Shown here one piece after another: positions 1 to 64,000 of a stretch of DNA of 64,000 nucleotides; within the stretch, counting starts at the first letter, position 1, and every line of letters starts with the position of its first letter. Below the pieces are notes generated by a model. It had not been told where the DNA came from. It ran no database searches and saw only the letters and a program-made list of their open reading frames with translations. This DNA is from Lepidodermella squamata (lineage: Eukaryota > Animalia > Gastrotricha). The stretch covers positions 682,001 to 746,000 of the forward strand of contig JBLDXI010000026.1 of the NCBI GenBank assembly GCA_047495785.1. Direction: 5' to 3'. A program made the position numbers and the translations under genes.

Positions 1-1441
1 GGTTGAAATATTCGGAAACGATTGGAATTTGTTCCGGTTTATAATAAATCAATGCTCTGGGTACTGTTAGCTGAGCCCCATACTTCAGCGCAGCAGCAGC
101 TTCCTCCGCGAACCGAATCGTCTCCAATGCGGCTTTTTCGTAGTCCGCCAAGCCTTTAATCGTCGCTTTTCCTGAGCAAAGCAGCCTGAAAGCCAGATGA
201 AGAGTGTCACGGAAGTTTTGAATCTCTGTAATTTGTGATTGATCGCAGCCTACAGTTTAGGATAATAACAACAATCCTCAAGCTAGCTTTGAAGAAAGTG
301 AAGAAGCCAACCTCTCAAGAAGACCACAGAAAGTAACAAAGCTGCCTCTGCAAATGATGGTTTCCATTTCTCTAGATGACAGGCCAATCTCAGCCCTGCT
401 TGTACCGACATCTGAAAAGAAACCTAGCGATTTTAGGATGGGAATAATTCCAAATATACTTACATTTTGTTCTGGATATGTTGACAAAAAAATGGGCATC
501 ATAGACGGATCCATGTAGAAGCCTTTGCTAGAGACACCCAGGAGAGGCAGCGCAATCATCGCCATAACCGAGAAATTCTTGCCGATCAGCTTTTCCGCTG
601 TTTCTAGAGGAATGCCGAGCACAGCTGAAGAAATAATGCAATAATTTAAGACACCAGTTGTAAACGGTTCTCACGAGATATTGAATGAACAAATTTTCGG
701 CTGATCTTTACGAGTTCACAAATTTGACGCGCCGACATTTCAGTGACAATTCTCACATCAAGATCCGCTCGTCGTGATGTCAGCATCGGTAACTGTTTGC
801 GACAAGAAATTCAGAAGCGTAAAAAACAGAAAGCAACTTACGGAGCTCATGCCGTGAAGCTGCAAAATGCCTTGAATGGAGGCAACAATCGCTTTCTCAA
901 CCTCCTGCCCGTCGAAGAGAGGCGGGTCTACAACAAGGGGCAGCTTGTCCCTAGTTCGGATAGAGTGTTTTGGGAGTGACGTCTGGTCTGGTTTCAGGTC
1001 TAAAACTACGTAAACAAGAGAGCGGAAAACCGAGCGTGAAGCGATAAATAGTCATCGGTAGCGATAAAATACTTTTCCTCCTCTGCATTCCCACTGCGAA
1101 GCACTTGCCGATGCGACATTTAGGGCAAGCTCGACGAGTGTTTCCAGCGATGATTTCGCAGCCGAATCCTCCTTTTGTGCAGCGTAAATTCACGTTTGTA
1201 GAATGTCTGGCAAAGAACTTCTGCAGAAAAGACAAATTTGTCCAAATATGAAAGCAAGGGAGAAATGCTTTCTCACTTGACATGCCGAACATATCCTTGG
1301 GTGGTAAAGCTTCCTACGAGGAACAACAGTTGAGCAGACCTTTTGGGAGACTAAGATTGCGATTTTAAGGAGAAAAGTTGATCAGTCTACCTTGCAATAA
1401 ATTATTAATTTAGTTTTGTGGAATTCTGCCATTTCTGCCAT
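1..1441 (-). CDS. Divergent nuclear-receptor-like gene, subfamily A copy 1 (8 exons; last codons run off the window edge)
   Basis: Manual splicing gives MAE(MAE)FHKTKLIIYCK|VCSTVVPRRKLYHPRICSACQ|KFFARHSTNVNLRCTKGGFGCEIIAGNTRRACPKCRIGKCFAVGMQ (two C4 fingers). LBD-like segments follow: KFVHSISPVLGIPLETAEKLIGKNF, WKPSFAEAALLLSVVFL and the AF-2-like PIVSEYF. Introns are GT-AG with consistent phases. ATG at 1432 or 1441. Confidence 0.85.
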
Positions 1442-1771
1442 TTCTGCCAAGCTGGTGAAGTTCGGTTGGCTTTCCTAGATATAATACCAATACTGAGCTG
1501 TAATTACAATTTGTATGCTGTACAAAAAGCGCGTGAGTGAAGCAGCGAGTTACAAAATGTTCCCGAAGCTAAATATGTTAGTCGATAATTCGACACACGG
1601 CTCATATAGTGCGGCAAAGCGTCCTTTGATTATCTAATTTGTCCGGTTCTATCAGTTTTCATTACTTGTGACATAGGACGTCGGGCACGACGGATTTTCG
1701 TGAAATGGTTATCTCCCATGCAATCACTGATAAATATCGCGACAAAAACCGTTTACTCAATGTCCTGGGTA

Positions 1772-3014
1772 CAGTGCTCCCTCGCTAAGTGCACCCTGGC
1801 TATGTGCAATTCCCTCGTTATCTGCCACACTTTTACAGCCCCCTCAAAATTGGTAATTAAATAATTTTTATTAGTGGAAGAAAAAATTATTTACAAAATT
1901 AAATTTATTAAAGTTCAAGAAAATAGCTTCATTAGCAACGCTGGCTGAGCCACAGCTTTTTTAGCAATGAAAAGGCGGTGCCGGTTAAGCTTGGATCGAC
2001 GCGGGGAATTTCAACAGCTAATTTGTTGCTTTTCGAATAATTTTCGCTCTCTAATAAGGAAGATTATCCGATTGATAAAGGCCGGCTTAATTCAGTTGGA
2101 ATTAGCTGAAGGCGATATACGTTTCACATGCCTTGATTGTTAACCCGGGAATTTTAGGCGACGTGATCTCTCGATCTTTACAGATCGACGTTTTTTATCC
2201 TAGATCATTGAGTGAGCGATTGATAGTGTGCACGCGTCTGACTTATTCGTGATTTTTTTTCATTCGCAACTACTAAAATCTCATTGATGGAACGGTGGAT
2301 AGTGGATGGTGGATGATTTAATGACTTGGCAAATTAGAGTGCTTTACGATGCTGTTCAGCGTGAAGATAAATTGATTGATTATTCAGCCCTTATAATCTG
2401 AGTTCGTTTTAACAAAAATTTTAACAGAAAAGCTCGTCGATAGCAGTGAAATTTGAACTTAACCTAGCTGGCTCATCCCGGTAAAATGAGGCTAAAATCA
2501 GTAATAGGTTTATTAAGAAATAATTCATTATCACAAATGCTTAGATTTTTCTCCTGTTGAAAAAATTGGCGTGGCACAAAATTTTAATATTGCAATAATT
2601 CCAGAAATTATCTCGAATTTATTCGAGCGCTCATTCTGCTTTAACTTTTGACATGATAACAACTAGCAGCCAGATTTAAAAAATTGTTTCGTTATTGATA
2701 ATCATGAGGAAAGCAACCTAATTACCATAATTGCTACGAAAGGCCAAAGGCCATTGATCCCTGGTTGACCAACGATCATTTTCAATTCATCAGATGCTTT
2801 TAAGAAAAAAAATCCGGATCCTTAAAAAGTTATATCGGGCTTGGTTTTAGATATGGCTAACCACTAAAAACAACGTCTCCTTAGTAACTGAGAAAAAAAC
2901 ATAGCTACACACTTATGATTCATCACTACCTCTTTAACAGCCCTCTTTAGCTGCATCCCTAGATAAGTGCACGACCCACAGCCCCGACCCCGTACACTAA
3001 TCGAGGGAGCACTG
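1772..3014. mobile_element. Non-autonomous TA-flanked DNA transposon (Tc1/mariner-pogo-like termini)
   Basis: TA|CAGTGCTCCCTCG at 1770-1784 and CGAGGGAGCACTG|TA at 3002-3016: a 13-bp perfect TIR that extends imperfectly to about 23 bp. The element is absent from the paralogous upstream region of copy A3 (~12950-12975). No transposase ORF is visible. Confidence 0.8.
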
Positions 3015-3161
3015 TATTAGGATTGATTTTCCGTTCCATCGACGATGTCATCGTTAATTAGGAACGCTTTGGATTTTGATGAAACTGGACGTTGGACGTT
3101 TTAAGACCGGAAAAAACCAGTATTACCTATGGCGTGTAAATACTGACAGGTTAGCCCTAGA

Positions 3162-3273
3162 GACGGATCTATGATGAAACCATTGTTCGAAACATCCCAG
3201 CATAGGCAGTGCGGCCGTCGTCACGACTGTGAAATTCTCGGCGAATAGCATTTCTGTTGTTCCCAGCGGATAC
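3162..3273 (-). pseudogene. Isolated, frameshifted LBD exon of the nuclear-receptor-like family
   Basis: The reverse strand reads PLGTTEMLFAENFTVVTTAALPMLG/(+1 shift)/VSNNGFIIDPS, homologous to PLETAEKLIGKNFSVMAMIALPLLGVSSKGFYMDPS of copy A1. Confidence 0.75.
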
Positions 3274-3834
3274 TTGCTGATCAAGGAAGTTATTCAATGC
3301 TGTAATGCAAAAGTTATGCAGAATGCAGTTGCCATTGTTGCAATGAGCAAAGACAATTTATTTTGCAACCATAACATCAGAAACTTTAAAAGAGTCAAAG
3401 TAAAGTTTTGCTACAGAGGGTTTTTTTTATTCGCAACAAAAAATACAGCTACAGCTACAGTTTTTTGCATTCGAAAATTCGCTACAGAAATACAGTATAT
3501 ACTGTATACTGTTCAAAGTGTTGCGAATATAAAAAACCCTCAGCGATTGCTCCATAATGTGCTTGCCAAAGTGTGTTTGCCATTATGATCGCCTGCCAAA
3601 TTGATAGCTGCTCGCGAGAATAAATTCAGAAGCGAAAACACAGTATATATGTACATTTTAGCGTCGTTGAATAACTGGAGTTTGGTCTTTTTGACATCCG
3701 TTTCAAGGTGAGAGGTGACAAGCAAAAAGCCCTTTGTTTTGCCTCTTCCTTCGCGTTAAAAAGGCGTCTACACAGTGACATTCAGAAATTGCTCGCGGTT
3801 AGAAGTTCCGGGTTTTTTTACTATAAATACTAGC

Positions 3835-3915
3835 ACGTGCTTGAACCTATTTTTATGTGTAGCTCTAAGTTCTGAGTTGAAATGAAGCAAAAATAGAAAG
3901 TGTAACTCGGACAGG
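3835..3915. repeat. Dispersed repeat fragment (other copies ~38305-38345 inverted, ~50835-50920 degenerate)
   Basis: AATGAAGCAAAAATAGAAAGTGTAACTCGGAC (~3881-3912) matches the reverse complement of 38308-38339 with one mismatch. A weaker match lies around 50840-50915. Confidence 0.55.
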
Positions 3916-4334
3916 TCGGAGAGTTAAAGAGTTGAAAAATATGAATATTCAAGAGGTGTTAATTAAAATTCATATAATTAGGACGGGAAACTGTTAAGAG
4001 TTAAGAATAAAAGATCATGATTCATCGCAGGTTATGGCTATTTTTCTCGGGTTTTTTTGCGCTGAAAGATGAATGACCTAGTTTTTAGTTTCACCTCCTA
4101 TTCTCAGGACATAATTCTGATTTGTGAAAAATTCAAACAAATCATCATCTCGCACAAACAATTCATGCGATCCTTTCAATTGTATAATTGCATCAGCAGA
4201 TATTTATGTAGGTCGAACCAAAACAGAATTCCAATCTAGCCGTTCTTCGAGCAAGCACAACGGTTGGAGACCGATGAATTAGCAGCTATTTAGTAGAACT
4301 CTATTTGAGCAATGAATTCGACCTTTTACGGGCT

Positions 4335-5797
4335 TCAGGGTTGTGATGTGACAGGAATTAGTGCCACTTCTTCCAGCATGTTTCTTCGAGCGGAATCAAA
4401 AACTGAGGCGGGTCGAGAGTTTATGGCTTTAACGCTTTCTCTGATTTCCATGTGGATGCGACTCATCAAATTCATGCTTTTTCCGAAGTGACGTCGATGA
4501 TCGTCAACACAGCGATTACTGTCTTTTGAGCAGAAATTATGTTTGAACGCTGTATATGTGGCTAGTTTGGCTTGATATAGCCGTGGATTGTTATTGCTCC
4601 CAGCTACAGCTGTATAAAAAATCCACATTTGTTACTTCCACATTCGAAAATATTCTTACTTAAAAAAATGAGATTCACAAAGAGAGCACTCTGAACAAAG
4701 CTCGGCTTCCAGCCTAGCATTTCCTCATTCAGCTTATGCCATGAATCGACGGAAGTCTGAAAATTCATGTTAACTCGATTTTAACTGAAACTATTCATTT
4801 ATACCGCCATCTCTGGGAAGTGGTAGAGCACCTGCGGCATTAAAGCGGGATTGACGAACAATGGGCACTGAATTGCAGGCAGAGCTGAATAGGCGATCGA
4901 AGCTTGCACCCAGCCACTTGACAACAATGTCTGTAAATCCTTCTCAACCAGGTTGTAGGTATCTAGGGTGCAAAGCTCAGGAGAACCTAATGTTGCACAA
5001 AATTGTACCTTTCATGAATTTAGCATAACCTCGAGCAACTCTGTAGAGCTCAGCAATGTGATCTGTGGTGAACGATTGGGCCAGTTCATCTATGTTCTCG
5101 AAACCCACCGTTCGCTTCCTGAGATTCAACTATGGACGAAGAGGCAATTTGTGATGAAATGGGGAAAAACAAGAGAAACAAACCAATTGTAGATCATGTA
5201 GAAGGGTAAAGCCATGGATGGAGCCTTGAATAGCTTTTTCAATTAGCTCGCCATTGAATAAGTTTGGGTTGGAGGGAATCACACGCTCAGCTTCGTCTGG
5301 CGAAGAAACGCTGCCAGTGGATTGTTTATTCTCGGTTATTGTACAATCCCTGAACCGAGGGCTTCCTGTCGCAAATTTCTAGCTAGAAAATATGGGAAAG
5401 TCAAATAAGAAAATTCTGACGTCGCATCCCTTTGACGATGCACTTTTCGATTCGGCATCGAGGGCAACAATCACCACTATCCTCCCGGCTTCGGTTCACC
5501 TCACACTTGTTGTTGCCGCCAAAGCAGACAAGCTGCGACCGTCGACTGAAATTGCGCGTGAAAAATTTCTTGAGAACGACCCAGAAATTCAAAGTTTGTA
5601 CGTTTTTTATTGAAAAAAACACTCACTTGGCAGGCCTGGCATACGCGAGGGTGGTAAAGCTTGCGTTGAGGAACCGTTACAACGCAAACCTGAATCGGAT
5701 ATAAGTATAACAACGGGAATAACCTTTGTATAGGGAATCGGGAACTCACTTTGCATGAAATCATCCGATGAATTTTCAGGTCAGTCCGCGCTTGCAT
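4335..5797 (-). CDS. Divergent nuclear-receptor-like gene, type C (closer to subfamily B)
   Basis: MQARTDLKIHRMISCK|VCVVTVPQRKLYHPRVCQACQ|KFFTRNFSRRSQLVCFGGNNKCEVNRSREDSGDCCPRCRIEKCIVKGMR; family motif PNLFNGELIEKAIQGSIHGFTLLH; terminal exon ends NMLEEVALIPVTSQP*. Confidence 0.8.
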
Positions 5798-6082
5798 TTT
5801 TAGCGTGTCGGGTTTTAAAATATTGCAAGTGAGAGCTAATGTGCCACCTCATGGGTGAGAGGATTTTGTAATTTTACGTCAGTCAGCGTTTGATCTAAGT
5901 ATTGCAAATCATTATAAACTCGGACGCTAGTATCAACTTTCATCAACATCTTCAGTCTTTGAGTACGACCCTATTTCTATAATGGTCCAGTTGCATTTTA
6001 GGACTGTCTCCTAGCATAAGGATATCTGCTAATTTCTATGCTTAAGACATATCGAAACTGTGTCGGGTTCATGATAAAATCG

Positions 6083-6492
6083 CTATTGAATGTTGAAATA
6101 TTCCGAAACAATTGGAATATTTTCCGGTTCATAAAACACGAATGCTCTGTCAGCTGTTAGCTGAGCCGCATTTTGTAGCGCAGCAGCAGTTTCCTCGCCC
6201 AACTGAACCGTCTCCAATGCTGCTTTTTCGTAGTCTTCCGAGCAATTATTCGCCGCTTTTCTTGACAAAAGCAGTCTGAGAGCAAGATGAAGAGTGTTAC
6301 GGAAGTTGCGAATCCCCGATTGAACGCAGCCTGCAAGGATAATAATACTAAGCCAGCTCAAGTACCTAGGTAAAGAATTTGAAGCAACCAACCTCGCAAG
6401 AACAACAGTGAAAGTAGCAAAGCGGCCTCAGCAAATAATGGCTTCCATTTGTCGAGGTGGCGGGCCGATTTCAATCCTGCTTTCACCGACAT
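6083..6492 (-). other. Orphan pair of 3' exons (exons 7-8) of a subfamily A receptor: truncated duplicate or alternative terminal exons of copy A2
   Basis: Two open exons with intact splice sites: MSVKAGLKSARHLDKWKPLFAEAALLLSLLFLR|GCVQSGIRNFRNTLHLALRLLLSRKAA...IPIVSEYFNIQ*. It has no upstream exons of its own. Confidence 0.7.
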
Positions 6493-7374
6493 CTGAAAGC
6501 CGAGCGATTTAAGGCTGGGAATAATGCAATAAGTGGTAGATTAAAGTGTTTTAAAATAAACCTAGCACTAATTCAATGAAAACAAATATAAGCATCCGGG
6601 CAACATAAAAAGAGCATAATATTTGAGGACATGTTCTAGATAGCTGCGATGTACAGGTGTCGCTCCGGGAATCCAGCCAGAAAGGCAGGATGAAAAAATG
6701 ACAGGGGGCCCTTCAGTTTCTTCGGCTCGGTCCTAAAAAAACAAGCAGAAAACAGCTCAGATCCAGGATCCTGCGAACACGGGTTGAGTGTCGGCAATGG
6801 TGGCTGAATGCCTCCGTGGTTCTGTTCTTGGGACTCGACACGCGAATGAGATCATCCTTTCCATGTTGAAAACTGTAAATGGAAAGGATGAAACTGAAAG
6901 CTGAATGAAACAAAGGATTTCGAATTGCGGAATTCGTATTTGACCGAGCTAAGTCATCTAAGTCATACAGCAATAATCGAAATAACATGTAAATATCTAT
7001 TAGGCTCCCCGCGGCAAAACTCCGATTATTCACGATGTAATAGGCTCATGCATAGAAAGCCGCTTTTGTAACGTCAAATAGCGATTTTTTCTCACGATTT
7101 TTGAACTTTGAACGCCTTTGCGATCACGATTTTCGGACGGTTTTTTGCGTCCAGAAGGATTTTAATAGAGAGATGCTAGCAGTGTCGAGTCCATGCAGTT
7201 TTAGTCCCAATGTTCTGTGCCAATTTGTGATTCAGAGGACCTTTCCAGATTCTTGGCTGTAACATTACCGTCCTTCGACCGCCATTGTTATTCTAGCGCG
7301 TATTTCTCAGCCCCTAGTATGCTGGCATAGATTCTCGCGATTATCGTGATTTTGGTATTTGTTGTCATTTTGTT

Positions 7375-7816
7375 GGATCTCTGGCATACCAGAGCGCGAA
7401 GGCCCCCACAAAGCCACTAATAAAATGGCCAATCACTATAAGTAGACCAGGGACCAGTGTTGAGGGGTCAAGTCAGTTCGGAAAATGCTCGAAATTACAA
7501 AAATTTTGTAGGCTGCCTTTAAATAGTTTTGAAAAAGAACTTTCAGTGGCAGAATTCCGAAAAATGCCTCCGGAACCTATGAATGATTGTTGAACTTTGG
7601 CTTTCGTAAACAAATAATTTCACATGCTTTGTACTCATTATTTTTCAAATTATTTAAAGGCAGCCTACGGAATTCTCGTAATTTCGAGTATTTTCCAAAC
7701 CGACTTGACCCCTGAACTCTGGTCTGCTAATACATAGGGACTGGCCATTTTATTTGTGGCTTTGTTGGGGCCCGGGTCCAAAACGTGCCCTTCGCGCTTC
7801 GGCATGCCCGAGATCC
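7375..7816. mobile_element. Fold-back/MITE-like element with ~160-175 bp imperfect inverted arms
   Basis: 7375-7535 (GGATCTCTGGCATACCAGAGCGCGAAGG...GTAGGCTGCCTTTAAATA) is the reverse complement of ~7641-7816 (TATTTAAAGGCAGCCTAC...CCTTCGCGCTTCGGCATGCCCGAGATCC). Confidence 0.7.
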
Positions 7817-8032
7817 CGGTGTATGTCGCCCATCCCGTGATGTATATATTGTCAGCAGCATCGTCAGTCTCGAAGTATAGTACATTTCTATTTTGAAATG
7901 GGCCAACTAACATTTTGGACTGTCTCATAGCATGAGAATTTCTTATCAAATCTCAATTCCTTCATTTCCTAGTTTAGTCAATTGTTTGAGTTCCTTTAAT
8001 TTCCAAGAAGTATTCTTGGCTGCAGAAAAGCG

Positions 8033-9464
8033 CTAGTCTAGGTTAAAATATTCAGAAACGATTGGGAGTTGCTCCGGTTCAAAATACATGCATGCTCTGG
8101 GTACTGATAGCCTAGCTCCGTTATGTAGCGCAGCAGCAGCTTCATCCGCCAACTGAATTGTTTCCGAAGCGGCTTTTTCGTAGTCCTCCGAGCATTTATT
8201 CGCCGCTTTTCCCGAGCAAAGAAGCCTGAGAGCTAGTTGAAGAGTGCTTTGGAAGTTGTGGACGCCAGTAATTCGCGATTTATCGAAGCCTGTAGTTTAG
8301 GATAATAGTAATAACTATGCTAGCTGAATGAATGCAACAGCCAACCTCTGAAGAAGACTAACGAAATTAACGAAGCTGCCTCAGCAAATGATGGTTTCCA
8401 TTTCTCAATATGAGAGACCAATCTCAATCCTGCTTGCACCGACATCTGAAATGAAGCCGAGTTTCAGGCCAGAAATAACTATTAATTTACTTACACAATG
8501 TTCTGGATATGTCGACAAAAATGTTGGCATCATAGCCGGATCCATGAAGAAGCCTTTGCTTGCGACCCCAAGGAGGGGCAGCGCAATCCATGCCATAGCC
8601 GGGAAATTCTTGGCGATTAGCCTTTCCGATGTTTCCAGCGGTATGCCGAACAAAGCTGAAAAACAATAATTTCAAGATTAGCCTGTTTTGAAACGCTTCT
8701 CACGAGCTATGGAATGAGAAAATTTGCGGCTGATCTTTGTCAATTCACAAACTTGGCGCGCGGACAATATAGTGACCATTCGCACATCAAGATCTGTTCC
8801 TCGTGATGTCAGCATCGGTAACTGCGAGAAGAAATTCAGAAGGGAATATACAATAAACAGCAAGAGAACAGACCGAACTCAAGTCGTGAAGCTGCAAAAT
8901 TCCTTGAATTGAGGCAACAATCGCATTTTCGACCTTCTCTCCGTTAAACAGAGGCGGATCTACAACAAGAGGCAAGTTTTCACCTGCCCGGATGGAATGT
9001 TTTTTTGCGAGCGAACTCTGGTTTGATGTCAGAGCCGATACTAGAATTGAAAATCGAACTTGATATGTAATAATCGTCGAAATTAAATAATCGTTGAATT
9101 ACTTTTCTTGCTCTGCATCCCAACTGCGAAGCACTTGTCAAGGCGGCATTTAGGGCAAGCTTGGCGAGTGTTTCCAGCGATGATTTCGCAATCGAATCCT
9201 CCTTTTATGCAGCGTAATTCTGTGTTCGTAGCATACCTGGCAAAGAACTTCTGCCGGAGAGTCAAATTTGTCCAAATATCATTAATGTATGAATGGGCTT
9301 CTTCCTTACTTGGCAAGCTGAACAAATCCTTGGGTGGTAGTGCTTCCTACGAGGAACAACTGTGGAGCAGACCTATTGCGGAATTACACTTGAGATGCTC
9401 AGCAGAAAAGTTTACTTTCTACCTTGCAATAAACTACTTGTCTAGTTTTATCGAATTGCGCCAT
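8033..9464 (-). CDS. Divergent nuclear-receptor-like gene, subfamily A copy 2
   Basis: MAQFDKTRQVVYCK|VCSTVVPRRKHYHPRICSACQ|KFFARYATNTELRCIKGGFDCEIIAGNTRQACPKCRLDKCFAVGMQ...PIVSEYFNLD*. Same 8-exon layout as A1. Confidence 0.85.
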
Positions 9465-9829
9465 ATCAAAACTGTTGAAGTCCAGTTGGCTCGTATAAAA
9501 ACCTATGCTGAGCTGTTATTTCACTTCAATTGAAACAAAGCAACCTCCGAAAACAGAGCACGTGGAGCAGCGAGTTCTCTAATTTTCTCCCGAAGCTTAA
9601 TAATATGTAAATCAATAAATCGACCGGCTGAACAGATGATGCGACAAAACGTCCGTTTGCATTAGGATTTGTCAGAGTCCATACCTAGGACCTAGGACCT
9701 AGGGCATTTTGTGCTGTTGTGATTTTGAAATATGATTATCTCGCATGCAAACACTAATCAATATAGCGACGGCAACTGTTCAAAGAGCGCTGCTGGATCT
9801 TACAACAGTGTTGCCACTATATTGAAATT

Positions 9830-10530
9830 ATATATTATATCCGGTTTGAAGAAATTCAAGTTCACAGTTGCCCTACTGCTATGAACTTTATGACGGAGCG
9901 CAGCAACAGCCTTATGCGCCAAATTGATAGTAGCGGAGGCGTTATTCTCTTGTTAATCCGACCCTTGAATCGCTGTTTTTCTAGAGGACAGCAGCTGGAG
10001 AGCAAGATGAAGAGTACTCCGGAAATGTTGACTCTCCTTGCATTCTCTCCTTTCTCCTTTCTCGGCCGGATTGTGGTTCCAAATTCTATAACGGCAAACT
10101 TTGTACATGTCTCATTTATTCAGAATTATTGCTCATTCACTTTTCTTGCTCATCGTTCCGACTGCAAAGCATTTATCAATGCGGCATTTGGAGCATACTC
10201 GATAACATTGTGCGACTTTCAGGGGGGTTCATCCCCCCAGCTCGGCCGGATCAGACAACAAAATGAGAATTTATCCCACTGTTCCGTTAATTTTAAGAGG
10301 TTTTGGAGCGTGTATCAGTGGAAAATCTTCAAAATTTTCTCGCTCCGCTCGATTGTGAGTTAAAATAACTAGTAATTTTGGCAAAAACAGCAAAAGAAAT
10401 CGTTCCATCCCTGGCAGATCCAAGATCGCACCCTGCTCGATAAGTATTTCCTGTTATATCGCAGTTCGATTCTCCTTTCTCCTTCAATGCGTGATTTCCT
10501 TGTTCATAGCATGCTTCGCGAAGAACTTCT
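9830..10530 (-). pseudogene. Decayed nuclear-receptor-like gene (middle exons deleted)
   Basis: Remnants: KFFAKHA (~10505-10530), RVCSKCRIDKCFAVG (~10155-10205) and the terminal exon LHLALQLLSSRKTAIQGSD*QENNASATINLAHKAVAAL (~9890-10020), which carries a stop and a frameshift. Confidence 0.7.
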
Positions 10531-11264
10531 GAGATATCTTGATTATGACAGGAAGGAATTGATCAATTCGTCGCTGGTGCGGCTAAAAGTCCATCCATCA
10601 AATATCGAAAATGGGTTTTTTTCCAGTTCCTAACTCAGTTTTTCACGCTGGTCAATAATATGAAAACCGCATTTCGAAATTCGCTACGGATCAAAAATCC
10701 TATCTCCGCATTCGTGGATTTTTTTCCAGGTCATTCCATAGCATGAGTTCGAATAGGGCACAACAAGTGCTATGTTAAATTATTCGATCACGACAACAAA
10801 TGGTGATGACTCAGTACGGTATTCGCTGCCAAGTGAACATAAGTCGGCAAAAATCGGCCAAAAATGAATGCTTTCGCAAGGACTCGAACCACAACCTTAA
10901 AAAAACACGAACAAAAAATGAAGAAATCCATCAAAAAGTCCTATCTGCAGCGAATGTCCTTATTGTGCAATAACGATGCGTCACGCTAAAGTCACGCTAA
11001 AGGTACAGCCTTCATTGTATGCGTTTCGGGGCTTTTAGAAGATTGAAAGTGAGACGGTAATTTTACATTATTACAAAATCATTACAAAATCGGACGCTAT
11101 GTATCAACTGTATCATCCGCACCGGAATTTTACCCGCTTCTATTACAAACTGGGATTCCTGCAATTTATGATTTATGACTGTCTCCAATGCAGGGCTTTC
11201 TAATCAATGCTAAAACATTGCTCAATGTATCGAGAATCATGTCCGGTTGCTGATATTAGAAGCG

Positions 11265-12671
11265 TTAGGGTAGGTTGAAATAGTCTGACAAAATCGAGAG
11301 TTGTTCTGGTTCATAATACATGAATGCCCTGGGTACTGTTAGCCGAGCCCCAGTTTGTAGAGCAGCAGCAGCGTCCTCTGCCAAACGAATCGTGTCCGAG
11401 GCGGCTTTTTCGTAGTCCTCCAAGCATCTAATCGCCGATTTTCTTGAGCAAAGCAGCTTGAAAGCAAGATGAAGAGTGCTTCGCAAGTTTTCAATCGCCT
11501 TAATTCGCGACTGGTCGCAGCCTGTAATTTGGAGTAAATTAATCCGTGCTGAAATTGCCATGCAAACAGCACACCTCTCAAGTAGACCACAGAAAGTAAC
11601 AAGGCTGCCTCGGCAAACGATGGTTTCCATTTCTCAATATGACAGGCCAATCTCAGCCCTGCTTGTACCGACATCTGAAAGCAAGCGATTTTAAGTTGGA
11701 AATAACTCAAAACTAATGTACATTATGTTCTGGATATGTTGACAAAAAAGTTGGCATCATAGACAGATCCATGTAGAAGCCTTCGCTAGAAACCCCTAGC
11801 AGGGGCAGCGCAATCATCGCCATAACCGAGAAATTCTTGGCGATCAGCTTTTCCGATATTTCCAGCGGAATGCCGAACACAGCTGAAAAAATTATTTGCA
11901 TTCAAGATGAAGTTAAGCTGAAATCGTTTCTCACGAGCAATGAAATGGGCAAATTTGTGACTGATCTTTACCAATTCACAAATTTGGCGCGCCGACAATA
12001 CAGTGACGGTTCTAACATCAAGATCCGACCGTCGTGATGTCAGCATCGGTAACTGTTTGCAAGAATAAAAAAATTCAGCAGCCAAGAAAGAGCAAAGAAC
12101 TTACCGAGCTCATGCCGTGAAGCTGCAAAATACCTTGAATTGAGGCAATAATAGCGTCTTCAACTTTCTGCCCGTCAAAGACAGGCGGGTCTACAACAAG
12201 TGGTAAGTTGTTCTCTGCTCGAACGGAATGTTTGCTTGGGAGTGAGCGCTGGTCTGGTTTCAGGTCTAATACTACAGAAAATCGAGGTTGAAGCATTAAA
12301 ATAATCATCGAATTACTTTTCTTGCTCTGCATCCCGACTGCGAGGCATTTCTCAATTCGGCATTTCGGGCAAGCCTTACGAGTATTTCCAGCGATGATTT
12401 CGCAGTCGAATCCTCCTTTAATGCAGCGTAAATTCACGTTTGTAGCATGTCTGGCGAAGAACTTCTGCAGAAAAGACAACTTTTCAAATATTATCGGATA
12501 TAGTGTTTCCTCACTTGACAGGCTGAACATATCTTTGGGTGGTAAAGCCTCCTACGAGGAACTACTACGGAGCAGACCTTTAAACACAGACTGCTTTCAA
12601 GACTTGTATGGAGAAATTCACAATTTAACCTTGCAATGAATTATTTGTTTGGTTTTGTCGAATTCCGCCAT
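11265..12671 (-). CDS. Divergent nuclear-receptor-like gene, subfamily A copy 3
   Basis: MAEFDKTKQIIHCK|VCSVVVPRRRLYHPKICSACQ|KFFARHATNVNLRCIKGGFDCEIIAGNTRKACPKCRIEKCLAVGMQ...LSILSDYFNLP*. Confidence 0.85.
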
Positions 12672-12796
12672 ATAGAGGCTTGTGAAGATCGGTTAGCTTG
12701 TCTTGATAAAATACCTATATTCTAGCCTGTAAAAACTGCGAAACTGAACAATCAGCGAGTAACATACATTTCCCCCGGAGCTTAATATGTAAGTCA

Positions 12797-12810
12797 GTCG
12801 ATAAATCGAC
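12797..12810 (-). promoter_or_regulatory. Conserved upstream motif of subfamily A genes (gene-strand consensus GTCGATTTATCGA[C/T]); copies at 1581, 9611, 12797, 15648, 19542
   Basis: A 14-mer retained about 125-150 nt upstream of the ATG in all five A copies, including the divergent A5. Its function is inferred from positional conservation only. Confidence 0.45.
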
Positions 12811-13094
12811 GCGCTGCTCATAATATGGTCCTTTGATCATTTAATTTTCACGGGTCTGTCAGTTTTCATACTTTGGACCCAGGACGTCGGGCATGGCGGA
12901 CTTTTGTAAAATAGTCAGCAATCACTGAAGAATATCGCGAAACGAACCATTTACTCAATGTCCTAGGCGTTACTTTGCGTGGTTGTTCAGTCTGTCAGTA
13001 ATAAGGATCGCGATTATAATGAAACCGGACAAGTTTAGGCCGGAAAGAAATCTAACCAGCACATTCACCGTGTAATTATGACAGAAGAGTTTAC

Positions 13095-13575
13095 ATTAGA
13101 AACTGATTCATGATGAAAACGTCGCTCGAAACACCCAGGAGGGGCATCGTGACCGACGCCCGGACTATGAAATTCTCGGCGCGATTAGAAGCTGTGCTGC
13201 CAGCGAAATGCCGAACGCTGTTATACCTCTTCGATTCATATTGCATATATAAACACGATCTACGATGCGAAAACCATTCTCTACTATTCTCTCCCCTAAT
13301 TATATTATTTGCTTTGTTTGTCTGATGCAATCATCATTTCGGGTCGAAATTCTTGTATTGTCTGTTGCTGGGCCTTTGCGGCTCTTCGTATGGTTTTCTT
13401 AAGCCTTTGGCTGATTTTGAGATGTATCACCTGAAACAAGCAGTATCCTCAAAAATTATTTAAAATCATATTTCAAGGTGTCTGAGATCTCCACTTCTTC
13501 GACATAGGTTCCTTGCATGTATCTTGCATTGAATAGCTTTTTCCAATTTAGCACGCCATTGAATGAGTTGGGAAA
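13095..13575 (-). pseudogene. Decayed fragments of an A-type LBD exon and of a type-C gene
   Basis: ENFIVRASVTMPLLGVSSDVFIM (~13100-13180) is paralogous to the 3162-3273 fragment. TTGAATAGCTTTTTCCAATTTAGCACGCCATTGAAT (~13529-13564) matches 5226-5259 of the type-C gene. Confidence 0.6.
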
Positions 13576-14082
13576 CGTAGGAAACGTATAGGTTGGAATA
13601 TGGAATAGGAAACGTAGGCAGGCAAAGTAAGACTTGGATTACGAATTGCGACCCCGGAGGCCGCTATCTTCTTTACAAGATGATGCACGCGTATGCTGAG
13701 ATCTCTCAACTATTATTGGATAACTTTGCGTCGGTCGATCACTGGAAGAAATTTGACAATCAGTCGATTGATCACCAGTTTAACACTTGGCCACTCTTCG
13801 CCTTCGGGATGACGAAATTCCAGTTAATTAAGTTAGTGTTCCGTAAACCATTGCCATTGTTGCAATGAACATAAACATAATTAACAACGTAAGATATTCG
13901 ATCAAAGTCATTAGCATCTTCAGCTTCTATGAGAACGACACAGAAGTACAGTGCCTACGATTTGCGACTGTCCATCGTGAAAGAAAACCCCAAAGCCCCA
14001 CAAGGGGCCCTTTAGTCAGATCGATAAGGGGCTGAAAGTATCCTTAAGTAAAATTTCAAGTATATTAAAATCTTCATGCCTG

Positions 14083-15502
14083 TCAGTTTAGGTTAAAATA
14101 TTCAGATGTAATCGCGCTTTCTTCTGGTTTGTAGTACAGGAATGCCCTTGCAGCTGTTAGCTGAGCCCCACGCTGTATCGCAGCAGCAGCTTCCTCCGCT
14201 AACCGAATCGTGTTCGAGGCGGCATTTTCGTAGTCCTCCGAGCCTTTAATCGCCAACTTTCTTGAGCAAAGCAGCTTGAGAGCAAGATAAAGATTGCTTC
14301 GGATGCTTTGAATCCCTGTGACTCGTGATTGATCGCAGCCTGCAATTTAAGATGATCTTACTCGAGCTCAATCTAGCTCATATCAAGTAGAGGCCAACCT
14401 CTCAAGAAGGTCAAAGAAAGCAACAAGGCTGCCTCGGCAAACGATGGTTTCCATTTCTCAATATGACGCGCCAATCTCAATCCTGCTTGTACTGACATCT
14501 GAAATAAAGCCGCGCCAATATAGGACAGAAAAAAATCTAGCCTCTACTTACACTGTGTTCAGGAAATTCAGATAGGAAAGTTTGCATAAGGGAGGGATCC
14601 ATGAAAAAACCATTGCTGGAAACGCCCAGAACAGGCAGCGAAATCGATGCCATAGCTGAGAAATTCTTCGCGATTAGTTTTTGCGATGTTTCTAATGGAA
14701 TGCCGAACAAAGCTGTAAAGGGAAGGTATTCAACGTGAAGTTGATTTGAAATCAGGTCTCACGAGCAATGGAATGAGCATATTTGTGACTGATATTTGCC
14801 AATTCACAAACTTGACGAGCCGACAATTCAGTAATGGTTCTCACATCAAGATCAGCCGGTCTTGATGTCAGCATTGGCAACTGTTTGCGAGAAAATATTC
14901 GAAATCGAAGAATGAGGAAACAAACCTACCGAGCTCAAGTCATGAAGTTGCAAAACGCCTTGAATTGAGGAAAATATCGCTTTCTCAACTTTCTCTCCAT
15001 CAAAGAGTGGCGGGTCTATAATCAGGGGTAAATCGTCCTTGGCTTGGGGCGAGTGTTTCATTTGGAGCAACTCCTGGTTGGCTCGAAAAGCTGTGATACG
15101 AGTAGGAAAATCGACTCTGAGCCTCAACAATGATCGTCTAATTACCTTTCTTGCTCTGCATTCCAACTGCGAAACATTTCTTAATGCGGCATTTAGGGCA
15201 AGCTTGGCGGGTGTTTCCAGCGACTATTTCGCAGTCGAACCCTCCATTCCTGCAGCGTAAATCCACGTTCGTCGCATGCCTTGCAAAGTACTTCTGTAGA
15301 AATGTCAAATTTGTCAAAATAAACCCGGGACGAAAAGTTTTCTCACTTGGCATGCCGAACATATCCTGGGATGGTACAGCCTCCTACGAGGAACAGCTGC
15401 GGAACAGACCTTTTGAAGAAATAAAAGTGAGATTTGTAAGAGAAAAGATCACTTTTCTACCTTGCAATAAATTATTCGTTGATTTTTATCGAAATCTGCC
15501 AT
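14083..15502 (-). CDS. Divergent nuclear-receptor-like gene, subfamily A copy 4
   Basis: MADFDKNQRIIYCK|VCSAAVPRRRLYHPRICSACQ|KYFARHATNVDLRCRNGGFDCEIVAGNTRQACPKCRIKKCFAVGMQ...ITSEYFNLN*. Confidence 0.83.
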
Positions 15503-15919
15503 TTCAAAATTGGAAACGAGTGAATTTCTATTAGCCCTTCTAAATAGAGAGCTTACACAGATCTCTAATGATGCTTCACCTGAAACAAGAACAGTGAAAA
15601 TGAACTGCAAAAGTAACACATTTTTACAATGTAGCTTAATGAGAAAAATCAATGAATCGACGTCTGTTTAGATGAAACGACATAGCGTCCTTTTACGAAA
15701 CAGTACATTTCAATGATTCTGTTTGTTTTCATTCTTAGGACATCGGGAATGATGTGCTTTTGTAATGCTCAAATTAAGTTATCTCGTATGCAATCACTGA
15801 CATAGCGCAGTTAACCCTCTCACGGCGGGAAGGATGATTTCGGAATTTCGACTTTGGAAATTCACAATTCCCTTAATTTGAGGAAATTGGTTGACCAGAC
15901 CCCGACGGGGCATTCCTCG

Positions 15920-16452
15920 TGTTCCACGTCGCGCTCAGCTCGACCAGGATGCGACGGGCCAGCAATCTCTCTTATCAAACACCTTCATCGGGCTTCGGCT
16001 CGTAGGTTGTGCCGTTGCGCTCCGGCTCACATACGCGCGCAGGAGCCAGAGCCCGACTACGTTTGATTTCAGCTTTTTACTAGTCATTCTATTTTTGTTC
16101 CATGGAAGCGGAGTAGAAAGTGTGTATTTAAGTGTCTACTAGCCCCTGAGCGGTGTCTACTACAGTGATTGAGACATAAAGCTTGTGACTTCACGATTTT
16201 TGGGTAAATTTGTATTAATTAACAAAATGTTCGGCCACTCGACGTAGTCGATCAGTGCGGTCGGGCTCTGGCTCCCGCGCAAGAAGTATGAGACGGAGCA
16301 CGGCGGGACAATGCGCGCGAGCGTCCATTGTTCTCGATTTGAAGCCCACCGTACTTCGGACTTCGGTGACTACGAGCCGAAACCCGGAGAATGGTGTTTG
16401 ATAAGAGAGATTGCAGGCCCGTCGCATCCTGCTCGACTAGACCGCGATGTGG
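15920..16452. repeat. GC-rich inverted repeat pair (arms ~15920-16060 and ~16240-16452)
   Basis: CAGGATGCGACGGGCC[A/T]GCAATCTCTCTTATCAAACACC...GGAGCCAGAGCCCGAC is present once on each strand. The right arm has an extra internal segment. Confidence 0.7.
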
Positions 16453-16469
16453 TCGCTTTCGGACTTCGG

Positions 16470-17200
16470 TCGTAACTCGTAACATCAACATCGGCGACTG
16501 ATCGCGAGAAACGAGAATCAATGAGCTCAAATGACGCAGCAGCATTCCCAATGAATTGAGGTTTTACAGTCGCTTTTTCAACCTTCGACCCATCATGGAG
16601 AGGCGGGTCCACGACCAGAGGGAATTTAGGTTCACATTCGAAATTAGAGTTTTTTCTTGGCCTGATTGTAGGTCCAAATTTTACAGCGGCAAACATTTTA
16701 TGTATCTATTTATTCCCAAGCAAATTTCTTGCTTATTATTCCGACTGCGAAGCATTATCAGACATCTAGGAAATGCCAGGACTGGCCATCGAAACGTCGC
16801 ATAAGTAAATAGGTAGCAATACAAGAAACTTAAAAATGTCTTCGCGTTATTCTTCTCATTGAATTTAGTAATCTTAGAATTCGAAAATCTAGAAATCGAT
16901 ACGCAGATATTTCTGCGTATCGATTTTCGAATTCTAAGATTATGATGGGTACGTGGTACCCGAAACGTTGCTGAACTTCCACATTATCGGAATAAAATGA
17001 CTCGAGGTCGCAAAACTGTTGCCTTATATTTATATTTTATCCATACGAATATAATTATTTTCTGTGTCGAATCAGAGCTGGGACAGTTCATTATAATTGT
17101 CTACCTTATTACCTAGTGAATAATTCATCGCAATGCGATTCTTCTTTAATGCTGCGTTATTCGTTATTGTTTTTAGCATGCTTCGCAAAAAACCTGTACG
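16470..17200 (-). pseudogene. Decayed subfamily A nuclear-receptor-like gene
   Basis: Remnants FFAKHA (~17175-17192), CFAVG (~16740-16755) and FPLVVDPPLHDGSKVEKA (~16570-16626), plus the start of exon 5 (PMLMLR, ~16475-16495), with frameshifts and intervening insertions. Confidence 0.65.
16869..16942. repeat. Short near-perfect hairpin
   Basis: TAATCTTAGAATTCGAAAATC[TAGAAATC]GATACGCAGA-tatt-TCTGCGTATCGATTTTCGAATTCTAAGATTA: a 31-bp stem with one 8-nt bulge. Confidence 0.8.
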
Positions 17201-17957
17201 CATTCAGTGTTCTAGATACGCGCGAAGTCTCTGCAAGTTGAGGTTTCATAAAATGTCGCGCTGCCATTTGCGAAGTCTGCAAAATCAGACATACCAACAA
17301 TCTATTGTATTAGGATAGCAATCATAAATTAGACGATAATCGTTGTCGGACAATTCTCCTTTTCAATTTCACAGACAACAAAAATTAATACAAACGACAT
17401 CGTAATTTGACCGTAATGTCTGAGCATTCCGCGCAGCTAGGCGAAGTGCACGAAGCGCATGGAGTGAACATATACGCAGCCGTAGGTCAAATGACAAATA
17501 TACTTGCTGACATGGCAATGACGATAATTAGAAGCTCTAAAGTTGAGCCTGCATCCGAATCTAAGAAGGAACAGCTAGATTCAAGTCACCGACTCGGTGC
17601 GATAACTCCACAACTCGGGCCAAGCATATTAAATTCATTATTATTAAATTTGCACGAGCTTCGATCGACTTCGGAAGCCATCCTCTTGGCACTACTTTTA
17701 TGTCTTTTGTAAAAAAATTGAAAATTGAAAATCCCAATGAAACATAAAAATATCATCTTCAGCAATCACCAGTTTTAATTCAGCGAAAAAAATTCCCAAC
17801 GCCAAACAGTATTTTCCACGACTTCCCAGGCGAACACAGCAAAGACACGCAAAATATATATCATAATGAGTCATTAGCTATCCCCTTTAATTATCTGATG
17901 TCGCAGGTTTAACAAGCCATGAGCTAATCGTCCCGCCTCGTTAACTCCGGCCCGCCA

Positions 17958-19401
17958 TTAGTTGAGATCAAAATACTCTGACGCGGTAGCGACTTCCTCT
18001 GGTTTATAGAATTCGAAGGCCCTTGCAGCCGTCAACCGGGCGCCGGTATCTAGTGCGGCTACTGCGTTCTCTGCAAACCGAATTGCTAGATCAGCTATCA
18101 TTTCCTGATTCTCCGAACTCTGCCGTAATGCCGACATCTTCGAAGAAAGAAGCTTGAAGGCAAGGTGAAGAGTGCTTCGAAAGTTTTGAAGTCGCTTGCA
18201 ACCCGATTGCTCACATCCTATCAAGCAAAAATATGTCGGTACTAAGTCACTATGGGTAGGTAAAACCAACCTCTCAGAAAGATCAGTGAGAGAAATAAAG
18301 CTGATTCGATGAACGAAGGTTTCCATCGGCTCATATGGACGGCCACTTTCACCCCTGCTTCCACAGTCGGCTGAAATGTATTATCCTATCATGCGAGAAA
18401 TATTCGATTAAACTAATTACTAACCACATGCTCAGGAAATATCGATAGGAAAATGGGCACAAGTGATTCGTCCATGTAGAACCCATTAGCTGAAACACCG
18501 AGGATAGGCAACGCTATCGCGGACATTACTTTGAAGTTCTTTGCTGTCAGTTTCTCAGAAAGATTCAAAGGAACGTCAAACAAAGCTGTTTTCAACAGAA
18601 AGTTTAGGCGAAAGAACAGGCAATAATTGGACATATTTACGCGCTATGTTCTGAGCAAATTTCGAAGTGATTTTCGCGCATTGGCACACATGACGTGCGG
18701 TCATTTGAATAAGCGAGATAGCATTGTGTTCCGTGCCGTCAGCTGTCAGCATTGGTAACTAGGTCGAATAATACATTTAACCTTATTTTGACCATAATAT
18801 AGAAACTCCGACTTACAGAGCTGAAATCATGAAGTAGTAACATGCCATTTATTGATTTCGCTATAGCATTCTCCACTTGCTCCCCATCGTATAGTGGAGG
18901 GTCAACGACAAGAGGCAAGTTGTTCTCAGGCTCTGAAACTCTATCACTGGAGTTGTTTTGCTCTGGTGGACTAGATTGATTCGACGATCGAGGGCCTGCT
19001 GCTAAACTTGTGATGAATTATGTTGGCTTTAAGTATGATTTTCCTTACCTCTTCTGCTCTGCATTCCAACGGCGATGCATTTATCAAGACGGCATTTAGA
19101 GCAGACTCGCCGAGTGTTTCCAGCAATGTCGCAGTTCGATCCCCCTTTGATACACTGCAAATCCGTAGTTGTAGCATGTCTCGCAAAGAACTTCTGCAAT
19201 AACAGAGGATTCATTTCAGTCCAAGCGATATCTGCAATCTTACCTGACAGGCGAAGCAAATTCTGGGGTGATACAGCTTCCTTGGAGGAACAACAATAGA
19301 GCAGACCTTTCAAGAAACTTTTTCTTGAGATGTTAATGCGAAAAGTTAATTTCCAGTACCTTGCACCGCACTATTCGCTCAACTTTGTCGCACTCGGCCA
19401 T
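17958..19401 (-). CDS. Divergent nuclear-receptor-like gene, subfamily A copy 5 (most divergent A)
   Basis: MAECDKVERIVRCK|VCSIVVPPRKLYHPRICFACQ|KFFARHATTTDLQCIKGGSNCDIAGNTRRVCSKCRLDKCIAVGMQ...ATASEYFDLN*. Confidence 0.83.
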
Positions 19402-21240
19402 GTTAAATGAAGTTAATTTAAGGCGGCTCTTTCAAGTAAAATTCCTATTTGTGCGCTGTAAATATGCTGTGCTACGAACGAAAAATAGCATGAATGAACC
19501 TGCAAAAAATACGTTATTTGCACGCGTTCTCTACTAGGCAAATCGATAAATCGACTAGGCGGCTAGACATTTCGGATGCTCCGGTGAAAAGTCCTGTTGT
19601 TATCATACGTCAAAAAGTCTGTCGCATGTTATCACTCATCGGCGAAGAGATATGAAGTATTATAGGGACTACTCAATCTGTCCTCGCCTCATTTTGCTCA
19701 ATAAATTTCCACTTCGTGGAATTCAGTATTTATAGACATGAGCGTCCTCGTTGCGATCAAAGTCCGATATCATCAGGCATCATTTTTTAATCAGATTGCG
19801 ATTTCAAAGAAAAACCGACATTAGAAAATAAAATTGTCGGCCTACAAGCAGACGTAAAACTATGATAATTGGTCACTTTCAATACGGCGAGTTTATGAGA
19901 TGCGATGAAGAGTGTCAAGAATATCAAGATGCTTTCGATCTGTGTCAAACCTTTTGCTCCATGCTACTTGGTCACGCCATTTCACCCCATAGGTATTTCA
20001 ACCCGGACGGTCCTAAGCAGACGTCCTAAGTCGAAGCAATTTGCTTGGCTTAGTAGTGTAGTAAGCCGGACTACGTTAAGCCGGACTTGCGCTATAACGG
20101 ACAAATTATGAATTTATAACATCAAATTTATAACATCGGAAAGCCCGACTTGAAGTATAATTTCCTGGAAAACTCTCTGTTTAAGAGCACGAACCACGCT
20201 GCGACAAAGCAACAACATTTATGAAACCTTGGAAACTGAACTTTTTTCCGTTTTGAGGTATTTGGCTTTGCCTTTCCCTACAGAAAACGCCTTTTTATAT
20301 GAAATTGACATCAAATTATTTCGGTTGATTATAAAACTGACTTGAGATCCCTTCATAATCATTTGTAAGATAAAACTTCGAAGCTTCAGTTCCTCACTTC
20401 AAAAAAGCGAGTGCAATTTTCAGAGGCGGAAGCGCTATGCTATAGGCACAGACATCGCAGACATGATAGAGCACGGACTAGCCATCCAGTCAAGCGTCCC
20501 AATAAGTACAGCGCAGGTGCACTTATTGATCGATTTCTATAATAAGAATTATGAATTATGTACTGAATTCGAAGCCTTTCTCGCGTTTGAACCGACATCC
20601 GATAAAATGGGCGAAAGTAGCAGTGGCTCTCTAGTTGCATTCCTAATTTGTGAGCTTGTCTCCGATGACTTTTATTTTGTCTGCGTTTCATTAAAATTTT
20701 TGATGCCTGATTAAAGACAAATTATTTTCTTTGAACTTGATCTTCGCGCAGAACTCAGGAAAACAGGAACTGTTGGCGCCATCGCAAACGGTTGTTATCT
20801 GTCGAGATTTAGGGGGAAAATTGATTACTGACAGTGAAAGTCGCTAGAAAACACTTCTTAAATTTAGAAGCCACAGTCGTGAGAAAATTGCGATTAACAC
20901 ATTCATTTTATCGCATTTATATGCTAGTTTAATAAGCAGGTTATCGCCTTGATGAACTTGTCGTACATCGCGAGGTCGGTTGTGACCTGAATTAGCTTTC
21001 CAAAACGCGGCGTGAACGCTCGCGTGATTCAAGATTTAATCCATTACTGGCTTGGTTTCTGCTCGGTGTGGCGTGATACCGGAACAGCGTGAAGGTGGGG
21101 CACGACTTCCAAGAGATAAAAAAGCAAAAAAATGTCTAGAGATATCAAACACAACTACAGACAAAGTGGAGTCAATAAAAAGCGTGAGAACTTGCCTCGG
21201 GAAAGCTTTATTACAAATAACACACCCGAAATATTGAGAT

Positions 21241-22783
21241 ATGATTCCAAGATTAGCTGTTTTGTTCGCAGCCCTTGTTGCAGCCTCGAAAGGTTTGATT
21301 TCATCCATCATAATCACTCAATCCCCTCTTGAAATTTCGATTTTTTTTTAAAGCGGCTGCTCCAACTTCAGTCTGCTATGAAGACCTGGGATGCTTTTCC
21401 ACTGACCCGCCATTCAGCGCTTTCGGCAGGGTCGCTCTTCTACCCAACAGCCCTGAAGACATCAAGACCGAATTCCACCTTTACACCCGTAAGAACATGG
21501 ACAAATCGCAAATTCTGATCGCTAAGAATGACACTGCGCTCAGCCACTCGTTCTACAACGGCCAAGTTCCAACAAAATTCATCATGCACGGTTGGATTGA
21601 TTCAACCGGTCTCGGACCTTGGATGAAGGAAATGGCTAAGCATTTCCTGATGTCGGAGGACTGTAACGTTATCTTGGTCAACTGGGTTGGCGGTGGTCGT
21701 AAGCTGTATGGCCAGGCTGTTGCTAACACCCGAGTCGTCGGTGCTCAGATCGCCCAGCTCTCGTTTTGGCTGAGTGAGAAAACCGGGGCTGATCACAACA
21801 GCTTCCACCTGCTGGGCCACTCTCTCGGCTCCCACGTCGCTGGCTACGCTGGTGAGCGTATGCCAAACCTCGGCAGGATCACTGGCATGGACCCGGCTGA
21901 TCCCTACTTCCAAAACATGAGCCGAGCTGTAAGGCTTGACGAAACCGACGCGAAGTTTGTGGATATCATCCATACTGATGCCAACGACATCTTCACTATT
22001 CTCAACCCGTTCAACAACATGAATGGCATGGGCCTGTGGCAGCCGTCTGGCCACGTCGATGTCTACCCCAACGGTGGCTTGAACCAACCAGGCTGTGGCG
22101 CCAAAGGGCCAATTAAGTTGATCATCAGCAACGGCATTGTCGAGGGCATGCGTTACACTATTGCCTGTGCCCATATGAGGTCCTATGACTACGCTATGGA
22201 ATCTATCACATCTTCATGCCCGTTCAGGTCTTATGCTTGCAAAGATTTCGACGAGTTCAAAACTGGCCGGTGCTTGCGATGCCCGGCGACTGGCGATAAG
22301 ACCAAAGTCTGCAACGGCTTGGGAAATGTTGCGACCAAGCCGAGCGATAACTCTGTTAACAACGTTTTCTGGAGTGTAACTGGTGACAAGGCCCCATTCT
22401 GCCGCTACCACTACCATGTCCAGCTAACTATCAAGAACGATAAGAATAAGAAGCAAAAGGGCATTGTTTGGGTCCGATTGTTCGGAGACCGCGGCGCGAC
22501 GGATAAGCTGCAACTCGGCGACGGTAATTTCTACATCAACCCTGGAGCTGTTTACGATTTCCTGGTCGCCTCACCGGTGAACATTGGCAAGCCGACTTCA
22601 GTTGAAGTTTCATGGAAACATGATGCTGCTTTCTATGAAATCAGCCAGTGGCAATGGAGCCCGACTATTGTTCCGCAGAGCATTGCTGTTTTCGGTGGCG
22701 AGTCACAGCTCGAAGCTAATTTCTGCGATAACGGCAGCGCCTTGAAGAGCAAAGCTTCTCGCAACGTCTCCAAGTTTTGCTGA
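21241..22783 (+). CDS. Secreted pancreatic-lipase-family protein with C-terminal PLAT domain (exons 21241-21292, 21354-22783; 493 aa)
   Basis: The signal peptide MIPRLAVLFAALVAASKA is spliced to VCYEDLGCFS. Motifs: HGW, GHSLG (Ser), GMDPA (Asp), VDIIHTD, YPNGG..QPGC, CAH (His). A lid lies between QPGC and IAC, and a PLAT-like beta domain follows PFCRYHY. Confidence 0.93.
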
Positions 22784-24086
22784 TAAGCTTTTGTTTGAAA
22801 CAGTTGCTAAGCAATGACACTGACCGACGCTTTTAATGAAAATTATAGTTTCTTAGGAATGGCAAAGTTCATCCTTTCCTATTGCTTCCTCGTGAAAGAG
22901 AGCTTCCAATTAAATTTCAATGCAACCCCGGCTAGAATAGCGCATAGTTTTGATTTATTGAAGGGAAATGAAACCACAGCTTTGCAGCCCCCTTGACAAC
23001 AATGATTTTCCCTGACATTGGAAACGCAATGCCTACTTTGATAGCTGAATTCGATCATGCTTGATTTATATTTCTCGGAAATAAATTATGCGGAAAACTT
23101 CAAAGATCAATGGAAAATATCCGATCCCCAATACAGTCAGCATTTCGGTTTCTTATTTCTCGATCCAATGTTCCCTGAATTTAGGCGGGCGTTGTTCAGA
23201 TTTTTCGCAGTATTTGATAGCAGTTAGACGTTTAATACGAACAAACGGACGAAGTCAACATTTTCATAATTGTTTAAAAAGCTCGAACTCAACCGCTAGG
23301 TCGTTCTGAGGACATTAAGGCATGTTCTTATGTTCATAGATGTGTAAATATCAGCGACTCAAACCCGATGGCTTTCAATTGCATGTTATTTTGCTGATGA
23401 CATTTAAAGGTCCCATTTTCTCTGAATAGGACGTTCTTGCCTGGCGCTTGTCTGGTTTACACGAATTTCATCTTTGGTGCATAAATATTGGGCGAGGTTG
23501 GAGAGAATGAAAGATACACGATTTTTTGACATAAACTCAAGGACTAGTGGCAATTGGGCAATGAACGATCCCAAATAAACTCTCGCCGATTCATTTTAAG
23601 CAACATTCCGCCCATATCGCGGACTTCACAATGAGCTGTTCAAGTATAAATTGTTGAGTTAACCATGAAAGTCGCTGAGAAACATGTGAGTCCTTCATAA
23701 AGATGAAATGCAGGTCTAAAAAGTGAACTCAAAAAAGAAGTCATCAGCAAGCGGAAATTTTTACGCCGAATCATGTGAGCCCCAACGAACGTCCTTTCTT
23801 ATTTTTTGCAGCCATGCTTTCTAATGTCACCATCGGGTGAGTGCATGCACTGCCTTTGTATTAGTTGAATTTTTCCGATGCCCGAGTTTAATATCTCATC
23901 GAGCAACAGACGTCGCGTGCTGGGGACATTAATGATTTACGCCACTTCATCGATTTCTCCTGCGTCCTGTTACGACTCGTTCCTAAGTCCGATTATCGCC
24001 TTGCTCGATATACGTTTTTATGCTTTTGAACACTCGATGCAGTTATATTCGTAATTGAAAATTCGAAAGATGAGAAGAAATATGAG

Positions 24087-25588
24087 TTAAGAGTCTGTGG
24101 TTGACTTGATGAAAAGTTGTCCAATAAGTTCCTGATTATTGTAGGAATCCGCCAGCATAGATTTTCGAGACTCCTCCACGCTTTTTTGTAGAGCGAGGCA
24201 AACTTCTCCCGTCATAATCAGAGCGTTTTGTGCACATTCCGCTGTCGCTTCGTAAGGTCGGCAAGCTTCCTGACTGCTGTGCATGTTGAACGCTGTGAGT
24301 ATCAGTCGCCTGATTTTCGATAAACGCTCGCTATTTGCTACGGCTTGGCCTAAAACAGAAATGTTAATAAAAAAAATGAAAAATTAAAATTCGAGCATGT
24401 CTTACTTTGAAAAAGAAGGGAACTGATGAAAAGAGCACACTCGACTAAAGAGGGGTTCCAAGCTTCGAATGTATCCCGGCATTTCTCAGATACATGAATC
24501 GTTGGCTGCAGAAACAACAAATATATGCTCGCGGTTAGTGTGGGCAAATCAAAGCTAAACCTCGTATTCCGGCATGACTTTGAGCACGAATGAAAGGATA
24601 TTGCTGTTCATATCGAATTTCGCGATTGTGTTACAGGGCAGCGAAGAATAGGCTACTTCGATTGGAACCGCGCCTTGACTGACAATGAGATTGGTCTCGT
24701 CAGTGGTCAATCCAAAGTAATCTACATGAGAATGCTGATAAACCTTTAAAGTTATTTCTGATAAGTACCTTTGAAAAATGAGCCATAATTACTGGCGATC
24801 TCAGCAATTTTCTCAACTTGTTTACAGCCGAGTTTCATATGAATATCAAGATTATACTCCGATCCTGAGTAAGTTTTCAGCGGCAACTATAACATTGAAA
24901 TTGAAATGATTCGAAATAATGTGATATATCAATGACTTACGAATTCGAAATCGTGAAGTAGAGTGAAAGCGTGAACTGAACATCTGATTGCGTTCTCTAT
25001 GGCAGTACCATCGTACATGACTATCTCTCGAGGGACACTGTCACAAGACGAAGGCGAACTATACGATGAGTTGACCACGTCAGTAGTGGTATACTCTGGA
25101 TCCGCCGTGGTGTGCTGGTCAACGTTATCGTCCGAGAGCTCGGACTTTACATGCGTTAGAGATAAACGTCTCGCTGTAAATTCAAGATTTTACTAATTTG
25201 AGGTTGATAAAGGCAACCCTCACTTTTCATCCCTGCCTGGAGACATTTCTCGAATCGGCATCTTGCACAGGTTCGACGATCGCCAGATGAGTCTAACGGG
25301 CAGTTGCCATTTCCAGTGCATAACAACTTTTGGTATCTGTCGAAATTTCGACTGAAGAATTTCTAATTGGTAAACTAAATAATTATGAATTTTCAGTTAT
25401 TTGCTAGAAAATTACCTGGCAAGCTTCGCAAACTTTTGGATGGTAACGCTTGCGGCGGGGGACTAGGATCTTGCAAACCTGTTTATCAAATGAATCAAAT
25501 ACACTTCGGAAAGATCATCAATTGTCAGCCATACCTTGCAATAAACAGTCCTATGCTCTTTCTCCTCCTTTGTAATATATTGGGGCAT
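24087..25588 (-). CDS. Divergent nuclear-receptor-like gene, subfamily B copy 1
   Basis: MPQYITKEEKEHRTVYCK|VCKILVPRRKRYHPKVCEACQ|KFFSRNFDRYQKLLCTGNGNCPLDSSGDRRTCARCRFEKCLQAGMK; YDGTAIENAIRCSVHAFTLLH; WNPSLVECALFISSLLF. Confidence 0.83.
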
Positions 25589-26194
25589 GCTATCAAAGTG
25601 CGAAGATCATAGGCATTGTCGTAAAAAAACTAGATGAAAAGTAGAAAAAATGATTATGTATAGCAAGCTAACAAGTACTCAACAGCGAGTGTAGTAAAAA
25701 TAGAAAAAAATTGCGGCGTAGACGAGCACTGTCGTATCGATCAGCACGATGTTATCGATCGCGAGAACTTGTCCTGTGCAGGGGCCATACAATGACAAAC
25801 ATGGCATCGAAAAACCTTATAGTCACCGACAATAATAAGAAACCGGACTTAACGCATGTGATGATCTTAAGTTTTCGAGATGAGAGATGAGAGTTTACGC
25901 CGACATCTGGACATCTCTGGGACGTAGAAATGGAAATTTGAGATGAACTAATTTTGTTAAGCAGCTCACGTGTCATTCCGTGATGTTATACTTTTCGATT
26001 GGACTTTTCAAAGCTCCGCAAGCTCTTTCTGGCTAAAATAGAGCTGTACTTATACCGCAATCTCAAAATTATGATCAACGAGCACGGACTTGAATGAACA
26101 TCAGTATGATCTCACCGACAAAGTTTGTTTTAATGTTCATTTAATGAGACGAAAATAGACAACATGAGGATATATGATACGATAAATTGCTCAA

Positions 26195-27693
26195 CTAACT
26201 TGTGCCATTGAAAAATATATCACTGACAGTTTGTTGGACGCTCGGGTTAAATCTCGTGAACATTCGCCGCACCGAGATTTCAACACTTCGCTGTAAAGCG
26301 GCCGCGTTCTGCTTCGCGAGAACTGTGCTTCGGCAAAGGTGTTTGTTGGTTTCTTCCAGCGGCCTGAAAGGCTGCCTGGCTGCGTGTAAACGGAAAGCTG
26401 TTTGAAGCAGATTGCGCAGTTGAGCAGCCCGAGGGCTTATTGGTTGAGTTTCTCCTGAAACTAACTCATACATGTTCTATTTGTTGAAAATCAATTCGCA
26501 AACCTCCCAGGAACAAAAGATTGAAAAACAAAGCGCATTCGACCAAACTGGGCGACCAGTCATTCATAGCATCGCGAAGAATCGATCCAGCATCGATGGA
26601 AATTTGGTACTCGGGACAAACGCGTAGAAAGCTCTCCAAAATCGACGCGTTAATATCGAATTTCGCCATGTTGTTGCCAGGCAGGGCCGAGTATGCTGCC
26701 ATCATTGGTTTGAACCCGGACTGCATCAGAGCGCGACCTTCGTCGTCCGATAGTCGATAGGAATCTGGCAAAGGAGAGTCTAAAAAAGATACGATTCATT
26801 ACACGGATCAAGGAGCCTACTTTTGATGAAGTCAGCGTAGGCCGCCCCTACTTTAGCCATCTCTAAGGTGTGCTGACCGGCGAGTTCAAAATGCGTCTCG
26901 ATGGTGTAATCAGTACACAGTTTCAACGGCAGCTAAACACGCAATGTAAAGCCTGAGGACATTATAATAAAAAAGGTCCCTTACCAATTCAAAGCCATGA
27001 AGAATTGTGAAAGCAATGACCGACTGCTTTATCGCTGTTTCGATTAGTGAACCATCATGAAGAACTGGATCGCGAACTAATTGCGGTTCGCAAATGGCGG
27101 GCGGACTGTCGAAGGATTCATTCACTGAAAAATCCGTGCTTTTATTGCTGCTGATACTGCTCGATCGGGGTCGCACAATTGCAAGTTGCATTTGGTCGGC
27201 CGATGTTGAATCGCCAGATGCGCCTTCCCCTGAGCTGACATCTTCCTCTTCGTCTTTGAAGGGCTTCCCTTGTCGAGCTGTGAAGGTCAACAAATAAATG
27301 AGAATTATTGAGCCTCGAGAGAAAACTCACATCGCATTCCAGCTAGAACACATTTTTCGAAGCGGCATTTAGGACAGCTTCGACGGTTCGATGAATCGAT
27401 TTCACATTTGGAGTCGCCTCCAGAGCACCTCAACGCATACTGCCGGTTGTGGTTTCGAGAGAAAAATTTCTGAAAAAATGTAAAATAAACAGAAAATCTT
27501 AAGAAAATTCTAGAAAGTTACCTGGCAAGCTTCGCAGTTTTTGGGATGATACCTCTTCCGCCGCGGAACTAGAGCATTGCAAATCTGTAAATTGGCAATT
27601 GATATGTATTTCGCTCGAAAATTAAGGTGAAGTTCATACCCGGCAGTGAATGACACGGCTCTCCTTTTCTTCCTTCGTGTATGTTCGTGGCAT
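26195..27693 (-). CDS. Divergent nuclear-receptor-like gene, subfamily B copy 2
   Basis: MPRTYTKEEKESRVIHCR|ICNALVPRRKRYHPKNCEACQ|KFFSRNHNRQYALRCSGGDSKCEIDSSNRRSCPKCRFEKCVLAGMR; YRLSDDEGRALMQSGF; WSPSLVECALFFNLLFL; QTVSDIFF. Confidence 0.85.
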
Positions 27694-28630
27694 TATTATA
27701 AACTAAGAGCTTCAATATGACCTTTTCATTCAAGTGAAAAATGAGTGAAGCTCGTGCTCGCTCTATATCAAAACATCGTAGCTGCGTATTTTTTATGTGC
27801 CGTAGCAGTAGAACGAGCCGTTAATCGATACGAGGCTTCATTGATTTTGTGCACGAGTTCATACAATTTTGCGTAAAAAAATAGCATGTGAGTAAAAAAC
27901 AGCATTCGAGAGAGGCGAATTTATTGATTCTTGGCATGATAAGTCTGAAAAAATCGATTAGAGTGATTCTGGGTCGATTCGCCAAAATACCAAAAGCCGC
28001 GCGTGCAACATTCTACATTGGTTGAAACTACCTGTGGAGTGAAGCAGCCTGAGATTTCGGGTGGGCTAACGTATTAGATTAACGACTGCGGCATAAGTGC
28101 CTCTGCGTCACCGGAAGTTGGGGAACTTCGGGAGGAAAAAGCTGGCTAGTTCGTCCAGTCGAATTATAATCATTGAATATAATCCTAGAAGTTTACTTCA
28201 AGCTCCTTCATGCCGATAAGCTATAACACAGAATTAATACTTAATACATGGCTATAATAAGCTACTATTGCTATTTTCGCTTGAATTTCATTGGTTTGAA
28301 ATTTGAAACACTCTCAAGCATGAGACCTGTTACTATTAATAAGAACAGACGTATGAACAGACGTATGTCAACCTCAGTAAAATCATCAGGTGGAAAAAGT
28401 CCGCTCTATCATCGATTTATTTGATTGCAAAATATATGAATCATAAATTTAATAAACTAATCACGTTCTAACTGTATGGCACTATGTGTCTTCTAAATAG
28501 ATGACGAATTTTTTAAAGCCAATAAACAACATGGTGAGCAAAAGAAACAGTCACGTGTTGACGTCGGATGAAGCGTTCCGACATTTATATTTAGATGCTT
28601 AGTCTGTGTTCCTAATCACAATGACGAATT

Positions 28631-30186
28631 TCACTCATCAAGCTGGGAGTATAGTTCGGAAAAGGTCGAGGAGACACGGGCTTCACTGGGCGGCGTGCGG
28701 AACGCTTGGTCCATCAGCAGGTTCGCCCGGCTATCGAAAGCATGACTCTTCATAGCTTCGACAACGCCATACAGCTTTTTACACATTTTCGACATGGAAA
28801 ACGTAGCATTGACAAGGTGCTGCTTAGCTTTTTCGAAGGGCCGATCGCCGACACTGCAGCAGTACATATTGAACGCGGCATTGAGCAGGCCTTTCACGCG
28901 ATGGAGCCGATTATTTTTCTTCACGACATCGTCTACAAAAACGCGAATGGTTACAAACATATCATTCATGGAAAGTCGAACCGTGGAAGAATAGCAAACT
29001 GAAGAAAAGGGCGGATTCGACGAGAGATGGATTCCAATCACCAATAACTGAAGAACATTCTTGCGAAGCTACGATGATCGTCTGCAATATGGAAGTTAGT
29101 TCAGGGTTCATGTAATATGGATCATACTCACTTTCAATTCAGGAAAGTAGGTAAGGATATTTGATATAATTCTGAAGTCGATATCAATAACAGACGATGT
29201 GTTGTTCCCAGGCAACATGGAGTACGCTGTTTTTATGGACTTGGCTGCTTCGAATGTAAGAGCTTCCAATTCCTCATCGTTGAAACGATATAATTCTGAA
29301 AATACATCACATCATCCTATCTCGAAAGATTAGGACCACTTTGGCACCTTGCATGAACTTGGCGTATGTTATCGTAATCGAGAAAAATGTGACTGTTTGA
29401 ACCGACATGAGACCAGCTGCCAGTTCGTAGGTCATCTCAGGGCCCTTGTAACACTTTAAAGGAAGCTGGTGATAACAATATTCTTTTGATTATTTTCGTG
29501 AATGAATTGCTGTAGCTTACGGATTCGAACTCGCCCAGCAAAGTGAAAGCATGGATGGAGTGGCGAATTACTTCCTCAATAGCTTTGCCATCATACAGAA
29601 CCGGTTCTTTGTACATCTCGACCGAACAATTTTGATGGCCAACAGTCGCAGCATCCGCTGAAGTGCTGGTGTTGGCGGTGTCTGAATTCATAGTGGAATC
29701 CGACTCGTCAGAATTGCAAGCAAGAAATTCTCTTATCTGCAGCGAGCGTTCACTGATTTTAGCTAGAAAATAAGTTGAGGTTACAAAAATGTGCGAGAAT
29801 AAGGGAACTTACATCTCATTCCAAAGGTAACGCACTTATCGAAGCGGCACTTTCGACAGACTCGACGCCTGTTGACCGATACAACACAATTGTTCGCATC
29901 TGTTCTATTGACGCTAATACATTTTAGCTTTGTTTGCTTGTGGTAGTTGCGGGTGAAGAATTTCTAAAAATTTCATCAGCTTAATTTTGAATAGCTCTTC
30001 TTACCAAATTTTAACCTGACAAGCTTCGCAAACTTTGGGATGGTATCGTTTACGACGGCGCACGCGAACGTCGCAAACCTGGGAATGAAATGTCTTAGGA
30101 TGCATGTTGTGGAAGATATGGCTTACCCCACAAAGCACGATTCTTTTCTCCTTTTCTTCTTGGGAAAAAATCTTGGGTGACGGCAT
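28631..30186 (-). CDS. Divergent nuclear-receptor-like gene, subfamily B copy 3
   Basis: MPSPKIFSQEEKEKRIVLCG|VCDVRVRRRKRYHPKVCEACQ|KFFTRNYHKQTKLKCISVNRTDANNCVVSVNRRRVCRKCRFDKCVTFGMR; PVLYDGKAIEEVIRHSIHAFTLL. Confidence 0.85.
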
Positions 30187-30669
30187 CCCTCTGATGCTTT
30201 TTTTTAGTCAAAAAATAATTTGAGAGCTACAGCAAACACATCGACCGGTATTAACAAGTAGTTTTGATAAGTTATACTTTCAGCCAACGCGTGGACAGGT
30301 TGGACTCTGACAGTGATATTCGGAACCGCAGACATTTTATTGACGAAAATATCTAACTAATTTGAGCTTACTTGCTGCGCGGCATTCATGAACGTGTATG
30401 TTTATCGGAAGTCGATATAAGTAAAAAGGACATTTTTGCAAGGCTGACCACGTACAAAATTGATCTAACGCCAAGTCACATAATTTATCACGATGCCTGG
30501 ATGCCTCCGAAACAGGGCATTTAAAATTACCAAACCGGAAGCATTTGACGTTTCCAGTACATAAATTAATTAGGAATCTATATACGCACCTATCTCAATT
30601 GCCTAGACACAAATAATATGCTAGCTAAAATCTGAAAAGTGCATAGCAGTTTTCATGTTTTCTTATCCA

Positions 30670-30810
30670 AACCTGATAAGCCTCGCAAACTTGGGACAGC
30701 TACGCTTATGCCGGCGAACGCGGATTCGAACGATATTTCTAAGTAGACTGCGGTAATTCGAAGAAATGGTTTACCCCACAAAGCATAATTCTTTGCTCCT
30801 TTGCATCTCT
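30670..30810 (-). pseudogene. 5' remnant (exons 1-2) of a B3/B4-like gene
   Basis: AKEQRIMLCG|...RIRVRRHKRSCP/(frameshift)/VCEAYQ. The fourth zinc ligand Cys is mutated to Tyr. Confidence 0.7.
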
Positions 30811-31502
30811 GAATGCTACTTTTGAATTAAAATGAATGAGATAGTTATATGTAGCAAAAGCGCTGATTGTTGCGACTGATCGTTTCTGTGGCCTCAATTT
30901 GTATTTACTTGTGGACATTTTGGACTTTTCCAGCGATATTTGGAACATTCCTCTTTTTTAGTAGCACGACCTGTTACTTAATTGAGGTTATTAGTGGCAA
31001 TGTGTGTGATTATAAAATATCAATATTTCACGAACGTTCTTGAAAGGCGATCTCGTGCATAATTGATCACAGAGTACATGCACCGCGCTCCCTAGGAGCC
31101 GGCGTGTTAATTGATTACACTTCCTGAATGTCCCTAAAAAAGGGCGCCTTTGCCGCTGAGCCTAACATTCGAACAGTCGAGTGAAAACAGTTGACGTTTC
31201 CAGATCATATTCATTTCAAACGCAGACTTCTATCAAGTGGAGAAAAAGGAATATTTCGAGATTAAATGAAACAGACTTATCGTTTGTGTGTCTGCGTTTT
31301 GTGGAAATTCTATCAATGGAATAAGCTAACTTGGGACATCAAGCCGAACAAAATTTAGGGAAAAAAACTAAAGATAATTGGGACATCTTGTGCCTCTGAC
31401 GTTTCAGTCCCTTCGGAAGTTACCCAAAATAAGTCATAGATGCCTCCTTCAAGATTTATTTTGAAACCGATCGCATGACGACTTAAATGAAAGTATCAAC
31501 TA

Positions 31503-31734
31503 CTGTAGAGCGGTACAATTTTGAACAAGTACAAAGTTGAACATTTTTTCAAAAGTACAATTTTGAACGAACGTTTGCATTGAAAATTTCGTTAATGTTC
31601 AAAATTGTAATTCACACTCACGAAAGTACAATTGTGAACACTTTCATTTTTTTCAATGCAAACGTTCGTTCAAAATTGTACTTTTGAAAAAATGTTCTAA
31701 GTTGTACCCTGTTCAAAATTGTACCGCTCTACGG
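31503..31734. mobile_element. MITE with ~85-bp TIRs and TA target duplication
   Basis: TA|CTGTAGAGCGGTACAATTTTGAACA... and ...TGTTCAAAATTGTACCGCTCTACGG|TA. The motif GTACAATTTTGAAC is reiterated several times in both orientations. Confidence 0.88.
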
Positions 31735-31785
31735 TAGTACATTTATTAAGCGAGTTTTGATTATATCATAGAGAATCACCCTCGG

Positions 31786-33779
31786 TTAGTCTACCTGAGA
31801 ACACAGTTCTGTAAACTTCGACGTGACGCGGGCTTCACTGGGTGGGGTGCGGAACGCTTGATCCATTAGCATGTTGGCTCTTCTGTCAAAAGACCCATCA
31901 CGGCCTGTCATGGCTTCAACAGCATCGCACAGCTTTTTGCACATTTTCGATAAAGATTGCGTTGATGCAACTAGATGTTCCATAGCTTTTTCGTAGGGGC
32001 GATCAGCGGCGCGGGAACAATACATTTTGAACGCGGAATGGAGCAGACCTTTCACACGATAGAGTCGAGGATTCTTCTTCACCACGTCATCTATATAAAA
32101 TGGAAAATAGAAATGTGATTTAATTATTTGTCCATTCTTACCGTGGAAGAACAGTAAGCTGAAGAAAAGGGCAGATTCAACGAGAGATGGATTCCAATCT
32201 CCAAAGACCGAAGAACAATCCTTTGAAGCTTCGACAGTTTCCTAGAAAATTAGCCAATGTTTAAATGCAATTTAAGAAAAAGGTATACTTACCTCTAATT
32301 CTGGGAAGTAATGAAGGATAGCCGGTAATATTTTGTAGTCAATATCGACAATAGACGAAGTGTTATTGCCAGGTAGAACTGAGTAAGCAGTTTTCAGCGA
32401 CTTGGCTGCTTCGAAAGTGAGAGCTTCCAATTCGTCATCATTAAACCTGTAGATGTCTAAAAGATGAGAGCAAAAAATTTCAACTTCAAAGCAAAGCTGA
32501 ATCTTCTTACCTTGCATAAATTTGCAGTATGCTACTGTCACTGAGAAAAATTTGATAGTTTGAGCCGACATGAGGCTAGACGCAGATTGAAAGTTTAATG
32601 CCGGGCCTTTGTAACGCTTCATAGGTAACTAGAGTTAGATAGCATAATTATAAGCAGTTTTAATCTAAGATGAAAAAAAATTACGGAATCGAAGTCGCTC
32701 AGTAAGGTGAAGGCATGAATTGAGTGCCGCATAACTTCCTCGATTTCAGTGCCGTCGAACAATATTGGTTCTTTGTACAGCTCAATTGAAGATTGGCTTT
32801 GGTCGAGATCCGGATTATCAGCCTTGGTGCTTGCATTCGACGAAGAACCTGACTTCTCAGGTTCGCTTGTAGTGCCGAGAAGTAAATCGGTGATCTGCAT
32901 CGAGCGTTCACTGATTTTAGCTGAAATGATTAAGAATGCAAGTGGAATTTATCTATAAGGATGGGTTTTAGGTCAATAAATTGCTGACATGTCAATCAGA
33001 CAAAAAAGTTGGCACTTTAGACGTTATTTTCCAGTCTGGAAGACGGCTGGCACGCGATCGTGTTTTGCGTCCAGGCATGTATTTTCAGATGCGCAATTCT
33101 ATACCGATTCATTCCTTAGTGACACGCGCGGATTAGCTCTGGGTTACTTGCAAAATAACTATTCGCTCGCCCTTTGAAATAAGGAATTTGCATACACAAA
33201 TTTAAACGACATTCTTAGATGATGGCGGCATAAAATAATATAAAAAATTTTGGGGTAATAAATACGAAATATTATGAATTTTTTTTGCTATTACTTCGTT
33301 CGAACGAGAAATCAACGGAAAACAATTGCGAAATAAACTGGTGGTTTCCAGCGCCTTTCAACAAAATTAGGTCATAATCATAATTCTTATGCACTCACAT
33401 TTCATTCCGAAAGCAATACACTTGTCGAAGCGGCATTTTCGACAAACTCGTCGCTTTGTGGCTGATACGGCGCACATGTTCGCGTTCTTCGCATTGAGTG
33501 CAGAACATTTCAGTTTAGACTGAATATGATAGGTGCGAGTGAAGAATTTCTGAAAATTGAAACAATTTGTTCATTATCCAGTTCAATCTGTTTATATAAT
33601 AAAAACCTGGCAAGCCTCGCAAACTTTGGGGTGGTATCGCTTACGTCGACGAACTGAAACCCCGCAAATCTGGGAATGATATATTGCACGTCGTAGTTAT
33701 TTACGAAATATAGGTAATTCCTTACCCCACAAAGAACAATTCTTTGCTCCTTTTCTGCTTGGCTAAATACCTTTGGCAT
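31786..33779 (-). CDS. Divergent nuclear-receptor-like gene, subfamily B copy 4
   Basis: MPKVFSQAEKEQRIVLCG|ICGVSVRRRKRYHPKVCEACQ|KFFTRTYHIQSKLKCSALNAKNANMCAVSATKRRVCRKCRFDKCIAFGMK. Close paralogue of B3; intron 3 is enlarged to about 480 nt. Confidence 0.85.
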
Positions 33780-34494
33780 TGCTGCATGCGACTTTTGAGA
33801 AAGAAAATTCATTAAGCAGTTTCAGCGAAAAATCCGGGGGACATTGACCACAGATAATTGCGAATTGCTGTGGACATCTTGTACATTTTTTCCGAGTTAT
33901 ATTTAGGGCCGCAAAAAAATGTTTACTGCTCTGAGAATGCTCAAGTACAACGCGGTGTGTTTACGAATGTGTGTGCTTATCGGAAATCGATAAAGCACGA
34001 ACTTTTCGGAATAGCAAATCGCGTGCCAATTTGCACCCGGTAACTGTGCGCTTCAATTGATCGCGCCCTTTTTCTTACCCAGCATTCAATAAAGTATAGT
34101 ATCACCTCCTCCCTCACACATCAAATATTTCTAGGTCAATTTGGACGTATAATACTACATCAATATTCGAGGACAAAAAATAGAGGCATTAAGCCGGAAG
34201 CGTCATAAACTGCCGTGGTTGAATAAAAGAATTTATTGGCCTTAATCATTAGACAGAGATGACTGAATCAGAACATTTAAGCGAATTAATATGATACATT
34301 TTACTCCCCCAAGTCCTAATAATCCAATAATCCTGCTCCAAAAATGGTCATAGCCTACTGCATCAGATGATAGAACCTCCCTCAACATGTTAAAGCATCA
34401 TGGGTTATGATTAAATAATTAAAATATTGCCGGTCACAGATTTTTCGTGGAATTATTCCAGTCATGCGCTTTCACGGGACTTCGTAAGTGTGGT

Positions 34495-37400
34495 TCAGCC
34501 TACGAGGATGAATAATGCATATCCATGAATTGCAATCATTGACAGCAGAGTAATTCCGAAAAACGCCAAATCGAGAAGTCGCAGGTAAGAAACGCCTTTC
34601 CAGCTTTTCGAGCAGAAAGCCGTTTCACTTTCGCTACTGCCTAGGAAGCAAGCGACCAGTTCATACAGCGTGACCCCGGCAGCAACCATAGTCATGAACA
34701 AAACGTAGTCAGATAACAGAATCCTTTGCGATGTCCGAGGAATGTTATCAAGCACGCCAGACATCGCAAGAGCTAAAGCGAGCAAGATCGTGACGCAAAA
34801 CATAGGCCTATCTGGCTCATCCGGTGGCATTACAAACGTAGCCAAAATTAGGAGAGATAGGCAGGTGTTCGGTAGCATTGTACTGAAAACGTAGAACCCA
34901 TACCTACGCGTTACCGATACGTTGAATTTCACTGTTTGAACGTCAGCGCCACTTATTCGATCCGGCTTCATTTCCCAGGAGCATTTCTCGAATTTCCACT
35001 CCGTGAACTGCTTGTTCGAACAGAATAGGTCGATTGCGTTGAAATTAAGCAATTGTATCGATCGTTCAATAGCAAAGGAATATTCACAGGTTTGGCCGTC
35101 GAAAGGGAATTTAGCCAGGTCTAGGTCGCAATCAGCGGAGAAAATGCCGCTTCGAATGAAGTAGAAGCTAATCAGTGGATTGGATTTCGATGAAACAGGC
35201 GTAAGTTTACTGACTACGCCAAGGAGATCCAAGTCGAAATTTTCATCATTTTTCATAAACAGATCGTCAGAACTGGTGGTGAAGAAGTAGTTGGGCATCC
35301 AGAGCTCATTTGGATCAGGAATAAACACGCCCTCCACGCCTCCCTGGTCAATTATCGAGTCATTTCCAAGAATCAGTGTGCAGGTCGAAATGTTCCAACG
35401 CAGTAACATGTAGGTTAGCATTGTTATCTTGCCATCTCGGCTATCAAACTGCAGCAACTTGTCGAAGGCTATCGCAATGTTGATAGGCACTGCTGAACCT
35501 TCGAAATTTCTCGGGGCTGTTTGATTCGGCGAAACGTCTTGGCATAGCTTCAAGAGCAATGCTGCGGTGATTTTGGGGAACGATTTTCCGGCCGGAAAAG
35601 GCGGAATCAAGTTTTCAATTGACAGATTAGGAGATCCCACCAAATTTCCGTCGCCGGAGAGAACTTTCTGAGGAAGCAGAGACTGCTCGCTAACCGCAGT
35701 TGTCGTTGTTGCAGAGGCCCATGGTGGAACGCCTTTTTTCAAAGGAAGTCAGGTTATTCTGTTATCCAAAGATTTCAATTTCATGGGTGAAAGGCACATC
35801 TAGCTTCCTATAACTCTACTAATTGACATCACAATTAAGCGGAATTACATTTCCCAGCAGCTAATCCCAAATCCTTTCTACAATCTGATTGCGAAACTGG
35901 GAAGTTTGAAGTTTCCAAGAAGGTTTCTGATGGATCTCTGTTGGCAGTTCTCAGGGATTCTTAGAGGAATGAAGAGAATTGAGATGAATGAAGAGATTCT
36001 CAGAGGGATTCTCAGGGTTTCCCAGTGGTTTTCAGGGATCTCTGTGGGTGGTAAGGAGGAGCCGCGTACCTCAGGAGTCCGGGAATTCGGAAATTTTTGA
36101 AAGAGCGAAAGGATCCCCTGTTACTTTTTTTAAGATTTTGGCTGGGATAATGCTATCTGCAACTCGTTCGGCTGAGCCTTGTTGGAACTCTGGGATTGTA
36201 AGGAGCAGCCATAAGGACGAAACACACCTGTTGAGATCGACGTGGCGTCAGTCACTGAGGCAGTTGCCGTTGCATCACTTGAAACCATTTGTTGCGTTGA
36301 CGTGAAATCTGCTCCACTTGAAGCTGAAATAGCAGTTGCCGCGTCCGTTGAAGACTATGTCATACATAGATTCTAGTTTATATCAAAGATCACGAAATAA
36401 CTCAAACCCATTGAATCGCAACCGTACTGCTTGAAGTTCCACTGTCTTGAGTTGTTGACCCTACGCCGGGTGATGTTGAAGCAGAGTCGATCGACGTTGA
36501 ATCAGTCGAAGCTATTGGTGAATATAAATGTGCAATCCCCTTTTCTAGGACGAGCTGTCCCTGGAATTCATACTTGGTTTTGTCTTGGCTGGAGACGTCA
36601 ATGGCTTGCTGGTTGAAGTTGAATCAGTCTGCGTTGCTGTAGTTGTCGATACCTGGCTGGTTGAGGTCGTAGCAGATTCTGTTGACGTCGAATCAGCCGG
36701 GGCTGTTGTAGTTGTTGTTTCGGGCGGATCTGGCGGCGACAAATCATAGAATTTGACATACTGGATTGTCGCCTTTGTGAACTTCGATGTCGCCATGCCC
36801 AGCACCAAATCCGGAATTTCTATGAGCTTCTGGGTTCCACTACCATCATCTTTCTTCTGCTCGGTCGTGTACTGGCTGCATATATGATTTCCATCTAAGC
36901 TAGCACCATTTGCCGCAACATATAACTATAAATACAATTTAAACAAATAGCCGAAAATTCTCATGCATTTATACTTGTGTGATGTTCTCTTCGTCTTTTT
37001 TTTGGAGAACTAGTACCACATCCGTGTAGGGCGTGGAAGTGAACTCGACATTAGAGGTATCTGGACAACCAGGTACCTTAGTAGAATCCGATTGATCTGA
37101 TATTAGGCTTGAGCCCATTTCCGTGTAAAAACCGTATTGATAGGTAAACCCGTATCGTGGCTTCATGATCACAGCATAGCCTTGCATTTTTGCGTTATCA
37201 ATGCATATATTGCTTCCATCACACGGTTCCTTCATAGCGGCCTTGTTGAGGAAGAACAAGGTGAAAAATGCGCCTTTTTATGGGCAGATTTTTAGAGTCA
37301 AATCATTAGAAATGATGGTTAATTACCCGCTGGGTCTTCGGGATTTATTTCATACTCAAGCGATACAGACAACTCCACGCGCCAAAATTTGTGGCTTGCG

Positions 37401-37811
37401 AGCTGTTAAATGTATCAACGCTTAGTAACAAAAAATGAGATTTTTGAGCTATTAACAATACCGGCTCTTGGAAATAGATAGCACCCGCCTTTCCATCGCC
37501 CGATCCCAGTACTAAATCGGGAGCATTTAGGCCAGAAACGACGCCGAGTGCCTTGTAAGCAGTTTGATCCGGTGACAAGCAAGTATATTTTGTTAGACTT
37601 AGGTCCTCATAAATTCTTTGACTATAGTCAGCCGTTGGCAGGGGAACCTCTGGGATTGGATCTTCGTACGCATACGCAGGACAATCACTCGGAATCACAC
37701 AAGCTATTAATTGCTAACATTGCTAACGCGGATTAATGCGGCAATGGGAAACTTACGCGTGATTGTTAGAATTACTATCAGAGGCAAAGGTAGAGTTAGT
37801 GACGCTAGCAT
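34495..37811 (-). CDS. Cys-loop ligand-gated ion channel subunit with N-terminal L-type-lectin-like domain and mucin-like stalk (8 exons, predicted 825 aa)
   Basis: Exons 37811-37757, 37703-37462, 37402-37327, 37273-36975, 36925-36574, 36511-36423, 36354-36228 and 35732-34495 are all GT-AG and phase-compatible (2478 nt). The channel part is secure: Cys-loop CDLDLAKFPFDGQTC and four TM segments. The fusion and the lectin call are inferred from splicing and motif alignment. Confidence 0.75.
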
Positions 37812-39623
37812 TATTCTTATGCTTTCAAACAAAAGTGTCTTGGTTTTGACAGCATTCCAATGATTCGAGAAGCGCAGATATTAAAACTTTTTTGTTTATT
37901 TTTCCTTGAGCTCTGGGCAATTATTGCATTCGCGATTGACAAACTCTAAATTAAATGCGTGGTTATAGCTTAAATTCTCATTTGCCGCTTCCGAAAAATT
38001 TATTTTGAAAATATTGCAAACAACATCTCTTCGTTTTCATTTCCTTAACTGAAAAGTCCGTTAGCAATATTGTTTCAAACGTTTTAGTCGAGATTTTTTC
38101 ATTGCGTCGAACGCTTATTATATCGAGAGAAAACTGTGATGTCTTTCACTCACGATAAACTCTTGAGGGGAAATTCTGCGGAAACTGAAAAGTGACTTTC
38201 AAAAGACAACAGTTTGGAAAAGTGAAAATTAAACGTTCACCCAATTAATTACCGAGTAATAAATGTTGATGTATTTCATTTGACCAGCAAAAATTCCCTT
38301 GCCTTGCGTCCGAGTTACACTTTCTATTTTTGTTTCATTCGAACCTAGAGGTAAAAGAGTAACGAAAGCGCCCATAATATTATTGTTTTTTTGGGTCAGG
38401 TTTCAACCGCGCGCGTAGCTTATATCCTCGCTATTGAACCTTAATTACTTCTATTAAATGTGGAATCAGAAAAAATGGCTAAAAAATCTTATAAATTTGG
38501 ACATTGTGCCTGATTATTTCTTTGAAGCGGAAATTTATTCGCTGAATCCGAAGCAGATAATATTTTAACGGACCAAATTTGCCTGTTGCGGAACCTAATT
38601 TTAGTTAAGAAAAAGGTCGCTTTTCAAATATTTCCACGAATTCTAGTTTATTTATGAATTCTATTTATGAATTCTATAATGAAGAATGCGTCTTATCCAG
38701 AATTTCACGCTGAATTCAAAGAAAATTTATTTCAAATTATGCCGATCGATCATGACATCCTTAGAAGCTTCGAAAATGGGGTTTAGGCCCATTAAAAATT
38801 CCAAAATTTGGTTCCGCTAAAAGTAAGACCCAATCCGAAGTACCAAATTTATGGGATTTATGGGTAGGTAAAGATCACCATTTTTCAATAAGCTTTTCAA
38901 TTCGTGTGGCATTGATGAAAAATATTGAGTAGTCGAGTAATTGAAAAACAGTCGTGTTTATCTCCCAAATACAACAAAAGGTGTTCACCGTTATATTGAG
39001 ACGGTTCGTTGTTATCTTTGGAGATTTCGCAGCCATTGCTATGATAAAGCGTCGGTTTTCGGGTTCAAAGTTCATCGATGCGTCGCACTGAAAAAAACCA
39101 AAAAAATATCGATTAATTTTTTGAGCTCTTCGAATAGCCAAAATTATACAGAGTGGCCACAAAAGGCAGCAGAGGAGGTGGGATTTTCGCGCATCAATTT
39201 AAAGAGAAGTATTAAGAAATTGAAGAGTTGAAAATTTTGAATTTTTCAAAGCGCCTCATATAATTGATGCGCTACAATTCCGCCCCTTTTCTGCTTTTTG
39301 TGGCCACCTTGTCGATAACTAGATATTTGGGAATATCGTCGAAAAAACTTGCAGAAAAATTCTATTCTTTAGAAATAATCAATTTCACTGAACAAGTTTT
39401 TCAAAATTTCGAGAATAAAGAAGAGCAGAGGTCTGAACGTTACCATCTGGCGCGTTGTTTTAATTTCCGTTGTTTACATAAGCGGCTGGTTATGTGAAGT
39501 GAACACGAAACACCTGGCGACTCATGTCGCAAAACTGAAAATTAGATTTACTTCATTTTCACAAATTTAAACTTCTTCAAGGTATCAGCTATCGTATCTG
39601 CTATCATAGCCGGCGTATTGTCA

Positions 39624-41896
39624 ATGTTTCGAAGACGGCCATCGCCGCCGTTGCTAATTGAAGATGAGTCACCGGGTACGAACGAGCGATGGACGCCGAA
39701 ATTGGTGATATCAAGCGTGGCCGTTGCTATGGGCCAAATCACGATTTGCTGCTATTTTTTGCAATGGAGCTGCATCGCGAGAATAGCCCCTGAGTTATCG
39801 GCCTATCATCGGAAAGAATTCCCTCTAGCTTTTAGCTTTTATGGAGTCGGCATAGGAATCATGATCCTGATATCGATGTTCCTAAGGAATACGCAGCGTG
39901 ACCGAATTTCGGACAGGTTAGATCTTTTTCAGTTAAAAAATCGAATTTTTATCGAAATTGTTTAGGGTTGCTATGGCTTTTGTTGAAGGGGCTCATGCCT
40001 GCGTGATGCTGTTCTTGAGCTACTTACTGACCTTCGAACGAGATACTGACATGCCTGGCATGTTTTTATGGCCAGCATCTTGCCCTCTTATTGGCATGAT
40101 TCATGGTGAGTGATTTTTTCGTAAAATTTCCTAATTTTTTCCGATTTTTTTGCAGCGTGTGAGCTTCTAATTACCCCTGCGATACTCGTCGAAATCGCCC
40201 CGAAGAGCCTTCGAGGGACATGTGCCAGCCTTCAAGGCGTGTTTTTCGCCCTCGGATTCGCCGTAGCAACCCTATCCTATGCAATACTAGTCGACTATCC
40301 AATCATCCTATGGCATTTTTTAAACAGTAATTTTAAAATTTTAAAATTTTACAAAATATTGAATCAAAATGAATTTTTTAAATTTCATTGAAAAATTTAA
40401 AATTTAAAATTAATTTAATTTAATTTTTCAGTTTTCGCAATCCTGACGCATGCCGTTCAAGCCGTCCTACTATACTTCTTCAGCGCCGACAATCCACGCT
40501 GGCTCGTCCATAAACAGCTCTTCGTAAAAGCCGAAGAAGCCCTACAACAACTCGGCCGCCGCGAAAAAGAGCTAGACGAGCTGAAAAAAGAAGCCGAGGA
40601 GTACGAAAAGTCGAAACGCGGCCAGAAGTTCAACCTATTCGTGTGCATGTGCAACCACTGCGGCGAATTCGGCCTGCCTCTTTTCATTTCGATCAGCGTG
40701 GCCTTGGTCCACCTTATCACAACTGGCTTTTACGTTGGCGAAATTTTCCGAGGCGAATCTTACCGAAATATAACAGGATTCACTGTCTCGCAGCCGCAAT
40801 TAGGAATTAATTCCTTAGGTAAAAAGAATATTATTATTTTCTCAGATTTTGAAATTGAAAATTAAATTAAATTGAATTGAAAAATTTGAAAATTCACAGC
40901 AAATTCGAAATTTTGAAATTTTTAATTGAAGTTTTAAATGTCAGATTTCAAATTTTTGAATCAATTTGTAGGGCTTGTTTCTGGCCGGGTGGTATTTCTC
41001 GTTATTGGCTTAGTAATCAACCTATTTTTCGTCGATCGCATCGGTCGGCGACCTTTAATGATCGGCGGCCTAGCTTCAATGGCCATTTCATTCTTCGTCC
41101 TCGCAATCGGCCTTCACTACCAAAATTTCGCCGCCGTAGTAGCCGGGCACTTTTCCTACGCAATTTCCAACTCGGTCGGCCCAGCTCCGATTTCAGCTTT
41201 CATGATCGCCGAAATGTTTGCTCCGGCATACCGTATAGCAGCTAACAGCTTTTCAATCGTGCTGGCCTCTATCGGCGACTTGGCCATTCAAATGTTGGCG
41301 CGGCAAATTTTCGACGAAGAGGTGAGCTGGGTTCATTTAATTTTTAAATTTTCCAATTTCCCGGTCATTAATAACCCGATAATAAAACTATACGCAAGTG
41401 CAAATTAAGCGCGCATGGTCGGATTTTTAAGAAACTTTGAGCTGCGCGTTGTCAAAGGGCTACTTTCAAATATTCTGGCGGTTTTATAGTCATTCGAAGG
41501 AGGATGGCTTGAATTTCATTTAGGTATATGAACCGCCAGAGTATTCGGAAGTAGCCCTTTGACAACGCGCAGCTCAAAGTTGCTAAAAATCGACTTGGCA
41601 CGAGCACATGCCCGACTTTTTGGGGCTCTGACCTCGACCTAGACCTATATTTTCATTTATTTTTAAATTTTTAATTTCAGAGCATTCGGGAATCTGAGAT
41701 TGTGATAATGTCTCTCATCTGCCTTATCGAACTTTTCCTGCTGTACATGTTCCTGCCCGAAACAGTTGGCGTGCCAGCGAGAGAAATCGTCGATAAACTG
41801 ACCCTAGCTAAGAAACGAAACGCCTCGGACGCTAGTGGCGCCCCGGCCGGTAGCAACGTCGACGCGATACCAATGGAAGAAATGGCTCGTTATTAA
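39624..41896 (+). CDS. MFS sugar-porter (SLC2/GLUT-like) transporter, multi-exon
   Basis: Sugar-porter motifs in the expected order (EIAPKSLRG, NPRWL, FFVDRIGRRPL, IAEMFAPAYR, FLPETVG) with intervening hydrophobic helices. The start codon is tentative. Confidence 0.85.
41418..41594. mobile_element. Intronic fold-back/MITE-like hairpin
   Basis: ACTTTGAGCTGCGCGTTGTCAAAGGGCTACTT and its exact reverse complement AAGTAGCCCTTTGACAACGCGCAGCTCAAAGT lie within ~65-nt arms, inside the last intron of the transporter. Confidence 0.75.
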
Positions 41897-41997
41897 TCTC
41901 TCAGGCTTTCAAGTTTTTCGTCTCATTGATTTTTCTTGTGTTTCTTTTTCACGAATAAAATTTTTGTTTGAGAAAAATTGCGAATTTTTCATCTCCA

Positions 41998-42730
41998 TCA
42001 ATTTATTGTAACCATCAATATCAAAGCGAGAATCAATGAAAATGATAAAAATTGCGGCTTCGTCGGTTGGCTGGCGTGATTGCACAAATTTCGAATAGAA
42101 CAGCAGTACATTTCAAGGAAGAATTCCTTCCGCTCGGCCCAAATCGTATCGCCTTCGCATTCCAAGGTACAGTATCGAAAAATGGTTTTATTCGTTTTCG
42201 TATAGGAATGAACACGCTTCTGTAAAATAAGATTATTCAAGAATTGGAAAAGTTCAAATAATTGACTACATTAAATTAAATTAGATTATAACAGAGAGAT
42301 TCTCAAAATTCCCAGAAAAATCAGGGATAACCACGTCAATTTTTGTTAGAAATTCCAGAATTTTTGGGACAAGGCTGATTCTTAAGCATCGAAAAATAAA
42401 ATGCTCGAAAATTACCCCTCGATAAGGTAGGTTACTACTAAATAAATTTATATATTTTTTCATTTAATATAAGACAAACCATGCAGAATCCCTCTGTTTC
42501 GCACGTGCTGGTGGCATTGTAAACGTCTCGAAATGAGGTTGTAGTACTTTCGATGCAGTTAATAGTCAGTCCATAAGCGGCTTCTAACTTCGAAATCGGA
42601 GCTAGAAACACAAATTGCTTATGCAAACACAGGCCCTACCTGTAAACTGAACCCCCAAGTTGAACCATGAAGCCAACGAAAATAACACAGTGATAAGCGA
42701 AATGCATGAAAATTTCACATTCATGCTCAT
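41998..42730 (-). CDS. GPI-anchored Ly6/uPAR (three-finger) domain protein, 3 exons
   Basis: A signal peptide exon is followed by INCIESTTTSFRDVYNATSTCETEGFCM|KRVHSY...RYCTLECEG...MYCCSIRNLCN and a hydrophobic C-terminal tail. It has 8 Cys and the CC-x-CN terminal motif. Confidence 0.8.
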
Positions 42731-43005
42731 ATTCTCCTTGTTGGGCGACTACAACTTGTGATGCTAATAATACAGTTTCGGCATTATTTGTTTCCTTCCC
42801 ATTGTTATGAAACCCTCACGCAGGTACATACCTAATAATATTAAACCAAGTGAGGGTTTTTTTCTTTTAACGGAATGGTAAAAGTTTAGTGCACCCTAAG
42901 TTCGAGTAAACAACTAACAAGCCTCGAGTTTTTATTTTATTATAATATAAAAGTTTTCTTCAACAAGAGTTCAAACAATAAAATGATCAAGTGCTTGATA
43001 GAAAT

Positions 43006-46000
43006 TCAGGCAAATTTCGCGATGACTTTTTGAATCCATTCAGAGAGAGCCCAAATTCGGGTGTAGACATCAGGGGCCCGGGATCCTGCGCAGCCTTTAC
43101 CGAATGATAACAGTCCGTGTAGTTCCCATTTAGCTCCGACTTGGCAAGCGAGCGGGCTTCCAGAGTCGAGCATTGCTGCGGAAAAATAATTAAATATTAA
43201 ATAATTTGATAGATGATTTTTTCTAGTACCGTGGCACAATTGGTTAGATCCGATTTCATAGCCAGCGCAGAACATGTTTTTCGTCACAAGGGCTTCGTAC
43301 ATGACATGGCGATTGCGGCACTTTTCTTGGGACACGATTGGCACGTGAATTTGGCGCAGTTTGTCCTTCCGGCCTGATTTCGATTCGTGCCAGCCGATTG
43401 TGTAGCATCGATCATAGCGGCGGACGTCGCGAGATGGCAAGCAAATAGCTCCGGTTTGGCCATCAAAGTTGATCTAATTTGAAAAATAATCAAGCTTAAA
43501 ATTTCAAAAAATTTAGTTTCCGACTATTTTATATTTTATTTAATAAAATCCTAAAAATTTGAGTCGGAAAATAAGACAATTTTACCGGAGTTGCAAGCTT
43601 GATCAGAGCAATGTCGAATTCTTTCGAATTTCCAGGCACTTTTCCAAACTCAACATGGGCGTAAATGTTGGAGATTTGAGGACCGGCAACCGCACTAGAG
43701 CCGCCTGGAATCGAAACCTCCCAAAGCTTTACATTACGGTACTCATTTTGAAAGCAATGAGCCGAAGCCAGGATCCATTCTAAAATATTCGAAACTATTA
43801 GGAAAAATCGAAATGGGACTTCGAAACTCACTGTCGCTGATAATTGTTCCAGCACATCGGTGTTGCTTTTGAAACATCAAGTGAACCATCCAAGGGAAAA
43901 CGCCGTTCTAAAAATGTGAAAAAATCGTAAAATAAATATAAAAAAGTGATAAATAGATTGATAAAAAACGCATTTTGAACCACTAAAAATGAGGTGGACT
44001 TGAAAAATTTTACAAAATTTATAAATCAATAACATCCCAAGTTATAAACCACGTTACTTTGCTTAATCCAAATATTTTGAAAAATAAGGAAAAAATTAAA
44101 AAAATTACCTCAACAACAGTTGACCCTCCAATTAGGAAGGGCGATGACCCTGAAAACACAGGAGAAGCCGGTGCCAGGGCGTTAAGCGCTATGCCGCAAG
44201 TGGGCGACAGCATCTCATCATCGTGGCCAATAATTAGTGCCGGCAATTTTTCATCCTCCGCAAATACGGCTTTGTACGAAAATTCAAAACCGCGATCTTC
44301 AATCCAAGAATCGGCGCGAAAAATGATTTCGGCGCCATTTCGCGTGTTAATGACAAAGGCCTCTTCAAACGGCGGCTCATTGGCGCCGTTGCAGAACCTA
44401 ACCCATTGCGGCTTGTTGTCTAAATCTTGGTATTTAATCATCAGAAAATCAGCGGCGCATTCTTTCGAAGCTTGGACCGAAAAATCGAGAAATCGAAATT
44501 CGATTCGCGTCAAATTGTAACTGTCATCCTTCGCCTTTGGAGCTGGCAGCAGCTGCCAACGGCACATTAAGGTGGACGGGTATGTTGGGGACATGGTATA
44601 GGCTGGTGATTGGATGAAGCCAGAGTGGTCTTTCAGTGAAATTCCGGTGGAAGTTGTGCAAGAATCTTCGCTATTAGCCGGCGGGGTTGGAACGGGTGGT
44701 TTCAAATTCGTTGACCCAGTTAAGGTAGATTCCTCGAGGGCCGTTATTGACTTCCATTTCAGGAAGAAGCCGTCCATAGTTGTTGATGAGTCGGTTTCAA
44801 AGACGACCATAACCCATGACGAGCCGATTATCAGCGATTTCGGAGTCGATTTTCCGCACACTCGTTGGCCGAATTTCATCGAGTCGACCCCGCGAGGATA
44901 GAAATTTATCGCATCGAAGGAGCAGTCACCCTGCGTTTCAGATGGCTCGATGCCAAAAGTTTGATTGAAGGTGATCAAAATTTTCTAAAAATGATCAAAA
45001 TTGAAATGGAATCAAAAATGAAAAATCTGATTGTTTTAATTGAATTTAAAATCAAATTGAAATTTTTGAATTTTTGAAATAATTTTTAAAATAATTTTCT
45101 AAATTCTTTAAATTGTCAAAAAATTGATAAATTTAAAATTTATGTTTTTTTACTTTAGACAAAAATTGAAGTTTTAAATTAAATTAAAATTTTGAAATTT
45201 TTACCGTATCAGGAGGTGACATAATGTACCAGACACATCGAACATTATTATCGTATTTTTTCGGGTAATTTTTCGACCCGAACGCACCACTTGACCCAGT
45301 TTGATATCGCGGCGATCCGCAACCGGAATCGATAATTTCGCGCTCAATCGGTGCCATATCACCAGTCTCCAGCGGCATTTCCTCCGGCTTTGGCTTGTCT
45401 TTAACACAGCCCCGCTCGTCATCTCGCGTCGGACAGTCGCCGAACGTGTCGCATTTGTACGAGTGAGGAATGCACCGCGACCCACCTGGTTGAAGTAGGT
45501 CATGAAAATTCTCACACGCGAAATAGGACATTGAACACTGCTTGTTATGCGATTCCAACGCCCGGCCGGTGTGAAAATCGATGCGAAACGGCTTAGCCGG
45601 CGCGTCATTTATCTCAACTTCAATAATCACCGATCGGCCAGGTTCGCCGTAGAAATTCGGTATGGAAACTTTCCCGCAAAATTGGCCTAATTGTTGTTTA
45701 TTCGCGTGACCGTCAATGTAGGAAATTTTGACCCAGTTACGCTCACATCGCCGCCCTGAATCATCAACAACTTTCCGCTCGTCCAGGTCGTTTTGATCGA
45801 ATTTCGTCTCGGCAATGTCGAAATCGTGAAATTCAAGCCGCAGCGATTGGCTATCGTCGCCATCGGTTCCCATTCGGAAACGGGGTTTAGGCCTTTGAGA
45901 CCGTTGTATCGCGTCCTGCTCGGCGAGTAAGTCGTTCGACCTCGGAGCTGCGATAAGATCATCGAGTTCGCTGATGAAATCGTCGAAAAGCAGCCGCCAT

Positions 46001-46265
46001 GCGCATTTGATACGCTTGAATGGCTTCGAATCGGTGAAATTGCTAGGATCGTGGCTGAACAGCTGGCCGTGGTTGGTTGTTTTTAGGGATAAAGATGTCA
46101 TCAACTTTTGACCATGGCCATGATCGGTGCAATAACTCGAGAACTCCTCGCCTAAAATAATTAAAAAAATAATAATAAATAAGCGTATAATTTCTTGGTA
46201 GATTTACCTGTTGCGAAGTTAGAGCTGAGAATAAAAAACAAGAGGGCGAGTTGAATTTTCGCCAT
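43006..46265 (-). CDS. Secreted mosaic protein: CUB - LDLa - CUB - CUB - trypsin-like serine protease domain
   Basis: Signal peptide MAKIQLALLFFILSSNFATG. CUB motifs: CAWRL, LRLEFHDFDI, GQFCGK; NYPKKYDNNVRCVWYI; YPSTLMCRWQL, FRADSWIEDRGF. LDLa: CIPHSYKCDTFGDCPTRDDERGC. Protease: ASAHCF, DIALIKL, DSGSPLAC, PDVYTRI. Confidence 0.88.
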
Positions 46266-46879
46266 TACTATGTGTTGTTAGCAAGTTGTAAGATGAAGAA
46301 ATGGAAAATTCAGTAACATGAAATTGCTCTTGTTAGACTGCACCATTCTGGCACGCGATATTTCTTCAAAAATTGTCAGCTTGATGACCAATGAGAGTGA
46401 GATTTAAATTGAGCTTATAAGACAAGAAAATATGAGAGAAAAATTCAAAATTCAATATAATGCTATGGTCGATTTCTAAATAAATTCAACGAAAAGCCTA
46501 AAAACTTGAACTGGGCAAAATTTTACCACAAAATGTCGCCAATATTCATATTGAAAACATATCAGTGTAACATCGGGAAATCCAGGTTTAAATACCAGAT
46601 CGATTTCGGACTAACATTTTCGTCAGCCAGCCCAAATAAATAAGACAGATTCGTGTAATAGGCTGAAAAAGCCTAGAAAATTGGACTAAATTGAACTGAT
46701 AATCGGGTATCAATAAAGCTCAGAAATATAGCATAGGTCATATCGTATTAGGAAATTCATCCCAATGGGCGATTGCGTTATCGTAAAATAAGCAATACGA
46801 ACTATCAGCATTTGAAAATTCGACATTTATCTCGTAGACCGTGCCATATTGTAGCTATATAAATTTTCTAAATTTGAGT

Positions 46880-47622
46880 GCGAGCAAGCCGCCCTAAATT
46901 CGGCCACTTTCCAGGTTTCTCCTACTTTGCCAGCCAGGTGAATTTTTAGAAAACATTTGGCGAATACGAATTGTAGAGGAGTTCTTGGGCTATCGAATGC
47001 CAGTTTCCGCAATTCTGGACGATTTTACCTTGATTTATGCTGTAATTAGGGAACCCATTGCCCTAATTTCGGCCACCTCGTCCAGTTAGGCTAAAACCTT
47101 ACGTTTGATACCGTTAAATTCGTTTCGACAAGCTGAGTGGGAAAATCGCCTTTGTATCTTTTCCTTGAAGATGTGATGCCTGAAACTCTGGTGTTTATGG
47201 TAACCAAGCAGTCGAGTAGCGATATGACCCCCCTCGCCCGCATCACTCTAAGAAAAGTCCCGTAATAGGCCTGAAAAGAATGGGGGCGCGGGAAGAACTT
47301 TGTCACTTTTTTAAGGGACAATTCAAAAAAGAAAGGGACTCTATTTGTCCCTTAGAAACAACGTGACAAAGTTCTTCCCGCGCCCCCATTCTTTTCAGGC
47401 CTATTACGGGACTTTTATTCTAGAGTGATTTATGAGTGTTTTTTGCGATCACGTGCTTGAAAAATCATGAAACAGAAGATTTGCTTAACAATGAAAATTT
47501 CTTGAGTTGCGGGAAAAAAACCTGCTGCACAGCACTTAGTGTCCAACTTTCGGCCGGTGGCCGAAGTTAGGTCGCAGCGACCGAATTTAGGCGGTGGCCG
47601 AAATTAGGGATTCCTGCTCTAA
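46880..47622. mobile_element. Degenerate DNA-transposon-like element with subterminal repeats, containing a nested hairpin
   Basis: CCCTAA[A/T]TTCGGCCAC at ~46892 and ~47061; inverted GTGGCCGAA[G/A]TTAGG at ~47557 and ~47594. The ends are imprecise. Confidence 0.5.
47242..47429. repeat. Long near-perfect hairpin (fold-back element)
   Basis: AAAAGTCCCGTAATAGGCCTGAAAAGAATGGGGGCGCGGGAAGAACTTTGTCAC (>50 nt) is repeated exactly in inverted orientation at ~47363-47416. Confidence 0.85.
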
Positions 47623-48004
47623 GATCAAGGTGGCAGGTCATTTTTACCTGCCGACAGCCATTATTAGGTTACTTTGAGATTGAGAGTCGTTTGTTTTTCC
47701 TCATTACGAGCGCCGACTATTTTTCGATAAGTCGGATATAACGCCTCAATTTGGGTGTCAAAATCTACGATGGAATTACCATGGGTCAGCAAGGGGTGTT
47801 CTCGGATCAAACAATGGACTCCCAACCCTTTGCGAATTCTTCAAGCTAACAGTATTCCAGTTATTAAGAAATCATTGTTACGTGTTGCTATTACACGTTT
47901 AGCTCCATCACTCATTATTTTCGAATTATTACTGCCATTTTGTTCCATAGAATTTTCAATTTTAACCCAAACAAAATACTGTTATATAAAGTTGTTCGGG
48001 TTCA

Positions 48005-50010
48005 ATGTTAATCAGTTCTCTTCTGCACGGCTTTCTTTCCATGCTTTTAAGCGGTGATACTACTTGGATTGAATGGGTAAACGGTTTTACAAGAACTATT
48101 TTCCTCTATAACACAGGTGCAGCCGCTGAGTTTATGGAAACCAACCGCACCGAAAGCTTGAACCAAAGTTGCTTATCAACGAGTAAGACTCGGATATCAC
48201 AATATTTTCCTAATTTGAGAATTCACCTGTTCGGCAGTGATATCCGAAGACGAAGTCTACGCGCATGCTTTCAAAAACTATCCGGATTCAAAAATGCGGC
48301 CGAGAAAAAATTTGACAGAGCCGGTTGTCGTCGGAGTCCGGCTTAAAATGCTCAGCCTACGAAAATTGGTTCGATAAACTTGAAACTTTCCTAACCGTCA
48401 CGTTTATTCATCAATCTTTTGGTTCAGGATGAAAGACAAGGTTCTGTTCAAATCGATGGATATTTATCAATAGTAAGTTTGATTATTTTAGAGAATTTTA
48501 TAGAATTTCTCAAATTGTCACATTCTTATTGAATTTTTAAGAGATTAAAATTGAAAAAATTGAATTAAAATTGAAGAAATTTAGACATTTTTCACAGTTT
48601 TACCTATTAAATTCCAGAACTTCATTTGTGTCAAGGTATGGACTAACGATTACCTAAAGTGGGACAACACTTTTCCTTTCAAATGCGCTCATCGGCTGCT
48701 GGTTGCTACGGACAAGCTTTGGCTGCCAGACTTGGCTTGGGCAACCGGCGCATCCGACGAAAAGTAAAATTATTGTATCTTTATCAATTTTTATTAAATT
48801 AGAAGGTCCTGATCAGTGGTGGTGGCCTATTGGGTGAAAAATCGAAAGCCCTACTAAAAAGTAGCGGCCAAATCGAACTGTATCCAAAAGGAATCATCCA
48901 AGGCCAATGCAACATCAAGTTGGCAACTTTCCCTTTCGATTACCAGGTGAGAGAATCAATCTAACATTTGGCCACCCTCGATTTTTCCCTTATGTCACAG
49001 ATTTGCCAATTCGTTCTTGAAAGTTGGAACTATCCGACAACAATGCAGAAGCTCATCTTACTGAATAATCCGTTCGCAAGGGTTGACAATCTGTGGACTG
49101 AAAACGACCTGTGGCACGTTGCGGCAAACCGTACGGAGGTTGTTGCCGAAAAGTATTCGGCAGCTAGCGGCATAACCTATGAAAAGGTCATTTTCTCTCT
49201 GCTGCTTTGCCGCAAAACTCTGTTCTACAAGGTCAACATAATAATTCCGAGTGTAACAATCGCTGCAGTTCAACTGGTAGTTTTCCTAATCCCGGTAAGC
49301 GATGGCATTGGCAAAACTTTGATTGTGGGAATGTTTCTCGTTTTTCTAGGTGGAACAGACAGGAAAAGTGGGTATTTCGGTTTCGTGTTTTCTGGCCTAT
49401 CTGTTTTTCCAGGTAAACCTCACAAGTTTGATGTTCTTAAATGGAGTTACGTTTTTTGTTTCAGAACATGATTTTGAGCGAGGTCCCGAAATCGTCTCGA
49501 GAAGTGCCAATGCTTTCGCTATACATCCACCTTCAAATGATTTACATCGCAATAATCGCAATTCTAGGTCACGGCATTGTTCTCTGGGCCTTGAAAAAGT
49601 CCAAGGCAAACAAGGTGAGTATGAATTAACTTATCAACCAAGTTCGGTAGAGACGTTCATTCCAGACTCGACCGCATGCTTGGCTCCTCGGAGCAGCGAA
49701 GATTTTCGGTAAATGCCAGTTCATCAAGTTTCAAGTTCGCGGAAGAAAACGGCGTGTGAAGGGCACTCGATCGTCTTCGGTTGGAACAAGCAGTTGCGAC
49801 GCTGCGGAAATGTCTGATTTGCAATGTGGAGTCAACAGCGTTCCGAATCGACAAGAAAACCAGAAAGCGGCCACAATCGAAGAGCAATGGCTGTTTATTG
49901 CCGAAGTTATCGAACGCGTCAATTTGTGGATCTATGCGCTGGCTTCACTGCTCACTCCAATATTGTTGTATGTCTCAGCGAAGCCTTCGGAGTCTGAGTT
50001 TGGTTTCTAA
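48005..50010 (+). CDS. Divergent nicotinic-acetylcholine-receptor-like (non-alpha) Cys-loop subunit, multi-exon
   Basis: Signal peptide; WTNDYLKWD; LWLPDL; Cys-loop CNIKLATFPFDYQ|IC; M1 FYKVNIIIPSV; M2 GKVGISVSCFLAYLFFQ; PKSSREVPML; M4 WLFIAEVIERV. Loop C has no vicinal CC. Confidence 0.87.
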
Positions 50011-52151
50011 AATCATTCGGCTTCACCTCAGTTGAAAGAAAAGTAAAACCCTGATTTGTTGAAAAGTGAAACCTTCCTCATACAAAGGGTTTATTTATTT
50101 ATTCATTCAGAGGATTAAGAAAGCTTTAAAGCCTAGATTCAAGGGTTTAAGTAGCGTTATTGCAGTCCATAGCATTCTGCTTCATTTCATCCAACAACAG
50201 TTGGCTGTCCACGCCCTTGCTCTAAGCCCTTTTCTTATGAAGGCTGCCACGATTGATCCTTCGCGGTTTGACGTAGCGGCCAAAGAAGATGTGAGACCAT
50301 TTCCACTAAACGGCGAGTTGGCTGTGCTATTCAAGCGATCGCAGGTCTAGTTTTGCCGATGGATAGACTATGCCTTCATCGCATCATGGTCGACTCCTTA
50401 GCTGAGGTAATAGAACTACGGGTCTCGGCGCCAATGTAAGATCATGGATATCAACGGTTGCAATAACCGATTTCGGGCATTCATAGTATGTATTTTCAAT
50501 TCTCAATTGGCCCGGAAAAACGCTTGCCTGATGTTGCAGCCCAGTCATCAGGCGCACATCGCACATGAAGTACGCACCAGACGCTAGTAGACGTGATCTT
50601 ACGTCAGCCTGCTTTCAAGACAAATTGATTGTTTGTCGAGGATGTTTCATTGATGGCGTCCATTGTTTGTCGAGCTGAGTGCGTAGGCTGAAAAAGTTGA
50701 ATTTTTACCCTATTTCCTCAGAGCGGTTGACCCAGCATTTTCAAGCCAACCGCTTCACACGAATCAGATGTACTCATTGCTGACAGTAAAACTCGGAGGT
50801 GACTAGAATTCGCCAAGTTGGAACCGAATAGATCTAACACGTGCTTGATAACCATATTTTTAGCTCTATGCCTCCGCTAAAAAAAGCCGGAAATAGAAAG
50901 AAAAACTCAGACAGTCGGCTGGATATAAATAGTTTTAAAATAACTTTGCTAATCACGATTCAAATGCAATCAAATCGAGGTACCGTTTAAGACAGATGTT
51001 GGAAATTGTCCTCACTTTCGCCTGAATTTATCCTCTTCGATGAAAGCGTGTCCTTGTTTCAGGATAAAAAGGCTGAATGAAAACCTATTCATATTTTCTT
51101 AAAACTACTCTATTATTATCTGAGCTATTTTTTAGGGTCCGGAAAAATGGATCATTCTTGTCCGTTATTGTACGAAAGGAAAGCCTCATTTATCACGCGC
51201 GCAAAGATCTATTAAACACCTAGTAATTTTCCGATTTTCACCTTATCTGCCAAGCAAAAATCCGATGCGCTCTGTGCTCTGTCACTTAGTCCGTGAGCAT
51301 ACTGCGATGGCTCTGGGCAGCGTATGTTCAAAATTATCGGCAATTTGCGAACAGCTGTATAGTTTAATAGGTACTGTTCCTAATACTGGGGACTTTTGCC
51401 AGTGCAAATATACTCCAAGGGTCTGTGAAGTTCAAGCGGGGGCGTGTGACACATTGCTAGCAACAATTCGTCAGGCTGGGGACAAATCAAAAACTTGAAA
51501 TCTCTATGATGTGTTTCAGTTAGAATTCCTGTCGTCGATACACTAAGTTCAGCATCGCTTGCCAATACGTAGCAAGAATTAATAATTTCAGTGCTTTGCG
51601 TCGCGTATGTCCATTCGTTTGGCGTCGTTGTAGACAATCGTGAGACCGCAAGCACTTAGAACACGGTCGAGTACTCTCGACAGTCTGATGTCTGAGTTGT
51701 CCTTAAATTGACGAAATGAGAATTTTTCAACTCGCGCATCATCTCTCGCGGCTTATATAGGGACGAACGAAACGACTCTCAGTTGTTTTATACGAGAGGC
51801 CTAATGCCATGCATATCGATGATTGTCCATTATTAGCTGCGTCCGAACTTGAAAGTTCGGACAAAGACTAATATGGCTAATAATTGGCACATAATGCGTA
51901 AGTGTCTAAAAGCCCTTCCTGTGACGCGTTAGTGCGCGACGGTCTTGATATAGTCGAACATATCATCGATCACGCACTTGAACACATATCTAGGTCACCA
52001 CTCTCCTGCAAAACTGTTCCGATTGAAAAGTTCCTAATGTCCAAAATTGTCTGTGCAATGAATGCAGTCTGTAAACATCTCTCTACTAACAAGAATCTCG
52101 TTTTGCTAATATAACCAACATTTAAGCCGGAGAGAAATTTTAATTCTTTAA

Positions 52152-53529
52152 ATGAAGTCTCTGATCAAGCCGAAGCCTTACAATAAAGTCACTCTATGTC
52201 AGGTAAGTCGCGCTTTTTCAACTCGATTGTTGATTTAACCCTCTTCAAACTCTCATAAGATATGCACTGCTGTTGTTCCGCCTCGAAAGGAATATCAACC
52301 AAGAACTTGCCAAGCTTGCATGAAATTCTTCACGCGGCATCGAAATCATCTCGGAGATCTTGTTTGCCAAGATGGCTCAAATAACTGTGTCATAGTTGGC
52401 GCAGACAGGGGCCTTTGCAAGAAATGCCGTCTGGCAAAGTGCTTAGCAGCCGGAATGAAACGTGAGTATATTGGCTAACTGAAATTTTACATATTCCGAT
52501 TTGATACATTTGGTCATCACATTTTCGATTATTCAGGTGGATCTCGGTCAAAGTCCGCCAAAGTAGTAAACTCCTCGAAGGAGAATTATTTTGAATGTGA
52601 TTCGTCGTCACCCAGCAGTGAAATTGCAATCCTCGATGGTGATATCTTGGAAGATGCACTCAAATTTGCTGTTCATGGATTCACAATACTTCAAAGCTTG
52701 GATTACGTAAGAGAAAATTATTGATGTATTGATCTCACCTGAAATCTTTTAAATTTCCAGCTACCTATGAGGAATGCCACAAGTGAAACTGATTTGGACG
52801 ATTTGCACTGGGGCCAGTTCAACCACTTTTGCTCCGTTTCTTTGGAATATACTCGATTTTTCAAAGGTGGTATATTGCCGATTTTAAATCCCATTCGCTA
52901 AACGTTCCTTGCAGAAAGGTTCAGACTGACCCCACAAGAAGCTAAAGCTGCGATGTTGACCGGCTGGCAATCAGTTTCTACTGCTTTTTCCTGTTTCCCT
53001 GGAAACTCCTGCTCAACTCTGCATCTTAGCCAGGACGCTGCAAGTTGGCTTCTGAAAAATCTTCCTGAATTTAGGGCAAGTTCCATAAGAAAAAGATCTA
53101 TGGAGTTAAAACGCCCTCTTAACAGACAACCTTAGATTCTGCCAATGAACTCGCTGCTGCTCTAGAGAATTGGAGACCTACTCTTTTAGAGTCATCAATA
53201 TTTTTCAGCATGTTACTCTTCAATTGTAGGTTGAATTTTTACATCGATCCATAACTAAGTTTTATCCCTGCAAAGCTGAAGCCGTTTCGCGGTTCCCTCG
53301 TTTGGCGCATATTAGGAAACTTTACACCACAGCATTCAGCTTGATCAGTTCCATGGAAAAGCAGCGCGAACCAGATGAGGCAATGCGTTTTTTGTTGAAT
53401 TGTCATACTAAGACTGTCAAGGCGGCCAAATCAGTCGACCACATGCCAATATTGGGCAGTGAAACGGGCCAAACTTTGAAGGAAGTCTATGAGCTCGCGG
53501 TTGACAATGCTGATGTTTTTGAAGGATAA
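52152..53529 (+). CDS. Divergent nuclear-receptor-like gene, subfamily D copy 1
   Basis: MKSLIKPKPYNKVTLCQ|ICTAVVPPRKEYQPRTCQACMKFFTRHRNHLGDLVCQDGSNNCVIVGADRGLCKKCRLAKCLAAGMK; ILDGDILEDALKFAVHGFTIL; WRPTLLESSIFFSMLLF; QTLKEVY. Confidence 0.83.
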
Positions 53530-55342
53530 AGAGAGTATTCGATGTAGTCGTGAAGCCATTAATTTACTTGAATGTGACTTTTAAATTCATATTTGCTTAA
53601 TTATCGTCTCAAAAGCCCATATCAGTTGTCAATGAAACCACAACTTGTAAAATTTTCACGAATAATAAGAGAATGCATGCCCGTGATTAATAAAAAGCTT
53701 ACTGATTTTAATTTTTACAGTTGGAATACCAGCTTATATAGTTCGACTAACGCTTTTCGACTAATTTTCCTTATTCTAATTGTCCAACTTGTCCAACTCA
53801 AGCCTCAAGCGTGGTATAAAGAACCCAATCCTGCATGATGCTTGGATCGCGGTTACCTAATAGGAGAAACAGCTCTGGGCATGCTGATTTGGAGTTTCTG
53901 CCGAATGATCAGTTCAACCGATTTTGTTTCTTCAGTTCTTGAATATACCCGGTTTGTCTAAAGCTGGCATGACTTCGACGGGGCTGTCAAACTTGCATTG
54001 CCTATTTATATTCAATTCAGAGATACGAGATAAGCAATTTGTAATAACTATTCTTCGGCAGAAAACGTTGATAGCTACTGCAAAGTCCAAGGGAGAATGA
54101 GATGAACTGCTATAACTTTCTGCCACCGAATGACAGCGAATCAACCAACTGACTTTTCGTTTGCAAAGCTGCAGAAGCAATGAGATAGAGAGCCCGGAGC
54201 AGAATAGATGAGTAATTTGAAAAAAACCTGATTCTCATCGTTTGCTAAATGCATAACCTTATCCGGGCGTTTGGCACGTTATAGAATTAGAGTTGCGGGC
54301 GGTGTTGAAAGACTGACCGAAGTTATGAATAGCGAAGGCCAGAGGCCGCCGAAGTTCAAGGGACATGGATCAAGTCTTCGATGCCAATTGGAAGATCCAT
54401 TTTGACCTGGGTCACGGACGGCGGACAAAACATGACATGGAGGGCCCCTGAGCTCAATATCTACAAAAAATCGAAAAAAACATTACATTTCTTTAAAGCC
54501 GGTGTGTTTTACACATGTTAAGAGGCACGCGAGTTTATTTTGCTTAAAAACAACAAGAATAAAATAAAATTCAGCAGAATAAAGAAACGCACCCAATGTT
54601 CCATACTGTATGACGCTTAAACATCAGTTGGTTAGCTTGCGAATGACGATGGGAAGCCAAATTCTCAAGCGAATCGCGAGCAGAGTAGTATATTGCTATA
54701 TTTCAACAGTTTCGTCACGGTCGAACAGCTGATCACTTAAAAATAATGTCTAGCTATATCAGTGGCCTTACCTCTCTCTTCATTCAGTTTTCGCAAGCTA
54801 TATTCCTTGTTAGTACAACACTTATTACCTAATGGAAATGGACATTTTTCGTTGATGCGAGATGCGAGGTCATCGGCATAGTTTCGACCTGGCATACCAT
54901 TGTGTCTATTAAGGAATGCTGATTGATATCGGTAATTAAGACATTTTTATCCCCTACGTCCATCAATCGCAAAACATGATTACGATGGAGACGGGAACGG
55001 GCGAGACTCTGGAGACATTAATCTATTCTAAGGCTACGGACTGCAATATGTTCTGGGTTTATGCCTAATGATATTGCTACCCAGAACATTTTAAAGACAT
55101 GCGAGGACGATTCAAGTTATTCTTACCATCAATGTACGGGCCTAAATGCCGGTATATAATGAATTCTGAATTCGTCTATATAGTCGGTCGATTATGGGCG
55201 GTTACGTTCATAAGAATTAGGGTGGTTTTGAATTGCTCAGTCAACTGCGAAACTTCGTGAATCCAGTCGATCCACACTCAATTTTGCACTGAAGCCACAA
55301 ACGGCATCAGAACTCGTGTTTTGAAGCAAATATTGCGCACCA

Positions 55343-56699
55343 ATGATTAGCATGGAACAAGAGGAGCCGGTATTCTGTCAGGTGTGTTATGATTTCTGCG
55401 AAATAAAATGATTGCTATCATATTTTTTGCAGATTTGTTCTTTAGTAGTTTTCCGGCGAAAAGAATACCAACCCAGGACTTGCCATGCTTGCAAGAAATT
55501 CTTTTACCGCAACCACCCCAAACGATACTCGCTGCAATGTGTCTCAAACAAGCCGCCGTGCTCCATTATCGGGAATTCCCGGGCGAACTGCACGAGATGT
55601 CGCCTCGAGAAATGCTTCAAAGCCGGCATGAAGTGTTAGCTTATTTTTGTTGATTTTTTCTAGTCAGTAATCGAACTCGTCGGTATTTTGTTTAGCTGGT
55701 AAACGAAGCCATGTTGACAAGAAGCTGGTTATGGCGAGAGAGCCCCGTATGATTGACGGAACAGCGATTGAAGAAGCCATAAAAAATTCGATGTTTGCGT
55801 TCACACTCCTTCACGGCTTGGAATCAGTTGGGTTTAAAATGTTAATCGGTCAATTGTTATGTTAATTATTCCTTAGCTACCGCTGAAGATGTTTTCGGGT
55901 CATTTCAACTTGGAGAAACATCGCGATCTATTGGAAGCTCACCTTCGCCAAAGTTTGAGAATCGGATGGAGTTACGCATGCTGTTTCAAAGGTTTAGGAT
56001 CTCCAATATATTGTGAAGTTATTTACTTTAGATATACAGAAAAATTCGGTCTGAGTAACCGGGAAACCCAGGCGGCTTTTGTAACGGGTTGGCCTACCAT
56101 AGGATCTTCATTATCATGTCTACCTGGCAACGCCACTTCGAAGCTACACCTGAGCAATGATGTCGAACAATGGCTCGTGAAAGATTATCCTGAATTTAAG
56201 GTTGGGATTAATCGATATTCTTTTGTGCATATTTGAACTCAAATCAAACAGGAATCAGTGTATTCAGCTGCCGAACTTGCTGTAGTTTTAGAGCAATGGC
56301 AGCCTTCACTTTTACAGGCCTCAATTTTCATCACCTTGCTACTATTCAAAGGTTTGTTCATCTTTTGATTGAATTTTGGGCTTCAAGCTTTAATTTATCT
56401 CAGTAAATGTTTGCAAGCAGTTCCCGCAAATGTGCAAGCTACGTCGAATTTACATAACTGCTCTTAAAATCGTCGCCTCGGTTGAAGGCAAGCATGGGCC
56501 GCAGAATTCTGTTGCGCTCATGAAGAAATCAAGCGTTGTCTCAGCTCGATTGGCCGACAGCATTAAGTGTTTTGTAACTAAGAACACTGATAACGCCGGG
56601 GTTGTTTCAATCAGGGATAATCTAAGACTGGTGGTTGACGAGATTTGGTTGAATCCGCGAGTGACTCGCAAAGAAAAATTCCCCACCTCAGGTTGTTGA
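55343..56699 (+). CDS. Divergent nuclear-receptor-like gene, subfamily D copy 2
   Basis: MISMEQEEPVFCQ|ICSLVVFRRKEYQPRTCHACKKFFYRNHPKRYSLQCVSNKPPCSIIGNSRANCTRCRLEKCFKAGMK; FGLSNRETQAAFVTGW; LVVDEIW. Confidence 0.85.
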
Positions 56700-58668
56700 T
56701 AGTGACTTCTAGAAGTGAAATTGCCAGACGAGAGACTAAAAACCCGTAACTTCATTTTCAACATAGACAAAAGAAAATAGTTATAATCTTATGATTTTCA
56801 TGCGGAAGGTTTACAGGAAATGAAGATGCGAGCTATCGAAACATATATATATATCAATATATCAACTTTAATTTTGACATTTTTGGTTAACAAGATCGAG
56901 GATTCACCAATTTATGTGTGAAAATCTCACTTGGATTGTCGCTAGTAAAAATGACATATCGCATCCATTCGCGCTCTTTCAAATTGATCCCCGGCAGCGA
57001 CGACATCCCCATACAACCTGGATCTCATCTCGAAGAACTGCTGCTAGCTTGTTAGCTGCACAGGTCTAGAGAAAGGATTCCTTAACGGTGTTGAAGGCAG
57101 AAACGAGATTTCGGCCCGCTGAAAATGCCTGAGGGCGTACCGAAGCCCCAGCCACATGCCTTTGCATGACCCTGGCTAACAGAAAGGGAGGCATTGGCAC
57201 TAACTATGCAAAGCCAAGCTGACGAAGGTCAACCTGTTAAGCTCAAGTTAAAAAGTAGCGAAAAATAAATTACTAATATGCAGTGCAGTCGAAGTGGGGG
57301 TATCGTACCCCAGGTCACAAGGCCTTTTTTAGGCCCAGGTTTTAAAAAGCGTCATACAATTTCCCGTAGTTCGAGGATCCTGCTTCGCGCGATGCGTAGG
57401 TTTTTTGAATTTTCGAAATTTTCAAATTTTAGGAACGCGCCAATATCATTACTTAATATGTGGAGTGAACAATACATAAGAATAAAACATCTGAAGTCTA
57501 CTTTAGATATGTAGAAGTTCGGTTATTTTCGTCAAAGAGCGTTGAAATCTGTAATGAAATGAAGGAAAAAAATTAGGGAGAAAGGACAACCCTGCTGCAG
57601 CCATCGTATGACATAGAAACGAGTGGACCGGTCGTTTCCAGCTTGCAGTTTTCCCAGCTAGCTTTTTAGTTTGAATAACAACGTTCCATCACAGCAATTA
57701 TATTCTCAGAGACTTTAATACTGTATTTTATCGCGAATTAACAAATCATATGCTTTAGCAATATCATGAGATACTAGGCGGCACTGTGCAAAGTACTGTA
57801 CTCCCAGTTTGACAAGCCAAGAGAATATTCCACAAATATTTGTGCGAATATTTTCCAAAACGACAGGAGGGAAGCGTAGTATATTGTTATTTCAACATTT
57901 TTCGTCTCGGCCGAACAGTTCCTTAAAAATTACAATAATTTCTAGTCCTATCCGTGACATTAATCTGATTATTGAACCGATGTGACCCACTTATTGATAT
58001 TTGACCAGAATATCCTGATTTTCATCTGGTCCTTTTCGTGATTTGAATCTCATGCATATATACCTGATCATGGACTATGTTAATCCCTGTGTCTTCATAA
58101 GCAGGTTTACTTTTGTGCTTATTAACTTATCGAGTTTTTCAAGTGGAAACGATAGCGAATTCAATTTCGATTGTTTCCTCTAATATAATCATTCCTTACT
58201 CCGTCTCTGTCACAAACCTGCGTATGCATTACATCTGGCCAATGTTTGGCCTCCGCTCATATTCATTCGCCATCTTCGTCTATCTTCGTTGATAGCACAA
58301 CATTTTTTTATTGCCGATGGGAATAGACCTATTTTGGTGATTTTCATAGTTTCGAGCTGCCGTTGTGTCTAATAAGGAATGCTGATGACTAATGATTATA
58401 TCGGAATGATATCTATGTATGCTAATGATATCGGTAATTAGGAACTATTGATCCTCCTCGTCATTGATGGAAAACATGCTCACTGCTAACACGCCGATGG
58501 CGAAGATAACGGACGAGACTGGGGACACTAATCTAATGGGCTCGGACTGCTGCACGTTATGCGTTGATTTGATGGATTGGTTGATGAGAGTGCAACCCAG
58601 AACTGCGTTCACAGGCATGCACGGACTTTCCAAGCTATTCTTACTATCATGTACGCGTCTGAATGCTA

Positions 58669-59664
58669 CACGGGGAAAAATATCTGCGTAATAACCGACT
58701 TATTAAATCAGTTTTCACAAAACGGGTATTCACGACTGAGTAACATCTGAGTTAATACCCAGTTGTTACTCATTTTACCCAGGTTGCTTTAAATAACTGG
58801 GAAAACTGAGTTTTTGAACTTGGTAAAAACCGATATGACTGGAAATCGCTATAATCGCTATCTGAGAAGCTGACTTGTGTCGAATTTTGTCGACCGAGTC
58901 CACCAGAAAAAATAACTCTTGATTCACCAAGTTTTCTGTCATAGTTAGTTGTCTGGCAAAGTAACAGTTTTGTCGCCAAAGCTGACATTTTATACGCGGT
59001 GGTAATAGCGTCTTTCGACAGTCATCTTTACTATCATCTACTTGTCATCTACTTTGACGAAAAATGAAAGTACAGAGACGTTTAGTGAGCGGCAAACGAT
59101 TAACTTCAGCCAGGCGGCTAACGATAAGCGATAAGTAATAAATATGAAACATGCAGAATTAGGTTGGTAAGGGTCGGTATAGTGATTGAATAGGTGCAGG
59201 AGGTTAAGTTGCATGTGCACTTGCCTTGGATTTTTTATAACTTTATGCTCAGCTAAATTCTATAAGTAGCGCTGATTGTCATTTCAATTATGAGTTAGGG
59301 GGTAGCATAGTTAGTTAGGCGCGCGCGTGTGAAGTGTGTGAGTGTGTGCGTTACGACCAGGTTCGAATCCTGACAGGGACAAAGTATGAATGGTTTTCGG
59401 TTTTTATTTTTTTATTTTATTTTTCATAGGTTATTGAGCTTACGGGTAGCCTTTCCATGCTCCTGAACGCTTTTTTCTTTAATATTTCAGCCGAGGGGAG
59501 AGAGGAGAGGGAGGGGAGGGGCCGGGGTGATTACTGACTTGATGAGTAAGTTTTTACAAATAAGTCAGTTAATACTCACCATATACAAGGTAATGCTATA
59601 ATGCAAGTATCGATTACTGAGTTGCGTTTTCTGGTCGGTTTTTACCAAGATATTTTTCCCCGTG
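58669..59664. mobile_element. Non-autonomous DNA transposon with CAC...GTG termini and 2-bp TA duplication (CMC/EnSpm-like)
   Basis: TA|CACGGGGAAAAATATCT at 58667-58685 and AGATATTTTTCCCCGTG|TA at 59648-59666 (17-bp perfect TIR). The paralogous region upstream of D2 (~55140-55165) lacks the insert. Confidence 0.83.
59298..59382 (+). other. tRNA-derived (Pol III A-box/B-box) sequence inside the transposon; not a functional tRNA
   Basis: A-box-like TAGCATAGTTAG (59303-59314) and a perfect B-box GGTTCGAATCC (59360-59370) inside a CAGG/CCTG T-stem. The anticodon arm is replaced by GC/GT repeats, and T-runs follow downstream. Confidence 0.55.
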
Positions 59665-59846
59665 TAGCATATAATTGACTTCATATAGTCTGTCCTTGGT
59701 GGGCATGTACGTTTATATGAATTAGCGTGGTATAGAATTGCTTAGTAGTTTTTTACGTCAAAAGAAACTTCTTGCCTCCGATCGATCTGCTCTTAACTTT
59801 TCAATCAAGCCACAAACTGCATTACAACTCGTTTGGGTAAAACGCA

Positions 59847-61168
59847 ATGGTTAGCATGGATCAAGACGAGCTTGTATTCTGTCAGGTGTGTTAAAACTCA
59901 AGGAAAATGATTGATATCATCATATTTTTGCAGATATGTACTTTAAAAGTTCTCCCGCGAAAAGAATACCAACCCAGGACTTGCCACGCTTGCAAAAAAT
60001 TCTTTTACCGCAACCACCCTAAACGAAACTCGCTGAAATGTGTCGCAGGGAAACCGCCTTGCTCAATTATCGGAAATTCCCGCTCGAACTGTACCAAATG
60101 TCGCCTTGAGAAATGCTTCGAAGCCGGCATGAAGTGTAAGCTATGCTTCTTTGTTCTTGACATTCATCGAACATGTCGGCATTTTTATAGCCGGTAAGCG
60201 AAAAAGCATTAACAAGAAACTGGTTATGGCGAGAGAGCCCCGTATGATCAACGCAACAGCGATTGAAGAAGCCGTCAAAAATTCGATTTTAGCTTTCACA
60301 TTACTTCATGGCATGGAATCAGTGAGGCTTGAGAAATCAATCGGTCGTCTGTTATATGAATAATTATCCCATAGCTACCGCTGAAAATGTTTTCGGGAAA
60401 TTTTAACCTGGAAAAGCATCGCGAGCTATTGCAGATCCATACTCAGCAATGTATGAAAATCGGCTGGAGTTACGCATGTTTTTTTAAAGGTTGAAGGCTC
60501 TAACATTGTAAGGAATGAAATATTTACTATTATCGTTACTTATTCAGAAAAATTCGGTCTGAGAAACCGGGAAATCCAAGCAGCTTTTGTAACCGGTTGG
60601 CCAGCGATAGGATCTTCAATGACATGTCTACCTAGCTACGCCACTTCGAAGCTGAGCATGAGCAGTGATGTTACTAAATGGCTACTTAAAGATTATCCTG
60701 AATTTCGGGTTAGGATTAATATAATTATATTTTTTCGTGCTTAAATGAAGATCTTTAACCCAACAGCACTCAGCAGATACAGCTGCTGAACTTGCTGAAG
60801 TTCTAGAGCAATGGAATCCTTCACTTTTGCAAGCTTCAATTTTCTTCACCTTGCTACTTTTCAAGGGTTTGTTCATTTCATGCCATCGATTGAACTTCAA
60901 GGTTGAATTAATTTCAGTGAATGTTTGCAAGCAGTTTCCGCATTTTTACAATCTACGACGCCTTTACATAACTGCTCTTAAAATTGTCGCCTCGGTTGAA
61001 GGCAAACACGGACCGCAGAATTCTGTAGCGCTTATGAAGAAATCAAGCGCTGTCTCAGCTCGATTGGCTGACAGCATGAAGCGTTTTGTCACTATGAATA
61101 GAGACGACACGGGGGCGGTATCAATCAAGGATAATCTAATGCTGGTCGTTGACCAGATTTCTGTATGA
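59847..61168 (+). CDS. Divergent nuclear-receptor-like gene, subfamily D copy 3
   Basis: MVSMDQDELVFCQ|ICTLKVLPRKEYQPRTCHACKKFFYRNHPKRNSLKCVAGKPPCSIIGNSRSNCTKCRLEKCFEAGMK. Close paralogue of D2, including upstream DNA. Confidence 0.85.
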
Positions 61169-62818
61169 AAATCTCGCTAGGAAATACGTTAGTAAAAAAA
61201 CTATATTACATCTGTACAGTCTCTGGGAAGTGTTGAGGAAACGGTTATACTAGCTACCAATGCATGTGTAGTACGTAAATTACCTCAATCGGAACAGAAT
61301 ACCGCAACTTTCAGGCTAGGCTGTGGCATCATCCTCTTCCGCTGGGTCGAGCGTGTAGGCAATGAGCTGGAAACAATTGGAGCAGCATCCCCAGACACAT
61401 CGAAAAAATATAAAGCTGTGCAACTTTTACTTGGCTGAATTGAAGAGGTCATCGTCGATTCAACTTGCTGATTTCACCATGTAAGGGCGGATCTCTCATA
61501 TACTCAGCTTCCAGTTATTCTTCGACTAGGAGCCTTGCCTTACGCATTATTGAAAGTACTTCGACAATAACTTCAGGGACACATTAAATATTGATTTGAT
61601 GGCAGCCCTTAGAGCAATGAACATTTTGCGTGTAATATCGCCTCGAATTCGTCTTGTAAATATTCTGTTGATGGTTCAGGGCAAGGCTGCTATGGAAGCA
61701 CTTTATTTTCTTTCCATTGAAAGGCCAGAAAATAGCGATAATAGACAAAACACGCGGTATCATTTCTTTGAATGATTTCGATTTCATTTTTACATCTCGC
61801 ATCTTACCTATATACTATGGTAAGCAAGTCCTGCGCCTAAGGTGCATATTAGCTTCTACCGGGTTTCTTTATGGATTGTATCTATAGAAAAATTAGTGCT
61901 TTTTCTTGAAATCTTCTAGTTTCTTCTAGTGATATCCTCCAAGCCAGAGTAGCCGCATCGCGACCTGAGAAGTTGTAGATGATTGCTTAATGCCATTACT
62001 TGTTTGACTTTTCAATAGCAACAAATGTTGATGATAGTCATCGTAGGCAAGCGTACAGAAATGCAGGACAAAAGCGAAAGTTATTGCTCTAAAGAACAGG
62101 GACTGGGGACTGCCAAATTCGAAGTTTGTTCGTGGCACCTATGAAAATAGAAGTGCGAACCTACAGCTCAAACTAAGGGAAACAGTGAGACAGAAATGGC
62201 CTTGGCTGACCCTGAGACTTAATTTGCAGAGAAAAGGAAAAAATTCGATGTTCTTATAGTCACATGATAGATAAAACGCGTGATGCCGTATTAAAAGTTG
62301 ACCTGTTTGGGTTTTTAGTCTCCTATTACTAGAAATTTTCATCACCATAAATACGAAACTCAAAGTAGGTCCAATTAATAAACTGCGGGTTGTATTAGAT
62401 TAGATACTGACTGATCAGTGACATCAGCGTCGAGCCAAGTAAGGAGTCAAAAGCATCACTAATGAGTATTCTATAGGTGTCTGTGGATTCGTCGCTAGCT
62501 CTAATTAAATGCACCCTCGACATTTGCACCGGCTCAGAAGCATTGTAAATGGGCGTATATCATTAGTAAATTTGGGACATCTCTAATCTGATGTCATGAA
62601 TCCTTTATAAGCTCCTGCCATTTTATATTGAAGCAAATACAAAGAAATCTCCAGCATTTCATTACAGTTAAGATTAAAATAACAGCTAATAGTTTGAAAC
62701 GGTGGAACGCCCGTTGAAATTCACTACATCAGGTTCCTGTGCCCACCTTCAGACCAACTAGATCACTTCCGCAACAGAACTTCTCGTCGCTTCTGCTTTG
62801 TTTCGAAAAGCTCATAGC

Positions 62819-63587
62819 ATGGAGGAAAACGCGCCTGTTTTATGTCAGGTATGTGATAACATATAAAACTAATGAGACTAATATGATGAATTGCGATGTT
62901 TTGTCAGATTTGTTCTTCCTTAGCTATCAGACGGAAAGAATACCAACCTAGGACTTGTCAAGCATGCCAAAAATTCTTCAGCCGCCATCACTCCAAGCGG
63001 TTCTTGCTGTTCTGTATCGCAGAGAATCCCCCTTGCTCAATTTTCGGTGAATTACGAGCAACGTGCAAGAAATGTCGCCTTGAGAAATGCTTTGAGACTG
63101 GCATGAAGGGTAAGCTGCATTATCTCATCCTGCATAACTCTCGAACATGTCCCTTCTTATCTAGCTGGTAAACGAAGACGTTTTGTTGAGAAATTTGTCG
63201 TAGCTAGAGAGCCGCAATTCATCGATGGAACGGCGATTGAAGAAGCTATCAGCATTTCGATGTTGGCTTTCACACTCCTTCACGGCATGGAATCGGTGAG
63301 ACTTGAAAATGGTGGGGAATTCCAAACACTAAAAAGGAAGATCTATTAAGGAATTGGGGAAACCCAAACCCGGATTGAAAAAGTCTTCAAATTCTTCCTT
63401 TTTGGTGGTGTGAAGTTTTCAACTTCTTAAAATAACGATCAGTCTTCTTTTTTATATTAATTATCTTATAGCTACCGCTGAAAATGTTTTCTGGAGATTT
63501 TAACGCGGATAAACATCGCGAGCTATCGCAAACGCATCTTCGCCAAAGTATGAGCGTCGGAAAGAACTACGCATCCTTTTTCAAAGG
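62819..63587 (+). CDS. Divergent nuclear-receptor-like gene, subfamily D copy 4 (first 4 exons only; interrupted by a retroelement or continuing past the window)
   Basis: MEENAPVLCQ|ICSSLAIRRKEYQPRTCQACQKFFSRHHSKRFLLFCIAENPPCSIFGELRATCKKCRLEKCFETGMK|...|LPLKMFSGDFNADKH. All four exons are open. Confidence 0.78.
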
Positions 63588-63622
63588 TTTGATATAACTC
63601 CAATATTAGCTCAATTATTATT

Positions 63623-63624
<2 letters not shown>

Positions 63625-63665
<41 letters not shown>

Positions 63666-64000
63666 GTTTTATTTAGTCCTCCTCTCGATTAAGCATCTAT
63701 ACCGTAAAAACGGTTTTGAGCAGGGCGAAGGCAGGCGAAAGATGGAAATCACCCACCCCCACAGTTGAAGATTCTACTTTTTCCAAAAAATTCATAATCA
63801 TTCATTGAGTCAACAATGTTGCGCCATTCAATTTTATCAAAAGATAGTAATTCAGTCAAGTGCAGATCAGGAATAATTTTAATTTCAAATTTATTTTCTT
63901 TTTCGCCGGATTTTTTATTTTTAGCTGGCTTTTTGCCTTTCTGATTTTTGGGTTGTCTTTTCTTCCGGCGAACTTCCTTAACAATGCCAACCATGTGTAG
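63625..64000 (-). mobile_element. 3' end of a probable RTE-like non-LTR retrotransposon with (ATT)n tail
   Basis: A minus-strand ORF, open to the window edge, ends ...LLSFDKIEWRNIV...*. It is followed by a short UTR and ~13 copies of a trinucleotide tail (63625-63664). The clade call rests on the D[R/K]xxWRxxV motif only. Confidence 0.55.

Follow-up and report, generated by a model that had tools for sequence, protein, structure and literature searches.

Three tandem gene blocks that probably represent one deeply divergent, taxonomically restricted nuclear-receptor branch

The window, the whole 64-kb stretch of DNA that we analysed, holds 13 intact genes, the truncated gene D4 and five relics of a nuclear-receptor (NR) family. 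The genes lie in three tandem blocks, and we consider it very probable that these blocks represent one deeply divergent, taxonomically restricted NR branch that has grown by local duplication and decay. We propose more tentatively, at slightly less than even chances, that the branch is an unnamed NR subfamily outside NR0-NR8 from an under-sampled, probably spiralian, lineage. Such a subfamily would combine a re-spaced finger, a CxACxK P-box and new response elements with a classical ligand-binding domain (LBD) fold that lacks its sequence signature.

Gene blocks and gene models

The receptor genes occupy positions 2-19401 and 24087-33779 on the minus strand and 52152-63586 on the plus strand (Table 1). 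The genes between the blocks are unrelated and encode a lipase, two Cys-loop channels, a sugar transporter and a CUB/LDLa/trypsin protease. The gene models were built with a home-made spliced aligner, using spliced RNA contigs as a guide. This gave 13 stop-free frames of 332-399 aa from the ATG to the stop codon (A1 lacks its final two codons at the window edge). The introns are of the GT..AG type and 45-75 nt long, with a single exception of 478 nt; those in the A, C and D genes are predictions, and the intron that separates the DNA-binding domain (DBD) from the hinge is uncertain. One exon plan is common to the 13 models, and exon lengths of 63, 118, 161 and 100 nt recur between groups. Both the identity matrix and the trees divide the genes into group A (A1, A3, A4, A5, A6), group C (C1), group B (B1-B4) and group D (D1-D4), with 22-33% identity among the four groups. 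All five relics are located in the A block. The relic that retains the end of finger 2 has a partial inverted copy at about 15815-16139, where the inverted repeat 15924-15995 / 16381-16452 is 83% complementary. On the 3' side of D4 exon 5 there is a 176-nt intron region and an (ATA)13.7 microsatellite (63624-63664); no further exon of D4 was found between the microsatellite and position 64000.

Table 1. Receptor genes and relics of the window, with positions, strand and main features
Feature	Position	Strand	Description
A1, group A	2..1432	-	8 exons, 348 aa read, no lesions; last 2 codons and stop lie past the window start; zf-C4 second finger
Relic, exon-6 region (LBD)	3174..3269	-	tblastn in the masked window, E 4e-4
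C1, sole group C gene	4335..5797	-	8 exons, 363 aa, intact; GT..AG, no internal stop; 25-33% identity to other groups
Relic, group A 3' half (exons 7-8), without DBD	6089..6492	-	tblastn E 3e-18, 57% identity to A5
A3, group A	8033..9464	-	8 exons, 351 aa, intact; spliced alignment
Relic, exon-8 fragment with in-frame stop	9839..10048	-	tblastn E 2e-10
A4, group A	11265..12671	-	366 aa; exon 3 runs into exon 4 as a single open 360-nt stretch; Pfam zf-C4 30.4 bits
Relic, exon-6 fragment with stop	13079..13180	-	tblastn E 3e-5
A5, group A	14083..15502	-	8 exons, 346 aa, intact
Relic, end of finger 2 and conserved motif	16376..16754	-	tblastn
A6, divergent group A	17958..19401	-	8 exons, 356 aa, intact; 54-57% identity to other A genes
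B1	24087..25588	-	8 exons, 376 aa; transcribed, spliced
B2	26195..27693	-	7 exons, 393 aa (exon 6 fused to exon 7); transcribed, spliced; zf-C4 37.1 bits
B3	28631..30186	-	8 exons, 399 aa; transcribed, spliced; finger 2 with 10-residue D-box loop
B4	31786..33779	-	8 exons, 396 aa, intact; 478-nt intron from DBD to hinge
D1	52152..53529	+	7 exons, 346 aa, intact
D2	55343..56699	+	7 exons, 347 aa, intact
D3	59847..61168	+	7 exons, 332 aa, intact
D4, truncated or interrupted	62896..63586	+	DBD whole in one exon, motif exon, exon 5; zf-C4 46.4 bits

An earlier sequence-only reading of this DNA had listed 13 intact genes and one interrupted gene in groups A (five), C (one), B (four) and D (four), and the rebuilt frames together with the truncated D4 reproduce both the list and the grouping. 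Its count of 14 genes in 64 kb holds, but the single continuous array does not, and pseudogene relics are present, but number five and not about six. The tandem birth-and-death origin that it proposed agrees with tandem duplication and the decay of some copies into the five relics. Judged from the sequence, these data support the idea that the receptor blocks arose via repeated local duplication with occasional decay.

DNA-binding domain

All 14 genes contain an NR DBD that is significant in Pfam. The scored exons of A4, B2 and D4 exceed the zf-C4 (PF00105) cutoff of 21.1 bits, and the family DBD has 83-88 matches in the PDB, every one of which is an NR DBD. Eight cysteines (4+4), predicted to ligate zinc, are kept in all 14 genes. 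The first finger has the form C-x2-C-x14-C-x2-C in each of them, and its 14-residue loop carries the motif RRKxY(H/Q)P. The usual NR spacing is C-X2-C-X13-C-X2-C, followed by C-X5-C-X9-C-X2-C (PMC10497141). Since PMC8363021 describes exceptions to this spacing, for example a CHC2 finger, we take the altered spacing of the window genes as a variant that is compatible with NR membership. The P-box follows the form CxACxK (CSACQK, CEACQK, CQACQK, CQACMK, CHACKK or CFACQK). The spacing of the second finger is x6/x10 in group A, x6/x9 in A6, B2 and group D, x5/x10 in B1, x10/x9 in B3 and B4, and x6/x12 in C1; the canonical x5/x9 was found in none of the 14 genes. The first cysteine is already at residue 3-19, so the A/B domain is nearly absent, as had been noticed from the sequence alone. 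For the D4 DBD, AlphaFold2 gave a poor model (pLDDT 60), which matches NR DBDs weakly (TM ~0.4).

Ligand-binding half, expression and selection

The previously described post-hinge motif occurs in each of the 14 genes and departs from its stated form by 0-4 substitutions. Downstream, the LBD is much more divergent across the family than the DBD. The C-terminal half has no sequence match in Pfam or the PDB: the window LBD exons gave no hit to Pfam PF00104 (Hormone_recep) with an E-value limit of 10, and the LBD profile has no NR match in the PDB at the same limit. Read by eye, the C-termini (IVSEYF in group A; VSDIFF and LMDQAF in B; VVDEIW and LKEVYE in D) resemble the AF-2 core motif of the last helix (hydrophobic-hydrophobic-x-E-hydrophobic-hydrophobic), and Y-A/G-x-F-x-K ... 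L-x-x-x-E/D may be a remnant of the LBD signature. To assess the fold, we used the metagenomic relative L001, which has the x14 finger of the window genes, a CEACQK P-box and a conserved phase-0 intron at the corresponding position, and carries H3-H12 in one exon (L001:1251-1925). The one-exon LBDs of the relative (226-232 aa) have no Pfam domain on record. The AlphaFold2 model of the L001 LBD (pLDDT 79, pTM 0.74) retrieved only NR LBDs among its best 50 Foldseek matches (TM 0.5-0.66). VIA-align superposed it on the LBDs of GR, ER and AR with Z 15.8-17.0 over ~197 residues at an rmsd of 3.0-3.7 Å, and the best match in the Atlas search was an HR4-like cluster. The model keeps the full H3-H12 architecture including the beta-turn, a fold shared with canonical LBDs (ER, GR, AR, PPAR, LXR) at 4-13% sequence identity.

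The window exons are colinear with L001 at 17-28% identity. Each of the 13 full-length genes has an exon 7 match to L001 (iE 4e-7 to 3e-3), and exon 6-7 of B2, which is a fusion, reaches 1e-6. For exons 5, 6 and 8 the matches are weak, though correctly ordered (E 0.02 for exon 5 and 0.33 for exon 8). The colinear exon homology supports transfer of the modelled L001 fold to the window genes, whose C-terminal half would then be an NR LBD that has kept its fold though the detectable sequence signal is lost. Thus, the description of the genes as unusual nuclear receptors is borne out by zf-C4 scores above threshold and by the NR LBD fold in the relative.

RNA evidence covers three of the 13 intact genes, B1, B2 and B3, all of group B. 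Contigs of run X1, whose RNA label is the tool's guess, skip the predicted introns of these genes, and intergenic depth is zero; the DNA run X2 shows no such skipping. For B1, an RNA contig joins exons 4-8 at 24349/50-24404/5, 24506-24560, 24722-24768, 24887-24940 and 25363-25415, all GT..AG. The B2 joints are 26455-26503, 26765/26780-26820, 27278-27330 and 27470-27521; two of its acceptors are alternatives that lie 15 nt from each other. The B3 joints are 28933-28981 and 29763-29812. All three copies open to this test are expressed and give no sign of the largely untranscribed set that the sequence-only reading had named as evidence against itself.

The dN/dS ratio was 0.09-0.37 for whole domains and 0.05-0.65 across every segment. 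LBD segments gave 0.06-0.46, which indicates purifying selection, including at the AF-2-like C-terminal end. In the youngest duplicate pairs dS has already reached ~0.35-0.6; therefore, turnover is slow. One X2 DNA contig joins the first-finger exon of B3 to later exons of B2 (joint 27478 to 30014), and this chimera may reflect copy-number variation by unequal crossing-over.

It is possible, though we think it rather unlikely, that the genes form an environmental-sensor repertoire of xenobiotic or dietary-chemical receptors, in line with the chemosensory or xenobiotic role put forward in the earlier reading. Such a repertoire would be quick to diversify in copy number and in its ligand pockets, a behaviour proposed for the supplementary NHRs of nematodes and for HR96/PXR-type receptors. 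The birth-and-death pattern with its relics, the deep divergence of the four groups, an LBD far more divergent than the DBD and the B3-B2 contig are all consistent with such a repertoire. However, no LBD segment has a dN/dS near or above 1, the dS of the youngest pairs shows that duplication was neither recent nor rapid, and the adjoining genes are not detoxification genes. Purifying selection on every LBD segment, the AF-2-like end included, also argues against ligand-independent orphans, which we regard as improbable. Their LBD-like domain would have no role beyond that of a platform for dimerisation or corepressors, or the array would be largely redundant and drifting to loss. The LBD signature is indeed too degenerate for a PF00104 or PDB sequence match, five relics and one truncated copy have accumulated, and the finger 2 loops vary between groups from x5 to x10 and from x9 to x12. 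Nevertheless, the helix-1 motif is retained in 14 of 14 genes, the tested copies are expressed, and the L001 model has a complete architecture.

Relationships and significance of the family

The reading that we prefer, one restricted NR branch, agrees with the DBD phylogeny, a check suggested earlier. The 14 window DBDs group with three metagenome DBDs in a single clade (SH-aLRT 99), which has a long stem among 80 other NR DBDs, in a tree of 66 columns and low resolution. Among 1.8 billion representative proteins, the family was found in only one other organism, a metagenomic one, and in annotated flatworm and mollusc proteomes no protein matches it beyond finger 2. Our literature search found no paper on the family, nor a described NR expansion with its finger spacing into which it could fall. 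The term lineage-specific, used in the earlier reading, thus holds for public data, which contain the family in this genome and one metagenomic organism. This restriction may partly mirror poor sampling of relatives, since the best named matches of the neighbouring lipase, which are molluscan, are only 41-44% identical.

Like the window family, the nematode supnrs (an HNF4-derived NHR expansion) are large, lineage-specific, partly tandem sets of short, fast-evolving receptors whose LBDs are divergent and whose P-boxes are non-canonical. In the PDB, the window DBD profile also matches HNF4-alpha best (58 bits), followed by RXR (55), NR5A2 (53) and ERR (50), and a lead of 3-5 bits over RXR and NR5A2 does not establish HNF4 affinity. 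The window family differs from the supnrs in its 14 first-finger loop residues and in an LBD without a sequence match to any NR, and its host appears not to be a nematode, since the neighbouring lipase is closest to molluscan proteins among named matches. "Divergent NRs" of flatworms and molluscs, 17 of them in Macrostomum lignano, likewise are lineage-specific duplicates outside the NR subfamilies with atypical P-boxes, duplicated independently in different lineages (PMC8363021, available text). However, CxACQK is not among the P-boxes quoted there, and that text does not mention a 14-residue first finger.

The least probable origin, which we consider improbable indeed, is a single-DBD offshoot of 2DBD-NR/NR7 that kept the first DBD and lost the second: the window family shares an xACxK-type P-box followed by FF with 2DBD-NR first DBDs, CEACQK and CHACKK are one residue off their published P-box CEACKK (PMC10497141), and the 2DBD-like P0038 and P0044 combine CEACKK with a 14-residue loop, but the window proteins have one DBD each, starting 3-19 residues from the N-terminus, with different second-finger spacings and an RRKxY(H/Q)P loop missing from CEACKK first DBDs, the family HMM scores CEACKK domains at 50-51 bits, no better than CESCKK or CETCKA, and in the low-resolution DBD tree the CEACKK first DBDs are not sister to the family and join the CEGCKG second DBDs elsewhere.

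For the branch as we read it, the receptor layout would consist of a near-absent N-terminus, a two-finger DBD, a variable hinge, the helix-1 motif and an LBD-type domain with an AF-2-like end. We infer zinc binding, DNA binding, ligand dependence and the biological role of the family. Its members would most likely be sequence-specific transcription factors that recognise half-sites outside the canonical AGGTCA class. A classical LBD would control their activity through small ligands and/or binding of partners and coregulators, and the paralogue groups may have distinct DNA and ligand or partner specificities.

Nuclear receptors are a textbook example of a strictly conserved DNA-binding module. 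Every member of this family has an extra loop residue in finger 1, a rewritten P-box and freely varying finger 2 loops, and the family is thus a natural experiment on the tolerance of the module. Because the LBD gives no detectable sequence signal, Pfam-based receptor counts in unusual invertebrates would label such genes as DBD-only. If the family is indeed an unnamed subfamily, a reading that we hold as a little short of an even bet as a whole, its proteins would recognise response elements of a new class.

Arrangement and structure of the receptor genes

The window is animal DNA with a G+C content of about 41% and very short introns. A six-frame scan detected twelve nuclear-receptor-type second fingers. 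Clustering of the open segments revealed two repeated protein modules, one comprising a DNA-binding domain (DBD) plus hinge and one C-terminal, with about 14 recurrences in three regions. The sequence-only reading had described a large tandem expansion of receptor genes. The recurrent receptor copies were found, but they are interrupted by unrelated genes, so the array consists of three separate blocks. The lipase among these unrelated genes is at best 41–44% identical to named proteins, mostly molluscan, and 54–65% identical to unnamed ENA metagenome fragments. At most 41–44% identity to a named protein means that none of the annotated species is closely related to the host, which, as a tentative reading of the lipase matches, may be spiralian.

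Genes located between the receptor blocks of the window
Feature	Position	Strand	Remarks
Lipase, pancreatic-type, single-exon, 484 aa, PLAT domain	21329–22783		lies between block A and block B; Pfam E-value 4e-93
Cys-loop ligand-gated channel gene or fragment	34495–35742
Sugar transporter	about 39.6–41.4 kb
Mosaic serine protease, CUB/LDL-receptor class A/CUB/trypsin	43006–46104	minus
Second Cys-loop ligand-gated channel gene or fragment	48968–49471 (fragment); also delimited as 48968–49712

Pairwise identities showed that the proposed division of the receptor genes into groups A (five genes), C (one), B (four) and D (four) is correct. The close A genes are 71–80% identical to each other, and A6 is 54–57% identical to these. 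Identity is 78% for D2/D3, 67% for B3/B4 and 22–33% between the groups. The post-hinge motif that had been noticed earlier occurs in each of the 14 genes (0–4 substitutions), and, again as noticed earlier, there is almost no A/B (N-terminal) domain, since the first cysteine is located at residue 3–19. Thirteen genes have ATG-to-stop frames of 332–399 aa, A1 without its last two codons because of the window edge. D4 ends after exon 5 and is followed by an (ATA)13.7 microsatellite at 63624–63664; no later exon of D4 is seen as far as base 64000. Five decayed fragments lie among the group A genes, and two of them contain stops. Inside a decayed receptor fragment there is an inverted repeat of 72 nt (15924–15995 and 16381–16452, 83% complementary). 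Part of this relic has been duplicated in inverted orientation.

To build the gene models, we used a protein-to-genome spliced aligner seeded on RNA-supported models, followed by curation of all units. Models from an ORF-maximising intron search, with or without weighting by homology across groups, were over-extended or out of frame and were discarded. The spliced proteins served to check frames, to build alignments and trees and to calculate dN/dS; searches and folding were run exon by exon. The introns are all GT..AG and 45–75 nt long, with the exception of one intron of B4 (32921–33398), which has 478 nt compared to about 50 nt in its relatives. The insert in this intron has no match elsewhere in the window. 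The genes follow a common exon plan, in which exons of 63, 118, 161 and 100 nt are found in both group A and group B. An intron lies within the first cysteine pair (CK|VC) in the genes of groups A, B and C. The corresponding intron of group D lies one residue later (CQ|IC) and is absent from D4. Group D has no intron inside the P-box, D4 also lacks the first intron, and in B2 (26504–26820) the intron between exons 6 and 7 is gone, leaving one 261-nt exon. These absences indicate independent intron losses among the paralogues.

The stretch 24090–30089, in the region of B1, B2 and B3, is present in two public sequencing runs, X1 and X2. The X1 contigs omit segments of 47–58 nt with minus-strand GT..AG ends within all three genes, and the X1 depth between the genes is zero. 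X1 behaves as RNA. X2 covers the whole stretch without skipping any of the segments omitted by X1, and behaves as genomic DNA of a slightly different strain or species. Thus, all three of the testable genes are transcribed and spliced; the sequence-only reading had named a lack of transcription of most copies as a point against it. For B2, the RNA contigs show two acceptors, at 26764 and 26779, separated by 15 nt. One X2 contig (joint 27478 to 30014) joins B2, from the finger-2 exon onwards, to the first-finger exon of B3 with 38 other letters between them. Its depth is 45 compared to about 76–95 nearby, and the unjoined form is also present in X2. The joint could be a 2.5-kb deletion allele produced by unequal crossing-over of paralogues; alternatively, another chimeric copy may lie at a different place.

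The DNA-binding domain

Pfam zf-C4 scores of 30.4, 37.1 and 46.4 bits were obtained for group A, group B and group D exons, respectively, above the curated cutoff of 21.1. The canonical nuclear-receptor spacing is C-X2-C-X13-C-X2-C followed by C-X5-C-X9-C-X2-C (PMC10497141). In every gene of the window, the first finger is C-x2-C-x14-C-x2-C (x14 finger), with the loop motif R-R/P-K-x-Y-H/Q-P. The second finger has spacings of x6/x10, x6/x9, x5/x10, x10/x9 or x6/x12, and the canonical x5/x9 occurs in none of the 14 genes. The P-box is CSACQK or CFACQK in group A, CEACQK in group B, CQACQK in C1 and D4, CQACMK in D1, and CHACKK in D2 and D3. When compared with the PDB, the DBD matched nuclear receptors only, and no subfamily was favoured: the family profile scored 58 bits with HNF4-alpha, 55 with RXR, 53 with NR5A2 and 50 with ERR. 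For the D4 DBD exon, AlphaFold2 gave a model with a pLDDT of 60, too uncertain for judging the 14-residue loop. Its best Foldseek matches are nuclear-receptor DBDs, with a TM-score of only about 0.4.

Metagenomic relatives and the C-terminal half

The longest open stretch (120 aa of A4, with finger 2, hinge and motif) was compared by phmmer with 1.84 billion representative proteins, a library that does not include the window's own proteins. All 56 matches were obtained via finger 2 only. One of them, P0047, was identified by visual inspection of its x14 finger as a true relative; its P-box is CEACQK. This protein comes from the ENA metagenome scaffold L001, on which two such receptor genes lie in tandem. 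Exon 1 of the first gene encodes the DBD, the hinge and the motif, and exon 2 encodes all the rest. The intron between them (60 nt, GT..AG, phase 0) has the position of the fourth intron of the window genes. A search of 5.8 billion clusters with the L001 second exon, with or without window exons, gave only six further family proteins, all from ENA metagenomes and with no Pfam domain on record. Tandem receptor-family genes with one intron each were observed at L001:636–2952 (ERZ23486764) and on a second scaffold, L002:41–2042 (ERZ23486787), at 35–37% G+C. Thus, a second organism carries the receptor family in tandem. ERZ27333047 is a further ENA scaffold connected with the family. When exon fragments were combined into one profile, the rows of exons 6 and 8 were misaligned by MAFFT; alignment A2 contains exon-6 and exon-7 rows only. 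These two window exons align cleanly with the metagenome proteins, with common motifs LP-G/N-x-N...F and W-N/K-P-S-L/F-x-E-x-A-L.

The C-terminal exons of the window have no Pfam match even at E up to 10, and even when the groups of the window are compared with each other, single C-terminal exons score below 45 bits. When the fused B2 exon 6–7 was used in a language-model search, the result was terpene synthases, which were rejected as a chance similarity of a helical fragment. As modelled by AlphaFold2 (pLDDT 79, pTM 0.74), the L001 second exon contains eight helices and a small hairpin. It turned out that all of the model's top 50 Foldseek matches are nuclear-receptor ligand-binding domains (LBDs), with a TM-score of 0.39–0.66, mostly 0.5–0.66. 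VIA-align with GR, ER and AR gave Z values of 15.8–17.0 over about 197 residues (rmsd 3.0–3.7 Å), exceeding the caution threshold that the tool sets for helical proteins (about 13). In the ESM Atlas, an HR4-like cluster with Hormone_recep and zf-C4 was the closest match. By sequence, the LBD profile of the L001 second exon found no nuclear receptor in the PDB at E up to 10. Window exon 5 maps to L001 LBD positions 12–38 (hhalign E 0.02), exon 6 to 60–96, exon 7 to 101–129 in 13 of 13 genes (iE 4e-7 to 3e-3), and exon 8 to about 160–220 (hhalign E 0.33), so that exons 5–8 are colinear with the L001 LBD. From the predicted LBD fold of L001 and this colinear mapping, the C-terminal halves of the window genes are taken to be nuclear-receptor LBDs. 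By eye, we would assign the conserved post-hinge motif to helix 1 and the C-terminal sequences IVSEYF, LMDQAF and VVDEIW to an AF-2-like end.

Selection, phylogeny and meaning of the family

Within the groups, dN/dS (Nei-Gojobori) is 0.09–0.26 in the DBD and 0.12–0.37 in the LBD. Across nine segments it is 0.05–0.65 per segment, and none approaches 1. For the youngest pairs (A1/A3/A4/A5 as well as D2/D3), dS is about 0.35–0.6; other comparisons are saturated. The receptor copies are old and maintained. In the LBD tree, seven metagenome proteins separate from 13 window proteins (support 100/99), and groups A and D each form one clade. In the DBD tree with 80 other nuclear-receptor DBDs, the 14 window and three metagenome DBDs form one long-stemmed clade (SH-aLRT 99), in which two metagenome DBDs adjoin B1 (support 80). 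At the low resolution of the DBD tree, this hints that the receptor groups may be older than the split of the two host organisms.

We also considered a single-DBD offshoot of the two-DBD nuclear receptors (2DBD-NR), whose published first-DBD P-box is CEACKK (PMC10497141). The first DBD of two retrieved 2DBD-like proteins (P0038 and P0044) has this P-box and a 14-residue first-finger loop, with a canonical CEGCKG DBD after it. Hence, the window family is not alone in having the extra loop residue. In the DBD tree, whose resolution is low, the family and the CEACKK first DBDs are not sister groups, so this tree gives no support to such an origin.

An already described receptor expansion with the same finger spacing had been named as an argument against an independent radiation. 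In the largely open-access literature covered, neither such an expansion nor a receptor family with matching finger spacing or P-boxes was found. The nearest precedents are the flatworm and mollusc "divergent NRs" with atypical P-boxes (PMC8363021) and the nematode nuclear-receptor expansions. Overall, the analysis supports the view that the window genes are an unusual, taxonomically restricted nuclear-receptor radiation. The sensory or xenobiotic role that had been proposed from the sequence alone is only a hypothesis.
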